Sequence record: PP488543.1
Origin: Escherichia phage BP9
Length of the DNA: 64,000 bases
Reading direction: 5' to 3' (one strand)
Part shown: one piece after another, positions 1 through 64,000 of the stretch
Position numbering within the stretch: position 1 is the first letter of the stretch
How the letters are laid out: each line of letters starts with the position of its first letter
Made by a program: the position numbers and the translations under genes
The notes under the pieces: model-generated
The model's database searches: none
What the model was told of the DNA's origin: nothing
Seen by the model: the letters and a program-made list of their open reading frames with translations, nothing else

Positions 1-1
1 A

Positions 2-250
2 TGTGGGTGTGCAACCAGCGTTGAGAGAGAATACAAGATTGACCCTCCGGATGTAGGAAGGTTGATTGTTAAACCCCCAGAAGGTGCCATGAAACCACCT
101 GCTAAAGCTATGCCTTTGAAGAAAGGTGCGCCAGATGCAGTGAATTCTGGCATTATGAGGGATAATAATCTGTCTTGTAGCAATGATAGAGCTAAATTGA
201 TCATTTTGCAAGACTATATTAGAACACTGTTTCCAAAGGAGAGAGGTTAA
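2..250 (+). CDS. 5'-truncated ORF upstream of terminase (possibly small terminase subunit C-terminus)
   Basis: Reading frame is open from window edge to TAA at 248-250; stop overlaps terminase ATG (TAATG). Confidence 0.3.
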   Translation, partial: CGCATSVEREYKIDPPDVGRLIVKPPEGAMKPPAKAMPLKKGAPDAVNSGIMRDNNLSCSNDRAKLIILQDYIRTLFPKERG

Positions 251-1797
251 TGTCTAAGATTTACGGACCGTGTTCTGAAAAGCAGAAGATGATCCTCGAA
301 AACGATGCAGATATCTTGGTAATCGGCGGTGCCGCAGGGTCTGGCAAGTCGTTCCTCTTGCAGTTGATGCCACTTAAAATTATTGATGACCCCCACAGCT
401 CTGTGGTTATGTTCCGAAGAACAACCCCACAGTTAGAAGGTGAGGGTGGACTATGGCCTAAAGCAGTAGCTATTTATAGTGATCTGCCTGAAAACATTAA
501 GCCAAAGTTCAGAGAGAAGGATCATAAGTTCATTTTTCCACGGTTTGATCCGAACACTGGTAAGTGGGATAGAAGCAAAAAGGGAGCTGTTGTAAAATAC
601 TGCCATATGGAGTATGTACAAGATAAGCTTAACCATCAGGGGCTTGAGTACACCATGGTTTGCTTCGATGAGGGCACGCAGTTCGAATGGGAGCAGATAG
701 ACTACCTGATGTCTCGTCTGCGATCTCAGTCAAAGTATCCATCAAGAATGGTTATCAGCTGTAACCCCGATTCAGAACACATGCTTGCCAAACTGGTTAG
801 ATGGTGGTTGGACGATGAAGGGTATCCAGATCCGGAGAAATGCGGTAAGAAAAGATATTTTATCCGACGCGACGGTGAATTTATCTGGGGGGACTCTAAA
901 GAAGAGTTGATAGAGAAATACACCACGGTTAACGGACTTGGTGTGGAGATCAAGCCAAGACCGTTGTCATTCTCGTTTATAGGCGCAACAATATTCGATA
1001 ATCCTGTTTGCTTAAGAGACAACCCAGAATACCTTGCTTTCCTTGAAGGTCTGCCGGAACTGGAAAAAGCTCAGCTTCTTCATGGTAACTGGTTTGCAAA
1101 GCCTGAGGGCGCAAACTATTTTCAAAGATCTTTCCTTCGTGATGCCGATAGAGTACCCCTTGGATCAGTATCTTGCAGGGCATGGGATAAGGCAGGAACC
1201 GAGAGAACTTCCGGTAATAAATTTCCTGACTTTACCGCCAGTGTTAAGGTAAGTAAAGATAGCGACGGCTTTTATTACCTGTCCGGTGATTATTGTCCTG
1301 AGAACGTGGATGACGGGAGGTATTCCACAGGTATAGAAGGCAAGTTCTGTAAAAAGGCTGGTGAACGAGATGTGATCATCAGGAAACAGGCGCAGTTCGA
1401 TGGTGATGATTGCATAATCGTCTTCTCTGTGGACCCAGGGCAGGCAGGTAAGAGTGAGTTCTTAACATCCTCCAGATCCTTGCTCGCCGAAGGGTTCAGG
1501 GTTGAAGAAGACCCAATGCCTTCCAACAAATCTAAACTGACAAGGTTCTCACCTTTTGCCAATCTTGCCCAACAAGGAATGGTGAGAATTGTAAAATCCA
1601 GTTTCCATCCTGATACTCTGGAAGCATTTCTGACTGAACTTGAAAAATTCAACGGGGAAAGATCAACATTTAACAGAAAAGACGACTGGGCCGACTGTGT
1701 AGCTTCTGCGATTAATTTCCTGGAGAAAGAGGAGGTAGCACTTCCTTGTGTGATTCCATCAATCTCATCACCTTCTATGTTCAAGCGTTTTATCTAA
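250..1797 (+). CDS. terminase large subunit
   Basis: 515 aa; Walker A-like VIGGAAGSGKS near N-terminus; SD AGGAGA upstream; first gene of packaging/head module. Confidence 0.85.
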   Translation: MSKIYGPCSEKQKMILENDADILVIGGAAGSGKSFLLQLMPLKIIDDPHSSVVMFRRTTPQLEGEGGLWPKAVAIYSDLPENIKPKFREKDHKFIFPRFDPNTGKWDRSKKGAVVKYCHMEYVQDKLNHQGLEYTMVCFDEGTQFEWEQIDYLMSRLRSQSKYPSRMVISCNPDSEHMLAKLVRWWLDDEGYPDPEKCGKKRYFIRRDGEFIWGDSKEELIEKYTTVNGLGVEIKPRPLSFSFIGATIFDNPVCLRDNPEYLAFLEGLPELEKAQLLHGNWFAKPEGANYFQRSFLRDADRVPLGSVSCRAWDKAGTERTSGNKFPDFTASVKVSKDSDGFYYLSGDYCPENVDDGRYSTGIEGKFCKKAGERDVIIRKQAQFDGDDCIIVFSVDPGQAGKSEFLTSSRSLLAEGFRVEEDPMPSNKSKLTRFSPFANLAQQGMVRIVKSSFHPDTLEAFLTELEKFNGERSTFNRKDDWADCVASAINFLEKEEVALPCVIPSISSPSMFKRFI

Positions 1798-1846
1798 GTG
1801 TTGCCAATCTTAATTAGATGTGGTAGAATAGAGTAATCGGAGATAC

Positions 1847-1875
1847 TAGCCCTCTAACACGAGGGCTATTTTGTT
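1847..1875 (+). terminator. intrinsic terminator-like hairpin between terminase and portal
   Basis: TAGCCCTC-TAACAC-GAGGGCTA followed by TTTTGTT. Confidence 0.5.
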
Positions 1876-1899
1876 ATACTGTTTTGAGGGGTAAAGCTT

Positions 1900-3456
1900 G
1901 TGTCCAAAAAGAACCGCAGGAAACACAACGCCACAGCCAAAACTGTGAATAAATCTGGGAACGCAGGCGCACCAACTCATAATGTTCGTATGAGTGAGAT
2001 CGGTTCTGGCGCACTTTCCCAAATTATGGCAGAATCGCAATCTATGATGGTTGAGGAATTGCGTTGGCCTCAGCTGATTGCCACAGTGGAGACTATGAAA
2101 TGTGATTCCACAGTTGCTACTGCCTTAGATACAAAATATGTTTTCATCACGAAAGCATTCAATGATTTTAAGATCCTTTATAATGTTAAAAGTGAAGACT
2201 CTAAGAAAGCTGCCGAGCTTATAGAGTATTCTTTGCGTAATTTGGCAAACCAACAAACTCTTCGAGATATTGCAAGAAGCGCAGCTACCTTTAACGAGTA
2301 TGGTTTTTCACTGTTTGAGAAAGTATACCGCAGAGAGAAAGAAGGTAAATATGCCGGGATGCTTCTTATTGATAAAATTGCATTCCGACCTCAGGCCAGT
2401 TTGTCCAGATCAGAGCCGTTTGTCTTTGACAAGAATAGTAGAGCACTGACAGGTATTTATCAGTCACCTAATGCATTTCTAAACACTCAGAATGCACGCT
2501 GGGCTGGACCTCTTGCTGCAATGCCTTCAAAAGGCTTTAATGAGCCTGAAATTTTCATCCCTGCTAAAAAGCTTATGCTCATGACCCTGTCAGGAACAGA
2601 ATCTAACCCTGCAGGTGTGTCACCTATGATAGGTTGCTACAGATCTTTCCGTGAGAAAGTTCTGATTGAAAACCTTGAGGTTGTTGGCTGTTCCAAAGAC
2701 CTTGGTGGTGTGCTTGAGCTGAAAATTCCTTCCAATATTTTGAACAAGGCCAGCATTGACCCGAATTCAATGGAGGGGAGAATGGTTGCAGACCTTATGC
2801 TTGACGCAGCAAACGCCCATAGTGGTGAGCAAAGTTTCTTTATACTTCCGTCTGATAGAGATAAGTCTGGTAAAGAGCTTTACTCCATGACCCTGAAGGG
2901 GGTTGACGGTATGGGTAAGCAGTATTCCACTAAAGATTTGATTGATGCCCGTAAGAAGGCGATTCTTGACCGTTTCGGTGCTGGCTTTATTAACCTCGGT
3001 AACGATAACGTTGGATCCTTCTCTCTGTCTGAGTCAAAACAGTCTATCCATGGTCATTTTGTTCAGCGTGATATAGATATTATCACTGAAGCCTTCAATA
3101 AAGATCTTATTCCACAGCTTCTGGCATTGAATGGTATCATCCTTGAAGATGATGATATGCCTAAACTGAAACCTGGTCTGATTGAAGAAGTGGATATGGA
3201 GAGCTTCTCCAAGTTTGTCCAGAGGATCGGTGCTGTAGGTTACTTGCCAAAAACTCCTGCAGTAATTAATAAGATTCTTGAAGTAGGTGGGTTTGATGAA
3301 AGATTTGACGAGGACATGGATCAGGAAGAGCTGATGAAGCTCTTGGGCCAGGATATCAGTAGGGCTGGTGATGGAATGGCTGCAGGATCCACTGGTAACG
3401 GCACTTCTAAGATGTCATCAACCAGAGATAATTCCATATCCAACATGGAAAATTAA
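1900..3456 (+). CDS. portal protein
   Basis: 518 aa ORF immediately downstream of terminase; GTG start with SD GAGGGG; size and position typical of portal. Confidence 0.65.
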   Translation: MSKKNRRKHNATAKTVNKSGNAGAPTHNVRMSEIGSGALSQIMAESQSMMVEELRWPQLIATVETMKCDSTVATALDTKYVFITKAFNDFKILYNVKSEDSKKAAELIEYSLRNLANQQTLRDIARSAATFNEYGFSLFEKVYRREKEGKYAGMLLIDKIAFRPQASLSRSEPFVFDKNSRALTGIYQSPNAFLNTQNARWAGPLAAMPSKGFNEPEIFIPAKKLMLMTLSGTESNPAGVSPMIGCYRSFREKVLIENLEVVGCSKDLGGVLELKIPSNILNKASIDPNSMEGRMVADLMLDAANAHSGEQSFFILPSDRDKSGKELYSMTLKGVDGMGKQYSTKDLIDARKKAILDRFGAGFINLGNDNVGSFSLSESKQSIHGHFVQRDIDIITEAFNKDLIPQLLALNGIILEDDDMPKLKPGLIEEVDMESFSKFVQRIGAVGYLPKTPAVINKILEVGGFDERFDEDMDQEELMKLLGQDISRAGDGMAAGSTGNGTSKMSSTRDNSISNMEN

Positions 3457-3511
3457 AAATTATCAACACAGGTGGTTGCAAAACCTCCTTTGGCGTGATA
3501 AAATAATCCAC

Positions 3512-3943
3512 ATGGGGAATAAGATGCCACAGGAAGAAATGATTTCCTACGAAATCATCTACGAACCTGACACTAAAGATGCTCACGGTGAGTGGATGAG
3601 TAAAGACACCATCAAAAAGGCTAAAGATAACTGGGACGCAGCATACGCCGCAGGCCTAGTTTCTGAGAACCTTTTCCACTTGACCTCTACAGATGCTTTC
3701 ACCATTGAAAAGACGTGGATTCAAGAAGAGTTTGATGTTGTAGTGATTGGCACTGAGCAGGTCATCAAGGCTGGCTCTTGGGTTGCTAAAGTTAAATACA
3801 ATAATCCTGAACTATGGGAAGCTAAGAAGGCTGGCATTGTTGGTGGCCTAAGCATTCAGGCAACAGGTAATGTTGATGAAGAAACTGGTGAAATTACCAA
3901 CGTAAACTTCGGGATCAGTGTTGTAGAAGAGGGCAATGAATAA
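3512..3943 (+). CDS. putative prohead protease or head morphogenesis protein (XkdF-like)
   Basis: Motif EPDTKDAHGEWMS resembles XkdF-family signature; track ORF starts at 3368 overlapping portal, internal ATG 3512 or 3524 more plausible. Confidence 0.4.
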   Translation: MGNKMPQEEMISYEIIYEPDTKDAHGEWMSKDTIKKAKDNWDAAYAAGLVSENLFHLTSTDAFTIEKTWIQEEFDVVVIGTEQVIKAGSWVAKVKYNNPELWEAKKAGIVGGLSIQATGNVDEETGEITNVNFGISVVEEGNE

Positions 3944-4920
3944 TGTCTGAAAAAACGATTACTATTAAAGAGAAGGGGATTGCCCTGTGCCATAAGGCGC
4001 AAGGCTATAGCGCTAACAACAGACCTGTATCTCTTTTGATGAAGAGTGATCTTAAGCCTGAGCAGTTAACAGACGATATTGTTAAGGCACTTCGCCAAGT
4101 TACTGTGGAGCTTAGTTTTGAAGAATACCTGCGTCGTTTCTTCGATATGTGGTATGATGATGCTAAAGCACTTGCACACATGCTTGGTTTTGAGATTGAA
4201 GAGGAGGCTTGGGCTAAAGAGCATCCTGATTGGGAATGGGCGCAAGCTGACGCAGAGTCTTGTATTGCATGGCTGGAAGAGCGTTGTGATAACGTGACCA
4301 TTCATAAAGCTGCAAAAGAAGGTAAGCAGCTTAGTGTGGTAGATCAGTACAGCCTGTTAAAAACACAACAGATTTTTGAACAAGTAACCGCTGATCTCTT
4401 CGATAAAGAAGGGAACCTGATCAAGGCGGTACAGGAACCTGCTGAGGTGGATAAAACTACCGAGGTGGATGATGTTGCAAAATCCGCAAATACCGAGGAG
4501 AATCCGGTGGACGTAACCAAAACTAAAGAGTATCTGGATCTGCTGAAGCAAGTAGAAGAGCTGAAAGCAACCCAGAGTAAAGCTGAAGAAATCATCAAGG
4601 CCCAGGTTGAAGTTGAAAAAGCTAAAATGCTGACTAAGGCTCAAGCTTTAAGCTTTGTTGGTGAAGAAGATCACGCAACCCTGGTTGACTTCATGCTGGA
4701 GAAAGCTAACGAACCTATCGTAGCTATGCTGGAGAAAGCTCAAGCAAAAATTGAAGAGCTGGAAGCAGAGGTGCATAAAACTAAAGAAGAGTTTGCCACC
4801 ACTGAACATGGTAATGATGGCGAACCTGTTGTGGATGATGTTGCAAAATCCGCAGAAGAAATTCTTGCTGAAAACGTTGCAAAAGCACTTGCTCGTGCAC
4901 GTGCAGAATCTAACAAATAA
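3943..4920 (+). CDS. scaffolding protein
   Basis: 325 aa, acidic, long predicted helical/coiled-coil stretches, located between protease-like gene and capsid genes; TAATG coupling. Confidence 0.55.
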   Translation: MSEKTITIKEKGIALCHKAQGYSANNRPVSLLMKSDLKPEQLTDDIVKALRQVTVELSFEEYLRRFFDMWYDDAKALAHMLGFEIEEEAWAKEHPDWEWAQADAESCIAWLEERCDNVTIHKAAKEGKQLSVVDQYSLLKTQQIFEQVTADLFDKEGNLIKAVQEPAEVDKTTEVDDVAKSANTEENPVDVTKTKEYLDLLKQVEELKATQSKAEEIIKAQVEVEKAKMLTKAQALSFVGEEDHATLVDFMLEKANEPIVAMLEKAQAKIEELEAEVHKTKEEFATTEHGNDGEPVVDDVAKSAEEILAENVAKALARARAESNK

Positions 4921-4940
4921 GACATTAACGGGGGAAATAA

Positions 4941-5330
4941 ATGATTACCGCTCAATATTCTGATATCGTGCTCGGCAAAGTTGATTCTAGCGATGCTGGC
5001 TACAATTTTAAAGAGATGGAAATTACACTGACAGAGCACCATCATGCTGGTACTGTTGTAACAAAAACTGGCACTATCGCTAACGATGATGGCTCAGACG
5101 TTTATGGCGTTCTCGTAGACCGAGCTCTGGTAAAAGATGCAGGAAAAGTTCATCTCGCTGAGCCTCTGCAAACAGGTCAGAAATATAAACTGGTTGTTGC
5201 AGTTCACGGTGTTACCTTTGCAAAAGATAAGCTGCTGGGGTCTAACGGTGAAGCAGCTAAGCAGGCTGTTCTTGAAAAGCTGGAAGCTCTGGGTAACAAA
5301 GTTCACGTCCAGACTCTTGGTGAAGAGTAA
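4941..5330 (+). CDS. head decoration protein (lambda gpD-like)
   Basis: 129 aa directly upstream of major capsid gene; resemblance to gpD-type decoration proteins; SD GGGGGAA. Confidence 0.45.
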   Translation: MITAQYSDIVLGKVDSSDAGYNFKEMEITLTEHHHAGTVVTKTGTIANDDGSDVYGVLVDRALVKDAGKVHLAEPLQTGQKYKLVVAVHGVTFAKDKLLGSNGEAAKQAVLEKLEALGNKVHVQTLGEE

Positions 5331-5378
5331 GCCCTAAATTGTTCGGGAAAATATTTAAGTTTTACTTTGGAGAAATAA

Positions 5379-6386
5379 ATGATTACTCGTAAAGATGAAT
5401 TTGGCATTGTTGATTTAGGTGCTACTCTGGACCTTGTTCCGCGCCAATTCCGACTGATCACCGGTATGGATCTGTTCGAAACCCGTCTCGGCACCTCAAC
5501 AATTGCTCAGATCGAGCGTGTTGATGAAGTTGTAACCGACATTCCGGCACGCCGTCGTGGTGGTGAGCGTAACTACGTTGGTAATGAACGTGCTCAGGTT
5601 AAAAACCTGAACATCCCGTTCTTCCCTCTGGATAAAGGTATCACTGCTGCAGATGTCCAGAACTTCCGTCGTTACTTCACTCCTGATGCTCCAAAAACTG
5701 TTCAGGACGTAGTAACCCGCGTTGTTCGCCGTATCCGTGTTTCCCATGAAGCACTGCGTGAGAAAGCGCTGTTCCAGGCTATTCTGGGTAAATCCTATGC
5801 ACCTGGTGACACAACCTGTCAGTATGACTACTACACTCTGTGGGGTGTGTCTCAGAAGTCTGTTGAGATCGACCCTGCAAAAGCAGATCAGGATCCTATG
5901 GAGGTTCTGGAAGAAGCTCGTCTGCACATCGCACTGCAAGCTGGTGATAACGCAGCTGGCTATCGCATTGTAGCTCTGTGCTCACCGGAGTTCTTCAGTG
6001 CTGTTACTCATCACCCGCTGGTAGAACTGGCATACACCTATTACGGCTCTGCTCAGGAACCTCTGCGTCGCCGTCTGGGTGCTGGCGGTCAAGACAGCGT
6101 ATATCGTGTGTTTGAGCATAAAGGTATCACCTTTATCGAAGATATCTCTGGCAATATTCCTAAGAAAGAAGCTCGCATTCTGCCGATGGGTATTGATCAG
6201 ATGTTCCAGCTGCACTTTGCTCCGGCAGACGATGTTAACGAAGCAAACACTCCAGCACAGGAACTGTACATGTGGTACAAACACTCTGCATACCTGCGTG
6301 AAGAGAAGATTGAATCTGAAACTTCCATGCTGGCAGTTAACACCCGCCCAGAGCTGGTTGTTAAAGCAACTCTGAAAGGTGACTAA
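5379..6386 (+). CDS. major capsid protein (lambda gpE-like family)
   Basis: 335 aa; position after scaffold and decoration genes; followed by strong terminator. Confidence 0.75.
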   Translation: MITRKDEFGIVDLGATLDLVPRQFRLITGMDLFETRLGTSTIAQIERVDEVVTDIPARRRGGERNYVGNERAQVKNLNIPFFPLDKGITAADVQNFRRYFTPDAPKTVQDVVTRVVRRIRVSHEALREKALFQAILGKSYAPGDTTCQYDYYTLWGVSQKSVEIDPAKADQDPMEVLEEARLHIALQAGDNAAGYRIVALCSPEFFSAVTHHPLVELAYTYYGSAQEPLRRRLGAGGQDSVYRVFEHKGITFIEDISGNIPKKEARILPMGIDQMFQLHFAPADDVNEANTPAQELYMWYKHSAYLREEKIESETSMLAVNTRPELVVKATLKGD

Positions 6387-6410
6387 TCACTAAGGTGATT
6401 CATCCCATAT

Positions 6411-6444
6411 GGGGAGGGGGTTCTCCCCCTCCCCTTTTTTATTT
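6411..6444 (+). terminator. strong intrinsic terminator after major capsid gene
   Basis: GGGGAGGGGG-TTCT-CCCCCTCCCC followed by TTTTTTATTT. Confidence 0.85.
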
Positions 6445-6468
6445 ATTAGGGTTTAACAGGAGTGTCCC

Positions 6469-7314
6469 GTGAAGAGAGCCGTATATCCAGTTGAGTATGA
6501 TCCTCTATTAAGAGTTTTCAACAATCAGTTAAGTTTTTATCAATTTTTAGCACAATATAACCCAGAAATCAATGTTGGTTTATCAGCCCTGCTGCCACCA
6601 ACAGAATTCGTTATCGGCAGTGTTCACTATCCATGTAGAACGATTGTAGACTTCTTCGAGAAGATTGCAAAACACACAGGCCTGCCAATTGATACTGGTA
6701 TTTCAACTATCCGTATGGGTGTTATTCTTCTGTTCTTCACAGAGAACCTTGATGAAAGCACTTTAACACTGCAAAGTGGGGATGTCAATATCACACTCAC
6801 CCCGTCAGTGTTTAAAGAGGTAGATGCGGCTTTCCAAGTTTCCGTGGCAGAGGGCCATCTATGGGACCCTGTAGGGATGCCTAAAAAGGTGACCATAAAC
6901 GATGAGCAATGCAACGTTGTTTATGAAGAAGATACCCAAACTTTCACCATTGAGTGGCCTAAGAAACGTTCTCAGGTTGTAAATCTTGGGCTGGTCTCTA
7001 CGATAGCTCCACCGCCTCAACCAGAGCCGGAGCCGCCTGTAGGTCCTACTGAACCTGGTGGTGGTGAAGAATCCCAAGGTCCGACTGTACCGGAGGGAGG
7101 CACTGAGCAGGATCCTGAACAGGCACAAGAATCAAGATCTTCTCGCAGTGATGTTGATGCCCTACTACAGCAGGCCGCAGCTCTTAACAACGAAGATGAC
7201 AAAAGTGGTTCAAAAGATGCACTCCAAACCTTCGCCAAAGAGCACGGTGTTACCTTAAGTAAGGCAAAAACTTTCCAAAATATGATGAAAGATTTTGAGG
7301 CTGCACTGGCATAA
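6469..7314 (+). CDS. hypothetical structural protein with Pro/Glu-rich linker
   Basis: 281 aa; GTG start with SD AGGAG; internal PPPQPEPEPPVGPTEPGGGEE linker suggests two-domain surface protein. Confidence 0.35.
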   Translation: MKRAVYPVEYDPLLRVFNNQLSFYQFLAQYNPEINVGLSALLPPTEFVIGSVHYPCRTIVDFFEKIAKHTGLPIDTGISTIRMGVILLFFTENLDESTLTLQSGDVNITLTPSVFKEVDAAFQVSVAEGHLWDPVGMPKKVTINDEQCNVVYEEDTQTFTIEWPKKRSQVVNLGLVSTIAPPPQPEPEPPVGPTEPGGGEESQGPTVPEGGTEQDPEQAQESRSSRSDVDALLQQAAALNNEDDKSGSKDALQTFAKEHGVTLSKAKTFQNMMKDFEAALA

Positions 7315-7323
7315 TTTTGTTAA

Positions 7324-7358
7324 GGCCCCTTCCAAATTAGGAATGGGGCTTTATTTTT
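7324..7358 (+). terminator. intrinsic terminator
   Basis: GCCCCTTCC-AAATTA-GGAATGGGGC hairpin then TTTATTTTT. Confidence 0.6.
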
Positions 7359-7373
7359 ACGAGGTATTTTCAA

Positions 7374-7994
7374 ATGGCATGGTATGAAGATGAAGAGATT
7401 ATCCCGTCCCCGCCTAACCATGATGGTGCAGTAGATACCCCAGAAGAACCACCAAAAGAAGATCCTGTACCTCCGGAACCTGATCCAGACCAACCTCTTA
7501 TTAATATTATGAGGTTGTTGCTTGGCAATGTTGATGAGGAAACCCTCCCTGACGAGGTAATTAAAACATTCCTTGACATGGAGAAGTTGAAACTAAATTA
7601 TCCGGCAGATCCTGATAAGCTGCCTCTGCTTAAGTACAATGTGCTTGTGCAGCTTGTGCGGTGGCTGATGATGCAGGAAGTGTCCAGCGGTAATGCAAGT
7701 ATAACTTCCCGTCTGGAAAAAATAGGTGATGAGACCATAGAGATTCGTGGTGGATCTTCCTACGCCCAATGGAAAGATTTCCTTGATTGGCTGCTGGCAC
7801 ACCCAGACTATGTAGATTCTGAGTTAGATGCTTACAGCAGAATGATTATCATTGGTGGTGTCCGTGTAGACGAAGGAATTCGGGTTAAATTTAATGAAAA
7901 CAGCAACGGACCGTTCGATGTCCAGGGGATTACACCTATCAGTGGTCTAAATAACCAACCTCCTCGCCACCCAAGACGCAAACGCAGTTTTTAA
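7374..7994 (+). CDS. hypothetical head-tail joining region protein
   Basis: 206 aa ORF, acidic Pro-rich N-terminus; position between capsid and tail genes. Confidence 0.3.
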   Translation: MAWYEDEEIIPSPPNHDGAVDTPEEPPKEDPVPPEPDPDQPLINIMRLLLGNVDEETLPDEVIKTFLDMEKLKLNYPADPDKLPLLKYNVLVQLVRWLMMQEVSSGNASITSRLEKIGDETIEIRGGSSYAQWKDFLDWLLAHPDYVDSELDAYSRMIIIGGVRVDEGIRVKFNENSNGPFDVQGITPISGLNNQPPRHPRRKRSF

Positions 7995-8000
7995 AAATTG

Positions 8001-8029
8001 TTGCTTTTGATGTATCTTTGTGGTAAAAT
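8001..8029 (+). promoter_or_regulatory. sigma70-type promoter (TTGCTT, 17 bp, TAAAAT with upstream TGG)
   Basis: -35 TTGCTT 8001-8006, 17-bp spacer, -10 TAAAAT 8024-8029; member of recurring TGGTAAAATAC family. Confidence 0.6.
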
Positions 8030-8047
8030 ACATTAGTGAGGGATATA

Positions 8048-8506
8048 ATGCTAAAGGTTAAATGTCAAACAAGGTTCAACCTAAAGCGTTTAGATCGCTT
8101 CTACAAAGAACTTGTGAGACTTGAAAGTAAAACAATAACCTACGGCTTTTATGACGAACCTCACCCGTCAGGCTTAAATATGGCAACATTGGCAGCCATT
8201 CACAACTTCGGTTGGAACGGGCTGCCTGTTCGCAATTTCATGGAGACAGCCTTTGCATTTCACAGCACTCAACTACAGACCTTGACAGAAAAATTGTTGA
8301 GAGCTATGGCTAGAGGATCAAGTGCAGAGGCTATTCTTAAGCAGATGGGGGACACAGGGGCCAAAGCTATCCAGTTTGTTATTGAGGCTGGGCAGTTTAG
8401 TAATCCTACTGTTAGCGAGCAGTGGGCACAAGAGAAAGGCTTCAACGAGGCTATGCGGCATTACGATGTGCTGCTTGAATCTGCAACCTTTAAAATCGGA
8501 CAGTAA
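8048..8506 (+). CDS. hypothetical head completion/connector protein
   Basis: ATG 8048 with SD GAGGG; track GTG start 8036 lies too close to promoter -10. Confidence 0.3.
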   Translation: MLKVKCQTRFNLKRLDRFYKELVRLESKTITYGFYDEPHPSGLNMATLAAIHNFGWNGLPVRNFMETAFAFHSTQLQTLTEKLLRAMARGSSAEAILKQMGDTGAKAIQFVIEAGQFSNPTVSEQWAQEKGFNEAMRHYDVLLESATFKIGQ

Positions 8507-8520
8507 AATAAGGGGGTTGA

Positions 8521-8946
8521 GTGGCAGCAGGTTATAAGCTGATAGGAAAGAACAGACTAATACCTCGTAAAACATTCAAAGGTCGCCACAGAGTGTATAA
8601 CAAAACAGTTGGTGGCCCTTTTGCCAACGAGGGGTTAGAACTTGAGTATGAAGAGTTTGATGTCTTAGAGTGTGTTGTGCAGCCGTTGACAGGAAGGGCG
8701 GCTAAAGATTACTCCTCTCAAATAAACCCTGAAGGTGACAGACAGTACGAGGCTTTTACAGTTTACTCCTCAACCAAGTTGTATAGTCCGGATGAAGGAA
8801 CATACGCAATGGCTGATCAAATTCAACTTCCTGACATCCGTGGTGACTTGAAATGGTTTACCGTTTTAAAATGCGATGCATATGTTACCTCTGGTGGTGG
8901 GAGATATAGATTTTTTGTGGTAGAAGAGCCTGAAGGAGAAAACTAA
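8521..8946 (+). CDS. hypothetical neck/head-closure protein
   Basis: 141 aa; GTG start with SD AAGGGGG. Confidence 0.3.
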   Translation: MAAGYKLIGKNRLIPRKTFKGRHRVYNKTVGGPFANEGLELEYEEFDVLECVVQPLTGRAAKDYSSQINPEGDRQYEAFTVYSSTKLYSPDEGTYAMADQIQLPDIRGDLKWFTVLKCDAYVTSGGGRYRFFVVEEPEGEN

Positions 8947-9497
8947 TGGAAGCTTTCGAAAAAGTTTTTTCTGATCTTGAAACAACCATTGCTAAGCTTG
9001 TCAAGGTTGCCACAGGAAGAACTGTAGTTCTGGCAGAAAGCTCTACCATACCGAAGCCGGAAGGTGAGTTTGTACTTTTACAAACCTTGGCGATCAATCC
9101 TACCACTTGGGAAGATAATGAGTTTCAAGATGCGGAGGGTAATGCTTACGTCACCCACAGCTATACTGTTACCTATCTGCTAACAGCTTATCGTGGCAGG
9201 GCATATGCTGCACTTAGCAGAGTATTGCAAGCAATAAATCTTCCAATGTTTTATGACAAGTATTTCCCTCTGGGGTCGTGCTTTGCCTACTCTAACAATT
9301 CAACAATCTCACCTCAAAGAGTGCCGTTGAATAAGCAGACGTATGAAAATAGAGCCACTGTGATGCTGACATTTAACGTAAGGTTTGTTGAAACAGACAT
9401 TGGGGCTTTTGAGGATCTTCAGGGAATTAAGGCTGAAATAACCACACACTTCCCTTCACCCAATTCTGGTAAAGCGGTTACAGACAGTGGTCAGTAA
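8946..9497 (+). CDS. hypothetical tail completion protein
   Basis: 183 aa; TAATG coupling to upstream gene. Confidence 0.3.
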   Translation: MEAFEKVFSDLETTIAKLVKVATGRTVVLAESSTIPKPEGEFVLLQTLAINPTTWEDNEFQDAEGNAYVTHSYTVTYLLTAYRGRAYAALSRVLQAINLPMFYDKYFPLGSCFAYSNNSTISPQRVPLNKQTYENRATVMLTFNVRFVETDIGAFEDLQGIKAEITTHFPSPNSGKAVTDSGQ

Positions 9498-9507
9498 TCG
9501 TTATAAT
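9478..9507 (+). promoter_or_regulatory. sigma70-type promoter upstream of sheath gene
   Basis: -35 TTACAG 9478-9483, -10 TATAAT 9502-9507, spacer 17-18 bp; overlaps 3' end of previous gene. Confidence 0.45.
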
Positions 9508-9512
9508 TGTGT

Positions 9513-9556
9513 AGTGTAATGATTACACTGCGTGTTTGATATCCGTGCACAGATAT
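9513..9556 (+). promoter_or_regulatory. two palindromic operator-like elements in sheath gene leader
   Basis: AGTGTAAT-G-ATTACACT (9513-9529) and ATATCcGTGCACaGATAT (9539-9556) between promoter and SD. Confidence 0.4.
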
Positions 9557-9569
9557 TAAGAGGAAACAA

Positions 9570-10946
9570 ATGCCATATTTAGATAAGGTGGTAGATGTTA
9601 CAGTTAACCTCGGAACCCAGCCTATTGACACTGTAGGTTTCGAAACTCCCCTGTTCATCGCTATCCACAACAACTTTACTGAGCGAGCTCGCGTATATGC
9701 GGAGCTGGATCAGATGGTGGAAGATGGTTTCGCACAAGGCTCTGCAGCGTATGAGTTTGCAGCAAAAGCTTTTGGTGGTGTATTCCCTCCACAATACGTT
9801 ATGATCGGCAGACAGGCCAAAGAAAAGACCACTGTAGATTTTAAAGGTATTGCTGCCGCAGCTGATACCGATGTCGTAATGACTATTGCAAAAGGTAGCT
9901 ACAATACTTCTTTGATAGTGCCTATCTCTGGTGGAACAGGTGCAACTCAGATTGCAGAGTCAATGAAGACTAAAATTGAAGCAGATGATAGCTTGAACGA
10001 TATCACTGTAGAGGCTGCTGAAGGTGTTCTCACCATCACTGGTAACTGCACTGTTGGTTATCATACTGGTAACTACACAATCAAAAATATCGCCAATGCT
10101 GAAAAACCTTCTACAGTAGTTGATAAGATCAATGCTGAGCGTGACAATTGGTACTTCCTGTGCCATGAAGACCACACCGACATTGAAGCATGTGCCAAGT
10201 GGGCTCAGGCTAACTATAAGCTGCATGTCTACTCTACTGCAGAAGATGTGACTGGCAAAGATAATAACATCGCCACCAAACTGATGGCTGCACAGTATGA
10301 CAGTGTCGGCATGTACGATCCTCGTGCTGATAAAGATTTTCCAGAGGGTGGTATCGTAGGCGCTATGGCATCCAACGATCCGTCTTACGGTGACAGCTTG
10401 CACTTAAAACAGATGCCGGGTGTGATTGCACCATCTCTGACTTTAACTCAGCGCATGGCGATTTGGGAAAACCACGTTAACTTCTATAGAATGATTAACG
10501 GTGTTGGTGCTTTCTGGGAAGGTAAGTGTGCTTCAGGTCAGTATGCAGACGCTATTCGTTTTGCACACTGGATCAAGTTCAGATCTGAAGAATCTATGTT
10601 TGGGTACATGCATCGCCGCTCCAACATGGGTTTAAGCATGAAGATGTCTGATGATGATCTTCCGGTTATCAAGTCTGTCTTGATGAACAACCCAATCAAC
10701 ACTGGCATTAAGAATGGTGCGATCCTGACAGGTTTCGACGAAGACAATAATGTATTCTACGACCCGATCATTACAGTTCCTAAACGTGCAGAAATCCCAA
10801 CTAATCAGTTGGCTGCTCGTGTTCTGGAAGGTGTGAAAGTAGAACTGGTGTATAACAACGCCCTGCACTTCGTTCGTATCCGGATCAACGTCCTTCTGGA
10901 CAAAGTTGGTTCTAAATCCACCAATGCTGTTGCAATGACTGAATAA
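9570..10946 (+). CDS. putative tail sheath protein (alternatively major tail protein)
   Basis: 458 aa; gene order large protein, 157-aa protein, chaperone pair, tape measure; baseplate genes downstream support a contractile tail. Confidence 0.5.
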   Translation: MPYLDKVVDVTVNLGTQPIDTVGFETPLFIAIHNNFTERARVYAELDQMVEDGFAQGSAAYEFAAKAFGGVFPPQYVMIGRQAKEKTTVDFKGIAAAADTDVVMTIAKGSYNTSLIVPISGGTGATQIAESMKTKIEADDSLNDITVEAAEGVLTITGNCTVGYHTGNYTIKNIANAEKPSTVVDKINAERDNWYFLCHEDHTDIEACAKWAQANYKLHVYSTAEDVTGKDNNIATKLMAAQYDSVGMYDPRADKDFPEGGIVGAMASNDPSYGDSLHLKQMPGVIAPSLTLTQRMAIWENHVNFYRMINGVGAFWEGKCASGQYADAIRFAHWIKFRSEESMFGYMHRRSNMGLSMKMSDDDLPVIKSVLMNNPINTGIKNGAILTGFDEDNNVFYDPIITVPKRAEIPTNQLAARVLEGVKVELVYNNALHFVRIRINVLLDKVGSKSTNAVAMTE

Positions 10947-10956
10947 GGAAGCCTAG

Positions 10957-11430
10957 ATGGAAACTCAAATTTTAACTCCTTATGCGTATGACCCTAAAAA
11001 GGTCAAACTGTATCTGATGCAGCAGCGTGTCACTGGCTTCGCTGCTGACACCAAGATTGTTGTTTCAAGAAACGAAGACAACATTTATCCTCACGTTGGT
11101 GTGGATGGTGAAATGTCTGCGGCTCTGTCCCGTAACCAATCTGGTGTTATGACTGTATCTTTGCAGAACACTTCTGTATGGAACGCTTACCTTTCTGACT
11201 GGCAGAAACAGGCATCGATCACTGGCCTGGTATTCTTCCCGGTTCTGCTGGAAGGTAGCCAGGGCCCCGGTATTTCCACAATCGGTTGGATCCAGAAACA
11301 GCCTGACCTGACTTACGGAACCGAAGTAGGTCAACTGGACTGGGATATCGGTATTCTGGATGCATGGCTCAACCGTGACAACATCACTGGTGCTCTCACT
11401 GGCCTCGCAGGTCTTGCAGGTATTATCTAA
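10957..11430 (+). CDS. putative tail tube protein
   Basis: 157 aa directly after sheath candidate. Confidence 0.45.
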   Translation: METQILTPYAYDPKKVKLYLMQQRVTGFAADTKIVVSRNEDNIYPHVGVDGEMSAALSRNQSGVMTVSLQNTSVWNAYLSDWQKQASITGLVFFPVLLEGSQGPGISTIGWIQKQPDLTYGTEVGQLDWDIGILDAWLNRDNITGALTGLAGLAGII

Positions 11431-11448
11431 GGGCACACTTTAGCATAG

Positions 11449-11478
11449 GCCTCACCTTCGGGTGGGGCTTTTTGCTTT
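11449..11478 (+). terminator. intrinsic terminator
   Basis: GCCTCACC-TTCG-GGTGGGGC then TTTTTGCTTTT. Confidence 0.75.
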
Positions 11479-11520
11479 TATGGTTTTGACACACGTTCTT
11501 GAATTGCTTGAAAGGTTAAA

Positions 11521-11549
11521 TTGACAATGCACCATAATCATGGTAAAAT
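11521..11549 (+). promoter_or_regulatory. sigma70-type promoter (TTGACA, 17 bp, TAAAAT) with flanking inverted repeat
   Basis: -35 TTGACA 11521-11526; -10 TAAAAT 11544-11549; 9-bp inverted repeat TGCACCATA (11528-11536) / TATGGTGCA (11557-11565) brackets the -10. Confidence 0.65.
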
Positions 11550-11592
11550 ACACAAATATGGTGCACAACATGACTAATAAGGATGCTATAAA

Positions 11593-12066
11593 ATGGCTAT
11601 AAACTTTAGACCTACAACAGAGATTGATTTAGCAGGGCACAACTTTGTGATCACCCACTGGGGACCGATGAAAGCAATGAAAAATATGCCTAAAATCGGT
11701 AAGATTGTGGCTGTCCCGCTAGGTGCTATCGGTGGATCTATTATCTCAGGTGGTCAGAATATGGCAGAGGTCCTTCCTACTGCTCTGGCTTACCTGTTCC
11801 AAGAACTTGATGATAACTCTATTGAAGAGTTATTTAAAATTTTGTTCGAAGATATTACCGTAGATGGTGTGGATAAGCTTAACCCGGATGTTGTGTTTGC
11901 AGGGCATCTGCTGGAGATGATTAAGCTGGCAGGTAAGGTTCTGGAGGTTAACTACGGCTGTTTTTTCACACAAGACGGTTTAGGAAGCCTTCTGGAGATG
12001 TTACAGCAGATGGGTATGATTCAGCAGGTGAACAACCTGGATCAGACTCCGGAAGAGCAGGAATAA
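11593..12066 (+). CDS. tail assembly chaperone (G-like)
   Basis: 157 aa between tube and tape measure; contains slippery heptamer; acidic C-terminus. Confidence 0.6.
   Translation: MAINFRPTTEIDLAGHNFVITHWGPMKAMKNMPKIGKIVAVPLGAIGGSIISGGQNMAEVLPTALAYLFQELDDNSIEELFKILFEDITVDGVDKLNPDVVFAGHLLEMIKLAGKVLEVNYGCFFTQDGLGSLLEMLQQMGMIQQVNNLDQTPEEQE
11961..11967 (+). promoter_or_regulatory. -1 programmed ribosomal frameshift slippery site T_TTT_TTC
   Basis: Heptamer in zero frame of chaperone gene; -1 frame is open from 11952 to 12326. Confidence 0.5.
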
Positions 12067-12077
12067 GCAAGGTTGTT

Positions 12078-12326
12078 GTGAGGGCCAGTGAGTGGGCAGC
12101 CAAGAACAGTTCACTAAACTGGTTCGACTTTCTTTGGTGCAGGGTGCTCAAGAATTTCAAAGGGGAAAATTTTGAATCGCTAAATCTTGCAGATATGGCG
12201 TATTTCCTGAAGCTCTGTGAGTATCTTGATATCGAAGAATTCCTAGATACCGTCCAAAACAGGGAAATGGAGCGGGAGCAGAAGGCTGCCGCAGCTGCTG
12301 CGAAAGCTAAGCGCAGGAGAGGATAA
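12078..12326 (+). CDS. frameshift extension ORF of tail assembly chaperone (GT-like product)
   Basis: ORF in -1 frame relative to chaperone, open from 11952; basic Ala/Lys-rich C-terminus. Confidence 0.5.
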   Translation: MRASEWAAKNSSLNWFDFLWCRVLKNFKGENFESLNLADMAYFLKLCEYLDIEEFLDTVQNREMEREQKAAAAAAKAKRRRG

Positions 12327-12330
12327 TCTA

Positions 12331-12368
12331 AGGGCCGGATTCCTTTTCTGGGATCTGGCCCTTTTTAT
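12331..12368 (+). terminator. intrinsic terminator
   Basis: AGGGCCGGATTCC-TTTTCT-GGGATCTGGCCCT imperfect hairpin then TTTTTATT. Confidence 0.55.
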
Positions 12369-12380
12369 TATGAGGAAACC

Positions 12381-14717
12381 ATGGCTACAAACAAAATAGT
12401 TGCCACAACAGTCAACAAGATTGGCTTTGAGATAGAGAACTCCTCCTACAAAAAAGCTGTAGAGAAAATTCGCAGTATTGGGAGGGAGTTCAGGAAACTG
12501 GGCGAAGATTTTAACTCAGCCAACCCCATGAGTAGATGGCAGGCGGTAGCTGTTAAAACCCAGCAGACAATGCAGCGGGTTGCCAGACAGCAATCTCAGG
12601 CAAATGCTAAGCTGCACAGGGAGAGCGTAGCACAGGCCAAGAAAGAGGCTGCAGTAAGGGCTGCAATAGAACGTAGGGAGAATGCGAGACGTAAACAAGC
12701 TGTAGGTAATCTTACCGCTAAAAATCCAGAAATGGCTAGGATGCGTAAGTTCTACCAGCAGCAAGCTAAAGAGGCCAAAAAGGCTGCCAAATCTGCACCA
12801 GTGTCTTACGGTGGTTATAAGGCACCTAAGGCAAGAGTTCTTGCTAACGCCAAGTCTTTCAGATATATTCCAGGCAACCCGAACATGGGTGGGGTGGCTT
12901 CAGATCCTAATCTTGTTAAAGCCCAGACCGCTGCCATGAACCGTTATCACAGACAGCTAAGAAGGGACGGTAAAGCTGGTATGGATAATAGGCTTATGTC
13001 GGATCGTGAGGCAAGAAGAACCCACCTCTACAACTCCGCGATAAGACTTTCTGCCAAGTATGGTGCCGGATTCCGTGGAAGCTTGCCAGGATACTCAGAG
13101 TTAGAGTCCAGGTTTGCTCGCGGGGAGATGAAAAAGTCAACATTTAACGCCCACTTGTCAGCGCTGCAGTCTGGATTTAAAAGCGCCACCAGCCAAACGC
13201 TTACACTAGGCGATGCCATGAGAGACTTACGTAGATCTGTTATTAATGCAACAGCTGCGTATACAGCTTTTTCTGGATTTGCTGCGGTTAACAGATCCGG
13301 TCACATGATGGAGGGGGCAAGTGCTGCTCTTACTGCTGTTACTGGAGATCCAAACAAAGCCAACAGTGAGGTTGCGTTTGTCCAGCAAGAGGCTATGCGT
13401 CTTGGTTTTGATCTCAAATCTGGTCTTCAAGGTTACGCCCAGATGTCGGTAAACGCCAAAAACCAGATGACAAATCAGGAAGTGCATGAGCTGTTTTCTG
13501 CATACTCCCAGTATGCTGCTGCTTATGGTGCTGATGAGGTAAAATATCAGCGCGGTATCATGGCAATCCAGCAGATGCTTGGCAAGGGACAAGTAATGTC
13601 CGAGGAACTGAAGCAACAGCTTGCTGAAGCATTACCTGGTGCATACGAACCTTTTATCAAGGCCACCAAAGAGGCTTTTGGTCTTTCTGAACTCTCCATG
13701 GATCAGTTCATGGACATGATGAAGAAAGGTGAGGTTAAAACAGCCAAGATCATGAAGTATGTGGCTAAGTACATGAACGAGGCATCTGCAGCTGGTTATG
13801 AAAGAATGCAGAAGTCTAACGTGCTGGCAGAAAACAGACTGAAAACCTTCATTGAACTGACTCGTCAGAAACTGTTCACCCGTTGGTCTGACGAACTAAC
13901 AGAGTTCTATTATACACTAATCCGCACTGGTGAGACTCTGCAATTTGTGTGGGATGCCTCTGGTGATTTTGTTAGCGGGTTTGTGAGAGGCCTTAACTGG
14001 GTAGTTGGTGAACTAAACAACACTATAGTCAAGATCCGCATGTTTTTCCTTGAATGGGGGATTAAATGGGGATTCATAACAGCTAAGACGAAGGAATATT
14101 CTGAAGAGCTTCATGACACCTTTAGCTATGCTAGATGGGCAGGGTTTGCTGCTGCCATCATGCTGGTAGTCAACGCCCTAACAAAAGGTTTTGTCATGGC
14201 ATCCATGCTTGTAAAAACCTTTAAATTCCTTAACTCTTTAAGAGGTGCAGCTGGAGCAGCTGGTGTCGCTACTGCAGAAGGATCTGGTGGTGGAGCTCCG
14301 GCAGGAAAAGGTGGAGGTGGCCTCAAGACACCTGGTGGCAAAGTTGGTCTGCTTGGTAAGCTGGGTATTATCGGTACAATATTAAGCGCAGGGGAATTAT
14401 TTAATGACCGTTTCAACCCACTAAGTGAAAGAAATCAGCAGCTGGACACTATCAGCGATATGATTCGCAAAGATATCATATCAGGAGGTAACGGGTTTGT
14501 TAATCCTTTGGACACCTTACCGGGCGGGACTCTTCCGTTGCCAGGTGGCCCCGGTTTTGCTTCTCAATTAAGAACTATGGAAATGCTACCTTTAGAGATC
14601 AGTGATGGGAAAATCACGATTTCAATAGATGAGGGTGAGTTTAACAAAATATTTGATGCAAAACTTGAGTGGGAGAACAATAAAGATATCAACTTCATGT
14701 CTACCGACCTTTGGTAA
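12381..14717 (+). CDS. tail tape measure protein
   Basis: 778 aa; helical repeats, Gly-rich hydrophobic segment (GGGAPAGKGGGGLK...GIIGTILSAG); follows chaperone pair. Confidence 0.8.
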   Translation: MATNKIVATTVNKIGFEIENSSYKKAVEKIRSIGREFRKLGEDFNSANPMSRWQAVAVKTQQTMQRVARQQSQANAKLHRESVAQAKKEAAVRAAIERRENARRKQAVGNLTAKNPEMARMRKFYQQQAKEAKKAAKSAPVSYGGYKAPKARVLANAKSFRYIPGNPNMGGVASDPNLVKAQTAAMNRYHRQLRRDGKAGMDNRLMSDREARRTHLYNSAIRLSAKYGAGFRGSLPGYSELESRFARGEMKKSTFNAHLSALQSGFKSATSQTLTLGDAMRDLRRSVINATAAYTAFSGFAAVNRSGHMMEGASAALTAVTGDPNKANSEVAFVQQEAMRLGFDLKSGLQGYAQMSVNAKNQMTNQEVHELFSAYSQYAAAYGADEVKYQRGIMAIQQMLGKGQVMSEELKQQLAEALPGAYEPFIKATKEAFGLSELSMDQFMDMMKKGEVKTAKIMKYVAKYMNEASAAGYERMQKSNVLAENRLKTFIELTRQKLFTRWSDELTEFYYTLIRTGETLQFVWDASGDFVSGFVRGLNWVVGELNNTIVKIRMFFLEWGIKWGFITAKTKEYSEELHDTFSYARWAGFAAAIMLVVNALTKGFVMASMLVKTFKFLNSLRGAAGAAGVATAEGSGGGAPAGKGGGGLKTPGGKVGLLGKLGIIGTILSAGELFNDRFNPLSERNQQLDTISDMIRKDIISGGNGFVNPLDTLPGGTLPLPGGPGFASQLRTMEMLPLEISDGKITISIDEGEFNKIFDAKLEWENNKDINFMSTDLW

Positions 14718-14727
14718 TAAACTGTGC

Positions 14728-14755
14728 AGGGGGCTCCGGCCCCCTTTATTTTATC
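14728..14755 (+). terminator. intrinsic terminator
   Basis: GGGGGC-TCCG-GCCCCC then TTTATTTT. Confidence 0.8.
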
Positions 14756-14759
14756 GGTG

Positions 14760-14788
14760 TTGTAAAAACAGCTATTTTATGATACAAT
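14760..14788 (+). promoter_or_regulatory. sigma70-type promoter (TTGTAA, 17 bp, TACAAT with TG extension)
   Basis: -35 14760-14765, -10 14783-14788 preceded by TGA; palindrome ATCTAGAT 14789-14796. Confidence 0.5.
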
Positions 14789-14821
14789 ATCTAGATGGTA
14801 TCGGAGTGTCCTGGAGAGGTT

Positions 14822-15706
14822 ATGCCAAGCAATATAGTTGATGAAAAAGACCTGTACAAGCCTCAAGAGGTTAAATCTCCAAAGGCTGAAAAGGCAGAGC
14901 AGCAAACTGAAAGCGATGTAAAGTACACTATGTTTGTCAGCGGTCTTAACTATGGTGGTCGCAATACGGAGATGAAGGGTAAAAACTTTACTAACGATCT
15001 TGCCATTATCTTCGACCAGGTTGAGAACTATTCTTTCAAACATTCTGTTGATAAGACTGATTTTGCAGTGGAAGATAAATCTACCCTGTCAGACCACGCT
15101 GTAATTAAAGATGGTGTATTTTCTTTTACTGGTAGGGTAAATACATCACCACATATAATCTATGAGCAAAACTACATTGACAGGAATACTGACTCTAAAA
15201 ACCCTGCAGCATCTATGCGACCGGGCGCTGCACTGGAGGCTTTGACTGAAATCATTAATAAGCGCCAATTGGTTTCTTTGGTTACCGAGGAAAGACTCCT
15301 TGAGAACTACATTATAACCAGCCTTTCTGCCAGCAAGTCTGTTGGCGAAGGTGCTGCAATGGTTTTTGATGTAGAGCTTACAGAGTTCCGCACATTCTAC
15401 TTGAACAAGGTTGTTAATGCAACTGTATACAGCAATCCTAAGAAAGTAGGCAAGACCCAACAAAAAGGTGCTGTCAACGACTGTAAGAATGGTAGTAACG
15501 TAGGTAACAAGAGGGACACAGGAGCATTCGCAGACACTGCATCCACAAACGCTGCAGAGGAGTGGCAGCCATACAAATCTATGATGTGGACAGATGAAAA
15601 CGGTGTTACCCAATCGGCTGCGGATTGGTATTATCAGGAATATGGAAGACCTTCTACCATAGTCCCATCTGAGCAGGGAAACTACAACAAAGTTAACGGG
15701 AAATAA
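14822..15706 (+). CDS. hypothetical tail/baseplate protein
   Basis: ATG 14822 with SD GGAGAGG (track start 14795); first gene after tape measure. Confidence 0.4.
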   Translation: MPSNIVDEKDLYKPQEVKSPKAEKAEQQTESDVKYTMFVSGLNYGGRNTEMKGKNFTNDLAIIFDQVENYSFKHSVDKTDFAVEDKSTLSDHAVIKDGVFSFTGRVNTSPHIIYEQNYIDRNTDSKNPAASMRPGAALEALTEIINKRQLVSLVTEERLLENYIITSLSASKSVGEGAAMVFDVELTEFRTFYLNKVVNATVYSNPKKVGKTQQKGAVNDCKNGSNVGNKRDTGAFADTASTNAAEEWQPYKSMMWTDENGVTQSAADWYYQEYGRPSTIVPSEQGNYNKVNGK

Positions 15707-15718
15707 GGGGAGCGTATA

Positions 15719-16099
15719 ATGGAGCTTAAAGATTGGTGCATAATCACCTTTGTGTGGGACATTGACGGCTTTCCTGATCAAACCATGCGTGTTGTTTTAG
15801 ACAACGAAACGTATGAAATGCGTATGCAATGGAATGAGAGGGATGAGTCTTGGTGGTTATCTCTTGGTCCAGTAGGTGACAGCCCTTTAGTAACCAGAAA
15901 AGTAACAGCTTGTCAAGATATCTTAGACGGACTGCATTATAGAGACGATTTACCGAAAGGTAGATTGATGGCACTGTCGTTTAAAGATGATCAATATTGG
16001 GGCAGGGTTGGAAGATACAACCTTGGAGCAAGATCCGAGCTACAACTTGTATACGGCACTCCAGTTGATCTTTACAAGGAACAGCAAGGGTTAGAATAA
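15719..16099 (+). CDS. hypothetical baseplate protein
   Basis: 126 aa; SD GGGGAG; TAATG coupling downstream. Confidence 0.35.
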   Translation: MELKDWCIITFVWDIDGFPDQTMRVVLDNETYEMRMQWNERDESWWLSLGPVGDSPLVTRKVTACQDILDGLHYRDDLPKGRLMALSFKDDQYWGRVGRYNLGARSELQLVYGTPVDLYKEQQGLE

Positions 16100-17103
16100 T
16101 GGCAGAGTACAGACGTAGAACATGGCGATTATTGTTTGGTCGTCCTGTAGAACATGGCGGTAAATCAAAAACCAATATCCCAAAATCTGTTGAAAAGAAA
16201 GGGGAGAGTGATTCCGGAGTTTATGAAGTTAGCTCAGACACTGGTGCTGCCAATATAGAGTTTGACATACAAAAGGACAATACCAAAGAGCCAAACAAAG
16301 GTTATGTGACAGTTTACAACCTGTCCGACGATACAGTTAACTATCTGGATATGCATCAGGCTGATGCTCTTGCAGTTATGTTTGAAGCTGGCTATGATAA
16401 TGAGAACCAGTTGATATTCTCCGGAACTGTGGAGTTTGTTGAAGACAGATGGGAAGGTCCTACCAGAAAAACTAAGTTCATCTTTGGGGATGGCACTGAG
16501 AACATCATTAAGTGCCAAAGCACAAGATCTTATCAGAAAGGCACACCTCTGAACTCTGTGCTTAATGACTTACTGAAGGATATGAACTTGCCAAAAGGTA
16601 GGGTTGTTGGTTTTGGAAACCAGACTTTGCAATACTCTATGGCTTTCTCTGGAAACACTGCAGAGAACCTCCGCAGGTTTGCAAGGCTGACCAACTCAAC
16701 ATTTAGCGTTCAGGATGGGGCTTTGTATTGGACCAAGGTTGGAAAAAGGTTCAAAGACTCTGTGTTTGAAATAAGCGCAGAGTCTGGGATGCACGGATCT
16801 CCTACCCCTAAAAACCCAGAACCTGCTAAAAAACGAAAAGCTAAAGCTGCTGCCAAAGGTGGTTCGACATCTAAAAAGAAAAAGAAAAACCCGAGAGAGG
16901 ATGTTGGCCTTACTGTAACCACATGCCTTAACGGAGCTATCCTCCCAGAGTCCACTATTTATCTTAAAAGCAAGCAATATACAGGCTTCTATAAGGTGAT
17001 CACGGTGCATCATAAGGGCACCATAGAAGGTGGTGATTACACTACAGAGCTTGGCCTTGGGGAAACAGTGGGTGGAGTTGTTGACAAAACTGAGGAGGTA
17101 TAA
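16099..17103 (+). CDS. putative baseplate hub protein (XkdQ / gpD-like)
   Basis: 334 aa; position after tape measure; Lys-rich internal segment; resembles hub-type proteins. Confidence 0.4.
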   Translation: MAEYRRRTWRLLFGRPVEHGGKSKTNIPKSVEKKGESDSGVYEVSSDTGAANIEFDIQKDNTKEPNKGYVTVYNLSDDTVNYLDMHQADALAVMFEAGYDNENQLIFSGTVEFVEDRWEGPTRKTKFIFGDGTENIIKCQSTRSYQKGTPLNSVLNDLLKDMNLPKGRVVGFGNQTLQYSMAFSGNTAENLRRFARLTNSTFSVQDGALYWTKVGKRFKDSVFEISAESGMHGSPTPKNPEPAKKRKAKAAAKGGSTSKKKKKNPREDVGLTVTTCLNGAILPESTIYLKSKQYTGFYKVITVHHKGTIEGGDYTTELGLGETVGGVVDKTEEV

Positions 17104-17780
17104 TGGCAATAAATAGGAAAGATGCTGCTGTAAGATCCTTCATAGAAAAAATAATGAGGGACTACCACACCAGTATCAGGGCCAGAGTTGTCAGTGTAGA
17201 CTACAGTATCCCTTCTGCATCTGTGCAGCCAATAGCTGAAACCACGTTTGATGACGGAGATGTGGAGAGATACCCCCTTATCTATGACGTTCCAATTCAG
17301 GTGATGTCTGCAAACAGCGGAAAGGCAAGGTTAACACTTCCTATTAAGGCCGGAGATGTTGTAGGATTGCAGTTTTCAGAGAGGAATGAAAACAATAACG
17401 ACGATCAACAAACTCACGGCCTGTTTCCAGGGTGGGCAATCACCTCCGTTCATTCAGACTCAAACGCTTTACAGATCGATCCTGATAACGTAGAGTTATG
17501 GAATGATAGGGTTTATTTTAAACTGACACCTTCTGGCGATTTTGAGCTTCAGACACCGGGTGGAACATTACGGTGCGACAGCAGCGGGGAGTTTTCTTTC
17601 ACTAACGGTGCTGCCAATTTGCGAGCTGCTGTGGATGGAAATATCAGAATGAATGGTGCCACAATAGACCCATCTGGTAGAATTATAACTGCTGCTGGCG
17701 TGGATTTGGATTCATTCTATGCAGAATATAAAGGTCATACCCACTCTTGCCCTGATGGCGAGACAAGTGGACCGCACTAA
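17103..17780 (+). CDS. putative baseplate central spike (gpV-like)
   Basis: 225 aa; C-terminal GHTHSCPDGETSGPH His/Cys motif typical of spike tips. Confidence 0.4.
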   Translation: MAINRKDAAVRSFIEKIMRDYHTSIRARVVSVDYSIPSASVQPIAETTFDDGDVERYPLIYDVPIQVMSANSGKARLTLPIKAGDVVGLQFSERNENNNDDQQTHGLFPGWAITSVHSDSNALQIDPDNVELWNDRVYFKLTPSGDFELQTPGGTLRCDSSGEFSFTNGAANLRAAVDGNIRMNGATIDPSGRIITAAGVDLDSFYAEYKGHTHSCPDGETSGPH

Positions 17781-17792
17781 TAGAGGGCTTTC

Positions 17793-18509
17793 ATGGCTAC
17801 GCTTTATAGTGATATATTGATGGACCCACAGACAGGCGATTTGGCGATAGACAAAGGTCTTGAGTTGATAGATTCAAACCAGGTAAGTCTGCGCCAGCGC
17901 TTGTGGATGAGATTTAATACGTGGAAGGGGAGCTGGTACTTTGACGAGCTGTTTGGCTTCCCTTATATGGACTTTCTCAGCAAGAAGGTCATGAAGACTG
18001 TTCTTGATAACAAGATTATGGAAGTGGCAAGACAAGAGCCGGATGTGCTAAACATCATAAACTTCCAATCTACCATGGATAGAAGATCGAGAACATACCA
18101 AGCGTTCTTTGAGGTTGTTACCAAAGAGAACGAGATTGTAAGGCTGGCTTTTGTAGGTCTTGATCAGTTCACCTACCCACAGCCTGATTCTGGGACAACC
18201 TCCCTCTGTGATGATGAGGGTTGGATTAAGTGGGCTAATAAACTGTACTATCTGATCAACTTCAGATTGCCTAGAACCGGAGATGCCACATGGTGGAACC
18301 AGTATGCTGGTCCTGAGATGGAAAACCCGATCCCTGTAGGCTCTCTGTTGACTCAGGATAAAGATCTGCTGATGACTGAGGCAGAACAAACCATTAACCG
18401 CAATACCTGGACGCTTGCTCCAGATGAGCGCGAATACTCTGGTGTTATTGCTACCTCCAATGATGAGGCTATTGCCAACCAGTCTGGTCGTGCTATTGAT
18501 GTTAACTAA
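17793..18509 (+). CDS. putative baseplate wedge protein (gp25 / XkdS-like)
   Basis: 238 aa; N-terminal motif LRQRLWMRFNTWKGSWYFDELFGFPY resembles gp25/XkdS family. Confidence 0.4.
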   Translation: MATLYSDILMDPQTGDLAIDKGLELIDSNQVSLRQRLWMRFNTWKGSWYFDELFGFPYMDFLSKKVMKTVLDNKIMEVARQEPDVLNIINFQSTMDRRSRTYQAFFEVVTKENEIVRLAFVGLDQFTYPQPDSGTTSLCDDEGWIKWANKLYYLINFRLPRTGDATWWNQYAGPEMENPIPVGSLLTQDKDLLMTEAEQTINRNTWTLAPDEREYSGVIATSNDEAIANQSGRAIDVN

Positions 18510-18518
18510 GGAGAAATC

Positions 18519-19187
18519 ATGGCTGTAGCTTATCCTACAATACCAATTCCAGATCTTGAAGATGCAGAAACAGTCCTGAGTGATGACTTCTTGGTTGTCA
18601 ACCAGACTGATGGGACAAGAAAGGCTAAGATTGACGATGTTGTCAACGATCTTAGCATCACTAAGATAGTCTATTTCACAGAGGGTGGTTATCTTAAGAG
18701 CAAGAAGGACTTTGCTTATGATCCAGAAACTAAGCGCTACTACACGTGGAACGGGGATTATCCTAAAATAATCCTCCCAGACTCCACTGTAGAGGGTGCT
18801 GGGGGTGTGTCTGCAAATGCCTGGTCTGTTTTTGGTGAGCTTGCTGCAACTTCTTCTGGCAGAATAGTTGATTACGGATCTATCGGTGGTCAGCTTGATA
18901 TGGATCTTGAAGTTGCGGATACCTTTAAGGTTCGACTAACTTCAAATACCACAATCTCTTTTGAAAATCAAACAGAAGGTCTTGAAGGGGTGGCGAGAAC
19001 TATAACCGTATGCATTACTCAGACCTCTGGCGGCAACAAAGTCTATTGGCCAGGTAATGTTAAATGGTCCTACGGAAGAGATCCTATCCTAACATTTACA
19101 GCTGGTGCAACAGACATTTTCAAGTTGGAAACCTACGACAACGGGTTAACTTGGTACGGGGCACTGATTATCGCAGGAGCTATCTAA
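18519..19187 (+). CDS. fibre-anchor domain protein (paralog of N-terminus of the 1270-aa fibre)
   Basis: N-terminus DDFLVVNQTDGTRKAKIDDVV...KDFAY parallels DDYLVVQQPDLTRRVKIGDVV...MDFAY of ORF 21823. Confidence 0.55.
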   Translation: MAVAYPTIPIPDLEDAETVLSDDFLVVNQTDGTRKAKIDDVVNDLSITKIVYFTEGGYLKSKKDFAYDPETKRYYTWNGDYPKIILPDSTVEGAGGVSANAWSVFGELAATSSGRIVDYGSIGGQLDMDLEVADTFKVRLTSNTTISFENQTEGLEGVARTITVCITQTSGGNKVYWPGNVKWSYGRDPILTFTAGATDIFKLETYDNGLTWYGALIIAGAI

Positions 19188-19188
19188 G

Positions 19189-21786
19189 ATGCGTATTCAA
19201 CATAACATTGATAACGTATTTCAGATGATTGAGGGGCACAGGAAGTGCCTCGATAACAACACAGGCATTACCAATCTCCCTACGCAGAACAAGCTGGTAA
19301 ACCCTGATGGTCTTATAGCTGCAGGGTGGGCAGGTAATAAGATAAATAATGATTGGGCAATGCATGAGTCCCAAGCTGTGTTGATTCTGGGATACATTGA
19401 AGCATACAGGGCATCGAAAAGCGATTTCTATCTGGATAGGGCAAAAGATGCTTGGGAAGCTTACAATAGTCATCTTCTGGGTGCATATGCAGTAGAAAGT
19501 AAAATGCAAAGATTGTCCCACTACCCTCTATCTACAGATGGGGTTCCATCACATGGTGGGTTTAAAGATGTGGTGGTGTCTTTTACCAATGGTAGAGGAA
19601 AAATCCCAGCTGGATCTCCGACATGGGGAGAATACCTGGACAAGGCATTCCAAGCGTATAACGGTGTGTTAGGAAGAAACACGGTAGACTCCGATGTTTA
19701 CGGTGGCACAGATGCTAACCCAGATTGGACAACATCCGGATTAAGTTGGTGGGTTGAGTGGTATATAGCATGGGATGGTAACCGCTATTGGGCTAACGGT
19801 AGCATAGCCGACAGTGGGCATACGTCTGTAGAGTTCGGCACAATCCAATTACAAGATAAGGGTGTTACAGGAAGCCACAAGGTAACCTATTGTGTAAGAT
19901 TACCTCAAGAGCAGGGTGGATCGGTGATACCTGCAGGATCCCCTGTAATTGTGAATCCTATAAACGTGGTTGCAGACAATCAAGCCCCAGAGTTGGACGG
20001 GGAAGAAATGTGGTGTGACGCTTGTTATCAACTCTACACCTTGACAGGTGAGGAAAAGTATTACACCGCGTTTAAACAGTCTTACAACAAGTTGCTTAAT
20101 TTCAGTGATATAAACGCCTACGACAAACTGTTTAGAAAGACCACGTTGATTAAGGCACCATTTACAGATGGTGCTTGTCTTGTTGCAGGAACAGTTCCTG
20201 TCATGATCAGGGATAGTGACGGGTATATCAATTTTAGAATGAACGCACGCCAGCCTTGCGAAATAATTCAAAAAGGGACTACATACAAAATAGGCAGAGA
20301 TGCTGAAATTGTTATGAATTTCGGAGGAGAAGGGGTTCTGTTCCAGCCACATTTCATCCTTAATGATGGCAACAATAACAAAAAACAGTACAGGATAGGT
20401 GTTCCTTTTGGAGGTGCAGAGGTAACAGAAATAGTTGCCAAGGTTACTGATTTCGTAGAGGTAGTTGGTAAAGACGGTAATCCGTACCTCTTACCTAAAG
20501 AGGAAAACATTGCCGTGAGCGGTGGTGCCAGTGTTAGTATGCAGTACGATACCGACATTTACAACCACTCTGACAACTTCACCCGTTGTAATATAGCAAG
20601 GGGCAAAGTAACTTTCAATTTTGGAAGAGAGATTTCTTTAAACTCAGTAACTTATCGATCAGATGATGAGATGGTAAGGGTCAAATTTCTTGACAAAGAC
20701 AGGTGGTTATGGTATGCTGATCTATATGCCACTAATGGACAATGGATAACAGAAACTCTTACTCTAGGAGATTTCAAACTAGATCCGACACAACCTCATC
20801 ACACCGAAGAAGAGATTAAACCTTTCTTTGCTAATCCTAAGGGGCTCACCTCTGTAGATTTCAGCCTAAGCGACAGGCAGATAGGTAATGGCTTGTTTGA
20901 CCTATATTGTGTCAACACACTGCCGCAATTTTATATTGCAGATAGAGATGCTTATCTAATCTGGTTTAGCGTATGGATGGCAAGCAAGACAGAATCAACC
21001 GCTAGGGTTGGCGATTGCTATGTCAGAAACTACAAGCAAGGCGCATACAGGCACACACCGGGTGTGTTCCCTGCCGGAAAGGTGATAGATAAGGAAAACT
21101 ATCTCTTAGAGGAAAAGCCAAATTGGCCCTACCCTGGCATGCAATATCCAGCAGTCTACTGCATGGGTGCAGAAAACATAGATCGCCATAGATTGTCAAA
21201 TACAATAGGCTTTCTGTATGACGCTCAAGTCTGGTATAATAATACATTTAAGACAGAGGGTCCAGTTGCCTCGCGTTATGTATGGCAGAGAGGTAATGAA
21301 GGGCTGACTGGTTGGTGGGAGATGGTAGATAACTCTAAACTCCAGTCAAGATCTTTTGTTGCTGCGTGCCGCACAATATATGAGCTCAAGAAACATAAAG
21401 AACCTGTTGATGAAAGACTATTCCTGTTCTGCCAGAAATGGGCATGGTTCCTCAACAGATTCCAGTCATCTCATTCAGGAAATCTGCCCACAGACTTTAA
21501 CACCTCTGGGGGATATTCTTATCAAGACAGAGGAGACAGGATGTGGGTGGTAGGTGAATGGCTTGCAGGTTGCTGCTGGCTAGGTCTGTGCGGGTATTCA
21601 GAGACAATACCTCAAATAGATATTGTTGTGGAAGCCTGTGTGAAGCTACTGCAAAAGCACCACTTCATTAATGGGGATAATATTTTAAACGGCTGCTGGG
21701 CAGTTTCTGATCCGGTTGGCTATCACTCTGGCGAAATCCTTCGCGGTCTGGGCCTTTATGCTCAATACCGTGGATTGTACCTTTAA
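19189..21786 (+). CDS. large tail-associated protein, enzyme-like (possible polysaccharide depolymerase)
   Basis: 865 aa; Trp/Tyr-rich, no fibre anchor domain; translationally coupled to preceding anchor-domain gene (TAA-G-ATG). Confidence 0.35.
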   Translation: MRIQHNIDNVFQMIEGHRKCLDNNTGITNLPTQNKLVNPDGLIAAGWAGNKINNDWAMHESQAVLILGYIEAYRASKSDFYLDRAKDAWEAYNSHLLGAYAVESKMQRLSHYPLSTDGVPSHGGFKDVVVSFTNGRGKIPAGSPTWGEYLDKAFQAYNGVLGRNTVDSDVYGGTDANPDWTTSGLSWWVEWYIAWDGNRYWANGSIADSGHTSVEFGTIQLQDKGVTGSHKVTYCVRLPQEQGGSVIPAGSPVIVNPINVVADNQAPELDGEEMWCDACYQLYTLTGEEKYYTAFKQSYNKLLNFSDINAYDKLFRKTTLIKAPFTDGACLVAGTVPVMIRDSDGYINFRMNARQPCEIIQKGTTYKIGRDAEIVMNFGGEGVLFQPHFILNDGNNNKKQYRIGVPFGGAEVTEIVAKVTDFVEVVGKDGNPYLLPKEENIAVSGGASVSMQYDTDIYNHSDNFTRCNIARGKVTFNFGREISLNSVTYRSDDEMVRVKFLDKDRWLWYADLYATNGQWITETLTLGDFKLDPTQPHHTEEEIKPFFANPKGLTSVDFSLSDRQIGNGLFDLYCVNTLPQFYIADRDAYLIWFSVWMASKTESTARVGDCYVRNYKQGAYRHTPGVFPAGKVIDKENYLLEEKPNWPYPGMQYPAVYCMGAENIDRHRLSNTIGFLYDAQVWYNNTFKTEGPVASRYVWQRGNEGLTGWWEMVDNSKLQSRSFVAACRTIYELKKHKEPVDERLFLFCQKWAWFLNRFQSSHSGNLPTDFNTSGGYSYQDRGDRMWVVGEWLAGCCWLGLCGYSETIPQIDIVVEACVKLLQKHHFINGDNILNGCWAVSDPVGYHSGEILRGLGLYAQYRGLYL

Positions 21787-21790
21787 CATA

Positions 21791-21813
21791 GGGGGGCTGT
21801 TTGCCCCCTTTCA
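21791..21813 (+). terminator. hairpin, weak terminator or attenuator
   Basis: GGGGGC-TGTTT-GCCCCC then TTTC. Confidence 0.4.
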
Positions 21814-21822
21814 GGAGAAAGA

Positions 21823-24800
21823 ATGGCTGATATTAAAGTTGTCAGAATTGAATCTCTTCCTGCCACTACCGCAGTGACAGAGGATGATTACCTGGTTGTT
21901 CAACAACCAGACCTGACCCGTCGTGTAAAAATTGGCGATGTTGTCCATGTTGATGGGACTGTTTCTCATGTAATCTCCTTTAAGGAAGGTGGTAAGTTAA
22001 ACGGCCCAATGGATTTTGCCTACTTCGAAGAGGAAGACCTCTACCTGCGTTGGAAAGGCGAATTTCCGCACACTGTTCCTGCACTATCTTCACCGTACTC
22101 CGATGGCGGGATTACTGACGCTGCATGGATGGTATATACTGACCCGTCCTTAAGGGAGGAGCTGGAATCTACCATTGGCGCATCCATGATCATGACAGCC
22201 GAAGGGCAGTCTGTCCAGGATGTAATGGATGTTACTGTTCAGACAGCTAACGATGCCAAAGCACTTGCACAGCGTGTAGATTTTGGTACAGTGCACACTG
22301 TAGGCGATGTTATTCACCTTGATAACTTTGTTGGCCCTGCAGTTATTGAAGAGGGAAGAACTACCAACTACCCTTCTGTAGCAGCTGGTGAAAAATTTCT
22401 GAACGGTGTGGTATCTCGTCGTGATACTACAACTGTTGATGGTATTTTCCGTGGCGCTACCTCCGGAGCAATGTATACCATTGCAGTAACCAACGGTGTA
22501 GCAACAACAAAAAGAATAGCACTTCGTGATGAATTTAAACGCCTGGAGGCAAACAACCAAACAAGAACAATTATCCGTGCTGGAGATGATTTAAACACGG
22601 CAGGGTACTTGCAGCTTGATGCAACAGGCCGTTGGGGTATGTGGAACCAACAAACAGCTTCTTGGCAGCCTCTTGCTATAGAGCAGGGCGGCACAGGGGC
22701 TAGAGATGCCGCTGGAATCCGTACCAATATCGGTGCTTTCTATAAGCAACGTGCAGCCCTTGAGCCAAATTTCAATATCAATAACTTGACTGGTAATCAG
22801 GATGGTATATACTACCAGCCGATGACTGCTTATGCAACTGAGGCAAATGGTTATCCTGCAGGTTCTGGTGCTGGTCACTTGATTGTTTGGCAGAACAATG
22901 CTAACGGTGGTACAGGTTGTCGTCAGGAATACTATCCATTCTCCAACGTAGATGTTTGGTATTTGAGAACCTATCAGGCCAACACAAATCAGTGGACTGC
23001 ATGGCAGCCGATGGTCAGACCTCGTAACGATGATACCTTTAGAGCGCACATCGGTCTCGGGTCTAGAAACTCCCCTACCTTCGGGCACCTTTACCTGTCT
23101 CAAAGCTCTGCGGATGTTAAGTCAGCATCAGGTATTGTTAACGGAGACAAATACAACGCTGACGGTGTCCTTGAGCATGGGTATAGGATCTACTCTGAGG
23201 TAAGGAACGACAATAAGGCTTGGTTGACAATCCACCTGCACAAAGGTGCAAAAGGATCTGAAACTCATAGATATTTAGGCTTCCGTGAGGATGGGGTCTT
23301 AGATTGTCCTAAATATATGCAGGTTGGTGATCTGAACGGTCAGATGGCAAACTGGGGACTTGGAGAATGGATCCGCAGTTCAGGAGCAGAAAGAGGTTTC
23401 TGGGGATCTAAGAAAGCCGCCAAGATGGTCATCTGGGATGGCGGTATGGACGAGCAAGGTGAAGGAACGCTTGAGTGGGGTGTTTATAACAACCGGAAAG
23501 CCAAATGGGAACCACTACCGATAGCTTGTGGTGGTACCAGTGCCAGGACTGTAGGGGATGCTCAAGCACAATTCAGAATCCCTCTGGCAGCAGGTACTAG
23601 ACCATATGTAAACCTGCCTAGAACTGCAGCTATGCAGGACGGTAAGTATTATCCTATTATCGTCAGAACTGACCCCAACTTTGCAGCAACTATCGGGACA
23701 GATTTAACCATTGTCACCAGATCTTCTTCTGGCGGCGACCCAATGAACTGTGCTACACTACAGTGTCACTACAGAATTGGTGGCTGGACAGACAGAGGTG
23801 ATTCTTTCCAAGGGGTTATTAATTTCTACCAAAACGAGAAAGCAATCCTCGGATGTGTATCTCCAACCAGAGGTAAGCAGGAGTATGTTGCATTCTATGT
23901 AGAGGCACGTGCATTCCCTGTTACAGTATATGCTGGCGCTACTGTAATAGAAGTGTCAACCAGGGAGGTTGATTGGCAGGTAGGCAACGTGGAAGGTAAC
24001 CAAGATGGTGTCAAGTTCTGTGCTCCTCTGGCATCTGCAGATTTGAGTCTTGCAATCAAAGGTGATGATGTAACAAACACTAGACCTCTGGTTGAGTTCA
24101 AAGGGACATCAGGTTTCTACACTGGTGGTGGAACTATGTGGCACTACCTGGGAACTCCTGAACGCTATGCAGTGATGAGCAAAATGAACATGCCTAAAGT
24201 CGAGCTTTGGGCAGACGGTATTGACTACATTTGTCCTGGTAGTCAGACCACTAGAAAAGCACTGTTCTCTAACGCAGGGTTCCAAGCTGCATCGGAAGGA
24301 ACAGAGGATCTGATCAACAACACCTTTACCTCTAAATGTGGTAATGGTGCAAGACTACAAGGCCAGGCAGAGTTCAGATCTACTCCAGAGGCTGGTCAAG
24401 TTATTGTTCGTGATGTTGTAGGCACAGCTCATAGATTCTATAACTTCAACAAAGATGGCACTTTCTCAGCCCCTGGTGGTTTTGTATGTCATACTGGTGC
24501 AGACTGGAACAACCAGTTTGGGCCTAACAACCCTTCTAAAATAATGGCAGGCAATGTCAACGGACCTGAAGGATCGATGGTTGTTGGTGGGTTGTCTGTG
24601 GCGTTTTCTGGAAACTATGCCTTCCAAATGGCTGGTCGCCTTGATCAGTTATACACCAGATCTATCGAGGGTGGTAACCATAGGGCATGGAACAAAGTTA
24701 TTCAGCACCGTGGTCAAGGTCTGGGGACAGAAGACCTTAATGACTACGATGGTAGCCGTGAAGGTTTCTATCACCAGGGTTCAAACGCTGACGCACTTGT

Positions 24801-25635
24801 AATAGCTCGTCACTACCCTGCTCCGTACGCTGGTACGCTGCTTGTTTACAAAAACACAGCCAACAGACCGCAAGGTTGTGTGCAGGAATACATTACCTAT
24901 TTTGGTGACAGATATACTCGTGCTGGTAACTACGTTGGCGATGTCTTTACTTGGGAAGAATGGAGACACGATGCTGGTAAGGGCATTCAGTTAAGACCTA
25001 ATTACACTTTCGGTGAAAACAGTACTCAGCTGGAAATTCATGTTGGTGCTAATGGTCTTCCATCCAACGCCGATAACTTACCTACCAACAATGCTATACT
25101 CCATTATTGGGGTAACGGCAGTGCAGGGACTCGTCCAAACGTGTTAGAGTTTAAGGTTCTTGACGAGTCTCAATCGGCTTATGTATGGCATTGCGGTACC
25201 TTGCCGGATAAATCAAGATATCTTTCTGTAAACGGTGCTGTGAATTGCACATCTGTCAATCAGAGTTCTGACAGAGATCTGAAAGATAACATAGCTGTTA
25301 TTCCTGATGCGTTAGAAGCTATCCGGAAGATGAGGGGTTATACTTACACTCTTAAAGAGAACGGTATGCCTTATGCAGGTGTTATAGCACAAGAAGTTCT
25401 TGAAGCGCTGCCGGAAGCAGTTAGCTCTTTCGTGCAAAGAAAGGAAATCCCAAACCCTGATCAGGATGGAACTCCTTTAATAACAGAGGAAAGATTCTAC
25501 AGCGTGGATTACGCAGCTGTAACAGGCTTGCTTGTCCAGGTTTGCAGGGAACAGGATGATAAAATAACCGCCCTTGAGGAGCAGGTTAAAAAATTGACAG
25601 AGGTTGTTACTGGGTTGCAAGAGAAACTGAAGTAA
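21823..25635 (+). CDS. long tail fibre with C-terminal intramolecular chaperone (peptidase S74-like) domain
   Basis: 1270 aa; C-terminal SSDRDLKDNIAVIPDALEAIRKMRGYTYTL...AGVIAQEV...coiled coil matches auto-cleaving chaperone domain. Confidence 0.75.
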   Translation: MADIKVVRIESLPATTAVTEDDYLVVQQPDLTRRVKIGDVVHVDGTVSHVISFKEGGKLNGPMDFAYFEEEDLYLRWKGEFPHTVPALSSPYSDGGITDAAWMVYTDPSLREELESTIGASMIMTAEGQSVQDVMDVTVQTANDAKALAQRVDFGTVHTVGDVIHLDNFVGPAVIEEGRTTNYPSVAAGEKFLNGVVSRRDTTTVDGIFRGATSGAMYTIAVTNGVATTKRIALRDEFKRLEANNQTRTIIRAGDDLNTAGYLQLDATGRWGMWNQQTASWQPLAIEQGGTGARDAAGIRTNIGAFYKQRAALEPNFNINNLTGNQDGIYYQPMTAYATEANGYPAGSGAGHLIVWQNNANGGTGCRQEYYPFSNVDVWYLRTYQANTNQWTAWQPMVRPRNDDTFRAHIGLGSRNSPTFGHLYLSQSSADVKSASGIVNGDKYNADGVLEHGYRIYSEVRNDNKAWLTIHLHKGAKGSETHRYLGFREDGVLDCPKYMQVGDLNGQMANWGLGEWIRSSGAERGFWGSKKAAKMVIWDGGMDEQGEGTLEWGVYNNRKAKWEPLPIACGGTSARTVGDAQAQFRIPLAAGTRPYVNLPRTAAMQDGKYYPIIVRTDPNFAATIGTDLTIVTRSSSGGDPMNCATLQCHYRIGGWTDRGDSFQGVINFYQNEKAILGCVSPTRGKQEYVAFYVEARAFPVTVYAGATVIEVSTREVDWQVGNVEGNQDGVKFCAPLASADLSLAIKGDDVTNTRPLVEFKGTSGFYTGGGTMWHYLGTPERYAVMSKMNMPKVELWADGIDYICPGSQTTRKALFSNAGFQAASEGTEDLINNTFTSKCGNGARLQGQAEFRSTPEAGQVIVRDVVGTAHRFYNFNKDGTFSAPGGFVCHTGADWNNQFGPNNPSKIMAGNVNGPEGSMVVGGLSVAFSGNYAFQMAGRLDQLYTRSIEGGNHRAWNKVIQHRGQGLGTEDLNDYDGSREGFYHQGSNADALVIARHYPAPYAGTLLVYKNTANRPQGCVQEYITYFGDRYTRAGNYVGDVFTWEEWRHDAGKGIQLRPNYTFGENSTQLEIHVGANGLPSNADNLPTNNAILHYWGNGSAGTRPNVLEFKVLDESQSAYVWHCGTLPDKSRYLSVNGAVNCTSVNQSSDRDLKDNIAVIPDALEAIRKMRGYTYTLKENGMPYAGVIAQEVLEALPEAVSSFVQRKEIPNPDQDGTPLITEERFYSVDYAAVTGLLVQVCREQDDKITALEEQVKKLTEVVTGLQEKLK

Positions 25636-25642
25636 CTGTTTT

Positions 25643-25672
25643 GCCCCCGCTTCGGCGGGGGCTTTTTGTTTG
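25643..25672 (+). terminator. intrinsic terminator (CCCCGCTTCGGCGGGG family)
   Basis: GCCCCCGC-TTCG-GCGGGGGC then TTTTTGTTTGT. Confidence 0.85.
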
Positions 25673-25674
25673 TA

Positions 25675-25703
25675 TTGCGTATTAACTCAAAATCTGGTAA
25701 AAT
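25675..25703 (+). promoter_or_regulatory. sigma70-type promoter (TTGCGT, 17 bp, TAAAAT with upstream TGG)
   Basis: -35 25675-25680, -10 25698-25703. Confidence 0.6.
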
Positions 25704-25734
25704 AACTATCATGATTGTTTAACCGGGAGGCACA

Positions 25735-26325
25735 ATGTTTTTATGGGAAAGGCCTAGATACCTTCCAGATATTAGATTGGAGCTGCTGGCAGATATTGTT
25801 ACGTTTAAAAGTCCGTTTACAGGTAAAACGCAAAAAGTAACCTATGCCACACCTAACTGGAAAGGCACTTTGACGGTTTCCAATATCAGCGAGTCACAGT
25901 TGCTAGAGCTTAAGAGCTTTGTTGATCAGGTGTATAAAGATGGAAACATCTTTCTTATTAAAACTTACGGTCACTCAGTAACAGCTAATGAGCCAATCGC
26001 CCTCGGGCCTACTGGTAACGATGATTTTTTGAGGACGGTTGGGTGGGAGCCAAACAGAGACATAGCCAGAGCTGGGGATAAAATATCTGTCAATGATGAA
26101 TTGAAAGTGGTAACAGCTCCAGTGCGTAGCGATGGTGTTGGGTCTGCTGTTATAAGCATATCTCCAAGACTTAGAAAACCTATTGCCGCAGGGGACACTA
26201 TGAAGATAATAACTCAATCCCCGAAGGGTAGGTTTCATATCAGAGATATTTATAAAATTAAGCAAAAAGTCGATGCTATGCAAAAAGGGGATAATATAGT
26301 TATCAACTTCTTTGAGGATTTCTAA
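25735..26325 (+). CDS. putative distal tail protein (lambda gpM-like)
   Basis: 196 aa; segment WKGTLTVSNISESQLLELKSFV resembles gpM; first gene of a lambda-like tip cluster ending in a J-like protein. Confidence 0.4.
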   Translation: MFLWERPRYLPDIRLELLADIVTFKSPFTGKTQKVTYATPNWKGTLTVSNISESQLLELKSFVDQVYKDGNIFLIKTYGHSVTANEPIALGPTGNDDFLRTVGWEPNRDIARAGDKISVNDELKVVTAPVRSDGVGSAVISISPRLRKPIAAGDTMKIITQSPKGRFHIRDIYKIKQKVDAMQKGDNIVINFFEDF

Positions 26326-26430
26326 GATGATCAGAGCGCCATTAGATAATTTATTTCTTGAAAGCTGGAGCTTGATGGTGTTGAGATCTTAATTGCTGCA
26401 AAGCTGGAGCTACCGACAGGAACTGTCAGG

Positions 26431-26877
26431 GTGTGCTCAGGCACTGGTGTTGTAGTAATTGAGGGGCAACATTTTATAGGGATAGGTGGGTCAGCAACAT
26501 TAACCGCTGTGTCTGAGAAAGATGCCACCAACTTCGGATCTGTGGTAGCGACATTGAACGGGTTTGATCCTAAGTATGTGGGTGATCTGCTGAAGACGGA
26601 GTATTCTGGTTGTCGTGCCACGTTGTACATTACCGCTATGGAGAATGGTCTGCCTGTTACAACTAATGGCTTGTTTGACGGCCTTATAACAGATATGGCT
26701 ATTCAGACGGGTGAGAATAGCGCTTTGTCCATATCCATCTCTTCCATCTTCAACAGTTGGTTAAGAGGTTTTCCTTATCGGTACACGGAGGAAAGCCACA
26801 GCTCAAGAAACGATAACGACAGATTTTTTAAATATGTGGATCAGGTGGCGAGCCGCCCGATCATTTGGGAGGTTTAA
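26431..26877 (+). CDS. hypothetical minor tail protein (gpL-like position); 5' end uncertain
   Basis: GTG start 26431 with SD AGGA; frame is open upstream to 26362 and encodes a KLEL repeat. Confidence 0.35.
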   Translation: MCSGTGVVVIEGQHFIGIGGSATLTAVSEKDATNFGSVVATLNGFDPKYVGDLLKTEYSGCRATLYITAMENGLPVTTNGLFDGLITDMAIQTGENSALSISISSIFNSWLRGFPYRYTEESHSSRNDNDRFFKYVDQVASRPIIWEV

Positions 26878-27302
26878 TGAGCACACATCCTCGTCTAGTG
26901 GACTGGCAAGAAAGATTGTGGAAAGTGTTTGACGAAGAGGCCACCATACCTTTTGAATGGGGATTCCACGATTGTTGCACCTTTGCAGCTAAGTGTGTTG
27001 ATGCCCAATACGGAACAGATTTTCTTTCTAACTTCGAAGGAACGTATAAAACAGAGTTGGAAAGCAAAAGATGGTGCATGCTCCGTTTCAAAACCACACA
27101 CCTGCCTACTATTTTTGATCTCTTTATGACTCGGCTGGATACTCCTAAACAGGTTCAGCGTGGAGATATTGTCATTTTCGAAGGTCTGAACGGCCTCACC
27201 GCTGGTGTGTTCTGGAACAACCAGATTTGGGCGAAAGGTGATAAAGGGGTCTTTATGTTCGATATGAAAGATTCTATCGTTGTTGATGTCTGGAGGTATT
27301 AA
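26877..27302 (+). CDS. hypothetical tail assembly protein (gpK-like position), Cys/His motif HDCC
   Basis: ATG 26877 with SD GGGAGG, TAATG coupling (track start 26865). Confidence 0.35.
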   Translation: MSTHPRLVDWQERLWKVFDEEATIPFEWGFHDCCTFAAKCVDAQYGTDFLSNFEGTYKTELESKRWCMLRFKTTHLPTIFDLFMTRLDTPKQVQRGDIVIFEGLNGLTAGVFWNNQIWAKGDKGVFMFDMKDSIVVDVWRY

Positions 27303-30300
27303 TGCCAATTGCAATGATTGATAACATCGTTGCTTCTGCAAGATCTTCAAGTTATGACTGGAACGCATCCAAGGCAGCTCTGGCTGACAGCCTGAACACT
27401 GTTACCACCAGAACTCTGGATAAGATTTTTGAGGGTAACAAATCTTACAGAAGTCAGCAAGATAGACAAAAGCTTCTCAGATCTTCTGCTGCACCCTGCT
27501 CTGTAGTGTATGGAAAGACACGCACATCTGGATTGCTTGCGTTTTTGGAGCAGGATAGAGACAAAACCCTCCATTGTGCTATTGTTCTTGCCAATCACCC
27601 TCTGGAAGGTATAGAAGATATACTTATCGATGGTAATCCTATTTCCTCGTATGGAGATTTGGTATCGTGGGAGTTACATAACGACAGAAAAACGGCTGAT
27701 CCTTTCATGGGGACACACTGCCCATCGTGGTCACCAGACATGATAGGTAGAGGGATCAGTTGGCTACGTGCCAGCTTCAAGTTCGACCCTAACAAGTTTC
27801 CTTTTGGGTTGCCAAACGTTACACTCGTTAAGGTTGGTAAAAAATGCTATGATCCTCGTATCAGTAAAGAGGTGTACACCAATAACGCATCCTTGGTGAT
27901 CCTGGACTATTTAAGAACGTACCTTAAATGTCCTGACGAAACCATCAACTGGGAGTCCTTTAAGGAGGCTGCCAACATATGCGACGAGGCGGTAAAAAAC
28001 GCTGACGGAACCAGTGAGCGACGTTACACCATTAACGGTGAGTTTGACATGGATGAGGCCCCAGCAAGTATTATGGCAGAAATGCTGAAAGCTTGCGGTG
28101 CAGACCTTAGTTATGTTGCTGGTAAGTATGGTTTGCTGGTTGGTGCATACTATGGTCCGGCAACAATGACATTGAGTGAGGACTGTGTCTGTGGTGAGGT
28201 TAAGATCTATCCGGAAGCCTCATTTGACAAAAGATCTAACACAATAACTGGCAGATTCACTAGTCCGACCAAAGGGTATTCTGAAACAGATTTCCCATCA
28301 GTGTTTGTCCCAGAGTGGATAGAGAAGGATGGAGAAAGAAAGATAATCGATATAGACTATCGCTTTGTTACCAGTCCTTATCAAGCTCAACGTGTTTCTG
28401 CAATCTTCTTAAGACGTGCTAGAGCTGGCAGGATTATTGAAGTCACCTGCAATATGCGAGGTTTTAAATTTAAGCCTGGCCGTTACGTTACAATGAATCT
28501 CCCAAGTATTGGTATAGTAGGCCAAGAAATGAGGGTTCTTGAATGGGAGTTCACCAAAAAGGGTGGTGTCAAGGTAAAACTTCGTCAAGATGCTAAAGAG
28601 TGGAATGATGCCACAGGGCAACTTCCGGATTCTGGTGATGTAGATATTCCGATATCTCCATCTGGTGTAGCTCAACCGCAAAACTTCAGATACTCCGTCC
28701 TCCAAGCTGGGGAAATAACTCACGGTGTTCTGGCTTGGGACAACGTTGGGACTTACGCTCAAAATATTGTGCAGGTAAGAAAGAACGGAGAGATTGTTTG
28801 GACAGCACAGACAGTTGAGCAGTTTGTCCGAGTAGAAGGCTTGACCAAAGGGTCATACACAGCAACCGTGGTTGCAACATCTTATAAAGGTGGTGTATCT
28901 CCAGAAGCGTACTGCGAGTTTAACATTCAGGCACCTGAAGCTCCTGTTTCTGTAGAGGTTAAGCAGGGATACTTTGCTATCACCTTGATTCCACACAGCA
29001 GGGATTTAGCAAGTGTAAGCACCCAGTATGACTTTTGGACATCTGGTATGACAAGGTTGCCCGACACCAGCGATGCAACCGTTACTTCAAACGCCACCCG
29101 TATGGGTGTTGGTTCAACTTGGACATCCGAAGGTCTGCAGAACGATAAGGTTTATTATTGGTATATTCGAACCACAAACGCTTTTGGTAGCTCTCAGTTT
29201 GTAGAGTGTGCTGCACGCTGCTATACCTCCATTGAGGATTTGATGCCTCAGATAGATGCTGAATTCAAAAAGACAGAAACTTATAAAGAGTTGATGAGCA
29301 CTTTGGATTCCTCTATTGAAGAGGTTGAAAATCGTGTCACAGAACTTAACAGGTACATGGATGGTAGAGTTGACGAGGCTTTTGACCACATGGAAGGTGA
29401 GTTCTCTAGAGTAGACAAGCTGTATGCTCAGTTGGGAGATAGGGTTGGAATATTCATCCAAGAAACCCACGACAACTTCCAGGACGTTAATGGAACGCTT
29501 ACCACTCTAGATCAGAAACTGGTAGCCACTCAGAACAAGTTTGCAGATGATCTTTCTAAAGAAAGTGGCAAGCTTGCTTCTCTAATCCAGACCACTAACA
29601 AAGCTACAACCGATCTGTTAAATCAGAAAACTGAAGCTTTGGACGAGAAGATTGTTTCAACCAGGGGTGAGTTGGAAGATGCTTTAGCGCAGGAAAGCTC
29701 TGAGCTGAACTCCCTGATTGTATCAACCAATAAAACGACTACAGATCTCCTTAATCGGAAAACCGAGGCTTTAGACAATAAGCTGACGGCAACGAAAGGT
29801 GAGTTGACCAACAATCTGCAGAATGAGAGTGCTAAACTATCGTCCTTGATTGAGTCAACCAACAAATCCACCACTGATCTTCTTAATAAGAAAACAGAGG
29901 CGTTGGATGAAAAACTGGTTGCTGCACAGGGCGAGTTGACTGAGCAGATCGGAGATGTTGAAAAAGGCTATCTGGCTGGTGATAAGAGCCTAGAGGGCAA
30001 GTTGAATACTCAAAGATCTGAGTTGGATGCGAGCATTCTGAGCACTAACCAGGCCACTGTGGACTTGCTGAACAGAACTTCTGAGACTCTTGACCAGAAG
30101 ATTAGCCAGACCAACGCCACAGTGTCCAAAAACTACACCACGCTTGATGGTAAGATAAACACCGCCAAGTCTGATCTTAATACGTTGATTTCTACCACCA
30201 ACAAGGCCACAACTGACCTGTTGAATCAGAAAACGGCAGCTTTGACTGAGCAGTTAACCACTGCTAAAGGGCAGATTACAACCAACACCAATAATATTAC

Positions 30301-31447
30301 TGGGTTGGACAATAAGCTGACTCAGACGAAGAAAGACTTGTCTGCGAATATTTCTGAAACTAATAACGCCACTGTTGATCTGATTAACGGCACAGCGTCA
30401 GCTATTCGTCAAGAACTTGCTGTTGCTAAGCAGGAGATCATTGATGGTGTTGGCGATGTGTCCGAGATCAGGGCTGCAGTAGCTACAACAGCTAAGGCTG
30501 TGACCGACTTAGAGGGTAAAGTAAATGCTCAGTGGGGTACAAAAATACAGGTAGACTCCGCAGGGAATAAATATGTTGCAGGTATCCAGTTGGGGATGGA
30601 AGGGTCTGGGGGCCAAGTTCAATCCTACTTCATGGTTAGTGCAAACAATTTTGCGGTATACAATCCTGGCAATGGAACAGCAACCCTTGCTTTCGCAATC
30701 AAGAACAACCAAGCGTTCTTGAAAGACGCTTTTATAGAGAATGGCACGATCTCCTCTGCCAAGATCGCACAAGAAATTTCGTCAAACAACTACGATGGCA
30801 ACGGGTACCATAAATACGGTTGGTATATTAACAAGAACGGGCACGCCCAATTTATGGATGTGTGGGTGAAAGGCAACATCAACGCCAGTTCTGGTAACTT
30901 CACAGGGGCAGTTAACGCCACTAGTGGTACCTTCCGTGGGGATGTTTATGCCAATAATGGTAGCTTTAGAGGCACCATAGATGCAACCGGAGGTACCTTC
31001 CGTGGTCGTGTAGAAGCTTCTGTTATCCGTGCCAACCAGTTCGAAGGTGCAATTGTTGCACACAGGACTTACGGGGATTGTGCTCCAGTATATAACTCTC
31101 AGCAAAGGGTTTGCCGTTGGAGGTGGAGATACGTAGATAACGTTTCAGGTCAGGGTAAGAACGTAACATTCTTCTTTAAACTGAACGGTACTCTTGCCAG
31201 CTCCCAACTGAATGCATGGATAGCTGGTCATCAGATCCTTGCTGGCAAGAAGTATTTTAACGACAACAACGGCATGTGTGCGGTAGGGATAACAGGTCTG
31301 GGTGAACAAACTATAGACATTGTTATCGAGATTTACACACCGTGGTCAACGTCGAGCGTGACAGGTGTCACAATCTCCTGTCCCACTGTGATAGTAAGTC
31401 GTTCAAACTCTAGCTTCCAGGGACCTTGGAACGAGTCTCACGACTAA
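27302..31447 (+). CDS. central tail fibre / host specificity protein (lambda gpJ-like) with inserted coiled-coil repeats
   Basis: 1381 aa; FN3-like segment and YVAGIQLGMEGSGG...FMVSANNFAVYNPGNG region parallel lambda J; 5-6 tandem TNKxTTDLLNxKTEALDxKL repeats. Confidence 0.75.
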   Translation: MPIAMIDNIVASARSSSYDWNASKAALADSLNTVTTRTLDKIFEGNKSYRSQQDRQKLLRSSAAPCSVVYGKTRTSGLLAFLEQDRDKTLHCAIVLANHPLEGIEDILIDGNPISSYGDLVSWELHNDRKTADPFMGTHCPSWSPDMIGRGISWLRASFKFDPNKFPFGLPNVTLVKVGKKCYDPRISKEVYTNNASLVILDYLRTYLKCPDETINWESFKEAANICDEAVKNADGTSERRYTINGEFDMDEAPASIMAEMLKACGADLSYVAGKYGLLVGAYYGPATMTLSEDCVCGEVKIYPEASFDKRSNTITGRFTSPTKGYSETDFPSVFVPEWIEKDGERKIIDIDYRFVTSPYQAQRVSAIFLRRARAGRIIEVTCNMRGFKFKPGRYVTMNLPSIGIVGQEMRVLEWEFTKKGGVKVKLRQDAKEWNDATGQLPDSGDVDIPISPSGVAQPQNFRYSVLQAGEITHGVLAWDNVGTYAQNIVQVRKNGEIVWTAQTVEQFVRVEGLTKGSYTATVVATSYKGGVSPEAYCEFNIQAPEAPVSVEVKQGYFAITLIPHSRDLASVSTQYDFWTSGMTRLPDTSDATVTSNATRMGVGSTWTSEGLQNDKVYYWYIRTTNAFGSSQFVECAARCYTSIEDLMPQIDAEFKKTETYKELMSTLDSSIEEVENRVTELNRYMDGRVDEAFDHMEGEFSRVDKLYAQLGDRVGIFIQETHDNFQDVNGTLTTLDQKLVATQNKFADDLSKESGKLASLIQTTNKATTDLLNQKTEALDEKIVSTRGELEDALAQESSELNSLIVSTNKTTTDLLNRKTEALDNKLTATKGELTNNLQNESAKLSSLIESTNKSTTDLLNKKTEALDEKLVAAQGELTEQIGDVEKGYLAGDKSLEGKLNTQRSELDASILSTNQATVDLLNRTSETLDQKISQTNATVSKNYTTLDGKINTAKSDLNTLISTTNKATTDLLNQKTAALTEQLTTAKGQITTNTNNITGLDNKLTQTKKDLSANISETNNATVDLINGTASAIRQELAVAKQEIIDGVGDVSEIRAAVATTAKAVTDLEGKVNAQWGTKIQVDSAGNKYVAGIQLGMEGSGGQVQSYFMVSANNFAVYNPGNGTATLAFAIKNNQAFLKDAFIENGTISSAKIAQEISSNNYDGNGYHKYGWYINKNGHAQFMDVWVKGNINASSGNFTGAVNATSGTFRGDVYANNGSFRGTIDATGGTFRGRVEASVIRANQFEGAIVAHRTYGDCAPVYNSQQRVCRWRWRYVDNVSGQGKNVTFFFKLNGTLASSQLNAWIAGHQILAGKKYFNDNNGMCAVGITGLGEQTIDIVIEIYTPWSTSSVTGVTISCPTVIVSRSNSSFQGPWNESHD
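29560..30440 (+). repeat. in-frame tandem coiled-coil repeats (about 37-40 aa units) inside J-like gene
   Basis: Protein-level repeats with synonymous divergence at DNA level. Confidence 0.7.
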
Positions 31448-31454
31448 CCTTTAA

Positions 31455-31483
31455 AGCCCCGCTTCGGCGGGGTTTATTTTTAT
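31455..31483 (+). terminator. intrinsic terminator (CCCCGCTTCGGCGGGG family)
   Basis: AGCCCCGC-TTCG-GCGGGGT then TTATTTTTAT. Confidence 0.85.
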
Positions 31484-31490
31484 GCTCAGA

Positions 31491-31519
31491 TTGACTATTG
31501 TTACAAAATTTGGTAAAAT
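31491..31519 (+). promoter_or_regulatory. sigma70-type promoter (TTGACT, 17 bp, TAAAAT with upstream TGG)
   Basis: -35 31491-31496, -10 31514-31519. Confidence 0.65.
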
Positions 31520-31552
31520 ACCTTGTAGAGATTTTCATACCGGAGGAGTGAC

Positions 31553-33043
31553 GTGGCTAAGTATGGATTGACAGAGGCTGGTTTCGTTATACCAACCCTA
31601 AATGACCTAATCGTTGAAACTAAGCAAAGCCTGATCCGTGCTTTTGGCGAAAACTTCAACGTACAGAGTAACTCCGTTGCAGATAAGCTGACCACTATCT
31701 TCAACGAGCGAGAGTATCAACTTATTCTTATGGCAGCATCTGTATACGCATCACAGACGCTGTATGGGGCAGAAGGTATTTACCTAGATGAGCTTCTTGG
31801 AAGACAGGGTATTTACCGAAGAGGCCGTTCTAAATCATCAGGTACCTGCCAGTTGACAATCAACACAACTGTGCCGTACAATATGATTTATGATTCCAAA
31901 ACTTATACGCTGGACAGTGGCAACTTTGTTCTTAGCAACGATGTGCAAGTAGCAGGGAATCTTATTGCTCACAGAATAAATGCTCCAGACCTAAGGATTG
32001 GGAAATACAACTTCCAAATTACCAACCAGACAGATGGAAGTATCAAAACAAAAAGCCTGGTTTTAACAGATAAGTCTCTGGACTCTTCTGATTTGCCAAG
32101 CTTTTACGGAGAGATTAAGCAATTCATTGTCGATAATACAACCCTGTTGAACGACGATTTGATTCAGATCGATATGTTGACAGGGACGTTGTGGATAGGG
32201 TACAATTCAAATCTTGATCAAGTTGGACTTAATAGCAGAGTAGATTTCAGAGTATCCCCGATTGTAGGGGAAAGAACTATCACACTGGATGTTATCGCTA
32301 ACGAGGCTGGTGAGCTGTCAAGAGAAGCAGAAACCGTGACAACAATGTCGCCTACTCCTAGTGGATTTATCAAGCTTACCAACCGAGAAAGATTCAATGA
32401 GGGCAGGGATGTTGAGAAAGACTCAGAGTATCGCTTAAGAGCTTCCAGCACAAAACAGTTAACATCGAAGGCTACCCGTCCTGCAATCCTTAGCGCTGTA
32501 AGCGAGGTAAAAGGTGTTGAGAAAGTGAGAGTGTTCTCCAACAACACCGATAAAACTGATGCTAAAGGTATACCTCCTTACAAGTTCCAAGTGGTTGTGT
32601 TTGGTGGTGCAACGGAGGACATTTGCCAAGCACTTTACCAAACTATAGCCTGTACGAACAGGACTTATGGTAATATTTTCTACGATATCACTACATCTGA
32701 CGGTCAAACTGAAAGAATTTATTACTCCAGGGCAAATACCTACCGCCTAGATGTAAGAATTACCTATTCCGGCGCTGCGCTTTCCACAACCGAAAAAGAT
32801 GCCATTGTAGAGGCTCTTTTGCAGGTTGTTAACGGACTTGATGTTGCAGATACGTTGTACAATATCCAATTGGTCGGTGCTGCATCCGCTGCTGTGTCGA
32901 TAGGTAGATTTAATAGACTGGTAATTCAAGTTAAACCAGTAGGAGCTTCTGATGAAGCTTACACGACAAACGATATTGTTGCGAACATGACCGAGGTGTT
33001 TGACCTCGACGAAAGTAATATAACTTTCCAACAAACTATTTAA
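31553..33043 (+). CDS. putative baseplate wedge protein (Baseplate_J-like)
   Basis: 496 aa; N-terminus MAKYGLTEAGFVIPTLNDL resembles baseplate J family; GTG start with SD GGAGG. Confidence 0.5.
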   Translation: MAKYGLTEAGFVIPTLNDLIVETKQSLIRAFGENFNVQSNSVADKLTTIFNEREYQLILMAASVYASQTLYGAEGIYLDELLGRQGIYRRGRSKSSGTCQLTINTTVPYNMIYDSKTYTLDSGNFVLSNDVQVAGNLIAHRINAPDLRIGKYNFQITNQTDGSIKTKSLVLTDKSLDSSDLPSFYGEIKQFIVDNTTLLNDDLIQIDMLTGTLWIGYNSNLDQVGLNSRVDFRVSPIVGERTITLDVIANEAGELSREAETVTTMSPTPSGFIKLTNRERFNEGRDVEKDSEYRLRASSTKQLTSKATRPAILSAVSEVKGVEKVRVFSNNTDKTDAKGIPPYKFQVVVFGGATEDICQALYQTIACTNRTYGNIFYDITTSDGQTERIYYSRANTYRLDVRITYSGAALSTTEKDAIVEALLQVVNGLDVADTLYNIQLVGAASAAVSIGRFNRLVIQVKPVGASDEAYTTNDIVANMTEVFDLDESNITFQQTI

Positions 33044-33054
33044 GGCGGCGAGAT

Positions 33055-33741
33055 ATGGCAGAGATTAAGTCGGATGTTAACCACATCCACACTCTGCCAG
33101 ATTTTGTTCAGGGAGGTCTTGACTACCTACCTGGAGATTTTCTGGCTGAGAAGGTTAATTTAGTCACATTCTTAACCGTATACCTTAAAAGGTTGGAGGA
33201 TGTTGATAAGATGCTGGTAGGTTTGGCTGAAGGAAGATTGCTTAACAATGCCAGCGGAAGATACCTTGACGAAGTTGGTAATCAATTTGGTATTCTTAGG
33301 AATGGACTTTCAGATGCTGATTTTCGTGCCACACTAATTATTCAGCAGGCCGCAGCATCAAGGGGCGGGACTCGCGAAGATGTCATCTCCACCTTGCGAC
33401 AATTGTTCGGAAGAGACAATTTCGATACGTGGAAAGGAGACAACTTCAGGTTTGACATAAATATTAGAAAAACTTGCTTTGACATATTGCAGTCTATCGA
33501 TCAGATCTTAGATATGCTACCATTGCCTTGTCATTTGCGTCTTACAGAATCGCAAGGGCAAGCTTTTGGTTTTGAAGGGGACTCTACAGCTCTTGGCTTC
33601 GGATCGGTGTGGGAAGAAAACCAATTCGGAGTTGGTGGGCTGGCTACTTTGCTGTATGTTCCTGACGTAAGACCTGATTGGGACACCACAACCATTTATT
33701 GTGAAAGTATTACAGTAAACGCAACTAGACAGGAGGGTTAA
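33055..33741 (+). CDS. hypothetical baseplate protein (gpI-like position)
   Basis: 228 aa following J-like baseplate gene. Confidence 0.3.
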   Translation: MAEIKSDVNHIHTLPDFVQGGLDYLPGDFLAEKVNLVTFLTVYLKRLEDVDKMLVGLAEGRLLNNASGRYLDEVGNQFGILRNGLSDADFRATLIIQQAAASRGGTREDVISTLRQLFGRDNFDTWKGDNFRFDINIRKTCFDILQSIDQILDMLPLPCHLRLTESQGQAFGFEGDSTALGFGSVWEENQFGVGGLATLLYVPDVRPDWDTTTIYCESITVNATRQEG

Positions 33742-35813
33742 TGGCAACAGCTGTTTTTAAACCTTACCGTGATTACTCTACAATGGCTGCACAGTTTCAT
33801 TACCGAACAGTTCAGGATACTGCCGTTCCTGGTAGGGATTATAATCATGTTGAGGGCGATGTAACTATCCCAATTGGGGCAACCAGTATTGAAATCCCAG
33901 TGGAAATTGTTGACAAATTACCCAACAGGTTACCAAGAAGCTTCTTTATGGAGTTTTCATCAAAATCTCAAGGGGTGATGATTGGGACACAAAGGGCAAA
34001 ATGTACAATAGTTTCAGATGAGAATCTTGACAGGATATCTTGGGATACTGTTGAGGAGAGAATGTTTCACCCAAGATATTGGGTTACAACCACCCAGCAG
34101 ACTGAAAGTACCTGTATTGTTGCAGATGACAACTGTTGTATTAACCGTTTAGTGTCAAGAACATATGGGGGTATGGCTGGGTGCATTTGGGAAACAGTTG
34201 ACAAGTATGACCATTTCGGTATTGGGTTTGATGATCACTATGAGATGAGAAATACCAAGCTTTGGTTCAGAATGTCAATAACCAATGCCAGCAACTTCTC
34301 CACTCCTGAAAAGATGATTATGACTGTAGACCTTGTTGATGGCACAATCATCTATGTTCCTTTAGCTCAATATGCTGTCAGCATCTCAGAGGATAAGAAT
34401 GTTGCAGAAATTCATATTGATTTTGAGGACTGCGTCGGGATGGACCAGAACAACAACATGATGGGTGTTGATCCTCGGCAGGTGAGAAGGATTTTAATAC
34501 CGCTCATGCCTAAAGACTGGGTAAGTAATAGCACAGACCCGAGAACGGAAAATGTAGAGTGCGAGTTGCGCTTAGACCTGCTTCAGCCAGACACAGGTTG
34601 GAAAATGATGCAACTTAACAATATTCAGGTTAAAGAGCACGACGTTGGGATCTGCACTGCATATGACGATATGTGGAACGTATCCCCTTTAAGGGTGTTG
34701 AACAATATCAAGCGTCTGGGCTATACCGGAACCATAAACCATTATGTTGGTATGAGTCATTATTATGACTACACGTGGTCAGGAACCCAATGGTCTATAA
34801 ACAGAACAGGGGCGCTAAACGCTGCAGCTTATAAATGGCATGATGATTTTATGTACAATGCCAAACGACATAACTTCGACGTTATGCAGTCTGTAAGTTT
34901 TGAGCTTTACAGCGATGCCTGCCCGTTGGAATGGACCCAAAGAGACTGGAACGATAACTACGCTAAAACAGGGTATACACCTTGTAGCTACCTCCTGTCT
35001 CCAACCATTGAAGAGGGTATGAATTTCCTTACTGCAGTATTTAAGAATTTTGCATCAGCCGCTATGAGAAACAACCTGCCAGTGATTATGCAGGTTGGTG
35101 AACCGTGGTGGTGGTACAATACCGATACTCGTAGACCTTGTATTTATGATTACCCTACAAAACAGGCGTTTTATGATGAGACAGGCGAGTATGCATTAGA
35201 TATTGGGACTATTGACGATCCTAAAACTGGCGGTGTTTACGATAAGTATGTAGCATTTTGTCGTGGTAAGCTTGGCGCTCGTATTGCGGCTATTTCAAAG
35301 GCAATAAAGGCACACGCTGCATCAGCTCAGATGACAGCTCTGCTGTTTTTCCCAACCATTATGGAAACCGAGCTTACGCAAAAGCTTAACCTTGCTGACC
35401 AATATAAAAAGGAAGCAGGTGCTCTTGATTTCTTCTGCACCGAGTGCTACGATTGGGTGATGCAGGGAGGTATTGAAAAGGCAAAAGAGTCTGTAAACAT
35501 ACCTATCGTTAAGTTAGGTTGGCAACCGTCTGAAATACAATACCTTGCAGGGTTCGTTCCTAGCAAAGAGCTTGCTCCGGTATATGGCTACGACCCAACC
35601 AGGAATTACCAAGAATTCTTATGGAGATGTATCTGCGGAAACATGGCAACTATAGAGTATAGATACCCTGAGGTAAAACAGTATGTGTGGGCATACCCGC
35701 AAGTAATGTCTGACAGCATTACTGTTACCGCTAGAGATTCTACCGTGCTTCATATGGGGCAGGTTGCTCTGAAAGGGTATGTAGAGGATGTTGTCCCGCC
35801 AGACTTCTCATAA
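33741..35813 (+). CDS. large baseplate/fibre-associated protein with N-terminal Calx-beta-like segment
   Basis: 690 aa; GRDYNHVEGDVTIPIGATSIEIPVEIVD resembles Calx-beta motif; Trp-rich C-terminal domain. Confidence 0.3.
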   Translation: MATAVFKPYRDYSTMAAQFHYRTVQDTAVPGRDYNHVEGDVTIPIGATSIEIPVEIVDKLPNRLPRSFFMEFSSKSQGVMIGTQRAKCTIVSDENLDRISWDTVEERMFHPRYWVTTTQQTESTCIVADDNCCINRLVSRTYGGMAGCIWETVDKYDHFGIGFDDHYEMRNTKLWFRMSITNASNFSTPEKMIMTVDLVDGTIIYVPLAQYAVSISEDKNVAEIHIDFEDCVGMDQNNNMMGVDPRQVRRILIPLMPKDWVSNSTDPRTENVECELRLDLLQPDTGWKMMQLNNIQVKEHDVGICTAYDDMWNVSPLRVLNNIKRLGYTGTINHYVGMSHYYDYTWSGTQWSINRTGALNAAAYKWHDDFMYNAKRHNFDVMQSVSFELYSDACPLEWTQRDWNDNYAKTGYTPCSYLLSPTIEEGMNFLTAVFKNFASAAMRNNLPVIMQVGEPWWWYNTDTRRPCIYDYPTKQAFYDETGEYALDIGTIDDPKTGGVYDKYVAFCRGKLGARIAAISKAIKAHAASAQMTALLFFPTIMETELTQKLNLADQYKKEAGALDFFCTECYDWVMQGGIEKAKESVNIPIVKLGWQPSEIQYLAGFVPSKELAPVYGYDPTRNYQEFLWRCICGNMATIEYRYPEVKQYVWAYPQVMSDSITVTARDSTVLHMGQVALKGYVEDVVPPDFS

Positions 35814-35825
35814 TCAGGAGATAAA

Positions 35826-36866
35826 ATGTCAAAACCTAGTTTTCCATTAGAGATTTGGGCAGAGGAGGATCAGGTTCTGCCTAACACCCACAGACAGAAC
35901 AGGCTACGCCCGATTGATGATTTGTGGAGAAAAGGTTGGGATCTTGGTCAAAAGCCCTCATGTGAAGAACTTAACTATATTTTCAATATGCTCGGAACTT
36001 GGGCAAAATACATTGCTGACGAGCAGATCCCCGCTCAAGAAGGCCGTTATCTGGTACGTGATAATAACTTGAGTGATCTTTTGAACATCCCTGTTGCCCG
36101 TAGAAACCTTGGGATTATTACCAAGGAAGAGGCAGACGCCAGGTATGTAAAAGTTACAGGTGATACAATGACAGGCCCGTTGGGTTTGCAACGTATCAAC
36201 TTTAAAGCTGCCGAGACAGATAAGGCTTGGATAGAGACAACTATTGGCCCAGATAAGACAACTCTCGACTTCGGGTTAAGTGATAATATTGGGTCGTTTG
36301 ATGATGGTGGTACATCTACAGTAGATGCGTTTCGTTGGAGATTCCAGCCAACTCAGCCGGATATTAATCCAGAGTTCACTTTGATGTACCTTAACGCGAT
36401 CACGGCGAACCGTGCGCTGTTGAAAGTGGTAGGCAATGTTGAAGTTGTCGATAACATGAGGTGCAATAACCTTACTATCAGCAATACAGCAACATTCACC
36501 AACTGTAATGTGGCTAGTCAGTTGACGGCCGGGTCAGTATATGTTAATGGTGGTGCAAGTTGTGACAGCATGGTTGTAAGAAGTCAGCACTGTGTTGTCG
36601 GTAACAGAAATGTGGTTCGCTCTGTGAACGGAGTGACGGCTAACGGTAACGGTGATGTAACGATCACTATCCCGCAGACAGGTGTGCAAGACATCAGAAT
36701 CGGTGCAAGACTTGTTGACGGCGTTTCTGAATCTCCAATTCGCAACGGCTACGTTGTCACAGGCTGGCATTTCGGTGACAAAAAAGAGATGCGTGGTTCA
36801 ACCTACTGGGCAGGACCTTTACAAAAACTTGTAAATGGTCAATGGATCACTGTTAATTATGCATAG
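35826..36866 (+). CDS. tail fibre protein (P2 gpH-like) copy 1
   Basis: 346 aa; conserved N-terminus (PLEIWAEED...KGWDLGQKP) and C-terminal tip QKLVNGQWITVNYA; followed by Tfa chaperone. Confidence 0.7.
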   Translation: MSKPSFPLEIWAEEDQVLPNTHRQNRLRPIDDLWRKGWDLGQKPSCEELNYIFNMLGTWAKYIADEQIPAQEGRYLVRDNNLSDLLNIPVARRNLGIITKEEADARYVKVTGDTMTGPLGLQRINFKAAETDKAWIETTIGPDKTTLDFGLSDNIGSFDDGGTSTVDAFRWRFQPTQPDINPEFTLMYLNAITANRALLKVVGNVEVVDNMRCNNLTISNTATFTNCNVASQLTAGSVYVNGGASCDSMVVRSQHCVVGNRNVVRSVNGVTANGNGDVTITIPQTGVQDIRIGARLVDGVSESPIRNGYVVTGWHFGDKKEMRGSTYWAGPLQKLVNGQWITVNYA

Positions 36867-36880
36867 ATCGGAGGACTAGC

Positions 36881-37465
36881 ATGAAAATACTTCAAGAGTT
36901 TAAACTTTACCAACCGGGATCTGGCGAATACCACGCCAACAAGGAAACCAAAGAGCTGACCCCTCAAGAGGTTGAGGATTACACCGCATACACTGGGTAT
37001 TTTTTACGTAATGATGATGGCGATTGGTATGTGCAGTCACGAACATTACGACAAGAAAATCCGGGTTGTATCTTCCTACTTGTTGACGAGAAGGGAATTC
37101 TTAAGACATCTACAGAAGAACCTGATGCCTTATGGCCTGCTCCAGGTCTTCGTGTGGTTATCGCCAAAAAAGAAGAGGTACCAGAAAACATTATGCTTCA
37201 CCACGACGCTTTGCGTTTAGTTGGTGATGAATTTGTCACAGATAATGAATTCTTTGTTCAACAGGCAGAGGGTGTCATAGAGACAGAACTTGCTTGGGCT
37301 ACTGCTAGAATTGGTGCCTATCAAGACATGATTGACCTTGAATATGATCTTACTGATGACCAGAAACGTAACATCAGGGATTTGAAAATGTACAGGGTAA
37401 AACTTCTTGAAATAGATACATCTAAAGCCCCTGACATTTTCTTCCCGGAGCGACCTACCCTCTAA
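36881..37465 (+). CDS. tail fibre assembly chaperone (Tfa / gpG-like)
   Basis: 194 aa; C-terminal ...AWATARIGAYQDMIDLEYDLT...LKMYRVKLLEID...FFPERP typical of Tfa family. Confidence 0.75.
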   Translation: MKILQEFKLYQPGSGEYHANKETKELTPQEVEDYTAYTGYFLRNDDGDWYVQSRTLRQENPGCIFLLVDEKGILKTSTEEPDALWPAPGLRVVIAKKEEVPENIMLHHDALRLVGDEFVTDNEFFVQQAEGVIETELAWATARIGAYQDMIDLEYDLTDDQKRNIRDLKMYRVKLLEIDTSKAPDIFFPERPTL

Positions 37466-37476
37466 GAGGAGGTGTT

Positions 37477-37791
37477 GTGGAGTTGGATTTGGCGGCATTG
37501 TACGGTATCTGCATGGGTACCGTTGTCCCGATCTGTGTATGGGCTTTCAACCAGTGGCACACCAAATGGAAAGGCATTTCCAAGAGGCTGGATGAACTGG
37601 AGAAAGACCTCATCTTAGTGAAAAACAGTATGGTTACAAAAGATAAACTTGATTCCGTTATCGAGACCCGGTTAAGCAAGCTAGAGGCCGATATTAACGA
37701 CCTTAAGCAGGATGTCAGGACAGATGTCTCCGGCATCAGAGCTGATGTACAAAAGATTTTGCACATGCTTGTAGAGCATAGTAAAAGGTAA
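37477..37791 (+). CDS. small membrane-anchored coiled-coil protein of unknown function
   Basis: 104 aa; N-terminal hydrophobic helix LAALYGICMGTVVPICVWAF then heptad-rich region; strong SD AAGAGGAGG; last gene before terminator. Confidence 0.5.
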   Translation: MELDLAALYGICMGTVVPICVWAFNQWHTKWKGISKRLDELEKDLILVKNSMVTKDKLDSVIETRLSKLEADINDLKQDVRTDVSGIRADVQKILHMLVEHSKR

Positions 37792-37800
37792 ACAAAGGTC

Positions 37801-37830
37801 AGAACGGAAAGGACTCCGTTCTTGCATTTT
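37801..37830 (+). terminator. intrinsic terminator
   Basis: AGAACGG-AAAGGACT-CCGTTCT then TGCATTTTGTT. Confidence 0.7.
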
Positions 37831-37850
37831 GTTCTCTAAAGTGTTAAAAT
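37822..37850 (+). promoter_or_regulatory. sigma70-type promoter (TTGCAT, 17 bp, TAAAAT)
   Basis: -35 37822-37827 overlaps terminator tail; -10 37845-37850. Confidence 0.55.
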
Positions 37851-37877
37851 AGTTCTAAGGAATTTTCTCAGGAGAAC

Positions 37878-38924
37878 GTGATGACTAAACCAGTTATCCC
37901 TCTTGATATTTGGGCCAATCAGGATGTTGTGCTTGAAAATACGGGAGAGTTGAATAAATCTCAACCAAAAAAAGAAGAGAGATTGAAAGGTTGGGATATG
38001 ACACAAAGAATGGCATGTGAAGTTGTTAACTTTGAACTTCACATGCTTTCTGCGTGGTTGAAGCATTTAACAGAAGATGTTGTCCCTGGATGGGATAATA
38101 GATTCTTAAGGGTCACTAATAATCTGGCAGACGTTCCAGACAAAGCTGCTGCACGTCAAGTTCTCAATGTATACTCGCCTGAAGAAATGGATGACCTTTA
38201 TGTTGACAAGACTGGAGACACAATGATCCAGACTCAAACTTTAGGTCTTCAAAGGATCGAGTTTGCATCTGCGTCAACAGACAATGCGGCGATATACACC
38301 ACCATAACTCCAGACAAGACGATGATGGATTTCTGGATTATGGACAACATCGGTGGTGCTGACGGCACAGACCTTGATGACCCTTCTCACCAAATAGACG
38401 GTTTCCGTTGGAGATTTCAACCTTCTGGTGGGCAGCCTGTGTTTTCGGCTATGAAGCTCAATGCTATAACTGCCAACCGTGCAAGACTGGCTATCCAAGG
38501 AAATCTTGAATGCAATGATGCAAAAAGCTCCTCTGCAAATGCTAATGCGGTAACGATACCAAGAGCCACTGTTAATGGGCAACAATCCTGCGGCAGCGCT
38601 CAAATAGGTGGAAGAGTAGATTGTAACGATAAAACCGCCAGGGGTCAATATGCAACAGTTGGTGGAAGAAACGTGGTCCGCAGGGTAAATGGTAGTAGCG
38701 CAGATAGCAGTGGTAACCTTACTATTCCTATGCCTAGTAGGGGTGTTGAAGATGTAAGGATAGCAAACCGTTTCAGAACCACCTATAGAGAATCAAGAGT
38801 ATACCCTGGGCATGTAATGTGCTCCGGCAATTACGCCTATAAACACCCGTATCAGGGCGACTATTGGACTGGAGCTATTCAAAAATTTGTAAACGGTCAA
38901 TGGATCACCATATCTTATGCTTAA
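37878..38924 (+). CDS. tail fibre protein (P2 gpH-like) copy 2
   Basis: 348 aa; paralog of 35826 ORF (PLDIWANQD...KGWDMTQRM; tip QKFVNGQWITISYA); start GTG 37878 or ATG 37881 after SD AGGAGA. Confidence 0.7.
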   Translation: MMTKPVIPLDIWANQDVVLENTGELNKSQPKKEERLKGWDMTQRMACEVVNFELHMLSAWLKHLTEDVVPGWDNRFLRVTNNLADVPDKAAARQVLNVYSPEEMDDLYVDKTGDTMIQTQTLGLQRIEFASASTDNAAIYTTITPDKTMMDFWIMDNIGGADGTDLDDPSHQIDGFRWRFQPSGGQPVFSAMKLNAITANRARLAIQGNLECNDAKSSSANANAVTIPRATVNGQQSCGSAQIGGRVDCNDKTARGQYATVGGRNVVRRVNGSSADSSGNLTIPMPSRGVEDVRIANRFRTTYRESRVYPGHVMCSGNYAYKHPYQGDYWTGAIQKFVNGQWITISYA

Positions 38925-38933
38925 AGAGGGTAA

Positions 38934-39200
38934 ATGAAATTAACTCAGTTTTTATGGGGACTGGTTGCAGCATCTGATGACCCTACAAAAGTGTCCCAAT
39001 CTAAGCTATGGTCAAACATAGGCATGGCAGTGATGACTGGGGTGTTTATTCATATGGGGTACAATGATACGCTTCCTGAATGGTATGCGTGGATATACGC
39101 ACCTTCGGTAGCCTGCCCCCAGCTTATTAGCAAATTCATCTCGCTCCGGTGGGGTTGCCAGCACCCTGACCACGTTAAAAACGAAGAGCAAAAAGCTTAA
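38934..39200 (+). CDS. small membrane protein of unknown function
   Basis: 88 aa; hydrophobic segment NIGMAVMTGVFIHMGY; directly downstream of fibre copy 2. Confidence 0.4.
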   Translation: MKLTQFLWGLVAASDDPTKVSQSKLWSNIGMAVMTGVFIHMGYNDTLPEWYAWIYAPSVACPQLISKFISLRWGCQHPDHVKNEEQKA

Positions 39201-39209
39201 GGAGAAATC

Positions 39210-40955
39210 ATGGCGCAAGACATGACAAGCTTCGAGCAGGCGGTAGATCAAGTAATTGTTGATTCTGAACGTTTGCACTTGATTGTCAACGGTAACGCTG
39301 TGGATGAAGTTGTCGTAGAGGATGGGACCACTATCCCTACGGTACGAAAAGCCATGCTTGACACCCTTTATTTTAAAACGCCACCAATCCCTTGGGCGTA
39401 TGGTGCATCCACAACAGTTTTTAACCAGTTGTATGAGTTTAAAGGGGATACAGGCACTCAGTGGTGGTACGCCCCAGCAGCATCAAAATCTAACCCAGTT
39501 AGGATGCCAGCAGATCCTTCACAATCTCCGAACTGGAGATTATATACAGATTCTGCAGTAATGGCAAAATACTACGCAAAACTTAACAGCCCAAGGTTCG
39601 AAGGTGATCCGAGAGCACCTACACCTCCAATGGACGATAAGTCCGAGTCTATAGCAAACACAGAGTTTGTTGTTGACTATGTGGATAGTATATTCAAAGC
39701 CATGGAGGGGATGAAAGTAACTGTAGGGTCTTTGGTAGTGAAAGGTCTTACAGAACTGGCTAACACCATAGTTGGTGGCACCCTTACCATACACGGGCCT
39801 GTTAATGGGGCTGATTCTACTGCACGCTTCAGGAACCTAATCCTTACTGCAAATACTTCTACACTAACTTTTGCGTGGAGCGATCCTAAGCATGCAGACT
39901 GGAGAAGCACAGAGCTGCAACCTCATGAAGTGGTCACCCACAGAGTTATAGCTGACACTATAACTTCTGGGAAACCAGTGGCTAATAACAACGATGTGCA
40001 TTTTGATGGTCTAGGTAATAACTTTTTTGACTACGTGTACATTCGTGGTAATGCCATGAAGGCAGCAACCGAACCGACATTGCAGGTTGATGGGACCACC
40101 AGGGTTAAGAACCTTGAGGTGACAGGCACCGTTACAGGGATAACCTACTCTGTGGATGGCACCATGATCTACCCTAGCTATATTGAAAGCACAGGGGATG
40201 CACTGATCAATGGGGATTTAGAGGTTGGCGGATCTATAGTCATTCGTGGCACAGCATCTGTTCAGAACATATCTTTAAATACTCTGAGGGTGAATGAGCG
40301 TGCCACTTTTGAAGGGGAAGGGCTTACTGCCAACAAAGGTGTGATTACCGAGCTGACAGCCACCACTCTAACTGCAACAACTGCAAACTCTGAAAACTGC
40401 AACGTTACCCGCAACTTGCAGGTAAATGGAGATGTTAGTTTAAACGCAGCAGGTACGGGTACCACCTCTGTTCACAACCTTGAAATATCTGGCACGGTGA
40501 CTGGGTGGCTGCCAGACTTCTCTAATGTCAACTTTGTCTGCAACGGCATTAACTCTAGTGGTAAGATAACCACCTCTCAAGAAATTGAGGCTGGTAAAAC
40601 TATTACTGCCCCTACTTTCCACGCAGGGAAGGTAGATTTTGATCTAGAGGAGGTTGACGCATCAGGTGGGACATGGACACCTAACGGGCAGGCCAGCATG
40701 TATGTTGTCCACGCGAAAGGGGATTTTACAATAGGCCAATGGCCTGGAACATCGGCTGAAGATAAACCTTACCCGTTTACTGCAATCATCTATGTCATTC
40801 AAGATGCTGTAGGCCACAACGTGACTTTGCACGATAAATATGCCATACTGTCGGCTACCCCTGTCATTAACAACAAAGCCAACAGCGTTACCTTGCTACA
40901 ATTGACATATTGTGGTGTTGGTGATATTGTGGATGTGGTTATTGCACAACGTTAA
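39210..40955 (+). CDS. tail fibre / tailspike-like protein
   Basis: 581 aa; repetitive TGTVTG-type beta-rich segments; SD AAGGAGA. Confidence 0.45.
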   Translation: MAQDMTSFEQAVDQVIVDSERLHLIVNGNAVDEVVVEDGTTIPTVRKAMLDTLYFKTPPIPWAYGASTTVFNQLYEFKGDTGTQWWYAPAASKSNPVRMPADPSQSPNWRLYTDSAVMAKYYAKLNSPRFEGDPRAPTPPMDDKSESIANTEFVVDYVDSIFKAMEGMKVTVGSLVVKGLTELANTIVGGTLTIHGPVNGADSTARFRNLILTANTSTLTFAWSDPKHADWRSTELQPHEVVTHRVIADTITSGKPVANNNDVHFDGLGNNFFDYVYIRGNAMKAATEPTLQVDGTTRVKNLEVTGTVTGITYSVDGTMIYPSYIESTGDALINGDLEVGGSIVIRGTASVQNISLNTLRVNERATFEGEGLTANKGVITELTATTLTATTANSENCNVTRNLQVNGDVSLNAAGTGTTSVHNLEISGTVTGWLPDFSNVNFVCNGINSSGKITTSQEIEAGKTITAPTFHAGKVDFDLEEVDASGGTWTPNGQASMYVVHAKGDFTIGQWPGTSAEDKPYPFTAIIYVIQDAVGHNVTLHDKYAILSATPVINNKANSVTLLQLTYCGVGDIVDVVIAQR

Positions 40956-40963
40956 TATATCTG

Positions 40964-40990
40964 ACCGCTCCTGACGGGGCGGTTTTCTTA
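40964..40990 (+). terminator. hairpin, probable terminator
   Basis: ACCGCTCC-TGAC-GGGGCGGT then TTTCTT. Confidence 0.45.
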
Positions 40991-41003
40991 TCTGGAGAAC
41001 ACA

Positions 41004-44000
41004 ATGCTTCCAATCCCTTTGCTAAAACTTGGTCGTCATTTCCTCGATAAGAGGGGTGGAGTTAAGGAACTTGCTGTTCTGTCATACCCAATAGACAACA
41101 GTGACGGTACAAGCACTACAGTAGCCTATGTAAATAGTTTAGCTATACTTTTTGACGACGGTCAACTTAATATTACAGGGTACAACAGGTTCGGGGAGTG
41201 TAGGACTGGGGATCTTGACACGATAAACTACCCTAATGAGGCTGCCTGGAACGTTGATCATGTGTGGAGAGCAGATCGTGCGTTTGTGATCCGAACTTTT
41301 GATAATCAGTTTTTCTACATCGGCTGTACTGCAGGGCTTATTGGGTCTGATGCTGCAGGCGGTAATGATGTTTGTGTAAGGGAGTGGACACCTCTTCCTG
41401 AACAAATCGTTAAAGGATTGCACCTTGACACCCACCCAGAGCGCCTTGTTGAGGTGATGGGTGGTATTAACAACACCGTCTGGGTTATGGCAGAGGCAGA
41501 AGGTACTGGCATTTTACACCTGTACGGATCTGGTAACAACACCTACGGATCTTTGCATGTGGATAAAAACCAGCATGCAACTCCTGTAAAGATTGGTGAA
41601 ACATCGGAAAATCCTGAAACAGGTCCTTGGAAAAACCCAAGCATCAACTGTGAGGTGCATGATAACTCTGTTATTTTCGGCGGTCCTAAAGGTTTCTGGA
41701 TTGCGGGATACGACTTTCTGAGAAACAACAGTAGAAACGACCTTGTTTGGCCTCCTGCTCAGATTACTCGTGACGATTTGAGAGGTATTCCTGCAGATGA
41801 GGAGTGGAAAGGGTTCATGTGTGGTCCGAACGGGGCAGTGGTTGTAACACAAAGAATGCACAGACCTGATGACCAGCAACTTGTTAACGTATTCTACGGG
41901 CAAAACATCTGGGGAGATGATACATGGCGTTCCTTAAATCTTACCTACACCCATGAAGTAATAATGGCGCGTGGGTACGGAACAAGCGGCATTTTCTTCA
42001 ATAATGGCACTAAGCAGTACCGTGGATTCTCTCGCAACTTATGTAATGATATTGGTGCACAGTCTGCAAACAATAGCCCTAGGGATAATTTTATCCACTA
42101 TCAAGCCCTTGCTACAGCTAAATATGTTGAGCAAAGACTGCCAGTCAGCTGGACAGAGAGTGTTTATTTCCAAGGCATTCACAGAGAAGGTTTTTTAGGA
42201 ACTTTTACCGTTGTTAATGGTAAACTTTGGTGGTCAGGTATCCCAAGGGGAAGTTTTGCAGGCTCTAATAACCTGTTTGGCGGCAGACTTAATAGCCAAG
42301 GGTTCACGGAGGTCCCTGAGAATTGGTATAAAAATGTCCCAGTAGATAGTTGGGGTGTTGATGATATTTTCGACGTTAACGGTGTTAGCAGCGTTAGCAA
42401 TATCTACATTGGCGACACGGTCAAGATGAAATTGAAGCCTCAGCCAGAGGGGGCTACGTTCATTATTGACAAGATTGAACTGGTAAATGCTGCAGGTACG
42501 GTTGTTACAGATGCAAATTACCAATTCTCTACCAACTGGAACCACGGCGGGGCCAACGAAGTTATTGTTACCCAGTATAACAGGAATGTTAACAGACGTG
42601 GACTGTACTCCGTAAAAATAACCTATCATGACAAACATGGCACAGGCAGGACCCACACAACAAGGACTTTGAACTGGAACACTATTGTCCCTGCGTATCC
42701 GTCTGATGGTAAATGGCATACTGTCGGTAGAAACAAACAGTTCCATGTTAATGACACTGTATACTTTGGACTAAATGCGGCCCAGCCTGCAGTAGAAGGG
42801 GATACATCGTATATGGTCAGACTCCATAGAATGGATGCTGGGTCAGTAACCTATGATGTTACCCAAGAGATTTATAATCAGCGACGAAATACCTATGATA
42901 ACTTGGTGCAGACACAGGCCCTATGGGAGTTCAACCCAAACGGAAGGGGTGGTAAAATGTTGCAGGTCAACGAACAAAACGGGACATCGTTGACTGTTCA
43001 CGAACACCCAAACCCTTGGCCTGATCCTGGAAAACCTAACTCTGGTGCTCGTACACTAAAAATTGTCAGCCATGACGTAGGATATTTCGGAATACGCTGG
43101 GAAGCCACAGTAAGATATGCCGACGGGACAACAAACAATATAGGGATTACCCTTGGTGGCACCAGTGAGAATAACTCGCTGAAAATTGCCTACACTCCTA
43201 GAGGTATTTCTATTGATAATATGGATGTTGTTCGCAACGGTTACGGGGATGTGAACATCAAAGTTACTCTTGGTGAACATCTTGGCGGGGAAAGGATCAT
43301 CATGTATGCCTTTGATCATGACCCTCGCACCAACGGAACATATGCAGACCAGGCGTGGAGCTACCTGATAAGCGCACCTGAGCCAAATACCAAAGAATTC
43401 TACTACGGTATGAAGCGAGATGTGTGCAAGAAAACAGGGACACATGACTGGATTGCGATCTGTGTTAAAGATGAACGTACCGCTTGGAACGAGCCTGTTA
43501 ACAGATGGTTCATAGGTATTCCCACCCGAAGTGATAAATACGTTGAAGAATACATTGTGTGCATGGGCGGCACCAACCTTAATATGTGTTGGAACGGGGA
43601 TGCAAACAACAAATACTCTGATTATGACTATATGCGGGACTATTCTTGCAATCAGTGGTTTAACCAACCTGGATATGCTGATCGACAGGCAAGAGTGAAT
43701 CCTGCAATCTTTACAGATACGCAGGTTTTCTTGACAAAACAGGCCAACGAGGTTCAGACCTTCAAGAACAAATACGACCCTAACAAGTGGTTTTATAACT
43801 GTTATGGCGCATTTTTCTGGGGTCCTGGGGAACTACCTGGCGGGGGATCTTGCTTCGAGTCTGCAACTTACGCCAGTGACTACATCATGGGGCAGGTTAA
43901 GAAGTATAAGATAATCCCCGGCCCTGAAACTTTGGGCAATGCCGTTGACCCTTATATCGTCATGACTGCGCTGAGATCAAACATGGATGGGACATCCATG

Positions 44001-46640
44001 TCTATGCAAATCCCAGTAACAAATGGGTACAAACGTGTTGTAATGATCATTAAGTGCGACCTAATAGGTAAACAAGTTCTTGCGGAAAACGGTACCTCCA
44101 CACATCCTTTTGAGATCGCTCTACACTATCAGTTTGCTGACTCGCCTTTTGCAGGTGATAAGAGAATATCTGATACAGATACACAGCGTTGTAAGAAGGT
44201 GTTGTTAGGTGCAGGTTGGTGGTGGTATGAATTTGATTTAACAGACAAATTCACCGACACGTCAAAAGTTGTAACGGGTCTTCGCCTAGACCTTGGCGAG
44301 AACATGCATAAAGCTGTTTGTGATGGCACCTATGGTGATCCTACAGTATATCTAAAGTATGTCTCTTTTGAGCATCCGGAAGATGTTGTTTACGGTCCAA
44401 AACTGAGATTGTTTGGCAGTTGGATTGCAAAAGACAGGGTAGGCATGGGTAAAAAGGTAAGAGGGTTCTTAGTTGATGCAGGAACAGAGGACATGCTGGT
44501 TAATGCAGTATGGCCTGAATTGCCCGGCACTCAGTGGGATAACTCTGCCAAATCTATAAACTGGTTCAACATTCACAGGGCTATGTGGACCACTAACTGC
44601 TACTTGTGGAGAGAGCTTAACGATCAGGCTTTTGGCTTCAGCAACGGCAGAAGGATGGCAATCATTTGCTGGACAACGCTGCAAAGGTGCTATGACCATG
44701 ACTACGAGATTGGCGGTAGGGCATGGAAAAATATCAGGGATAGAATCATAACCAATTTTGCAGACGACAACGGAGGTGGAGCACATAACTTCGGCACAAG
44801 TAGACTTATTCACTTGAATGGGTCATCTGCATATAAGAAAGAGGGTTATTCTGGGTCTATGATCGAGTGGGGTCTGGTGAAAGATGCTCGCGTATTGATG
44901 GGTCAACAACTTGCTGCTGCAATAGGACCTAACGCAGTGCAGTCTGTTAAACCAGCGTGGTTCGATATCCCAATATGGTCATCTGGAACACCAGGAACTG
45001 CGGCAATCAACCCTACCACTGGGGATCTGGAAATCTCTTGGGAGGACTTAAAGCAGGTTGGTGGCTGGGATAAGACTGGGTACCAAGTGCAATGGTGGAG
45101 ATCTGACGGATCGTTAGCGGCTGATGAGTTTGTTAAGGACAATTTCTACACTATGTCCTCTGCAAAAGCACAGCAATTGTTTGGTCAAGCAACTCCGTCA
45201 ACGATCACTATGTCTATGTGCTGTAAAGATACCAGGACTGGAGCTCTGGGGCCAAGGGTTGCTAAAGTTTTCTCAGGTATTAAGTGGAATCTTCCTGTTC
45301 AAAGTGTTTCATGGAAGCAAATAGGTGATAACAAGCTACTGGTTACTCCTGCCTGCCAGTTCAACGCAACTCTCAACGTTGACCCAGCTGTTGCAGCAAA
45401 CTCGGCTAGAGCTTCTGACTTCTCTGTGTCTAACACTGCCATGGCAGATGTGAGAAAGATTGACACACTGAATGCCAGAATTACCTGTAAAAACACTTAT
45501 GGCACATTCCAGATCATCAACAACTTTACAGATGTTGATTCTAAGGCAGTGAGGACAGCCAGCCAGACTATGCAGTTAGGCACTCTGGCATACTCTGCAC
45601 TGATCACTGAACAGTCTCCTACCCTTCAGGGTGGGGGTGTTGGTAAGTTGATTACAACTCCTGTATGGAAGCCAAATGAGTGGGTTGTATTCGATTTGAC
45701 TGTGGACTTCTCCAGTGATAATAACTGGACATGGGTAAGGAATTGTTTGTCACAGCTGATGGGTGGCCCAAACTCCATTAGTGATAGCCATGACTCTACT
45801 GACCCGAGTGTGTTCCAGGTTGGTAAAACTCACCCAGAAACTGGGGCACAGTTGCCTGACAGGAAGTATGCTTTGGTTTGCATCTCCAACGGCAAGGCAG
45901 ATGTAACCTTCTCAGGGACACACACATATAACGGCACTTACAACTTCTCTAAAAAGTACAGCCTCAAGGCAGGTAACATTGTAGACGAGGTTGGTGCGTT
46001 GTATAATCCGGGAAACGGGATAGGGATTGTAGGTGGTAAACTGCAGATGCAGGAACCTTCTATTACCCCTTCCAATGTGCCAGGAATCAGAAAGACTTGG
46101 GAAAGTAGTAATACCAACATTGCAACAGTGGATGCCACCACAGGATTGGTAACATTTAAAGCTACTGGGAATGTCACCATAAAGTTTGTAGTTACAGATG
46201 ATGCAGGGCGCAAAACGTCTTCAACATCTTTTACTGTCAAACAGATGGCACCGCAGTGGAGAATGTGGATAGGTACAGCAACAAACGGGGCATACCCTAA
46301 TCCGGCAGGTACTTCTGGTATGAAGACTTTCTCTACAAGCAAACCGATGGAGTACGGCAGCGGTCCTAAGGTAGGGCAGATGGTGTACTTTGGTGCGTAT
46401 ATTCCTGAAATTATAGGGCTTCCGAGAAGTCAGCTTCAGTTGCTGTTTGGGGCTGGTGTTGACGATCTTGCCACTTTCGGGTATAGCGACAACATCGAGG
46501 CTGCAAGGAGTTCAGGATGGGTAGGGTTCAGAATGGAGTCTGGAAAGGAAGGCAGGATTCTAGGGACAGCCTCTATAGGTGTTATGTTCCCTGGTGACCA
46601 GCAGTATCGTCTAGAAGCCTACGCAACCTTTTCTCGTTAA
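41004..46640 (+). CDS. giant virion-associated protein with RCC1-like repeats and Big_2-like domain
   Basis: 1878 aa; N-terminal GSGNNTYGSLHVDKN-type repeats; near C-terminus TWESSNTNIATVDATTGLVTFKATGNVTIKFVVTDDAG (Ig-like). Confidence 0.5.
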   Translation: MLPIPLLKLGRHFLDKRGGVKELAVLSYPIDNSDGTSTTVAYVNSLAILFDDGQLNITGYNRFGECRTGDLDTINYPNEAAWNVDHVWRADRAFVIRTFDNQFFYIGCTAGLIGSDAAGGNDVCVREWTPLPEQIVKGLHLDTHPERLVEVMGGINNTVWVMAEAEGTGILHLYGSGNNTYGSLHVDKNQHATPVKIGETSENPETGPWKNPSINCEVHDNSVIFGGPKGFWIAGYDFLRNNSRNDLVWPPAQITRDDLRGIPADEEWKGFMCGPNGAVVVTQRMHRPDDQQLVNVFYGQNIWGDDTWRSLNLTYTHEVIMARGYGTSGIFFNNGTKQYRGFSRNLCNDIGAQSANNSPRDNFIHYQALATAKYVEQRLPVSWTESVYFQGIHREGFLGTFTVVNGKLWWSGIPRGSFAGSNNLFGGRLNSQGFTEVPENWYKNVPVDSWGVDDIFDVNGVSSVSNIYIGDTVKMKLKPQPEGATFIIDKIELVNAAGTVVTDANYQFSTNWNHGGANEVIVTQYNRNVNRRGLYSVKITYHDKHGTGRTHTTRTLNWNTIVPAYPSDGKWHTVGRNKQFHVNDTVYFGLNAAQPAVEGDTSYMVRLHRMDAGSVTYDVTQEIYNQRRNTYDNLVQTQALWEFNPNGRGGKMLQVNEQNGTSLTVHEHPNPWPDPGKPNSGARTLKIVSHDVGYFGIRWEATVRYADGTTNNIGITLGGTSENNSLKIAYTPRGISIDNMDVVRNGYGDVNIKVTLGEHLGGERIIMYAFDHDPRTNGTYADQAWSYLISAPEPNTKEFYYGMKRDVCKKTGTHDWIAICVKDERTAWNEPVNRWFIGIPTRSDKYVEEYIVCMGGTNLNMCWNGDANNKYSDYDYMRDYSCNQWFNQPGYADRQARVNPAIFTDTQVFLTKQANEVQTFKNKYDPNKWFYNCYGAFFWGPGELPGGGSCFESATYASDYIMGQVKKYKIIPGPETLGNAVDPYIVMTALRSNMDGTSMSMQIPVTNGYKRVVMIIKCDLIGKQVLAENGTSTHPFEIALHYQFADSPFAGDKRISDTDTQRCKKVLLGAGWWWYEFDLTDKFTDTSKVVTGLRLDLGENMHKAVCDGTYGDPTVYLKYVSFEHPEDVVYGPKLRLFGSWIAKDRVGMGKKVRGFLVDAGTEDMLVNAVWPELPGTQWDNSAKSINWFNIHRAMWTTNCYLWRELNDQAFGFSNGRRMAIICWTTLQRCYDHDYEIGGRAWKNIRDRIITNFADDNGGGAHNFGTSRLIHLNGSSAYKKEGYSGSMIEWGLVKDARVLMGQQLAAAIGPNAVQSVKPAWFDIPIWSSGTPGTAAINPTTGDLEISWEDLKQVGGWDKTGYQVQWWRSDGSLAADEFVKDNFYTMSSAKAQQLFGQATPSTITMSMCCKDTRTGALGPRVAKVFSGIKWNLPVQSVSWKQIGDNKLLVTPACQFNATLNVDPAVAANSARASDFSVSNTAMADVRKIDTLNARITCKNTYGTFQIINNFTDVDSKAVRTASQTMQLGTLAYSALITEQSPTLQGGGVGKLITTPVWKPNEWVVFDLTVDFSSDNNWTWVRNCLSQLMGGPNSISDSHDSTDPSVFQVGKTHPETGAQLPDRKYALVCISNGKADVTFSGTHTYNGTYNFSKKYSLKAGNIVDEVGALYNPGNGIGIVGGKLQMQEPSITPSNVPGIRKTWESSNTNIATVDATTGLVTFKATGNVTIKFVVTDDAGRKTSSTSFTVKQMAPQWRMWIGTATNGAYPNPAGTSGMKTFSTSKPMEYGSGPKVGQMVYFGAYIPEIIGLPRSQLQLLFGAGVDDLATFGYSDNIEAARSSGWVGFRMESGKEGRILGTASIGVMFPGDQQYRLEAYATFSR

Positions 46641-46650
46641 CAAGGGGTAA

Positions 46651-46682
46651 ATAAAAAGGGGCCGTTTGGCCCCTTTCTTTTT
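46651..46682. terminator. bidirectional intrinsic terminator between convergent operons
   Basis: A-run, GGGGCC-GTTT-GGCCCC, T-run. Confidence 0.85.
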
Positions 46683-46686
46683 ATAG

Positions 46687-46887
46687 TTAGTAATACTCCC
46701 AACATGCCCCATCTTCAGACGGCTTGACGCGCTTACCTTTATGGTCAACATAGGTATAGCCACAACCTTCACAAATAACAGGTGCTGCATAGCCTTCCTT
46801 CCACTGATCCTCAGTGATCAGACCTTCCAAATCTTTGCAGTCAAAGCCAAACAACTCTTCAGAGCAATCTTTACAAAAATCAGCCAT
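46687..46887 (-). CDS. small zinc-ribbon protein
   Basis: 66 aa; CKDCS ... CEGCGY paired Cys motifs. Confidence 0.45.
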   Translation of the reverse strand: MADFCKDCSEELFGFDCKDLEGLITEDQWKEGYAAPVICEGCGYTYVDHKGKRVKPSEDGACWEYY

Positions 46888-46890
46888 TTC

Positions 46891-47337
46891 TCAGTCCTCG
46901 CATTTAACAAATTTTTCTACAGATCCACCAAGCACAGCTTGTTGTTTGATGGCACTTTCTTCATCATAGTGGATAGACTTATGTTCCGTACCTCCAAACT
47001 TACCTGTGTGGAAGGTGTGCACCCAAATCTCTTTAGGAAGGGATTTATTCTCTTCTTCCACCAACTCCCACATTCCCCATAAGTGATCTGTGATATCTCT
47101 GATGAAATATCCCTCGCCGAGGTTTGTATTCACACTATAAGCTGATTCGTGATTTCCACAAATATAACGGAAGGCTGTGTACTCTTTACCTGGTGTGAAG
47201 TGAGTGTCCATTAGTATAGCTGTTAAAGAATAAGGGTCTCGAAAGCCCAAGAACTTTAGTTTAACAATTTCGACATTTACATCTGCAAGATTGTTCATGA
47301 CGATCTCCTCTGTTTGGTTGGTGAGATAATCATACAT
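46891..47337 (-). CDS. hypothetical protein
   Basis: 148 aa ORF in minus-strand operon. Confidence 0.4.
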   Translation of the reverse strand: MYDYLTNQTEEIVMNNLADVNVEIVKLKFLGFRDPYSLTAILMDTHFTPGKEYTAFRYICGNHESAYSVNTNLGEGYFIRDITDHLWGMWELVEEENKSLPKEIWVHTFHTGKFGGTEHKSIHYDEESAIKQQAVLGGSVEKFVKCED

Positions 47338-47462
47338 AGATCTGATGTTGGAGTCAAGCTTAATTTTAAACGATTTTGGGGAGGTATTTTGTTCAGGAGG
47401 GTAATCACATAGGGTAGGACAATTTATGAAGGCACAGGCCTCGTTTGAGGCCTTAAAATCGA

Positions 47463-47843
47463 TTATGACACTTTGACGTAACGCTCTGACAGAGCTGGAA
47501 AGCCAAAAGCAGTACCTATACTACCGTATGCTACCCACCATTGAAGTTCATCGTGACACCATTTTCCGATCAGGAAGGTGCTGGGGTAGCGGGTCAGTAT
47601 TTTGGCATAAGCTTTAGGGTCTGCATCTTCTGGGATAATGATACTTGGAACATCTTTGTTATGACCACAGCAGCAGTTTAGAGTTTTCAATCCTGCCGCC
47701 CATAGACTCATGATAGGCTTAGCCATGCACTTATCAAGGCACACACGTTTTTTGCCGTCACGGAGCTTTTTAGGCACATCAACGATAACATTTTGATGCT
47801 TGGCACCTTTCACTTTCCAATTATAGGATTTACACTTGCACAT
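47463..47843 (-). CDS. Cys-rich hypothetical protein
   Basis: 126 aa; SD GGAGA; multiple Cys/His (CKCK, CLDKC, CCCGHN, WCHDE). Confidence 0.4.
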   Translation of the reverse strand: MCKCKSYNWKVKGAKHQNVIVDVPKKLRDGKKRVCLDKCMAKPIMSLWAAGLKTLNCCCGHNKDVPSIIIPEDADPKAYAKILTRYPSTFLIGKWCHDELQWWVAYGSIGTAFGFPALSERYVKVS

Positions 47844-47873
47844 TTAATCAGTCTCCATCTAGAAAGCAATACT

Positions 47874-48044
47874 TTACTTAAAATCTTTGTCACCTATTAC
47901 GATTGCACGAATCCACTCATTGTGATGTTCAATGGCGGCAAGGCGTAACATAATGCAGTGATTGTCATTACTAAACACGGTGCGGTAAGCTTTAGCAGCA
48001 CCATGATATAACTTCCACATCAGGTAATGATATCTTCGCCTCAT
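47874..48044 (-). CDS. small hypothetical ORF (56 aa)
   Basis: ATG with SD GGAG located 5 nt after upstream stop; below track size cut-off. Confidence 0.25.
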   Translation of the reverse strand: MRRRYHYLMWKLYHGAAKAYRTVFSNDNHCIMLRLAAIEHHNEWIRAIVIGDKDFK

Positions 48045-48049
48045 AGCTC

Positions 48050-48521
48050 TTACTCCGGTTCAGGATCTGGGTAATCTTCAATAATAAAGGGCCATCCGTT
48101 CCGCTTAGCCTCAGACTTATACTCAATCTCCTTCATTGCAAACTCTAACTGATTCTTAGCCGGAATACATGCCGGAGAATCATCAATCCAGATGTCTGGG
48201 TAGATATCAAACTGCGCCAGATAGGCTGCCTTCTGAACACCTCCAGTATAAAACACACCAACATCAAGCTCCTTGCGCCAATACTCAATGTCTACATTGT
48301 CTTGAGTAATGAATCGGAAAGTCACAAGGTAGACTGTCCACCCCCTCCTTCTTCAGATCCCTGATCAGGCGGGAGAAGATGAAAGGGCTCGCATTAAATG
48401 TTCCATCAAAGTCAATGGCAATGATGTGTGTGCCGTGGCGTGTCTCATATGGATTGCTTGTGGTAAGATTGCTGTAGTTAAAAGGGACCTCTTCCCCGCA
48501 GTAGCTGTAGTCCATATTCAC
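48050..48521 (-). pseudogene. HAD-family phosphatase split by frameshift
   Basis: ORF 48285-48521 carries motif I IAIDFDGT; ORF 48050-48325 carries DD motif (IWIDD); the two overlap in different frames at a G5 run (plus-strand C5 at 48341-48345). Confidence 0.5.
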
Positions 48522-48793
48522 ACCTTCTCGTTGATAAATTTACGGGCGGTTTGGTGAGTTGTTTCTGCTGTCTTCAGAATGATATTAATTTTATCGTCAA
48601 GATCATTCATCTCAGCAGTTAATTCAGGAATCTCTCCGGCATGCATGGTGAAATCATACATAGACATGCCAAGGATCTCATTGATTCGGCGGTTGCATTC
48701 TGCAGCACGCTGGTTCATTTTCCAAGCCAACACCAGAGCCTCTTGCGTAGCCTCCAGTGCAAAGTCTAATACGTCAGCTTCTTCTTTCGTCAT
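48518..48793 (-). CDS. hypothetical protein
   Basis: 91 aa ORF. Confidence 0.35.
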   Translation of the reverse strand: MTKEEADVLDFALEATQEALVLAWKMNQRAAECNRRINEILGMSMYDFTMHAGEIPELTAEMNDLDDKINIILKTAETTHQTARKFINEKV

Positions 48794-48848
48794 CTCAGTC
48801 TCTCTTGTTGTATTGTTAGTAGGTGCATGAACACCTTATATCTCACTT

Positions 48849-49415
48849 TTATTCAAACTGCAATAGCAAGTCCACCACCGCGCTAGGTCTGTCAACAAAT
48901 TCCCCAGGTCCACATGCCCACAGAGGGTATCCGTCCACATACCGCCAAATCCAACCTGCAGTGTGGAGTTCGAGCAGGGCAGTACCGTCCTTACTGTCAA
49001 CCACTCTTTCCCACAGTGTTGGGCAGCGAAGCTTGAGAATCGGATCACCTCCCTTATACCCGTCCATGTAGATACCCATTGCAAAGTTCAGCATCATCTT
49101 TTTGTGCACTGATCTCTTACTGAGGGTGCTCATCACTTCCTCTTTGTGAATGTTTGTAAGCTTCTCTTTGGCTACCTGCAGATCGTTGCAACCATTGTTC
49201 AGCAGATCTTCCAGACACTTGATCCGGAGGTCGTGAATGTCTTTGTCGTGTACCGTTGGCACAGGGTCGTAGCGGTATAGCACTGTTGATACAAGGTTGC
49301 TCGGGTGTGGGTCTGACAGCAACCCATAACCCCAATACTCTTCTGTATCTGAAAGGACAAGACACCCAATGTCTCTGTCAAGCTTTCCTGTGTTGTAAGC
49401 CACATTGACCGCCAT
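48849..49415 (-). CDS. hypothetical protein
   Basis: 188 aa ORF. Confidence 0.4.
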   Translation of the reverse strand: MAVNVAYNTGKLDRDIGCLVLSDTEEYWGYGLLSDPHPSNLVSTVLYRYDPVPTVHDKDIHDLRIKCLEDLLNNGCNDLQVAKEKLTNIHKEEVMSTLSKRSVHKKMMLNFAMGIYMDGYKGGDPILKLRCPTLWERVVDSKDGTALLELHTAGWIWRYVDGYPLWACGPGEFVDRPSAVVDLLLQFE

Positions 49416-49417
49416 GA

Positions 49418-49663
49418 CTATAGCTCCACTAGCAAAGTGCTTTCAAAGTGCCGTTCATGCAGACCGTTGTAAGGGACCACTTCCACAACACCATCACGGA
49501 CATACGGGGCCATCATAGTGGTATAATCTCCAAACGGGTTGGTATTGTCACTAACCACAACCACCTTCTGCCCTTCCTTGGCAGAGTGCCAAATAGATCT
49601 ACACTTCATCAGGTGTTCGAGAGCTCCAGGTAAAATTTTGTTACGTTCTTTACGGGTCTTCAT
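49418..49663 (-). CDS. hypothetical protein
   Basis: 81 aa ORF, tightly packed. Confidence 0.35.
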   Translation of the reverse strand: MKTRKERNKILPGALEHLMKCRSIWHSAKEGQKVVVVSDNTNPFGDYTTMMAPYVRDGVVEVVPYNGLHERHFESTLLVEL

Positions 49664-50109
49664 AACAGATATAGCTCCTTATGAAAGTGGTCTTTTAATT
49701 TCTCACTGAGAAACTTCTTGATACCTTCCTCTAAAGTGTTTTCGATGTAGTCCAGCTTAACTGCTTCGATGGACATATCATAGATCGCCAGCTCTAAGCT
49801 GTCAAGTCCCATCATAGCATGAACCATAAGATTTTCATCTTCAGATACATTCAGGGGACTTCCTATAACATCTGTAGGTAGGATAGTTTCCCAATTATTC
49901 TGAGTGGTAGTTCTCCCACCATCCACTTTACGGCGCAGTTCGAAGGTGTTCTTAGTGTAGAACACTTCATAAGAAACGATACGACTATCGCTCTCATAAT
50001 AAACGAAGTTCAGGTAGGAGCCTAGCCGCAGTCGGCAAACTTCTACCCCAAACCATTGTTTCTTATAAGAATTCAGGCTAATGCTGTCGCATTCACGCTT
50101 GCTCAACAC
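49660..50109 (-). CDS. hypothetical protein
   Basis: 149 aa ORF, 4-nt overlap with downstream gene. Confidence 0.4.
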   Translation of the reverse strand: MLSKRECDSISLNSYKKQWFGVEVCRLRLGSYLNFVYYESDSRIVSYEVFYTKNTFELRRKVDGGRTTTQNNWETILPTDVIGSPLNVSEDENLMVHAMMGLDSLELAIYDMSIEAVKLDYIENTLEEGIKKFLSEKLKDHFHKELYLL

Positions 50110-50125
50110 GGCTATCTCCTTTTTG

Positions 50126-50359
50126 TTAATCTTCGTAAATCAGGATTTCTGCTTTAGGTTTTCGTGCTTTCAAGTCCAGCTCTATCCAGTGCACCATAGC
50201 TGTTTCAAGAAAAACAGCTTGGATGCATCCGTCCTCAGCGTGCCCCACCAACATAACAAGATCTTCACCTTCGTCATCTGCATCACGAACATACAGAATA
50301 TCTCCAGATTCAAAGTCTTTCACAACCTGATTGCTGGATAATTTACGAATTTTTGCCAT
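50126..50359 (-). CDS. hypothetical acidic protein
   Basis: 77 aa ORF. Confidence 0.35.
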   Translation of the reverse strand: MAKIRKLSSNQVVKDFESGDILYVRDADDEGEDLVMLVGHAEDGCIQAVFLETAMVHWIELDLKARKPKAEILIYED

Positions 50360-50360
50360 A

Positions 50361-50624
50361 TCAGAAACCCTCTAAAAAGCTCTTGTAGAAAACAATCTCA
50401 GTATCAACACCAGTCACGATCTTGTCGTTCCGGATTTCATCGGTAAGATAGGTGTCAAAACGCAGAACCTGTGTGGTGTTGTCACACATCCACTCAGCTG
50501 TGACCATTGCGAAAATCTTAGCATCTTCATTATCTGGTGTGAATGTTACCACCTCGCCGCATTTAAACTTTTCGATAGGTTGCGTGTTAGCTTTCGGTTC
50601 TGCAATAGTGATTTTCGTGGTCAT
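50361..50624 (-). CDS. hypothetical protein
   Basis: 87 aa ORF. Confidence 0.35.
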   Translation of the reverse strand: MTTKITIAEPKANTQPIEKFKCGEVVTFTPDNEDAKIFAMVTAEWMCDNTTQVLRFDTYLTDEIRNDKIVTGVDTEIVFYKSFLEGF

Positions 50625-50890
50625 TACTCTTCCTCCATAGTTTCACCAAATACTTCGATACGAGCATCGAGCTCGGTTGCTTTCAGCTCCCCAACAAAAT
50701 CTTTTAGTTCTTTCTCATCCAGATCGTAAGCCCACACACAAGAAGAACATGCAGATTTCACAATCAGCAGCGTAGATACACGACCTGACTCTGTGATCAT
50801 GCTCACAATGGTCCCCACAGGGAACGTGTTGATAGCTTTTTTAACTGGACGTTCAGCTTTAATTACTACCTCTGTTGCCATAAATAACAT
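50624..50890 (-). CDS. hypothetical protein
   Basis: 88 aa ORF. Confidence 0.35.
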   Translation of the reverse strand: MLFMATEVVIKAERPVKKAINTFPVGTIVSMITESGRVSTLLIVKSACSSCVWAYDLDEKELKDFVGELKATELDARIEVFGETMEEE

Positions 50891-50896
50891 CCTCTC

Positions 50897-52378
50897 TTAC
50901 TTAGCGTACTCGATTAATTCCACAGTTTTACCAAAGCTAGGGATATAATTTTTATTATACCCTTCGGTGAGAACCCATAAAGTATCGTACTTTTTCCACT
51001 TGTTGTCAACAGCCTTTTGTTCAAAGTTATGCTCAAAGTATAGGTCGGTCAGGACGATGACATCTTTTGCATTTGGTATGTTGGCATCCAGATACTCGAA
51101 CACGCAAGCAGCTGTTGTGCCCCATGTTGAGTGGACCTCATAGTTGATCATTTCGTCTATGTTGCCGCGAGTATATACTTTAACCTCTCCGACTTCAGTT
51201 GACCAACAGAACATTGTAACCTTAAACTCTTTATACAGATTGCACAATCCGGTGATTTCATTGAACATTTTCTTTAAAGTTCTTTGAGAGATCGAGCCAG
51301 AAACGTCTAAAGCTACCACAATATCTATGGTGTTTTCCGGATTACGACCAGGAACAATAACGTGCTGGTTCTTGTTTATAGCCCCAACTTTTCGCATTGT
51401 GCTGGTCAAAGACCCAGATCGGCGACCAGGTTTTCTGTAGGTCAGTTCGGCCTTTCGTTTAGACAACATGCGTTGCTTAATGATGTCTATATAGTTGATT
51501 ACAGGCTTACCTCTGTTCTTGACAAACTCACGCACCGCCTCGGGGCAACGACCTCCGGAAGCTTGCATTGCTGCTTCCAGCATGTCACCAGAGTCTTGCA
51601 TGGCCTGATCTTTATCAGATTGGCTGATTACAGGTTGTGGCTGATCATACCCCATAGCCTTTCCAAGATCATCGCTGGTGCCACCGTTCCCACTCATGTG
51701 ATCATCGGTTTGTCGCTTATCCCCTTGAGAGTTCTCACCTTTACCGCTCTTACTTTTACCGTTATTCTGATCTCTTTGCTTATCAAGAACCGCATAGACG
51801 TTCTCAGCAATCCATCCATGAAACCTCATGTCGCAGTAGCAGCTGGCTAAGAAACCAAAAGGCTTACCTTTCACGAACGTAGTGCTTTTCCCCTTCGGGA
51901 AGAAAACACAGGGAGGCTTGCTAAAGTCAACCACAAGACCTGTGTTGATAACATGATCACAAGCAATATTAAACAGTTCCGGCTCGAAGCTTTTACCACG
52001 GACCAGGTGATCACAGATAATATGCCCCACCTCGTGTGACAGAAGAAAAGCCACCTCTTTCACAGATTTGGGAGAATAGAAAACCTCAGCCATCTCAAAC
52101 TGTTCGTCAGTTAGAGAAGCCTTAAGAATAGCCTTGCGTTCATCAGCCAATCCCATAATGAACTCAGGGCTGTAATAGATGCGTTTATGGTCGGTTGCCA
52201 TGGTGGAGCACCATGTGTGGTTTTCTACGAACTGCAATCCTGACAGCAGTGTGCCATAAAACGGCAGCTTTTCAAGGAGATACATACGTGCAGCCTGCAA
52301 CATTCTCAGGGCATCATCTTTCTGTGAGGCAATGATTTCTGAACTTCTGCTATCCATTAAAACTCCAGAAGGGGCCAA
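50897..52378 (-). CDS. VWA-domain protein with N-terminal HExxH metallopeptidase-like motif (CobT / DUF2201-like)
   Basis: 493 aa; HEVGHIICDHL motif; C-terminal VVALDVSGSIS MIDAS-like motif. Confidence 0.6.
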   Translation of the reverse strand: MAPSGVLMDSRSSEIIASQKDDALRMLQAARMYLLEKLPFYGTLLSGLQFVENHTWCSTMATDHKRIYYSPEFIMGLADERKAILKASLTDEQFEMAEVFYSPKSVKEVAFLLSHEVGHIICDHLVRGKSFEPELFNIACDHVINTGLVVDFSKPPCVFFPKGKSTTFVKGKPFGFLASCYCDMRFHGWIAENVYAVLDKQRDQNNGKSKSGKGENSQGDKRQTDDHMSGNGGTSDDLGKAMGYDQPQPVISQSDKDQAMQDSGDMLEAAMQASGGRCPEAVREFVKNRGKPVINYIDIIKQRMLSKRKAELTYRKPGRRSGSLTSTMRKVGAINKNQHVIVPGRNPENTIDIVVALDVSGSISQRTLKKMFNEITGLCNLYKEFKVTMFCWSTEVGEVKVYTRGNIDEMINYEVHSTWGTTAACVFEYLDANIPNAKDVIVLTDLYFEHNFEQKAVDNKWKKYDTLWVLTEGYNKNYIPSFGKTVELIEYAK

Positions 52379-52390
52379 TGGCCCCTGTCA

Positions 52391-53380
52391 TTATTTAACG
52401 TGTTTGAAAATACCTGCCAACTCGGTCATTGTCATGCGGGTGGTCTTCATAAGATCTGTCATAGCTTTCTCCATAATTGGAGATACTACCATAAAGTTAC
52501 CCTTGGTGAAACCTTTATTCCAGTCGGTCACTAATAGTGGTTTAAGTCCGACCCCGAGACGCTCACCAGTTAAAGCACAACATTTTCGAATGTACGTGCT
52601 CTTAAATTGACTGAATGACAGATCAACTTTCATACCTGCATCGTAGAACGTCTGACAATAGAAAGTGTAAGCTTTGGCAATCTCAACATCGTCAGGCAGT
52701 GCAGGAACCTCTTCTGTGAGCTCTTCTTCGTCCCCTTGAGGCTCTTTTTCCTCTTCGTAAGCCTGTTGCGCCACTTCTTTAATCTCCTCTGCTGCAGGCT
52801 CGTTTACAATGTCAGAAATGTGCTTGTTGGCTCCACGGTTAGCCATGAAGTTTTTAAAATCCTGCATTGGTGACATATCTTCCTCCCATTCTTCGTCAAA
52901 GAGTGCCAGTTTATCCTCTTCCGTCCCATATTGCAAGATGAAATCTTCAAAAGTGTAATCACCTTTCAATTTCTCCATGCGCTCTTCGCTCAGGTGGAGC
53001 ATCATCTGCTGGACAATTTTTCGATCAGTTTTGTCTTTAATCAAGATTGCGGTCTTTTTATCTACCAGGCAGTCTTTCAGAGAGTTACACCTCAATCCTA
53101 CCACACAACAGTTATCAATTGCGTAAGGACCTTCATCATCTATCCGCTCCAGAGATGGGTAGAAAGGATTCCCCAGCCCGTTTTCATCTGTGTACATGTC
53201 GAAAGGTATAAGGGTATAGTCGCATACCCCCTCTCCTAAAAGTTTTTTACCAAATAGGAGGTATTCTTCCCATGACAGGTTGAACTCTATATCCCGTTTC
53301 CGTGCATTATTCTGTTTGCGTCTATATTTTTTGAGCAGGCGCTCTAACTCTTCTGGTGTATAATATTTTTCAAGATTCAT
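52391..53380 (-). CDS. hypothetical early protein with Cys-containing N-terminal domain
   Basis: ATG at 53380 chosen because track TTG start 53446 lies upstream of the predicted promoter; first gene of minus operon. Confidence 0.4.
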   Translation of the reverse strand: MNLEKYYTPEELERLLKKYRRKQNNARKRDIEFNLSWEEYLLFGKKLLGEGVCDYTLIPFDMYTDENGLGNPFYPSLERIDDEGPYAIDNCCVVGLRCNSLKDCLVDKKTAILIKDKTDRKIVQQMMLHLSEERMEKLKGDYTFEDFILQYGTEEDKLALFDEEWEEDMSPMQDFKNFMANRGANKHISDIVNEPAAEEIKEVAQQAYEEEKEPQGDEEELTEEVPALPDDVEIAKAYTFYCQTFYDAGMKVDLSFSQFKSTYIRKCCALTGERLGVGLKPLLVTDWNKGFTKGNFMVVSPIMEKAMTDLMKTTRMTMTELAGIFKHVK

Positions 53381-53411
53381 GAGTTGTCTCTTGTGCTCTG
53401 TAGGTGAAGAA

Positions 53412-53440
53412 ATCTTATCAAGTGCCTCAACAGATGTCAA
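53412..53440 (-). promoter_or_regulatory. sigma70-type promoter for minus-strand early operon
   Basis: On minus strand: -35 TTGACA (plus 53435-53440), 17 bp, -10 TAAGAT (plus 53412-53417). Confidence 0.5.
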
Positions 53441-53453
53441 CCTCAAAAACGTG

Positions 53454-53482
53454 TTGACTTTACCCTAAATCCACGATATAGT
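53454..53482 (+). promoter_or_regulatory. sigma70-type promoter for plus-strand early operon
   Basis: -35 TTGACT 53454-53459, 17 bp, -10 TATAGT 53477-53482; -35 elements of the divergent pair form inverted repeat GTCAAC/GTTGAC. Confidence 0.55.
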
Positions 53483-53522
53483 GCACCCATTCGAAAGAAA
53501 ACGAACACAGGAGTACTTAATC

Positions 53523-54422
53523 ATGGCAAATCTTAACAGCTTTAGCACTCGGTGGAAACAAGATATCACAACCAATCTCTCAGCAGGCGATATCCTTTCT
53601 GCAATTTACGAGGCTTTGGATGATAAAGCTACTTCAAAAGCGGTTTGTACCAACCCACTAATTCCTGTAGTGATGAAGGTTATTGAGCGTAGATTGGTAT
53701 CTGGGTCTGATAAGTGGACATATTTAGATAATGAAGGACACACCTATTCCAATGGGTACGTCGATATAAAAGTAGAATACGCGGTATCATACCGCCGGAG
53801 CGGTTCTGTAACTTTCAACTTCTCTGGAGGTTTTCGATCTCTGGCTACCTCACCTTTTGTTTCCTCAGAGGAGAAGTATGAGCTTCCATTTCTTTGGATG
53901 ATGGCTAACGCGACAGGAAAAACCCCCGTTAGCATCCGAGTAAAATACAACTACAACGGATCTAGTAAGATCTATGCCGAGAGTGTCTCAGCAAGTTTTT
54001 ATTTTGTGATGGGGGATGGAATCCTCAAACATATAAAGATGTGCGATATGCATGATGTTATAAATGAAGTGACTGATAAGAATGTTCTGGTGAAGGATCT
54101 CAACAATTTTTATACACCCGGAGACTATTACGTCAGCCGTCCACTGTGCATCTTTAATGCCGCACACCCTCTAGGTGAGTATTTGATCGCCAATAGCGAT
54201 ATTGCCAATAACCGCTTCGAGGTAGCAAGAGTACAGAATGAGGTATTGACATCTTGCAAGAGCGGTGATAAGTTTACCGAAGAAGAGATGGGTGTTTTAG
54301 AAATGATGGGATATAAGTGTAGCCTTTGGGTAGATGAGGTGTTTAATGATTGCATCTATGGACAGGATATTTACCCATTAAAGAAGTATACTGATTCCAG
54401 TTTAATTTACGCGGAGATTTGA
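53523..54422 (+). CDS. hypothetical early protein
   Basis: ATG 53523 with SD AGGAG (track GTG 53481 overlaps promoter -10). Confidence 0.4.
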   Translation: MANLNSFSTRWKQDITTNLSAGDILSAIYEALDDKATSKAVCTNPLIPVVMKVIERRLVSGSDKWTYLDNEGHTYSNGYVDIKVEYAVSYRRSGSVTFNFSGGFRSLATSPFVSSEEKYELPFLWMMANATGKTPVSIRVKYNYNGSSKIYAESVSASFYFVMGDGILKHIKMCDMHDVINEVTDKNVLVKDLNNFYTPGDYYVSRPLCIFNAAHPLGEYLIANSDIANNRFEVARVQNEVLTSCKSGDKFTEEEMGVLEMMGYKCSLWVDEVFNDCIYGQDIYPLKKYTDSSLIYAEI

Positions 54423-54697
54423 CTATGATGAAGTCATGTGGTAGTGTATATTATGTTGGTGAGAATGTTCAGGCAGATAGTGTGTGGAAATCCATTAAGT
54501 CCACCACCGATGATGCCTTTCTGAGCGGGTTATGCTTTCCCAGCCCAGGGGACACTCTCCCTTACCCTGGAGATTTTGTTGTCAACAAGATGGACGGTTA
54601 TACCGTGTGCCTGATGGTTGAAAAAATCTTTTTAGACACTAGACACAATCACCGTCTTGTGTTAAAATTTCAAGAATGTAAAATGACAATTGCCTAA
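54419..54697 (+). CDS. hypothetical protein
   Basis: 92 aa; ATGA overlap with upstream gene. Confidence 0.35.
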   Translation: MTMMKSCGSVYYVGENVQADSVWKSIKSTTDDAFLSGLCFPSPGDTLPYPGDFVVNKMDGYTVCLMVEKIFLDTRHNHRLVLKFQECKMTIA

Positions 54698-54710
54698 GGA
54701 GACCTTGCCG

Positions 54711-55067
54711 ATGTCTAAAGTTACTTATCGTGCAGCTATTTACTGCAATGAACACCCAATCTATAATGATGGTCACTGCCTTTTTAAAGAAAATCAATTG
54801 GGCTGTATTGTCCTCCCTGATGAAGGTGAAGGTTATCTGATTGCGTTGACAGGGTTTGAACCTGAAGCTCTGGAAACCAATCTTGACTACCTGGTAGAAG
54901 AGGGTGCTGCAGACCTGGTTGCCAATGGCCTATCCGTAAGCCTTGATGAAGTGGAGCGCTTCATGGGCAATTACCGTGTAGTGCGTGAGTTTACTATCGA
55001 GGTGGAAACTCCAGAGTGGGGTAGCACTGAAACTAATGCCGAAGAAAAAGAAGAGGAGGTAGAATAA
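54711..55067 (+). CDS. small acidic protein
   Basis: ATG 54711 with SD AAGGAGA (track TTG 54690); Glu-rich C-terminus EEKEEEVE. Confidence 0.4.
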   Translation: MSKVTYRAAIYCNEHPIYNDGHCLFKENQLGCIVLPDEGEGYLIALTGFEPEALETNLDYLVEEGAADLVANGLSVSLDEVERFMGNYRVVREFTIEVETPEWGSTETNAEEKEEEVE

Positions 55068-55324
55068 TGAAAGTGCAGATCTTGACTAATGCCGAGAAGA
55101 TGTTTATTGAAGATACACCTTTTGAAGCTGGTGAGCTACAGTTCGTTTATTTTGTTGACTTAGATAAGGTGTTCCCTGCACTGAATCTGGGTCTGGATGA
55201 AGTTCCTCATAAGGTTTTGTGCCAAGTTGTTCGTGCCTTAGCGGCAGAGGGGGAGTTCCACACCCTTCAAGATATCCAGACCTACGGGTATCTTGAACTA
55301 CAACGAGAAGAAGAGGTGGACTGA
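55067..55324 (+). CDS. small acidic protein
   Basis: 85 aa; SD GGAGG; TAATG coupling. Confidence 0.4.
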   Translation: MKVQILTNAEKMFIEDTPFEAGELQFVYFVDLDKVFPALNLGLDEVPHKVLCQVVRALAAEGEFHTLQDIQTYGYLELQREEEVD

Positions 55325-55326
55325 TA

Positions 55327-55707
55327 ATGGCTCAGTGGAAGACAACAGTTGACCTTCATGATCAGTGGTTAGGACGCATCACTGAAGACGGGAAGTTAGT
55401 TGAGTGGGACAATAAGCATGTTAGCGAGTTGGCAAGTATTGTGGCTGGCAAGTTACGATCCAAGTTCCCTGAACAACTGGATCCTGATAGTTCAAAGTTC
55501 GATCCTGAGTTGGAGGATGTTGTATACTACTTCGACACCGTGGATGACTACGATGCGTGGTTTGCAGCACGGGAGCTTTACCCACAAGGATCTGCTATGC
55601 GCCAGATGGAAGAAGATTATCCTCCGTGCGAGCAATTCAATAGTGCAATGACTTGCCTCTACGATTGGGCAGATAAGAACCTTGTCTGGATTCGGACTGC
55701 ATTTTAG
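55327..55707 (+). CDS. hypothetical protein
   Basis: 126 aa. Confidence 0.4.
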   Translation: MAQWKTTVDLHDQWLGRITEDGKLVEWDNKHVSELASIVAGKLRSKFPEQLDPDSSKFDPELEDVVYYFDTVDDYDAWFAARELYPQGSAMRQMEEDYPPCEQFNSAMTCLYDWADKNLVWIRTAF

Positions 55708-55751
55708 TGGGCAGGAATGGCGGCAAGGATGCTGCTTAAGGAGTAGTAGAG

Positions 55752-56021
55752 ATGTTATACCAGCAATATGAACTTCGTGCAGAAAAAGAGTTAAATTTTG
55801 ACAAAGATATTCACAGATATTATTATGGGAAAGTTAGAGGGCAAGCAAGAAAGTGTACTCCAACACTCTTTTATGCCAGCAGACGACTAGCGCCAGAAGA
55901 GGCAACAGCAGAAAGGGTTGCGTACAACTGGAGAGTCACGTATGATATTGACAGATCCGATGTGATATCTGTTTTGGAAAACTTTGAAAACACTTACACA
56001 CAAGTAGAGGACTTTTACTAA
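55752..56021 (+). CDS. hypothetical protein
   Basis: 89 aa; SD AAGGAG; overlaps ATPase start. Confidence 0.4.
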   Translation: MLYQQYELRAEKELNFDKDIHRYYYGKVRGQARKCTPTLFYASRRLAPEEATAERVAYNWRVTYDIDRSDVISVLENFENTYTQVEDFY

Positions 56022-57205
56022 TGTCAAGAAACGTATTTGAAAGTGGTCAAATCACTGTCCGTGAGTTGCCAGCTATCATTCAGTTTGCCCAGCGTCATAA
56101 CCGATCTGTCCTGATTTTAGGACCAATGGGTGTGGGAAAGAGCCAGGTGATGAAGCAGATCGCAGACAATATGTTCGGTGAGCGAGATGACAACTTGGTT
56201 GACGTGCGGTTGTCAGATAAAGATCCTGCCGACTTATCTGGGCTACCTATCCCTGTAGAAGCGGATGGAACTACACGTACAGTGTTTGCAATTCCAGAAT
56301 TTTGGCCTGCGGATCCTGGCTGGAGCGGAATTATCTTTCTGGATGAGCTCACTCATGCAGATAACTACCTGCAAAAGGTTGCAATGCAAATTATGCTCGA
56401 CCACAAGTGCGGTACCTATGCATTCCCTAAAGGTTCTGTTTTTGTGGCTGCTGGTAACCGTTCTACAGATGGTGCGGTTCTTTCGGCGCTCGAAGCCCCT
56501 CTGGCTAACCGTTTTATCATTGTAGAAGTTACAAGCAATGCAGAGGTGTTTATTGAGGACTACGCATTCCTTAATGGGGTGCACTCCTCTGTAATTGGAT
56601 ATTTGAAAAGAGTTCCATCAGCTATCGATAATTATGAGGCTATGGCTGAGATTAATTGTCCATCTTTTGCCACACCACGATCTTGGGTTGCTGCATCTGA
56701 CATCTTGCACGATTTTGACAGCGGTATTATTTCTGACGCTATGGCCCGTGTTCTTCTGCAAGGTGCTGTTGGTCACACTGCAGCGGTAGAGATCTGGACT
56801 TACCACATCAAGAAACGTAACTTACCGGAAATCGGTCGGATTATGGCAGGAGGTTGCAAAGAATATGTAGGTCCTAAACAGCCAGACATCTTGTGGATTC
56901 TTGGATCTGAAGGTTGTATCGCTATTCGTAATATGATGGAAAATGCAAGTATCTCCGACGAAGATCTTGTTAGCTGTGTGGCAAACTTCCTCGATTTCCT
57001 TTGGGAAAATTTCAAGGACGAGAACCGAGATTTTGTATTCTCAGTCTTTATGGCGATGATGAAACCTAATGCCTTAGGAAATGCCTTGCTTATCGGTAAA
57101 GGGCGTGACAAGATTGTTGCTCAGCTGATCAAAGCATACCCAAACCTAATGAAGATTGTAAAAGAGTTTGGTGAAGAGTTTAGCGCCATTTTGGCTAAAG
57201 CTTGA
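56021..57205 (+). CDS. AAA+ ATPase, MoxR/CobS-like
   Basis: 394 aa; Walker A GPMGVGKS, Walker B IIFLDELTHAD. Confidence 0.75.
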   Translation: MSRNVFESGQITVRELPAIIQFAQRHNRSVLILGPMGVGKSQVMKQIADNMFGERDDNLVDVRLSDKDPADLSGLPIPVEADGTTRTVFAIPEFWPADPGWSGIIFLDELTHADNYLQKVAMQIMLDHKCGTYAFPKGSVFVAAGNRSTDGAVLSALEAPLANRFIIVEVTSNAEVFIEDYAFLNGVHSSVIGYLKRVPSAIDNYEAMAEINCPSFATPRSWVAASDILHDFDSGIISDAMARVLLQGAVGHTAAVEIWTYHIKKRNLPEIGRIMAGGCKEYVGPKQPDILWILGSEGCIAIRNMMENASISDEDLVSCVANFLDFLWENFKDENRDFVFSVFMAMMKPNALGNALLIGKGRDKIVAQLIKAYPNLMKIVKEFGEEFSAILAKA

Positions 57206-57214
57206 GGAGGTTGT

Positions 57215-57595
57215 ATGGCTAAAGTAGGTAAGCGGGGAAACTACTTGGTAGTATTGACCGAGGAGCCGGAGAAGGAGTACGAATGCAGCTCCACTTGCGT
57301 GATCGATATCCGAGAAAAAGATGTAGATGAAATCTGGTTTGAAATATTAGACGCTTGCGACAGCAGTGATTATTTCTTCATCTATGTCAACGATAAAGCC
57401 GGGTTCTTCCATGACGACGGAGAGTTGCCGTATGAAATCTATGAGCTTGTAGAGGCTTGCCATCGTGGAGATGCGGAGTTGTTTGGCTTACGGCTGAAAA
57501 GCGGTAAATTCTTCTATCAAGATGAGTGCATGAATCTTCATAACTTTGTAGAGGGAACTTGCAACGATGGAGAGATTTTGGTACACTACGATTAA
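57215..57595 (+). CDS. small highly acidic protein
   Basis: 126 aa; very high Asp/Glu content; SD GAGGAGG. Confidence 0.4.
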   Translation: MAKVGKRGNYLVVLTEEPEKEYECSSTCVIDIREKDVDEIWFEILDACDSSDYFFIYVNDKAGFFHDDGELPYEIYELVEACHRGDAELFGLRLKSGKFFYQDECMNLHNFVEGTCNDGEILVHYD

Positions 57596-57605
57596 TTTCT
57601 AAGAC

Positions 57606-57634
57606 ACCCCCGCTTCGGCGGGGATTTTCTATTT
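57606..57634 (+). terminator. intrinsic terminator (CCCCGCTTCGGCGGGG family)
   Basis: CCCCCGC-TTCG-GCGGGGG then ATTTTCTATTT. Confidence 0.8.
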
Positions 57635-57643
57635 GGAGTTATT

Positions 57644-58144
57644 GTGAAAATTAAGATCTTTGCTATTATTTTGAGCGCACTTTTATCGCTGCCTGTTGTT
57701 GCAGCACCAAAACAAAAAGTATATCATACTTGCAAGCCATCGGATACTAAGGAAAACATTCTGGCATGCAATATCTACAGGGAAGCTAGAGGAGATGGCA
57801 CGATGGGTATGCTGGCATCTGGGTTTGCCACCCTAAACAGGAAATCTCATCCCAAATACCCGGACACTATAAGAAAGATTGTCTACCAACCTAATCAGTT
57901 TTCGTGGACAACCTACGGCAAAACTTTTAAGGTGACAGAAAAAGATTCATGGGATCACGCTAAAAGTCTTGCAAAGATGCTTCTAAAGGTCTATAATAAC
58001 AACCATGTTGCATACATGGCTATGGATATAACAGGTGGAGCAACACACTACCATACGACCAAAGTACGACCGAAATGGGCAAAAAAGATGCAGAGGACAG
58101 CTCAATTCGGGAGTCATATCTACTACAAGGAGCGCAATAAATGA
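57644..58144 (+). CDS. secreted cell wall hydrolase, SleB-like
   Basis: 166 aa; N-terminal signal peptide MKIKIFAIILSALLSLPVVAAP; motif NIYREARGDG...LNR...IVYQPNQFSW; GTG start with SD GGAG. Confidence 0.6.
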   Translation: MKIKIFAIILSALLSLPVVAAPKQKVYHTCKPSDTKENILACNIYREARGDGTMGMLASGFATLNRKSHPKYPDTIRKIVYQPNQFSWTTYGKTFKVTEKDSWDHAKSLAKMLLKVYNNNHVAYMAMDITGGATHYHTTKVRPKWAKKMQRTAQFGSHIYYKERNK

Positions 58145-60123
58145 TTGTAAACAGTAATGAAACTAAAGCAGTGCTAACTGGAAATATGGAGGTCACCAGG
58201 GGCTCAATTTCTCTGAACAAAGAGACTTTTGGGCTAATCATTAAAGGGATTTACGAAGATAAGGTGCTGGCAAGCTGCCGTGAACCAATCTTCAATGCTG
58301 TGGACTCTCATGTTGAGTCTGGACGGGGTGATGTACCGATCATCATTCACTCTCCTACAGACCTTGAACCATACTTCTTTGTGCAGGACGTTGGATTAGG
58401 CATGTCAGAAGAGATGGTCCGCAACACTTTCATGAACCTCGGAGAGTCAACCAAGCGCAACAGCAACGCTCTGGTGGGTAATAAAGGTGTTGGTTCAAAG
58501 GCCCCGTTCAGCATGGTGGACACTTTCGATGTGATCAGTGTACACAATGGTGTTGAAAGCACATATCTATTGTTCTTGGATCAGGGTATCCCAAACGTTA
58601 CCAAAATCCGCGAGCGGAAGACCGAAGAGCACAATGGGGTAAAAGTTCAGTTCCATGTTAAGAAAGAGCATGTTCTGAAATATCGCACTGCTATTGCATC
58701 ATGCCTACGCTATGCAAAGTTTCCGTTTACCGTTACCGATCCTATGACCAATAAGATGCTGGAAGGTGACAAGGTTGAGGCGCAGTATCGCTACGAGAAA
58801 GATGGTTGGAAAATGACCATCCTAAAGGGCTATACCAGCTCTGACGAGAGTCGCGTGGTAATGGGTCACCAACCTTACCGTTCTAAGTTCCTGGAGACAT
58901 TAACAGACTACCCTGCAATCTGTGTAGAGATCCCTATCGGGGATTGCAATATTAACCCTGGGCGCGAATGGACCATAGAGGGGCACGACGATGGTGGATT
59001 CCAAGAGCGGTTGGAGGCTTTTGTCAAAGAGGGTATCCGTCTTCGTGGGGCAGAAGTTGTTGCGGAATTGGAGACAGCAAAAACATCCTCAGAAGCACGT
59101 GAGATGATGAAGAACAGTGGAGTGTTCGGGCACATCTTCGGTAAGAATTTTATGTGGGACCGATGGGAAGAGACAGGACTAGGAAGTTTGGGAGATTGTG
59201 AGATCTTCGCTGGCGGCTTAAATAAAGGCCGCATAGGTTACGCCTGCTACGGAAAGTCGGAGTTCTTACGAGGGGTCTACTTAGTGTTTAACGACGGAGA
59301 CGGCAAATATAACCGAAATAAGTGTAACTACTTAAGCGAGATCACCGGACGCAACGTTTTCTATTGCCGTAACACGGATTTGGTGGAAGAGTTTAAAGAA
59401 GCGGCACACCACCCGTTCTTTGCAGATACGGTCAAATTGTTATCAGAGCTTCCTCGCCGACCTGTGAAGAAAGGTGAAACCAAAACTCGTTACGAGCCAG
59501 GCTATTGGGTTAAAAAACTTGAGAAGGATGGTTACTTCCGTCGTGAGCGTATTACTAAGGCAGAGTTCAGGAAGATTAAGCACTGCATTCCTTATGAGGG
59601 TGATATCCAACGTGGAAGTTGTTGGCTGGGACAGCTGAGTAACATCTACCAGCAAAATTATGACCGTGTGCGTGCGGCACTCCAGATTCCTGAAGGGGAA
59701 GATCTGTACCTAGTATCAGAATCTCGTCTGCTTTGGACTGATCCTGATTGCCAGTATGTTACAGAGAAGAATGTGGAACATTTGTTGAAAGAGGACGCCT
59801 GGAAATTCTTACTGACTCGCGCAGCAAATGAAACTTCATATGACAGCCTGTATAGACAATTAGGGAAAATTATTCCCATGCAAGATTTTGGAAATTATCG
59901 GCCACATTTCCACAAGTGGGAAGGTAACACCGCGTGGAAGCACAGTGAGCTAAATCATCGTGCCAAAATCTTAATCGCCAACCGAGTTAAATGCGGGAAG
60001 GCCTATATTGCAAGATTGGAAAAGAAATACCCACTTTTGAAGCATGTAGGCTTGAAATATTGGGACACTCCTGCTATGATTGAATACCGTGAACTGATCG
60101 ATACAAAGAATAACATCAAATAA
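58141..60123 (+). CDS. rIIA: rIIA-like protein
   Basis: 660 aa; N-terminal region parallels T4 rIIA (...DVGLGMSEE...GNKGVGSKAPFSMVDTF...). Confidence 0.8.
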   Translation: MIVNSNETKAVLTGNMEVTRGSISLNKETFGLIIKGIYEDKVLASCREPIFNAVDSHVESGRGDVPIIIHSPTDLEPYFFVQDVGLGMSEEMVRNTFMNLGESTKRNSNALVGNKGVGSKAPFSMVDTFDVISVHNGVESTYLLFLDQGIPNVTKIRERKTEEHNGVKVQFHVKKEHVLKYRTAIASCLRYAKFPFTVTDPMTNKMLEGDKVEAQYRYEKDGWKMTILKGYTSSDESRVVMGHQPYRSKFLETLTDYPAICVEIPIGDCNINPGREWTIEGHDDGGFQERLEAFVKEGIRLRGAEVVAELETAKTSSEAREMMKNSGVFGHIFGKNFMWDRWEETGLGSLGDCEIFAGGLNKGRIGYACYGKSEFLRGVYLVFNDGDGKYNRNKCNYLSEITGRNVFYCRNTDLVEEFKEAAHHPFFADTVKLLSELPRRPVKKGETKTRYEPGYWVKKLEKDGYFRRERITKAEFRKIKHCIPYEGDIQRGSCWLGQLSNIYQQNYDRVRAALQIPEGEDLYLVSESRLLWTDPDCQYVTEKNVEHLLKEDAWKFLLTRAANETSYDSLYRQLGKIIPMQDFGNYRPHFHKWEGNTAWKHSELNHRAKILIANRVKCGKAYIARLEKKYPLLKHVGLKYWDTPAMIEYRELIDTKNNIK

Positions 60124-60133
60124 GGAGACCAAG

Positions 60134-60984
60134 ATGATTTTCATCTACGAACATTTCAAAACCCGTAAAGAAGCAAGAGACCGCCGTGCAGAACTTGAGA
60201 AGAAGGGTTTCATATGTGCCATTGAGAAAGGCGACACAACCTGGACACTGGCAGTTGGTGCCCCAGAGTTGTTCGATCCTGACCGTGACAGCGTCTGCTA
60301 CACCCGTGAAGATTTTGAAACCCGCGAAGAGGCCCGTTTATTTCGATACGGTCTGGAAGATAACGGTAAGTACGCCATGATCTTAGATTTAGGCGAAGGG
60401 TCCGTTAAACGTTGGGGCGTGGTATACCCACTGTGTGTTGTTCATGGTGTGGGGTTCACTGGGGTAGCAATCAAGTCAGAAGAACCTTTAGTAGAAGTCA
60501 AAGATCCGGTGCTGGAGGTGGTGAGCAGTGTATCTCAGCAACAGACTCGAAGTATTGAGCCTTTGGTAGTTATTTGTGGGGAACTCCTCCAGATCACCTG
60601 CAACGAAGGCATTTTTGAAATTCGCCGCAGTGAAAGTGAGGAAGTTTACCAGAAAGTCTTCGACCATATCTCTGTCCAGAAATATGACGAGGCAATTGGT
60701 GAAATCCTTGTCTGGTTGGAACGCAAGAATGAGTTCACTACACTTGCAGACAACCTGATCATGAAAGATGGTAAGCTCTACTACTACGGTGTAGAGATGC
60801 GATCCACCATTGCAAAGAAAATTGAGAAAGATTATGCAGACGGAACACTAGATGACCGCTATGTGAAATTCCTAGTTCGCCTGCTACGCAATCCTTCTGC
60901 AAAATCTGTAAACATGCTCTACGATTTTATGCAGGCCAACGATATCCAGCTTGCAGAAGATGGTCGAATCATTTGCTACAAAGG
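60134..60984 (+). pseudogene. rIIB: rIIB-like gene, 3'-truncated at junction with IS2 remnant
   Basis: Matches T4 rIIB through ...[25 protein letters not shown]; ORF then runs into IS2 sequence to a stop at 61033. Confidence 0.75.
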
Positions 60985-61271
60985 AGTTCATTTTCCATCG
61001 TTTTTTTGCCGAGCAGGAGCTGGAGTTCTTTAATCTGCTTCATGGCAGCAGCAAGTTCAGAGGCAGGAACGACCTGTTCTCCTGCGGCCACAGCAGTAAG
61101 ACTTCCCTCCTGGTATTGCTTGCGCCAGAGAAATAACTGGCTGGCTGCCACACCGTGTTGCCGGGCAACAAGGGAGACCGTCATTCCCGGTTCAAAGCTC
61201 TGCTGAACAATAGCGATCTTTTCCTGTGTAGTACGCCGTCTGCGTTTCTCCGGTCCTAAGACATCAATCAT
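60985..61271 (-). pseudogene. insC: IS2 insC (orfA) 3'-truncated
   Basis: First 97 or so codons of IS2 OrfA present; remainder of IS2 absent. Confidence 0.8.
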
Positions 61272-61362
61272 CTGCTCTCCAATGACTAGTCTAAAAACTA
61301 GTATTAAGACTATCACTTATTTAAGTGATATTGGTTGTCTGGAGATTCAGGGGGCCAGTCTA
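60985..61362 (-). mobile_element. IS2 left-end remnant (terminal inverted repeat plus 5' part of insC/orfA)
   Basis: Minus strand reads TAGACTGGCCCCCTGAATCTCCAGACAACC... and encodes [56 protein letters not shown]...; match stops after ...KTMENELL near 60985. Confidence 0.85.
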
Positions 61363-61384
61363 TATTCCACGCTGTACTGCAGTG

Positions 61385-61681
61385 ATGAATGGAGTATCTT
61401 CTGATCTTATCGGTTCAAATTCGTTTCAGGTAAACCCATCTATTTTTCACAAACATACTAGTTCAATCGATGTCAATAATGGAATTCATTCTATGGCATA
61501 CGATAATCACATGGCCTCTGGTAACATTGCAGAAACTGAAATATCTGAACTTACTCAGGATATTGTATCTAAAATAAAACTTGGTTATGCAAGTGAAACG
61601 ACTTCTGGAGTTGATGTTGTTATTGCCAGAGTGCAGGTTATTTTTGATGGATTAACATCATCTGGAGTTTGCAGGAAATAA
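61385..61681 (+). CDS. hypothetical protein adjacent to IS2 end
   Basis: ATG at 61385; track ORF (61325) extends upstream into IS2 and is probably artefactual; weak SD. Confidence 0.3.
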
Positions 61682-61856
61682 ATTTTGGCAACTAATAAAC
61701 CGCCTTACATTTATGGTTGTTTATGAATATTGTCATCAAAAACCAATGAATTGATAGTTATTTCAGAATATCTGATGGTTAAACATATATGGTTTGTTGT
61801 GTGTGGTGAGCTGTAAGTGAAGAGGTTCGATATGTACAAAAAAAATGGTGTGTGCT

Positions 61857-62261
61857 ATGTCGGTTAACATAACAACTGAGTCTTTAAATCAATGGCTTAG
61901 TGTGAGCTCTCTTGCTGCGGTTATCGTAGGCGTTCCGCCAGAGGTGGCGCTCGGTGCTCTTGCTGGCGCGGTAATTTTTGTTACCTCTGCGGTAGAGTAT
62001 CCAATTCGTCGTCGCGTACTCTTGTCGATGCTCAGCTTTCTCTGCGGACTTCTTTTCTACAAACCAGCAGCATCAATTCTTATCGGCATAGCCAGCCTGA
62101 TCCCTACCATCACGCAGGACTCTTTTGAAAAAGGTATTGTTTTCTCTGCTGGCGCATTCGTGTCAGCAATTGTCGCTGTGCGTATTGGTATATGGCTCTA
62201 CCACCGTTCAGACAATCCACGCGATTTAATTCCGGGGAGAAAAGACGATGGTAACGCATGA
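61857..62261 (+). CDS. multi-pass membrane protein, holin/antiholin-like
   Basis: Three to four hydrophobic helices; first gene of lysis cassette; alternative start 61845. Confidence 0.45.
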   Translation: MSVNITTESLNQWLSVSSLAAVIVGVPPEVALGALAGAVIFVTSAVEYPIRRRVLLSMLSFLCGLLFYKPAASILIGIASLIPTITQDSFEKGIVFSAGAFVSAIVAVRIGIWLYHRSDNPRDLIPGRKDDGNA

Positions 62262-62556
62262 GTTTTTTTTGCTTATCACCAATGCAGTTATTTGTACTGG
62301 CATAGCAATTCGCGTTGTCACATTCCGGCGTAACGGATCTCAACACCGAAGATGGGGTGGGTGGATTGCTTATTTCCTGATTGTTGCTGCGGCCAGTATT
62401 CCTGTTCGTGTCGTTTATGCAATCTGGTTACGCACGCCAATGGCTGTGGATTTATCTGAGGTCATTATCAACGCTGTCATGCTTGCTGCGGTTATTAAAA
62501 CGCGCGGTAACGTCGTTCAGATTTTCAAAATAACGAGGTCTAAACATGGAGATTAA
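62248..62556 (+). CDS. membrane protein, holin-like
   Basis: 102 aa; three hydrophobic segments; overlaps upstream gene; immediately upstream of endolysin. Confidence 0.45.
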
Positions 62557-63175
62557 ACAATTCCAGCGAGCTGCTGGTATTAGAGAGGCGCTGGCCGCTC
62601 GCTGGTTCTCGCATATAACTTCTGCGATGAAAGAGTTTGGTATCAGCAAAGCAGAGGATCAGGCAATGTTTATTGCTCAGGTCGGGCATGAATCTGTGGG
62701 CTTCACCAGATTGCAGGAGAATTTCAACTACAGTGTCAGCGGTCTGGCTAACTTCGTTCGGGCTGGGCGTCTCACTCAGGGGCAGGCTAATGCACTGGGT
62801 CGCCGTGCTGGTGAACCACCATTGCCACTCGAGCGCCAGCGAGCGATCGCCAATCTGGTGTACAGCAAACGCATGGGGAACAATTCCCCTGGTGACGGCT
62901 GGAATTACCGAGGCCGTGGACTTATCCAGATTACCGGTTTGAATAACTATCGTGACTGCGGAAACGGCCTGAAAGTGGACCTGCTGGAGAATCCTGAACT
63001 GTTAGCGCAGGACGAATATGCGGCTCGTAGCGCGGCGTGGTTCTTCTCCAGCAAAGGTTGCATGAAGTATACCGGCGATATTGCACGTGTAACTTTGATT
63101 ATCAATGGTGGCAGGAACGGCATCGACGACCGGAGAGCGCGGTACATCACTGCCAGTAAGGTGCTGGCGGTATGA
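62546..63175 (+). CDS. endolysin, GH19 chitinase-like lysozyme
   Basis: 209 aa; motifs VGHESVGF and [11 protein letters not shown]. Confidence 0.75.
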
Positions 63176-63654
63176 TCTGGGCATTCGTAAAAGCATACTG
63201 GAAACAGTTGCTTATCGTGGCGGTGCTTGCTGTTCTGGTCATATCAGGGGTTGTTGCCTGGAATGTACACGGTAGTCGTCAGTACGACGCCGGGTATGCA
63301 CAGGCGAAAGAAGACCGCAAAACCGAAGATGAGAGAGTTCGTCAGCACTACGAACAGGAGAAATCGATCAATGAACGTGAAGCGCAGCAGAGGATCGACC
63401 AGGCGCGCAATGATGCTCTTGATGCTGCCGCTCGCGCTGGCCGGTTGCAGCAACAGCTCGTTGCCATCCGTGAGCAGCTCAGGCAGTATAACGCCATTGT
63501 CGGCGCTGGGACGTCAGCCGCAGACACCGGAGTTTTGCTTGCCGACGTGCTCAGTAAATCTCTCGAGAGAAACAGACAACTGGCAGAGTATGCTGACCGG
63601 GCAGCCGAAGCCGGAAGAGTCTGTGAAAAACAGTACGACACCCTGACCAGATAG
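63172..63654 (+). CDS. i-spanin (Rz-like)
   Basis: 160 aa; N-terminal TM helix [18 protein letters not shown] then coiled-coil; ATGA overlap with endolysin; embedded Rz1 frame. Confidence 0.7.
63371..63646 (+). CDS. o-spanin (Rz1-like lipoprotein) embedded in Rz
   Basis: +1 frame within Rz; signal peptide with lipobox LAGC; Pro-rich mature region. Confidence 0.6.
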   Translation: MNVKRSRGSTRRAMMLLMLPLALAGCSNSSLPSVSSSGSITPLSALGRQPQTPEFCLPTCSVNLSRETDNWQSMLTGQPKPEESVKNSTTP

Positions 63655-63825
63655 CATGGCATTTTTCATGGTACTGATTTCCGGTGACGGTATATAAAAC
63701 GGTACGGTAAAAATTGAGATTTGGAAAAATGTTATCACTCAATTGGTTATGGTATCCGTAAATAATTGAGTGGGAATGATTAACAGCTAACTCATAGCAA
63801 ATCATTCCTATTCAGATGCTAACTC

Positions 63826-63859
63826 AACCCTCTGTTTTTGCAGAGGGTTTTTGTTTTTA
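63826..63859 (+). terminator. intrinsic terminator downstream of lysis cassette
   Basis: CCCTCTG-TTTTTG-CAGAGGG then TTTTTGTTTTT. Confidence 0.75.
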
Positions 63860-64000
63860 TGTATTCATTTCTATTCACTCTACACCATATTTTTCGGCGG
63901 TACAGGTGACGGTATTACCTTAAAGGTATACTCTCATACCGTCATGAAAATGGTTTCTATATGGGTGAATTGTGCTTACCGATACAAAATTAAAAAACCT

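Follow-up and report, generated by a model that had tools for sequence, protein, structure and literature searches.

Phages of the rV5 and phi92 type carry a multivalent apparatus published as a "nanosized Swiss army knife" (PMC8594841; PMC3606486; PMC12143355; PMC13450770), with both that description and the three co-expressed fibre sets given in PMC8594841. Vequintaviruses have "nine annotated tail fiber proteins," and cryo-EM of two of them placed only three fibres, near the baseplate (PMC12143355). According to transposon data, several fibres are dispensable on K-12, whereas other hosts require them conditionally, with the conditionally essential fibre genes differing from host to host (10.1101/2025.11.20.689424). 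Mass spectrometry of rV5 virions (PMC3606486) recovered only four peptides of the lambda J-like protein and three of the 1878-aa protein, at 3-4% coverage. The Stephanstirmvirinae phi92 and phAPEC8 have in common with the locus described here both a framework (hub, spike, sheath initiator, adaptor and large fibres, wedge pair, short fibre and chaperone, further fibres) and N-terminal anchors, with three fibre sets visible on the particle. However, phAPEC8 is without the J-like gene cassette and the second short fibre, has endosialidase and colanidase fibres instead, and encodes its homologue of the 690-aa protein before the wedge genes. In the flagellotropic Certrevirus phiTE (PDB 9CUY), a network of three fibres is formed by a short tail fibre (STF), a long tail fibre (LTF), and a third putative fibre; the N-terminal, baseplate-attached parts of LTF and STF recur in the 581-aa and short fibres of this locus, whereas the distal parts differ.

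The window analysed here (64,000 nucleotides of Escherichia phage BP9, PP488543.1) derives from a Vequintavirus, an rV5-like E. coli myovirus with 92-98% DNA identity to more than 100 sequenced phages; of 131 phage records matching the query, 97 covered at least 80% of it. Its genes are arranged as in rV5 gp27-gp49 and the BASEL phages (Bas48-59), collinear with both and identical in size, and the terminators, late promoters, and set of three variable genes are those of rV5 and other Vequintaviruses. The 28-kb stretch at 18519-46640 encodes nine fibre or adaptor proteins interspersed with baseplate genes, and corresponds to the group of about nine tail-fibre genes that is well documented for these phages. 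The multi-fibre finding of an earlier note on this DNA is thus genuine, yet already known; the sole under-discussed feature is a complete siphovirus-type tail-tip gene cassette retained within the baseplate cluster of a contractile-tailed phage.

Fibre genes and transcription signals

Every open reading frame named in the earlier note is present on the + strand at the size given there (222, 865, 1270, 1381, 346, 348, 581, and 1878 aa), and each falls in a PHROG "tail fiber/tail protein" family. A ninth fibre, the N4-like protein of 690 aa, had been overlooked. The set was called exceptionally large, which is apt against most phages, but its size is normal for a Vequintavirus; the proposed multi-receptor particle, with several receptor-binding devices, agrees with the published view (PMC8594841; PMC12143355; 10.1101/2025.11.20.689424). 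The fibre genes are indeed interleaved with baseplate genes, since hub, spike, and sheath initiator are encoded upstream, while the baseplate wedge pair (31553-33741; 496 aa, Baseplate_J-like, and 228 aa; Pfam Baseplate_J; PHROG 6, 4056; rV5 gp36/gp35 orthologues) sits mid-locus, with 60-64% identity to GAP31. All features below are on the + strand, apart from the terminal terminator.

The locus opens with a 222-aa adaptor (18519-19187; rV5 gp43 orthologue; PHROG 7760 tail fiber), whose earlier label as a fibre anchor is borne out by a Tail_spike_N domain (PF18668, E 2e-10). It is 98-100% conserved in the genus, sharing its C-terminal half with phAPEC8 gp098 and its whole length with GAP31_221. 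The 865-aa tail protein that follows (19189-21786; rV5 gp42 orthologue; PHROG 2871 tail protein) has equivalently placed homologues in phAPEC8 and GAP31 (34-35% identity), and its Bas54 orthologue is dispensable on K-12 (10.1101/2025.11.20.689424). Its description as "enzyme-like" found no confirmation: searches against Pfam and PDB sequences returned no match, profile matches were only marginal and confined to (alpha/alpha)6 epimerases, and a fold search from a mediocre model gave no informative match. It is a fibre component with a putative carbohydrate-active domain. The 1270-aa lateral fibre (21823-25635; rV5 gp41 orthologue) comprises a conserved N-terminal anchor (Tail_spike_N, residues 46-103), variable distal two-thirds, and, as the earlier note had recognized, a C-terminal S74 intramolecular chaperone (Pfam Peptidase_S74, residues 1149-1200). 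Residues 409-1268 are 34% identical to a Seuratvirus lateral fibre, and DNA identity falls to 61% in a variable patch at 23000-25400.

Directly after the wedge pair lies the 690-aa fibre (33741-35813; rV5 gp34 orthologue), which is 98-100% conserved and has an N4 gp64/gp65-type TIM barrel (PF23845, E 2e-79; PF23844; Calx-beta). It shares the Pfam families of its TIM-barrel and N-terminal domains with N4 gp64/gp65, its match in PDB 9lc0_M (N4 tail complex; E 3e-24) being N4 Gp64. N4 is a podovirus, however; in the window the domain is on a different particle, in a shorter protein. The literature ties N4 and the rV5-like group to one conserved glycan receptor (PMC8594841; PMC11990801), and the 690-aa fibre is a candidate binder or deacetylase of a conserved surface glycan (PMC8594841; PMC11990801). 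The two short tail fibres, of 346 aa (35826-36866; rV5 gp33 orthologue) and 348 aa (37878-38924; rV5 gp30 orthologue), both belong to PHROG 4465. They were described as gpH-like fibres with different tips; they are paralogues, but at 43% identity they diverge over their full length and show no direct similarity to P2 gpH. The N-terminal ~100 aa of the former match the phiTE short tail fibre; the latter is a Vequintavirus-specific paralogue, GAP31 and phAPEC8 being single-copy. Between them lies a 194-aa tail-fibre assembly chaperone (36881-37465; rV5 gp32 orthologue; Caudo_TAP E 8e-12; PHROG 136).

The 581-aa core lateral fibre (39210-40955; rV5 gp28 orthologue) matches PDB 9cuy_g at residues 8-325 (E 6e-76) and has a full-length GAP31 homologue of 43% identity; the N-terminal bundle of its phiTE homologue, the "LTF," touches the sheath initiator (PMC11972413). 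The last gene encodes the giant fibre-like protein of 1878 aa (41004-46640; rV5 gp27 orthologue), with a conserved N-terminal anchor (1-197; PHROG 11922 tail protein at 38-197), a variable body, and an Ig-like domain near the C-terminus (Big_2 at 1686-1733; intimin in PDB). Identity within the genus is 90-97%, whereas phAPEC8 gp086 and GAP31_232 share the N-terminus only, and on K-12 its Bas54 orthologue is not required (10.1101/2025.11.20.689424).

Strong hairpins with T runs stand directly 3' of stop codons at 25643, 31454, 37801, 40963, and 46655; generic sigma-70 and terminator scans, taken overall, were not enriched over shuffles, and the weight rests on the positions of these sites. The rV5 late-promoter core TGGTAAAATA is exact after the first two terminators (25695, 31511) and has one mismatch after the third (37842). 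The 1270-aa gene is followed by an intrinsic terminator (25643-25662; eight G-C pairs and a T run; rV5 t041 equivalent) and then by the core driving the cassette (25695-25704; rV5 P040 equivalent; rV5 Table S4 for both). A nine-pair stem with a T run (31454-31475) closes the cassette, sharing a 16-nt core with sites at 25645 and 57608, and before the wedge gene a sigma-70-like TTGACT-17-TAAAAT overlaps the late core (31491-31520; rV5 P036). A third hairpin (37801-37822) precedes the late-promoter-like TGTTAAAATA (37842-37851; rV5 P030 equivalent). The terminator after the 581-aa gene (40963-40984; rV5 t028 equivalent) has no promoter between it and the next ATG, 20 nt away, and the late structural operon ends in a terminator (46655-46676; rV5 t026/t027 equivalent) annotated on both strands in rV5. 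The proposed splitting of the fibre genes into units is thus seen as three pairs of terminator and late promoter, one terminator lacking a promoter, and a terminal terminator.

A siphovirus-type tail-tip cassette

Positions 25735-31447 hold a siphovirus tail-tip cassette of four genes that is specific to Vequintavirus and syntenic with Seuratvirus; it encodes a Dit-like protein, two small proteins, and a hub-plus-fibre J-like protein, and has a promoter and a terminator to itself. In Queuovirinae siphoviruses (Seuratvirus WildeMaa bas23_0017-0020; yong3; Serbin; Vibrio 1.066), the order of the four genes is identical and their sizes are similar, with identities to WildeMaa of 32%, 42%, 45%, and 50%, gene by gene. 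The 196-aa Dit-like protein (25735-26325; rV5 gp40 orthologue) matches PHROG 1302, "distal tail protein" (E 5e-50), and homologues in six siphoviruses directly follow the tape-measure gene; in a PDB profile search its best match was T5 Dit, at an E of only 0.25. The third gene (26865-27302; rV5 gp38 orthologue) encodes a 145-aa DUF6950 protein (PF22262, E 3e-33), 45% identical to its Seuratvirus homologue and weakly similar to lambda K at the Cys motif only. The second gene (26327-26877; rV5 gp39 orthologue; PHROG 2048), of 183 aa in relatives and 42% identical to bas23_0018, is disrupted in BP9 through loss of 1 nt from the A run at 26361 (alignment with EduardKellenberger), leaving a residual ORF at 26431-26877. 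The run is A3 in the window versus A4 in 10/10 relatives, so the frameshift is private to the window as compared with rV5 and other Vequintaviruses; it may impair the cassette in the BP9 isolate, or may stem from a sequence error.

The label "lambda-J-like" for the 1381-aa protein (27302-31447; rV5 gp37 orthologue) is well founded, as it carries Phage_Tail_Tip, Ig_J, and Ig_J_second domains (Pfam) and matches lambda J (PDB). Its N-terminal profile recovers the T5 pb3 hub (E 1.5e-7) and the lambda J hub (76% probability), and its alignment with the Queuovirinae protein starts at residue 48 and spans the hub and Ig domains, residues 48-867 being 50% identical to the Seuratvirus tail-tip protein. 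The window protein differs in a longer shaft and in a polar N-terminus, where the siphovirus homologues have a hydrophobic segment. The Queuovirinae module comes directly after the tape-measure gene and forms an essential tail tip, whereas the window cassette lies 11 kb from that gene, inside a myovirus baseplate cluster, and the Bas54 orthologues of its Dit-like and J-like genes tolerate transposon insertions, with the phage still infective on K-12; these transposon data cover the two genes named, the two middle cassette genes being unreported (10.1101/2025.11.20.689424).

Purifying selection acts on all measurable genes of the locus (dN/dS 0.00-0.14, the 1878-aa gene lying outside the measurable set). 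It is strong across the cassette, with dN/dS of 0.00-0.07 for all four genes and dS up to 0.48, in the same range as hub and wedge genes; the Dit-like gene gave 0.01-0.07, and the gp39 orthologue a dN of 0.000 versus a dS of up to 0.44. Cassette ORFs are intact in 10/10 relatives, and 118 records contain the Dit-like gene at ≥90% identity, as compared with 117 for the wedge gene at ≥95%.

Origin of the locus and role of the cassette

The order sheath initiator, adaptor, large fibres, wedge pair, short fibre and chaperone, and more fibres recurs in Seunavirus GAP31 and Phapecoctavirus phAPEC8, so the interleaving of fibre and baseplate genes is mostly ancestral, counter to the earlier claim that acquired fibres interrupt the baseplate genes. 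If the fibre genes were instead recent, independent insertions into a once-contiguous baseplate operon, each bringing its own terminator and promoter, this would fit the absence of the J-like cassette from GAP31 and phAPEC8, its closest outside relatives in siphoviruses, and its flanks (terminator and promoter on one side, terminator on the other), as well as the genus-specific second short fibre and the different place of the 690-aa gene in phAPEC8. However, in 3/3 genera the interval from sheath initiator to wedge genes holds the adaptor, the 865-aa protein, and a large fibre, and in 3/3 the wedge pair is succeeded by the short fibre, the chaperone, the 581-aa fibre, and a large fibre at the end; this common placement implies that most of the interleaving is older than these genera. 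The terminator core, moreover, is a recurrent genomic motif (57608; rV5 t003) rather than an insertion scar, and we consider wholesale recent insertion unlikely.

The retained hub-type N-terminal domains of the J-like protein, the Dit-like and minor tip genes upstream of it, and the label "central tail fiber J," found in RefSeq and from several submitters, would be compatible with a true central tail tip as in lambda, a siphovirus-like fibre below the baseplate. The "central fibre" of the earlier note is nevertheless very unlikely, because the genome encodes a separate tube initiator, hub, and P2-type spike, with 58-61% identity to their counterparts in cassette-free GAP31, and because the Bas54 J-like and Dit-like orthologues accept insertions. 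The spike is central in the phi92 and phiTE baseplates, and the distance of the cassette from the tape-measure gene and the loss of the hydrophobic N-terminal segment also argue against a central position. It is very improbable, too, that the cassette survives as a relic without function or as a selfish passenger, contributing nothing to the particle: its dispensability on K-12 in Bas54, the frameshift in the window, its lack of a cryo-EM placement, and its weak mass-spectrometry support point that way, but selection like that on hub and wedge genes, intact ORFs in relatives, a distribution as wide as that of the wedge gene, a dedicated late promoter, and one good tryptic peptide from the J-like hub region in rV5 virions speak for function.

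Very probably, then, the region is a Vequintavirus host-recognition locus that builds a multivalent, modularly evolved baseplate and includes a captured siphovirus tail-tip cassette, a reading based on identity, gene order, domains, transcription signals, variability pattern, cassette origin, and selection. For BP9 we read genes alone; virion location, receptors, and a division into core and accessory proteins follow published work or are our interpretation. The highly conserved core would comprise two Mu/P2-class short fibres and their chaperone, the 581-aa fibre coupled to the sheath initiator, and the 690-aa N4-like TIM-barrel fibre, which according to the literature would serve a basic infection pathway in which a conserved surface glycan comes before the LPS core. 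The 222-aa adaptor and 865-aa protein, the S74 fibre of 1270 aa, the J-like fibre together with the other three cassette proteins, and the 1878-aa Ig-domain protein would be accessory, seated on conserved N-terminal anchors, dispensable on K-12, and presumably widening recognition to other surface structures. Late transcription runs along the whole locus, interrupted by predicted terminators and re-started at predicted late promoters, a punctuation that probably tunes the amount of each fibre.

The modular acquisition proposed earlier is upheld by shared N-terminal anchors, three variable genes, and a genus-specific four-gene block, but does not extend to most of the interleaving. Modular evolution operates at two levels. 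Between genera, whole genes behind common anchors differ, and several fibres share nothing but those anchors; the cassette, absent from GAP31 and phAPEC8, was captured in the Vequintavirus lineage and then kept under selection. Within the genus, variation is confined to three genes, whose distal or shaft segments are exchanged. The J-like gene of the window is a long-shaft allele (1381 aa versus 1279 aa in rV5 and the BASEL phages examined) common to WM, YN3, ECP32, and NHEP1, and the difference between alleles is limited to residues ~690-860 and 950-1050.

Composition and ancestry of the fibre locus

Positions 18519-46640 hold an unbroken series of ORFs on the + strand, and an ORF scan of the window recovered all those listed in an earlier note on this sequence, with exactly the sizes given there. 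By megablast, 131 phage records match positions 18519-43500, 97 of them with 92-98% identity over ≥80% of the query; almost all come from Escherichia phages assigned to Vequintavirus, the genus of the rV5-like myoviruses. The label 'Campylobacter phage' appears on eighteen records (e.g., MG065662 and MG065646; some UNVERIFIED) that are 94-95% identical and classified as Vequintavirus, and their host labels are probably wrong. Gene order corresponds 1:1 with rV5 gp27-gp49 and with the BASEL phages EduardKellenberger and MaxBurger. The locus encodes nine fibre or adaptor proteins, the fibre number quoted for two Vequintaviruses (PMC12143355). The earlier note had proposed a multi-receptor particle of modular origin; this is right in general, in view of the Bas54 insertion data, shared anchors, and exchangeable distal parts described below, and is the established description of Vequintavirus. 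The wide range of hosts recognised by rV5-like phages, frequent members of therapeutic and biocontrol cocktails, is explained by this multi-fibre locus.

Several of these proteins can be assigned from their domains. Tail_spike_N (PF18668) is found on both the 222-aa adaptor (E 2e-10) and the N-terminus of the 1270-aa fibre (21823-25635; E 9e-11), as in branched tailspikes of the CBA120/G7C type (TSP1/gp66); the 1270-aa fibre also carries a C-terminal S74 chaperone domain (Peptidase_S74, PF13884, 1149-1200, E 9e-14), as in endosialidase-type fibres. Products of 496 and 228 aa form the baseplate wedge pair. A 690-aa protein, left out of the originally proposed fibre list, contains an N4-type TIM barrel (PF23845, E 2e-79; PF23844, E 9e-13) and matches Gp64 of the N4 tail complex (9lc0_M, E 3e-24). 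Paralogous short tail fibres of 346 and 348 aa, 43% identical over their entire length, lie on either side of a Caudo_TAP chaperone (Pfam E 8e-12), whereas the short fibre is single-copy in GAP31 (Seunavirus, Cronobacter) and phAPEC8 (Phapecoctavirus). Distant homology of short fibre and chaperone to Mu GpS/GpU has been reported (PMC8594841); no P2 or Mu record was present among 45 sampled of the 440 tblastn matches to the short fibre. The primary receptor of these phages is a conserved surface glycan, first taken as ECA and now termed the N4 glycan receptor (PMC8594841, PMC11990801); obvious candidates for the receptor steps are the N4-like protein of 690 aa and the short fibres, which are invariant. 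Residues 8-325 of the 581-aa protein match the phiTE long tail fibre (9CUY, E 6e-76), whose N-terminal bundle forms a 'rip-cord' with the sheath initiator (PMC11972413); by homology with phiTE, the 581-aa fibre would couple fibre movement to the sheath initiator. The 1878-aa protein has a tail-protein-like N-terminus and one Ig-like domain, and a sequence search of the PDB returned the intimin Ig domain as its sole match.

An enzyme-like character previously ascribed to the 865-aa protein could not be confirmed: a PHROG 'tail protein' assignment is its sole annotation, with neither a Pfam nor a PDB sequence match, and marginal profile matches to (alpha/alpha)6 epimerases span ~35 residues. Its predicted model is mediocre (pLDDT 64), and a Foldseek search of this model against the PDB returned just low-TM, generic beta-sandwich and epimerase matches; no fold is therefore assigned.

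All window proteins were compared by tblastn with the tail regions of GAP31 and phAPEC8. A common framework runs through all three phages. It begins with hub, spike, and sheath initiator and continues with the adaptor, a protein like the 865-aa one, and a further large fibre; the wedge pair comes next, then the short fibre with its chaperone, and finally a fibre like the 581-aa one and a large protein at the end. Fibre and baseplate genes have therefore long been interleaved, and, as far as these sequence comparisons go, the arrangement is ancestral rather than acquired and does not stem from recent interruption; this corrects the earlier description of fibre genes that interrupt the baseplate genes. 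Across genera, several fibres have in common their N-terminal parts alone: residues 1-197 of the 1878-aa protein, residues 1-134 of the 1270-aa protein, and, with phAPEC8, residues 6-112 of the 581-aa protein. At the sequence level, such sharing is typical of fibres in which the anchor is conserved and the distal part can be exchanged. For engineering or annotation, the analysis adds a map of ancestral framework, anchors, and exchangeable distal modules.

Among ten Vequintavirus genomes, just three genes are variable (1270-aa, J-like, and 1878-aa) while all others are at least 96% identical, in agreement with the three-gene variability stated previously (PMC8594841, S5C). Protein identity is 85-99.8% for the 1270-aa gene, with DNA variability at 23000-25400, and 90-97% for the 1878-aa gene, which varies throughout. 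The J-like gene occurs as two alleles, of 1381 and 1279 aa, that differ in the coiled-coil shaft alone (residues ~690-860 and 950-1050; window 29370-29880 and 30150-30450); in the hub (1-650) and over the distal 330 residues they are 99-100% identical. It is thus the length or composition of the shaft that changes, not the tip. A shaft-only difference would be unexpected if allelic variation tracked receptor diversity. In phage magaca (record positions 26670-32297), the 1878-aa orthologue is annotated as two CDS of 616 and 1257 aa, and its tblastn alignment spans 100% of the query, which suggests that this K-12-isolated phage has an in-frame stop there, consistent with dispensability of the gene.

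A siphovirus-type tail-tip cassette

The four genes at 25735-31447 stand apart from this framework, with no counterpart found by tblastn in the tail regions of GAP31 or phAPEC8. They encode a 196-aa Dit-like protein (PHROG 1302 'distal tail protein', E 5e-50), a PHROG 'tail protein' that is 183 aa in relatives and broken in the window, a 145-aa DUF6950 protein, and the 1381-aa J-like protein, which carries Ig_J, Ig_J_second, and Phage_Tail_Tip domains (PF24489, E 1e-30; PF09327, E 8e-39) and matches lambda J in the PDB (8iyk, E 3e-28). The four genes form a self-contained unit with its own predicted late promoter and terminator. Of the phage collection, 118 records carry the Dit-like gene at ≥90% identity, a number close to the 117 that have the wedge gene at ≥95%; the remaining Dit-like matches fall below 60% identity, and those listed are 42-84 kb genomes, the family-assigned ones being siphoviruses.

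The same gene order is found in siphoviruses. In Seuratvirus WildeMaa, the tape measure gene is followed by genes for proteins of 194, 194, and 144 aa and a J-like tail-tip protein, with identities to the window cassette proteins of 32%, 42%, 45%, and 50%, in order; Hafnia phage yong3, Serratia phage Serbin, and a Vibrio phage have the same arrangement. In six siphoviruses, the Dit-like gene is always directly 3' of the tape-measure gene, whereas in the window the tape measure ends at 14717 and the cassette starts 11 kb away, at 25735, with hub, spike, sheath-initiator, and three fibre genes in between. Literature searches returned no paper that explicitly describes a siphovirus cassette in rV5-like phages; the rV5 GenBank record (2008) notes the likeness of gp37-gp40 to genes of siphovirus PY54, and RefSeq labels in rV5 include 'distal tail protein' and 'central tail fiber J'.

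The J-like protein aligns with the WildeMaa tail-tip protein from residue 48 through its entire N-terminal region. A direct Pfam match to this region is sub-threshold; its first 520 aa are 48-57% identical, over 91%, to tip proteins of which many carry the hub domain PF13550, and profile searches match the T5 hub pb3 (E 1.5e-7) and the hub part of lambda J (residues 218-482; hhalign, 76% probability, E 2e-5). These N-terminal matches identify the J-like protein as a complete hub-plus-fibre tip protein, more than a fibre with J-like repeats. The best PDB profile match to the Dit-like protein is T5 Dit, and it is weak (E 0.25); profile comparisons recovered no similarity between the Dit-like protein and lambda M, or between the second cassette protein and lambda L, so that the first two proteins would be at best positional analogues of M and L. 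A structure predicted for the Dit-like protein from a shallow alignment was unusable (pLDDT 36).

The extreme N-terminus of the J-like protein differs from that of its siphovirus homologues. The first ~45 residues (27302-27436) are polar in both Vequintavirus alleles, with a mean hydropathy of 0.01 and nine charged residues, whereas the corresponding segment in seven siphovirus or prophage homologues is hydrophobic (1.0-1.8), with at most two charged residues. Homology with the siphovirus relatives is still recognisable in the very first residues (MP.A.I).

Values of dN/dS for the four cassette genes are 0.00-0.07, with dS up to 0.48, in the same range as for the hub and wedge genes; the cassette is therefore maintained by selection. 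The second gene (26327-26877) contains a 1-nt deletion in an A run at ~26361 (GAAAAG to GAAAG). The equivalent position holds A4 in 10/10 relatives examined, and the remainder of the gene has dN = 0 against the relatives, so that the lesion is either recent or a homopolymer sequencing error. A broken Dit-like gene in phage JEP1, as annotated, was rejected, as tblastn and codon alignment show the gene to be intact.

Similarity to siphoviruses also extends to the neighbouring gene. In the 1270-aa fibre, the last match of note is distal: over 860 residues its closest relative (34%) is a Seuratvirus lateral fibre encoded beside J (record positions 13051-16437), which points to gene flow between these coliphage groups. 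Two adjacent modules of the window thus have their closest outside relatives in one siphovirus group.

Placement of the cassette products on the particle

Vequintaviruses display three lateral-fibre sets (PMC8594841), and the question of which genes build which fibre in the rV5-like group is acknowledged in the literature (PMC8594841, PMC12143355, PMC13450770); the cassette offers a concrete target for it. Only three fibres were located when Bas49 and Bas54 were imaged by cryo-EM (PMC12143355), and mass spectrometry of rV5 virions is thin for gp37 (4 peptides) and gp27 (3 peptides), the J-like and 1878-aa orthologues (PMC3606486). In Bas54 on K-12, the 865-aa, 1270-aa, Dit-like, J-like, and 1878-aa orthologues tolerate transposon insertions, and different fibre genes are conditionally essential on different clinical strains (10.1101/2025.11.20.689424); this pattern supports a core-plus-accessory, multi-receptor particle.

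The J-like protein had been read in the earlier note as a lambda-J-like central fibre. This placement is very unlikely: the window itself encodes a tube initiator, a hub, and a P2-type spike, in common with relatives that do not have the cassette; the spike is axial in the baseplates of phi92 and phiTE (phiTE: PMC11972413); and the dispensability of the Bas54 orthologue argues against an axial tip. It is possible, if on balance doubtful, that the four cassette products form an autonomous siphovirus-style tip sub-complex, an accessory organelle for host recognition that is carried off-axis on the baseplate of the contractile tail. The replacement of the hydrophobic N-terminal segment by a polar one may in turn reflect loss of a DNA-conduit or membrane role. 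Such an off-axis sub-complex, if true, would be a structurally undescribed mode of building a lateral receptor-binding device. Whatever its position, the analysis explicitly documents that one 'lateral fibre' is an entire siphovirus tail-tip module that selection maintains, and this selected, genus-specific cassette with its altered N-terminus is the most interesting residue of the locus.

Transcription units

The 1270-aa, J-like, 104-aa, 581-aa, and 1878-aa genes are each followed, directly 3' of the stop codon, by a strong hairpin with a T-run. For rV5, published predictions (PMC3606486, supplement) place late promoters with the core TGGTAAAATA ahead of gp40, gp36, and gp30 and terminators behind gp41, gp28, and gp27. 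The exact TGGTAAAATA core is present in the window at 25695 and 31511, 30-35 nt beyond the first two terminators, and with one mismatch at 37842, after the third hairpin; overall, the motif is enriched in the window, with 21 matches where 5.5 are expected. Scans of the window for generic sigma-70 promoters and terminators returned no enrichment over shuffles; only where particular sites lie, taken with the late-promoter motif published for rV5, was informative. The division into units by terminator and promoter pairs, as initially proposed, thus holds at three junctions and fails at 40963, where the start codon of the 1878-aa gene comes just 20 nt after a strong terminator and no promoter intervenes. 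The 1878-aa gene would therefore depend on read-through, and expression of this giant protein is probably set by it.

A 16-nt terminator core, CCCCGCTTCGGCGGGG, occurs three times in the window (25645, 31457, and 57608) and also in rV5 t003. Identity of the cores flanking the cassette was considered as a mark of recombination and rejected, as the core recurs elsewhere in the genome.

No tRNA genes were found across the whole window. Beyond the fibre locus, coding turns to the minus strand (46700-53500) and then to plus again (53481-64000), and GC skew becomes negative at ~47-54 kb.

Follow-up and report, generated by a model that had tools for sequence, protein, structure and literature searches.

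How an enzyme-like protein with no recognisable attachment domain comes to be carried on a virion is the question raised by three adjacent genes of the rV5-like Escherichia phage BP9 (record PP488543.1). They lie in a 64,000-nt stretch that was analysed as a whole and is called the window here, and they encode proteins of 222, 865 and 1270 aa. All three open reading frames are on the plus strand, exactly where a sequence-only reading had placed them (Table 1). That reading proposed that the first and third products share a docking domain, and that a split adaptor-plus-enzyme tailspike, made of the 222-aa and 865-aa products, stands beside a conventional single-chain fibre. We find that the 222-aa protein is probably an adaptor stub on which the 865-aa enzyme-like cargo is mounted, the two making up one appendage encoded by a portable two-gene cassette.

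Layout of the locus

The carrier gene ends with TAA at 19185–19187 and, by direct reading, a single nucleotide separates it from the ATG of the 865-aa gene at 19189. Translational coupling had been claimed for this pair; what we retain is tight juxtaposition, as indicated by the 1-nt gap and an AGGAG within the upstream gene. The hairpin that follows the 865-aa gene has a predicted RNA folding energy of -17.4 kcal/mol (z = -2.1). It was rejected as a classical intrinsic terminator, having only a short T tract and not being called by a terminator scan.

Table 1. Features of the carrier, cargo and fibre genes and their surroundings (window coordinates)
Feature	Coordinates	Strand	Evidence or remark
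Carrier/adaptor gene, 222 aa	18519..19187	+	ORF; PHROG 7760 'tail fiber protein', E = 8e-120
N-terminal anchor peptide of 222-aa protein, residues 1-45 (...IPIPDL...DDFLVVNQTDGTRKAKIDDVV)	18519..18653	+	BLASTP E = 3e-18; anchor-only HMM
Tail_spike_N of 222-aa protein, residues 51-105	18669..18833	+	PF18668 and PDB sequence matches
C-terminal putative cargo-associated domain of 222-aa protein, residues ~110-222	18846..19184	+	Beta-rich; C-terminal single Asp-box (ETYDNGLTW)
Shine-Dalgarno-like AGGAG for 865-aa gene, within carrier gene	19174..19178	+	Direct sequence reading
Enzyme-like putative cargo without anchor, 865 aa	19189..21786	+	
Internal beta-sandwich module of 865-aa protein, residues ~482-581	20632..20931	+	phrog_23426, E = 1.5e-12; Foldseek
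GC-rich hairpin between 865-aa and 1270-aa genes	21790..21810	+	Sequence; weak terminator/attenuator candidate
Single-chain long fibre, 1270 aa	21823..25635	+	ORF; PHROG 6578
Anchor peptide and Tail_spike_N of 1270-aa fibre, residues 1-103	21823..22131	+	BLASTP; PF18668 at residues 46-103
Peptidase_S74 intramolecular chaperone domain, fibre residues 1149-1200	25267..25422	+	PF13884, E = 9e-14
Canonical intrinsic terminator 3' of fibre gene	25643..25662	+	8 GC pairs, 4-nt loop, T-run

The carrier and the long fibre share an N-terminal module

BLASTP aligned residues 8–105 of the 222-aa protein with residues 7–105 of the 1270-aa protein at 38% identity and 55% positives with 1 gap (E = 3e-18). 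This 99-residue segment was the only significant one, and phmmer gave E = 5e-17 one way and 2e-18 the other. The paralogy seen by eye thus survived formal alignment, which could have returned no significant similarity, while its extent, first put at some 60 residues, is in fact about 100–105 aa. The common module consists of a ~45-residue anchor peptide and the Pfam Tail_spike_N domain. Against PF18668, the N-terminal domain of CBA120 TSP1 and G7C gp66, the 222-aa protein scores 41 bits (E = 2e-10) and the 1270-aa fibre 42 bits (E = 9e-11), both above the 25-bit cutoff, and in the 222-aa protein this domain also matches PDB sequences of CBA120 TSP1/3/4, G7C (4qnl) and 9occ_G at their residues ~70–160. 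The anchor peptide falls outside the Pfam model and may serve in docking. An anchor-only HMM matches just these two ORFs of the window (E = 2e-21 and 1e-17), and searches of its six-frame translation with BLASTP, phmmer and two multi-lineage profile HMMs gave no third copy of the module (next best E > 1). The 1270-aa protein also contains the S74 chaperone domain ascribed to it (PF13884, 52 bits).

Anchor sharing between a carrier and a co-resident fibre was found in four lineages: the present 222- and 1270-aa pair, a 224- and 712-aa pair (47% identity over 103 aa), a 153-aa carrier with proteins of ~1490 and 206 aa, and a 244- and 502-aa pair. The phi92-like carrier anchor had no detectable partner in the phi92-like genome regions examined. 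Judged from these comparisons, N-terminal sharing is recurrent, not universal. Phage fibre genes are highly mosaic, and this, with the partnerless phi92-like anchor, would suit a view of the shared N-terminus as no more than a leftover from duplication of, or recombination between, adjacent fibre genes, uninformative on a common mode of docking. We consider that quite improbable. In two Vequintavirus-type lineages the paralogy has been kept at ~36–38% identity while orthologues diverged to 56–73% (in the diverged relative, L007, the 222-aa and 1274-aa proteins still match at E about 1e-17); three other lineages reached the same arrangement with unrelated anchor sequences; and one part of the shared module is a tailspike N-terminal domain curated in Pfam. 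Of the claim of a common docking domain, the shared module is borne out, and the docking itself is put conditionally: given the paralogy, the 1270-aa fibre would attach as the 222-aa protein does, at one common baseplate site or at two equivalent ones.

The C-terminal domain of the carrier

In the 222-aa protein the final ~110 residues make up a beta-rich domain closed by a single Asp-box (the C-domain). The domain is previously undescribed and has neither a Pfam family nor a relative of solved structure; nothing meaningful emerged when PDB sequences were searched by profile and 29 C-domains were run against Pfam, the latter yielding one BNR hit among the 29 members (E = 0.089). A word-index protein search returned nothing for the bare C-domain and close orthologues only for the full 222-aa query. 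An exhaustive HMMER search matched 4,059 cluster representatives at E <= 1e-3. In the poor AF2 model of the 222-aa protein (pLDDT 46.6) the N-terminal half scores below 35, and the C-domain is all-beta at 63–76. BASEL records label orthologues of the 222-aa protein 'sialidase domain protein'. A sialidase would present a six-bladed beta-propeller with several Asp-boxes, a catalytic Arg triad, and Tyr and Glu; that identity was rejected for a domain of only ~110 aa with one Asp-box-like motif.

In 132 of 150 representative proteins (86–2036 aa) the C-domain is the extreme C-terminus. Many long fibre-like proteins end in it as well, and it can be present several times over. Behind its more distant copies lie genes for unrelated proteins, and an HMM of the 865-aa enzyme family found no match in the cargo encoded there, so the pairing described below is not claimed for the whole C-domain family. 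The putative cargo-binding domain is also used on myovirus baseplates and in prophages. Because it ends many long fibres and its distant copies precede unrelated proteins, it could be a generic fibre-tip domain and not a dedicated dock. A rival reading makes the 222-aa protein an independent mini-fibre or spike with a receptor-binding tip, the enzyme joining the virion in some other way, for example by direct contact with a wedge protein, and adjacency of the genes reflecting co-regulation and co-transfer only. The extreme C-terminal position, which is the usual place of a receptor-binding tip, the unrelated genes after distant copies and the Asp-box, a frequent motif of proteins that bind glycans, all favour such a mini-fibre.

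The C-domain and the enzyme travel together

Viral contigs were scanned with a C-domain profile, giving 80 loci. We define a cassette as a C-domain at the extreme C-terminus of its carrier with an enzyme homologue immediately downstream on the same strand. This arrangement was found in the window (1-nt spacer), at the evaluable L008–L059 loci, and at L003–L005, L007 and L088–L092. In all of the evaluable L008–L059 loci (~49) the C-domain ends its ORF and an enzyme homologue comes next (E from 1e-176 to 0), at a spacing of -4 to +14 nt where start calls are clean; the automated calls gave -4 to +12 nt. Four apparent exceptions fall into line when start calls, and in L053 a frame disruption, are taken into account, the enzyme then lying directly downstream; contig ends cut three more loci, which were left outside the count. 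Distant enzyme homologues (25–31% identity) were found only at L003, L004 and L005, and there the C-terminal ~100 aa of the abutting upstream gene product match residues ~120–221 of the 222-aa protein (E from 1e-20 to 1e-8).

Carriers measure 153, 157, 207, 210, 222, 224–226, 244, 258, 269, 473 and 561–563 aa, and the enzyme linkage is shared by no fewer than 11 carrier architectures and spans three virion morphotypes, on platforms as unrelated as T7-like tails and Felix O1-like, rV5-like and Rosemountvirus particles. In the T7-like Yersinia podophage ISAO8 the carrier consists of PF03906 (Phage_T7_tail; E = 1e-8, above cutoff) and the C-domain; an enzyme homologue follows it, and no other fibre is annotated among the 46 genes. 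As far as sequence tells, carrier N-termini swap freely between phages and the C-domain/enzyme pair stays. Distances between C-domains and between enzymes are correlated over 15 lineages (Mantel r = 0.75, p <= 0.0002), although linkage and co-divergence are also expected of any tightly linked pair that moves together, in contact or not. A Rosetta-stone search among 150 representatives found no fusion of the C-domain to an enzyme.

These observations make the independent mini-fibre unlikely. The enzyme linkage holds in every evaluable close-copy locus, through all of those architectures and morphotypes. With no recognisable anchor on the enzyme and with virion platforms that are unrelated, a conserved direct contact to each platform is hard to picture. 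The ISAO8 carrier has only a gp17 N-domain in addition to the C-domain. Since the C-domain directly precedes an anchor-less enzyme in many unrelated phages, it is most likely an adaptor that holds the enzyme on the particle.

The 865-aa protein resembles a glycosidase

The model of the 865-aa protein combines a helical barrel with beta-sandwiches and lacks an anchor, and no virion anchor was seen in the enzyme homologues inspected. Its predicted barrel fold places it in the six-hairpin (alpha/alpha)6 glycosidase superfamily. The protein matched no Pfam entry and no CAZy family, and its ISAO8 homologue has a sub-threshold GH76 match (20.9 bits against a cutoff of 25.9). Assignment to a specific CAZy or Pfam GH family (GH8, GH76, GH88 or others) was rejected, there being no above-threshold sequence match; the GH8 domain of the L059 homologue is an extra C-terminal addition. 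Residues E60, D270 and E849 are invariant, and both catalytic activity and substrate are putative. The internal beta-sandwich gave domain-level Foldseek matches to CBM11 and other jelly rolls, a modelled likeness by which it is probably carbohydrate-binding, and a phiEa21-4-like fibre ends in this module too (E = 1e-39).

In a classical tailspike, one chain carries an N-terminal particle-binding domain and, after it, a right-handed parallel beta-helix body. Here the 865-aa protein is modelled as a helical barrel without an anchor, and the 222-aa protein has an anchor without a catalytic body; of the proposed enzyme tailspike, a separate enzyme-like cargo stands and a classical trimeric beta-helix tailspike does not.

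Mu U, P2 G and T4 gp38 are encoded immediately downstream of fibre genes, and some such chaperones (T2 gp38) remain on the fibre tip. The 865-aa gene, immediately 3' of a fibre-like gene, occupies the same position, which would fit an analogue of Tfa/gp38-type chaperones acting primarily as an assembly factor for the small fibre instead of a functional enzyme cargo. We hold this to be highly improbable. No Tfa, Caudo_TAP or GP38 match was obtained in Pfam, and a protein of 865 aa is not small, so that identity as such a chaperone or adhesin was rejected.

Related pairs in virions

The 222-, 865- and 1270-aa proteins are orthologues of rV5 gp43 (222 aa), gp42 and gp41, all detected in rV5 virions by mass spectrometry (PMC3606486). 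Virions of S144 contain gp16 (21 kDa) and gp17 (111 kDa) (PMC7432712), sizes that fit the ZCSE2 pair of 206 and 980 aa, and the cassette pair is probably present in them. The phi92-like counterparts are a 157-aa gp140-type carrier and a 958-aa gp141-type 'glycosidase'. Listed in phi92 are gp141 as a glycosidase-type tailspike (Schwarzer 2012, as relayed in PMC5380687) and gp140 as a fibre-like candidate (PMC13450770). In the 2026 cryo-EM study of phi92, gp140 was not fitted into fibre density and fibre II was not identified (PMC13450770), and we count the former against the adaptor reading. The BASEL study states that the assignment of genes to fibre components is unclear (PMC8594841). The literature cited here treats phi92 gp140/gp141 and rV5 gp43/gp42 as separate candidates, the rV5 proteins being direct orthologues and the phi92-like ones family members of the present pair; gp140/gp43 as adaptor of gp141/gp42, and the spread of the cassette, are not described in it.

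Discussion

Support for the split adaptor-plus-enzyme arrangement comes mainly from comparative genomics, in the conserved pairing across carrier architectures. It is strengthened by the exchange of carrier N-termini, matched to the co-resident fibre in four lineages and to a gp17 docking domain in ISAO8, and by the enzyme homologues, on which no anchor was seen and of which rV5 gp42 is nevertheless found in virions. In the arrangement we propose, the 222-aa protein would be a short, probably trimeric stub attached to the baseplate periphery by its first ~45 residues and Tail_spike_N neck. Its ~110-residue, Asp-box-terminated C-domain would hold the product of the next gene, a multidomain protein with an (alpha/alpha)6 glycoside-hydrolase-type barrel and inserted CBM-like beta-sandwich modules, which has no virion anchor of its own. 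Expressed from abutting frames, the two would yield one receptor-binding or glycan-processing appendage, and, with a change of nothing but the carrier N-terminus, different phages could fit the C-domain/enzyme cassette to their own virions. Direct binding of the enzyme by the C-domain, the trimer state, the stoichiometry and the docking site on the baseplate are what we infer.

Several known systems are built on related principles. Small adaptors of the gp37 type in K1-5, K1E and SP6 have a T7 gp17-type N-terminal docking domain and hold an enzyme that has its own gene. That very N-domain is present on the ISAO8 carrier; unlike in those systems, the putative cargo-binding part here is a different, unannotated beta-rich domain with an Asp-box, and no beta-helix or propeller trimer of endosialidase or lyase type serves as cargo. 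These adaptors are mentioned in PMC13450770. The branched tailspikes of Ackermannviridae phage CBA120 (TSP1-4) and G7C (gp66/gp63.1) likewise place several receptor-binding or glycan-processing proteins on one virion by modular N-terminal parts, and their Tail_spike_N domain (PF18668) occurs in both window proteins. Klebsiella dual RBPs of the KP32/KP34 type use a branching domain and a conserved docking peptide (PMC13352976, PMC6872550). They resemble the present design in having an anchor, a secondary RBP and exchangeable modules. There, a short conserved N-terminal peptide of the secondary RBP docks to RBP1, whereas the N-terminus of the 865-aa protein appears in its model to be the first barrel helix, and the carrier has no catalytic body. 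At the T2-type fibre tip a downstream-encoded protein, the gp38 adhesin, sits on the fibre C-terminus and makes the receptor contact; gp38 is a small protein, not an enzyme, with a sequence unrelated to that of the 865-aa protein, and no Gp38/Tfa domain occurs here. The adaptor-plus-enzyme cassette is a variant on known branched receptor-binding complexes.

We tentatively raise a wider possibility: the C-domain may be a portable docking module of general use, which would rank as a third attachment system. The other two are gp37-type adaptors and gp10-like (XD) branching domains, the latter offering the attachment site for a second RBP in CBA120 TSP2/4, G7C gp66 and KP32 gp37. The C-domain would allow a fibre stub to bear cargo that is neither trimeric nor a beta-helix. 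The cargo would be six-hairpin glycosidases and, in distant versions, PGN-repeat and other large proteins; proteins with 4–5 interspersed copies would be multi-cargo racks; and the gp140/gp141-type pair would form one still unassigned baseplate fibre of phi92/rV5-like phages.

The C-domain gives a name to a widespread unannotated domain that pipelines now label 'tail fiber' or 'sialidase domain'. The two genes would also offer a compact module for host-range engineering, in which the carrier N-terminus is swapped and the C-domain and cargo are kept. The pairing rule, that the gp43/gp140-type protein carries the gp42/gp141-type enzyme, provides a directly testable assignment for the multivalent 'Swiss army knife' adsorption apparatus of rV5- and phi92-like phages, and predicts how an anchor-less glycosidase may be mounted on very different virions.

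The three-gene locus and its relatives

Escherichia phage VB-EcoM-WM matches the 8-kb region round the three ORFs, which are as the sequence-only reading described them, at 100% identity, and more than 100 Vequintavirus (rV5-like) genomes match it at 90–97%. In curated relatives the block is flanked by sheath-initiator/baseplate genes on one side and by additional fibre genes on the other. A single base separates the stop codon of the 222-aa gene (the carrier) from the ATG of the 865-aa gene (the enzyme), and AGGAG is found 10 nt 5′ of that ATG. A GC-rich hairpin and a short T tract are present 3′ of the enzyme gene, and a canonical terminator 3′ of the 1270-aa fibre gene. Elsewhere in the window, the myovirus baseplate/fibre cluster includes the gene for a 1381-aa protein whose domains are of the lambda J type (PF09327 Phage_Tail_Tip, E=8e-39; PF24489 Ig_J_second, E=1e-30). 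Some 18–23 GenBank records named 'Campylobacter phage', with C. jejuni as host, are 94–100% identical to this E. coli Vequintavirus locus (they include MG065646, MG065647, MG065661 and MG065662; matches H5, H6, H26 and H35), and their host attribution looks doubtful.

Coordinates of the features discussed, in the window and in loci from other phages and prophages (L numbers)
Feature	Location	Annotation or content
222-aa carrier	18519-19187 (+)	'sialidase domain protein' in curated relatives
C-domain of the carrier	18846-19184	
865-aa enzyme-like protein	19189-21786 (+)	'lateral tail fiber protein with glycosidase domains' in curated relatives
Internal beta-sandwich module of the 865-aa protein	20632-20931	
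1270-aa fibre	21823-25635 (+)	'lateral tail fiber protein' in curated relatives
1381-aa protein	27302-31447	annotated elsewhere as lateral tail fibre with FN3 domain
gp70-type fibre with this module as its tip	L055:3971-5497	
gp70-type fibre with this module as its tip	L004:5749-7257	502-aa ORF
Enzyme homologue with GH8 domain	L059:6196-10236	1347 aa
Salmonella phage SE13 pair	L089:5722-9302	
ZCSE2 pair	L091:3276-6853	
Distant C-domain loci	L060, L066, L067, L071	downstream ORFs ~6320-9230
Distant C-domain loci	L062, L063, L070	

The carrier and the fibre share an N-terminal module

The N-termini of the carrier and the fibre, proposed earlier to be paralogous over some 60 residues, are significantly similar, and the similarity extends over about 100: BLASTP alignment gave a single significant segment (residues 8–105 vs 7–105, 38% identity, E=3e-18). 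When the six-frame translation of the window was searched with phmmer and two multi-lineage profile HMMs, the module was found in exactly these two ORFs, with no third copy (next-best E>1). It consists of two parts. The first ~45 residues carry the motif DDxLVVxQ...TR+xKIxDVV and fall outside any Pfam model, and residues ~46–105 match PF18668 (Tail_spike_N) above the gathering score in both proteins. Because sequence matches to solved structures (CBA120 TSP1/3/4, G7C 4qnl, 9occ and 8x8m) fall at tailspike residues ~70–260, the Pfam part corresponds to a neck domain preceding the catalytic body; the extreme N-terminal peptide would be the better candidate for the actual anchor.

The 865-aa protein is predicted to form a helical barrel and lacks an anchor

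The 865-aa protein belongs to no Pfam family, no relative of solved structure can be detected by sequence, and a word-indexed search recovered only six cluster representatives. Down to 25% identity, all homologues begin straight at the same conserved N-terminal region, and none has an anchor domain. The AF2 model (pLDDT 70) contains twelve long helices, to which ~320 residues at the N-terminus and ~210 at the C-terminus contribute, and beta-rich segments are inserted between them; at the domain level, Foldseek matched only CBM-like jelly rolls. The helical barrel of the model supports the description 'enzyme-like' at the level of fold, and a classical beta-helix tailspike is rejected on the same architecture. 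No specific GH family could be assigned. E60, D270 and E849 are invariant across 15 lineages, as are several Arg, Tyr and Trp residues. The AF2 model, which resolves no active site, puts each of the three acidic residues inside a barrel helix or at its edge; these positions would be compatible with putative catalytic roles.

The beta-sandwich module that lies inside this protein recurs at the C-terminus of the phiEa21-4-like 'proximal tail fiber' gp70, where it forms the tip (match to enzyme HMM positions 470–654, E=1e-39); this recurrence suggests a shuffled carbohydrate-binding module.

Carrier and enzyme genes form a conserved pair

In three distant enzyme contexts (L003, a large-phage contig; L004, a phiEa21-4-like Felix O1-type phage; L005, a Burkholderia prophage), the product of the gene that abuts the enzyme start is 153, 244 or 473 aa long. 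The N-termini of these proteins are unrelated to the 222-aa protein, and their C-terminal ~100 residues are homologous to its residues ~120–221 (E 1e-20 to 1e-8). A profile (A1) of this C-domain retrieved 80 viral loci, and pair analysis covers L008–L059. At every evaluable locus the C-domain is the last part of its ORF, and the next gene encodes an enzyme homologue (E 1e-176 to 0), at a spacing of -4 to +12 nt in automated calls. Four apparent exceptions also have the enzyme directly downstream and are artefacts of start-codon calls, with a frame disruption also involved in L053; contig ends truncate three more loci, which lie outside the evaluable set. Among annotated genomes, pairs are found in phi92-like Justusliebigvirus (157 + 958 aa), Rosemountvirus and Loughboroughvirus (207 + 985 aa and 206 + 980 aa), Erwinia phiEa21-4 (gp71 + gp72) and Yersinia podophage ISAO8 (269 + 930 aa).

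Divergence of the C-domain and of the enzyme is correlated across 15 lineages (Mantel r=0.75, p<=0.0002), and therefore both move as a cassette. Neither the ~46 enzyme homologues nor the 150 C-domain representatives inspected included a carrier-enzyme fusion, and the strictly kept split suggests that the two chains may need different oligomeric states. One enzyme homologue (in L059) has an extra C-terminal Pfam GH8 domain (residues 1058–1344, E=1e-38); the cassette cargo is therefore able to gain a second glycosidase module.

The carrier anchor is exchangeable

Carrier N-termini differ among lineages, and four lineages have a paralogue of this part in another fibre of the same genome: 222 vs 1270 aa in the window phage and L007, 224 vs 712 aa in L015 (47% identity over 103 aa, with PF18668 in both), 153 vs ~1490 and 206 aa in L003/L052, and 244 vs 502 aa in L004/L054. 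Not every carrier shows such sharing: the 157-aa protein of the phi92-like pair retains the same anchor peptide (HMM E=8e-13), which was found in no other fibre in the regions examined. The ISAO8 carrier begins with the T7 gp17 tail-docking domain (PF03906, above cutoff) and is the sole annotated fibre gene in a 46-gene genome, which leaves the enzyme homologue as the only evident host-recognition candidate; this protein would have to reach the tail via the carrier.

In a large class of small, ~30-kb contigs (L017, L037 and L049), carriers are 560–563 aa long, and their first ~136 residues have a paralogue in a ~157-aa ORF that lies about 3 kb further 3′ (E 1e-12 to 1e-15).

A proposed split appendage beside a single-chain fibre

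Total-virion proteomics of rV5 detected the orthologues of all three proteins, gp43 (222 aa), gp42 and gp41 (1272 aa) (PMC3606486). The virion proteins of S144 include gp16 (21 kDa; 3 peptides) and gp17 (111 kDa; 25 peptides) (PMC7432712), which agree in size and position with the ZCSE2 pair; the same paper is the source for the identity of S144 to ZCSE2. In the published accounts examined, the carrier-type proteins gp140/gp43 and the enzyme-type proteins gp141/gp42, of phi92 and rV5, are separate candidates, and the fibre assignment is left open.

We propose that the 222-aa protein would be a short, probably trimeric stub that docks to the baseplate via an N-terminal module of the kind that the 1270-aa fibre also has, and that its C-terminal domain would hold the anchor-less six-hairpin enzyme. 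Stub and enzyme would together make up one appendage that binds or processes glycans, next to the conventional single-chain fibre; enzyme binding, stoichiometry, substrate and docking site are inferred in this scheme. With the corrections made here, the split adaptor-plus-enzyme tailspike of the sequence-only reading is supported by the strict C-domain/enzyme gene pairing and by the exchange of carrier anchors.

In its logic the arrangement is that of a branched or adaptor-type receptor-binding complex, as in CBA120 TSP1-4, G7C gp66/gp63.1, K1-5/SP6 gp37 and the KP32-type dual RBPs. Unlike in those systems, the part proposed to hold the cargo is an unannotated beta-rich/Asp-box domain, not a detectable gp10-like branching domain, and the cargo, an (alpha/alpha)6 multidomain protein, has neither a beta-helix nor a docking peptide.

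The Rosemountvirus/Loughboroughvirus pair lies between neck/head-completion genes and the sheath gene, outside the baseplate cluster, and the appendage of these phages might therefore be at the neck. Carrier N-termini in SE13/ZCSE2-type phages are rich in Ala, Glu and Gln and may be helical.

The C-domain extends beyond the enzyme-linked pairs

Profile searches found no Pfam family and no solved relative for the C-domain. At E<=1e-3 it matches 4,059 representatives of clusters built at 50% identity. Among the 150 best representatives, whose host proteins span 86–2036 aa, it lies no more than 12 residues from the C-terminus in 132 and is present in more than one copy in 32. Three giant proteins (P0012, P0013 and P0019; 1389–2036 aa) carry 4–5 copies ~350 aa apart. 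The domain ends in a single Asp-box-like motif, S/T-x-D-x-G-x-T-W, from which the 'sialidase' label probably derives; we reject a sialidase reading of the 222-aa protein and its orthologues in BASEL records (e.g. MZ501061 bas59_0024), given a ~110-aa domain without propeller or catalytic signature.

Distant copies of the C-domain have unrelated large proteins directly 3′, within -1 to +18 nt. These include a proline/glycine/asparagine-rich repeat family ('PGN..YNP') and a ~725-aa family, and the strict pairing rule is therefore limited to the enzyme-linked subfamily. If it is true that the C-domain is a general docking module, the finding gains in interest.

Follow-up and report, generated by a model that had tools for sequence, protein, structure and literature searches.

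A predicted six-hairpin barrel tail protein and its putative adaptor in Escherichia phage BP9 and related phages

The gene at 19189..21786 of Escherichia phage BP9 encodes an 865-aa protein whose core is predicted to fold as a glycoside-hydrolase-type six-hairpin (alpha/alpha)6 barrel, with two beta inserts on one face. We propose, with modest confidence, that it is an adaptor-mounted tail protein, carrying a CBM-like insert, that binds and cleaves a conserved host polysaccharide. Coordinates refer to the window, the whole 64-kb stretch of DNA that was analysed (64,000 nucleotides of record PP488543.1). The genes and the adaptor domain discussed below are as follows.

18519..19187, + strand: adaptor gene, 222 aa, orthologue of rV5 gp43 and phi92 gp140; Pfam PF18668 (Tail_spike_N) at aa 51-105
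~18864-19184, + strand: C-terminal domain of the adaptor, ~105 aa (aa ~116-222), conserved across lineages
19189..21786, + strand: predicted six-hairpin barrel protein, 865 aa (PHROG 2871, structure model, phi92 gp141 match)
21823..25635, + strand: S74 lateral fibre, 1270 aa, rV5 gp41 orthologue, variable; Tail_spike_N and PF13884 (Peptidase_S74) by Pfam
33741..35813, + strand: possible functional partner, 690 aa, N4 gp65-like, phi92 gp142 orthologue; NCTSP_N and TIM-barrel_NCTSP domains

The 865-aa open reading frame begins with ATG on the + strand, 9 nt downstream of an AGGAG and a single nucleotide after the stop codon of the 222-aa frame. Its region is 100% identical to that of Escherichia phage VB-EcoM-WM. 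The gene is not a chance frame: among 119 matching phage records, 117 carry it in full. Its orthologues, found in the same synteny, are rV5 gp42, LL12 gp42 and phi92 gp141, and full-length amino acid identity is 98-100% with the Vequintavirus orthologues and 35% with phi92 gp141 (E=3e-176). The protein matches PHROG 2871 ("tail protein"), its gene is flanked by a sheath-initiator-like baseplate gene and fibre genes, and mass spectrometry has found rV5 gp42 in virions (PMC3606486). A hairpin lies 3' of the gene; the terminator scan did not flag it because its T-tract is short.

Database labels on the family range from "putative tail protein" and "tail fiber protein" to "glycosidase" and "lateral tail fiber protein (with glycosidase domains)". 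The putative glycosidase annotation is thus already known; for the phi92 protein it is traced to Schwarzer et al. 2012, as cited second-hand. In the literature on rV5 gp42, LL12 gp42 and phi92 gp141 we found annotations only, and nothing on structure, activity, baseplate location or a partner protein. Literature searches likewise returned no experimental activity for any member of the barrel family and nothing relevant on "six-hairpin" phage tail glycosidases, and a 2026 cryo-EM paper on phi92 does not mention gp141.

The full-length model of the 865-aa protein is of moderate quality (pLDDT 70, pTM 0.54). A second alignment-based search returned the same six proteins, and the model therefore rests on a seven-sequence alignment. 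Twelve helices are predicted to form an inner and an outer ring, and the modelled barrel superposes significantly on known six-hairpin members. The predicted parts are listed below.

19189..19485, + strand: barrel segment 1, aa 1-99, modelled helices 2-23, 59-76 and 79-95
19486..19983, + strand: beta insert 1, aa ~100-265, mostly strands with mixed model confidence; conserved G135 and P257
19984..20148, + strand: barrel segment 2, aa ~266-320, modelled helices 269-286, 289-306 and 308-318
20149..21144, + strand: beta insert 2, aa ~321-652, two beta subdomains, conserved PYPG(Y/M)QYP motif at its C-terminal end
21145..21786, + strand: barrel segment 3, aa ~653-865 and stop codon, helices 663-687, 710-735, 742-761, 785-800, 809-824 and 843-860

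One subdomain of beta insert 2 (aa ~440-615) is most likely a CBM-like, galactose-binding-like jelly roll: in the model it is a beta sandwich superposable on CBM11/CBM4-like modules, and its hit list also includes CIA30 and MAM domains, so that the fold serves non-sugar functions too. There is no homologue structure for the protein or its adaptor in the PDB, and a BFVD fold search with the model returned uninformative "tail fiber" or nameless viral homologues only. The sequence-only reading had proposed a glycan-active tail enzyme, and held that a beta-helix or a fibre-only fold would speak against it; the model contains a helical barrel and beta sandwiches, with beta-helix, triple helix and coiled coil all absent. 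It had also pointed to richness in Trp, Tyr and Cys, which is real but modest (3.1%, 5.5% and 2.0%, the last from 17 Cys, versus 1.8%, 3.8% and 1.3% over all window frames of at least 150 aa), and composition by itself is no evidence for enzymatic function.

Known right-handed beta-helix tailspikes carry an N-terminal particle-binding domain. According to the model and Pfam, the 865-aa protein has neither feature: as the sequence-only reading had noted, it has no fibre anchor, Pfam finds no domain in it, and the model opens directly with a barrel helix (residues 2-23). Within Vequintavirus, nucleotide identity of at least 95% was retained by the 865-aa gene in 104 of 119 records and by the adaptor gene in 111 of 118, versus only 8 of 122 for the adjacent S74 fibre. 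The 865-aa gene diverges by ~2.3% in nucleotides versus ~1% in amino acids, and is therefore under purifying selection. Next to a variable fibre the cassette is highly conserved, which suggests that its target is a conserved glycan and not a variable capsule. The GenBank product names and the position of the gene among fibre genes would agree with an ordinary trimeric tail fibre or beta-helix tailspike depolymerase that acts on variable capsule or O-antigen. This reading is contradicted by the modelled fold, by the missing anchor domain and by the near-invariance of the gene among Vequintavirus phages, whereas true specificity determinants vary (BASEL paper), and we find it scarcely credible. 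Of the earlier suggestion of a polysaccharide depolymerase, then, the classical form acting on variable capsule or O-antigen is unlikely.

The fold class by itself has precedents. Predicted alpha/alpha-toroid depolymerase domains of phage receptor-binding proteins, which share the same broad fold class and are known by fold class only, are rare in the DepoScope set (11 of 984) and in a survey of Klebsiella prophages (29 of ~3,900). No glycoside hydrolase family was matched by the 865-aa protein in Pfam, NCBIfam and PDB sequence searches (phmmer/hmmsearch). The only PDB matches at the sequence level fall in barrel segment 1 and consist of a hairpin motif of cellobiose 2-epimerases and GH76 enzymes (E about 1e-3).

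Among known six-hairpin (alpha/alpha)6 glycoside hydrolases, clan GH-M (GH8, with E. coli BcsZ, and GH48) comes closest, and three enzyme families were considered. For GH8, PF01270 matched neither the 865-aa protein nor the barrel region of 42 relatives (E<=1); its sole match is an extra C-terminal domain of P0055. The barrel family was also compared by hhalign with E. coli BcsZ and 120 orthologues, using both full and barrel-only family alignments. The barrel-only comparison gave a score of 24.1 (P 0.027, probability 1.8%) that 11 of 60 block shuffles reach, and since shuffled controls match it, it is kept as a lead only. The GH8 profile was shallow because all returned BcsZ homologues were at least 60% identical. 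In this alignment, whose score lies within the shuffled null, E60 is paired with E55 of BcsZ and D270 with D116; the motif resemblance (TEGQ versus SEGQ, DAExW versus SDGDVW) has no statistical support, and hhalign identified no counterpart of the BcsZ catalytic base D243 in the barrel family. GH8 enzymes are moreover compact (BcsZ has 368 aa), whereas the barrel here is split by beta inserts of ~165 and ~330 aa that GH8 lacks, and in P0055 the genuine GH8 is a separate domain besides the barrel. For GH76, PF03663 was matched by 2 of the 42 relatives (best E 0.0049, below the curated cut-off) and not by the 865-aa protein, which PDB GH76 chains match in the hairpin motif only. For AGE/cellobiose 2-epimerases, the similarity is confined to a helix-hairpin motif of ~33 residues (E about 1e-3) that matches at two different epimerase repeats, and the most conserved residues of the barrel family include no His. 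A six-hairpin enzyme performing non-hydrolytic chemistry on a surface glycan, such as an AGE-type 2-epimerase or isomerase or a lyase-like enzyme, appears highly improbable to us. Assignment of the protein to a specific glycoside hydrolase family has no support. The earlier proposal of a glycan-active tail enzyme is partly supported: the predicted fold is glycosidase-like, but no specific family backs it.

Clustering at 50% identity divides the barrel family into 363 clusters. Its helix N-caps hold polar residues that stay conserved in relatives only 17-30% identical to the 865-aa protein: among 124 full-length relatives E60 is conserved in 91%, Q62 in 89%, D270 in 94%, Q652 in 93%, Q680 in 98%, R721 in 95% and E849 in 88%. 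Residues E60 and Q62 (codons 19366-19374) cap the second helix, where the family has TEGQ and this protein HESQ; D270 (codon 19996-19998) caps a helix of barrel segment 2 within the family consensus DAExW. Barrel segment 3 contributes Q680, E849, R721 and also Y683. At several highly conserved positions the rV5 clade differs from the family consensus (W->Y100, N->E103 and Y->M651), and Y->H622 is a further difference in this window. With pocket geometry taken from helix topology only, the inner helices would frame a cleavage pocket at their N-caps, where E60 and D270 are the candidate carboxylates for catalysis.

The 865-aa gene lies, as had been observed from the sequence, between a gene with an anchor domain (222 aa, PF18668 Tail_spike_N) and the S74 fibre gene (1270 aa). 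The N-terminal 105 aa of the 222-aa protein are 38% identical to the N-terminus of that fibre. In 10 of 10 phage lineages examined, its ~105-aa C-terminal domain ends the frame immediately upstream of the barrel gene, while the N-terminal anchors that precede it differ by lineage. Carriers include rV5-like phages, phi92, phAPEC8-like phages, Rosemountvirus, Autographiviridae (where the domain sits behind a T7 tail-fibre N domain), SPN3US, GAP52, Erwinia phiEa104 and Vibrio phages, and the domain also precedes the barrel gene in a Burkholderia prophage and an SU10-like contig. For lineages that did not enter the respective model, E-values lie between 1e-25 and 1.6e-34, with 7e-20 for the Burkholderia prophage. 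When loci were scanned in six frames, the domain occurred once per locus, always in the upstream frame. It has an Asp-box-like motif and no Pfam or PDB match. No Rosetta-stone fusion of the adaptor domain with the barrel was found; the sole fusion-like case is P0063, an odd 293-aa protein with an N-terminal barrel fragment followed by the adaptor domain. The adaptor is thus a separate anchor protein, encoded next to the barrel gene and co-inherited with it, and its C-terminal domain most likely docks the barrel protein. The absence of an anchor holds for the 865-aa protein itself; most likely the upstream gene provides one in trans.

This two-gene cassette is apparently undescribed so far. The adaptor gp37 of K1E, K1-5 and SP6, the gp66-gp63.1 pair of G7C and TSP1-4 of CBA120 likewise combine an anchorless receptor-side protein with an adjacent anchor-bearing one, and the anchor domain here, Tail_spike_N, takes its name from CBA120 TSP1 and G7C gp66 (an Aeromonas podophage has the T7 tail-fibre N domain instead). 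Unlike in these adaptor-mounted tailspikes, the cargo is predicted to be a globular six-hairpin protein and not a trimeric beta-helix, the putative docking domain is distinct (~105 aa), and the cassette is common to myophages, podophages and a prophage.

Several relatives carry additional modules. Nine of the 42 are fused to a lambda gpL-like module and others to a gpJ-like one (Phage-tail_3), both of them tail-tip domains. P0055 is fused to a true GH8 (E=7e-44), P0054 has an SGNH esterase domain within its chain, and P0017 and P0035 are fused to an N4 gp65-like module, a gp65-type TIM barrel. This is the module type that has a domain predicted to be a poly-GlcNAc deacetylase in phi92 gp142, with which the 690-aa protein of the window shares 42% identity. 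The barrel and gp142-like genes are adjacent in phi92 (gp141-gp142) and in the phAPEC8-like phage anhysbys. Fusions to bona fide enzymes fit a carrier barrel just as well as a catalytic one.

The barrel protein could accordingly be a non-catalytic platform or lectin, a structural hub hung from the adaptor, maybe sugar-binding, that carries effectors in cis (in relatives) or in trans (the gp142-like protein in rV5 and phi92). What relatives have added at the C-terminus or within the chain are enzymes or receptor binders in their own right, and the adjacency of gp141 and gp142 in phi92 and anhysbys fits this as well. The 690-aa protein of the window has no recognisable anchor, only Calx-beta and NCTSP domains. 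No family membership among glycoside hydrolases is demonstrable for the barrel protein, and an archaeal virus has the six-hairpin fold in a structural tail protein too (7xdi_F). However, acidic and polar N-cap residues conserved at ~90% or more at below 30% identity would be less usual in a scaffold than in a catalytic or ligand pocket, most family members lack an extra module (including all inspected phage examples), and an NCTSP-like gene is missing from the flanks of 7 of the cassettes examined. We regard a non-catalytic role as a real possibility, though a doubtful one.

Under the binding-and-cleaving reading that we prefer, the gp43-type adaptor, translationally coupled with the barrel gene, would supply a lineage-specific anchor (here Tail_spike_N, as on the S74 fibre), and its family-wide C-terminal domain would hold the barrel protein at the periphery of the baseplate. 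The mounted protein would most likely bind and then, through its putative catalysis, cleave a conserved host surface polysaccharide, which may help the phage to get to the outer membrane.

A wider reading can be drawn, which we consider rather unlikely as a whole. The cassette of adaptor and six-hairpin enzyme might be mobile, plugged horizontally into myophage baseplates, T7-like and SU10-like podophage tails and prophages. In the rV5/phi92 group, a chain of globular enzymes running from gp43/gp140 through gp42/gp141 to the gp65-like gp142 orthologue might then account for an unassigned density at the periphery of the phi92 baseplate, either the fibre I arm or fibre II. It might process a conserved ManNAc-containing NGR polysaccharide: one subunit would bind or deacetylate the glycan, which the barrel would cleave. 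A preprint names gp142 as an example of a proposed NGR surface polysaccharide binder. The 2026 cryo-EM study of phi92 assigned no protein to fibre II and did not consider gp141.

Phages of the rV5-like and phi92-like groups have a broad host range and are candidates for therapy. The adaptor and its putative enzyme offer a concrete candidate complex for the phi92 maps and a defined protein pair for co-expression and activity assays. If the barrel proved to hydrolyse a conserved glycan, for instance NGR, it would, as far as we are aware, be the first characterised alpha/alpha-toroid enzyme of a virion, and such activity would make it an anti-exopolysaccharide enzyme of broad spectrum, not one tied to a serotype. 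If the barrel is inactive, it would be an example of a glycosidase fold reused as a structural hub.

The 865-aa open reading frame has the position (19189-21786), length and frame given by the sequence-only reading, and it lies, as that reading had it, between an anchor-domain protein and the S74 fibre:

18519-19187, plus strand: adaptor, a 222-aa protein with a Tail_spike_N domain
19189-21786, plus strand: 865-aa protein, the barrel protein discussed below
21823-25635, plus strand: 1270-aa fibre with Tail_spike_N and Peptidase_S74 domains

The gene is already known. The region 19189-21786 is 100% identical in Escherichia phage VB-EcoM-WM and 97-98% identical in about 100 rV5-like phages (Vequintavirus). 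Gene order runs from tape measure through tube initiator, hub, spike and baseplate protein to the 222-aa, 865-aa and 1270-aa products; the tail genes of BASEL phage EduardKellenberger follow the same order, and there the counterpart is annotated "lateral tail fiber protein with glycosidase domains". By position and literature, the 865-aa product is gp42 of rV5/LL12, which can be aligned with phi92 gp141 across almost the full length (PMC7229145) and was detected by mass spectrometry in purified rV5 virions (PMC3606486). In our comparison phi92 gp141 matched the 865-aa protein over its whole length (35% identity, E=3e-176). A passage in a review, citing Schwarzer et al. 2012, calls gp141 a "glycosidase", and PHROGs places the 865-aa protein in phrog_2871, "tail protein".

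Searches of Pfam, NCBIfam and PDB sequences returned no match for the 865-aa protein, in line with the claim that it lacks a fibre anchor: it contains no Pfam domain. Its reported richness in Trp, Tyr and Cys was also borne out (3.1%, 5.5% and 2.0%, versus 1.8%, 3.8% and 1.3% in the long ORFs of the window). An AlphaFold2 model built on seven aligned sequences (98% down to 25% identity; pLDDT 70, pTM 0.54) places long helices at residues 2-95, 269-318 and 655-860, with two beta-rich stretches between them. This arrangement points to a glycosidase-type barrel, one loop of which holds an inserted CBM-like module. None of the phage homologues has a solved structure. The sole match in PDB-sequence profile searches was a helix-hairpin motif of about 33 residues in cellobiose 2-epimerases and GH76 (E about 1e-3), which fits the six-hairpin superfamily and is diagnostic of no single family.

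Searched with a family profile, a set of 1.84 billion representative proteins yielded 363 clusters of the barrel family, 164 of them at E<=1e-30; most are 900-1000 aa long and match end to end. By tblastn, the family is present in 524 phage records, including Vequintavirus, phi92/phAPEC8-like phages, jumbo phages PBECO4 and SPN3US, Erwinia phiEa104, Rosemountvirus, podophages GAP52, Kaonashi and Aeromonas Atoyac23, and Vibrio phages. Among polar positions, conservation in 124 full-length relatives is highest at E60 (91%), Q62 (89%), D270 (94%), Q652 (93%), Q680 (98%), R721 (95%) and E849 (88%), and at R341, D502 and Y683. In the model, E60, D270 and Q652 mark the starts of successive helices, each at the N-terminal end or just ahead of it and immediately after a long loop or insert. 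The active site of six-hairpin enzymes lies on the face with such helix N-terminal ends, and the helix topology would place these three residues on the putative active-site face. At residue 622 (21052-21054), in the conserved Y.PGV.P linker that closes beta insert 2, this phage and cluster representative P0002 have His, where 93% of the family and P0001, the commonest rV5-type variant, have Tyr.

The family motifs TEGQ (HESQ in the 865-aa protein) and DAExW resemble TSEGQ and SDGDVW of the GH8 enzyme BcsZ. Aligning the barrel-only family alignment with that of BcsZ by hhalign covered 289 columns and paired E60 with E55 and D270 with D116, but 11 of 60 block-shuffled controls reached its score of 24.1; the GH8 Pfam model matched none of 42 relatives. 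For these two reasons GH8 membership was dropped and the protein is not filed under GH8. The motif likeness is kept as a lead for structure-based comparison.

Several relatives (P numbers denote cluster representatives) carry additional domains. An N-terminal lambda gpL-like Phage_min_tail domain is found in 9 of the 42; a gpJ-like Phage-tail_3 domain precedes the barrel in P0068. In P0017 and P0035 the barrel runs on into NCTSP_N and TIM-barrel_NCTSP of N4 gp65 type. Among metagenomic relatives, the barrel of P0055 is followed by a true GH8 domain (aa 1033-1344, E 7e-44), and P0054 has an SGNH/GDSL esterase domain within the chain (aa 778-990). These fusions place the barrel at the tail tips of several tail types, among carbohydrate-active modules. 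They also lend support to a rival view, that the barrel serves to carry other enzymes. Its reading as a predicted glycan-active tail enzyme is supported by fold and context.

In all lineages inspected, a small ORF of 156-473 aa lies directly upstream of the barrel gene. These ORFs share a C-terminal domain of about 105 aa (QGxGANKVxWP..VKW.NG..P.LS...G..D.......D.G.TW.G) that has no match in Pfam or PDB, and their N-terminal parts are unlike:

Window: Tail_spike_N
Aeromonas phage Atoyac23: T7 tail-fibre N-terminal domain
Remaining lineages: other sequences

An HMM from four of the C-terminal domains recovered the other four (E 1e-25 to 1e-32), and one from all eight, run on six-frame translations, matched once at each locus, in every case at the C-terminal end of the upstream ORF. 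The domain was also found in a Burkholderia prophage outside the training set (E 7e-20), upstream of P0017 on an SU10-like contig (E 1.6e-34) and in phi92 gp140 (42% identity). In Atoyac23 the pair comes after internal virion protein D, at the tail-fibre position. In the window a single nucleotide separates the adaptor stop codon from the barrel-gene ATG, with AGGAG upstream. Over residues 1-105 the adaptor shares 38% identity with the N-terminus of the S74 fibre, and the two proteins probably dock at the same kind of site. If the conserved adaptor domain holds the barrel protein, as we infer, the two should be inherited together while the anchors change, and this is the pattern seen. No earlier description appears to exist of the conserved cassette, the split-barrel-with-CBM architecture or the fusion partners.

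Two further observations concern the adaptor domain. The adaptor of the Burkholderia vietnamiensis prophage (locus L011, 6567-7988; 473 aa) has an SPRY domain ahead of the conserved domain, and a phage integrase gene lies about 2.6 kb from the cassette. In P0063, an odd metagenomic representative of 293 aa, the adaptor domain (E 4e-20) comes after about the first 185 residues of the barrel family, opposite to the order in which the two genes usually stand; recombination, a frameshift in the gene call or misassembly may explain it.

A 2026 cryo-EM paper on phi92 assigned gp139, gp145/146 and gp147, and gp143 tentatively; it assigned no protein to fibre II, listed gp140 among fibre-like candidates and never mentioned gp141. 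This leaves the gp140-gp141 pair, possibly joined by gp142, as a candidate for unassigned peripheral density of the phi92 baseplate.

Other features of the window were noted. In the gap from the 865-aa ORF stop to the S74-fibre RBS/ATG, a GC-rich hairpin (21787-21822; AGGGGGGC-TGTT-TGCCCCCT, then TTTC) was not flagged by a terminator scan because its T-tract is too short; it could serve as a weak terminator or affect RNA stability, and in either role would divide the conserved cassette from the variable fibre gene. A 1381-aa protein (27302-31447) combines the siphophage lambda gpJ-type modules Ig_J, Ig_J_second and Phage_Tail_Tip with an apolipoprotein-like helical stretch, an unusual combination in the contractile-tail baseplate cluster of a myovirus. 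Abutting it upstream is a 145-aa DUF6950 protein (26865-27302, E 2.7e-33), whose BASEL orthologue is labelled "cell wall hydrolase protein".

Conservation within the genus differs among the three adjacent genes.

Records with at least 95% nucleotide identity
865-aa ORF: 104 of 119
Adaptor: 111 of 118
Adjacent S74 fibre: 8 of 122, only 75 of which span at least 80% of the query

The 865-aa ORF shows about 2.3% nucleotide versus about 1% amino-acid divergence. About 18-23 GenBank "Campylobacter phage" records with Campylobacter jejuni as stated host (including MG065646, MG065647, MG065654, MG065655, MG065661, MG065666, MG065674 and MG065690) are 97-99% identical to this E. coli rV5-like phage over the tail genes; their host labels look doubtful, and they may be contaminating coliphages.

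Of the proposal that the protein is a depolymerase or another glycan-active tail enzyme, the broader part agrees with predicted fold, context and existing annotation. Given the high conservation of the 865-aa ORF and adaptor beside a variable fibre, a serotype-specific depolymerase is unlikely and a conserved target more likely; the BASEL authors argued similarly for conserved glycan-active fibre components. Among predicted phage depolymerases, alpha/alpha-toroid folds are a rarity, at about 1%. One conserved exopolysaccharide, NGR, is WecB/NfrB-dependent, probably contains ManNAc and is needed by Vequintavirus and Justusliebigvirus phages (PMC8669472); a 2026 preprint proposes that in both genera it is bound by a tail fibre protein, with gp142 of phi92 as the example. 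The window encodes a 690-aa protein (33741-35813) with Calx-beta, NCTSP_N and TIM-barrel_NCTSP domains (N4 gp65-like), 42% identical to gp142 and with no recognisable anchor domain. Genes for gp141 and gp142 are neighbours in phi92 and in a phAPEC8-like phage, and two metagenomic clusters join barrel and NCTSP-type modules in one protein. Seven other cassettes are flanked by no NCTSP-like gene, so the barrel-NCTSP link is lineage-specific; the adjacency and the fusions suggest that the barrel protein and the gp142-like protein work together.
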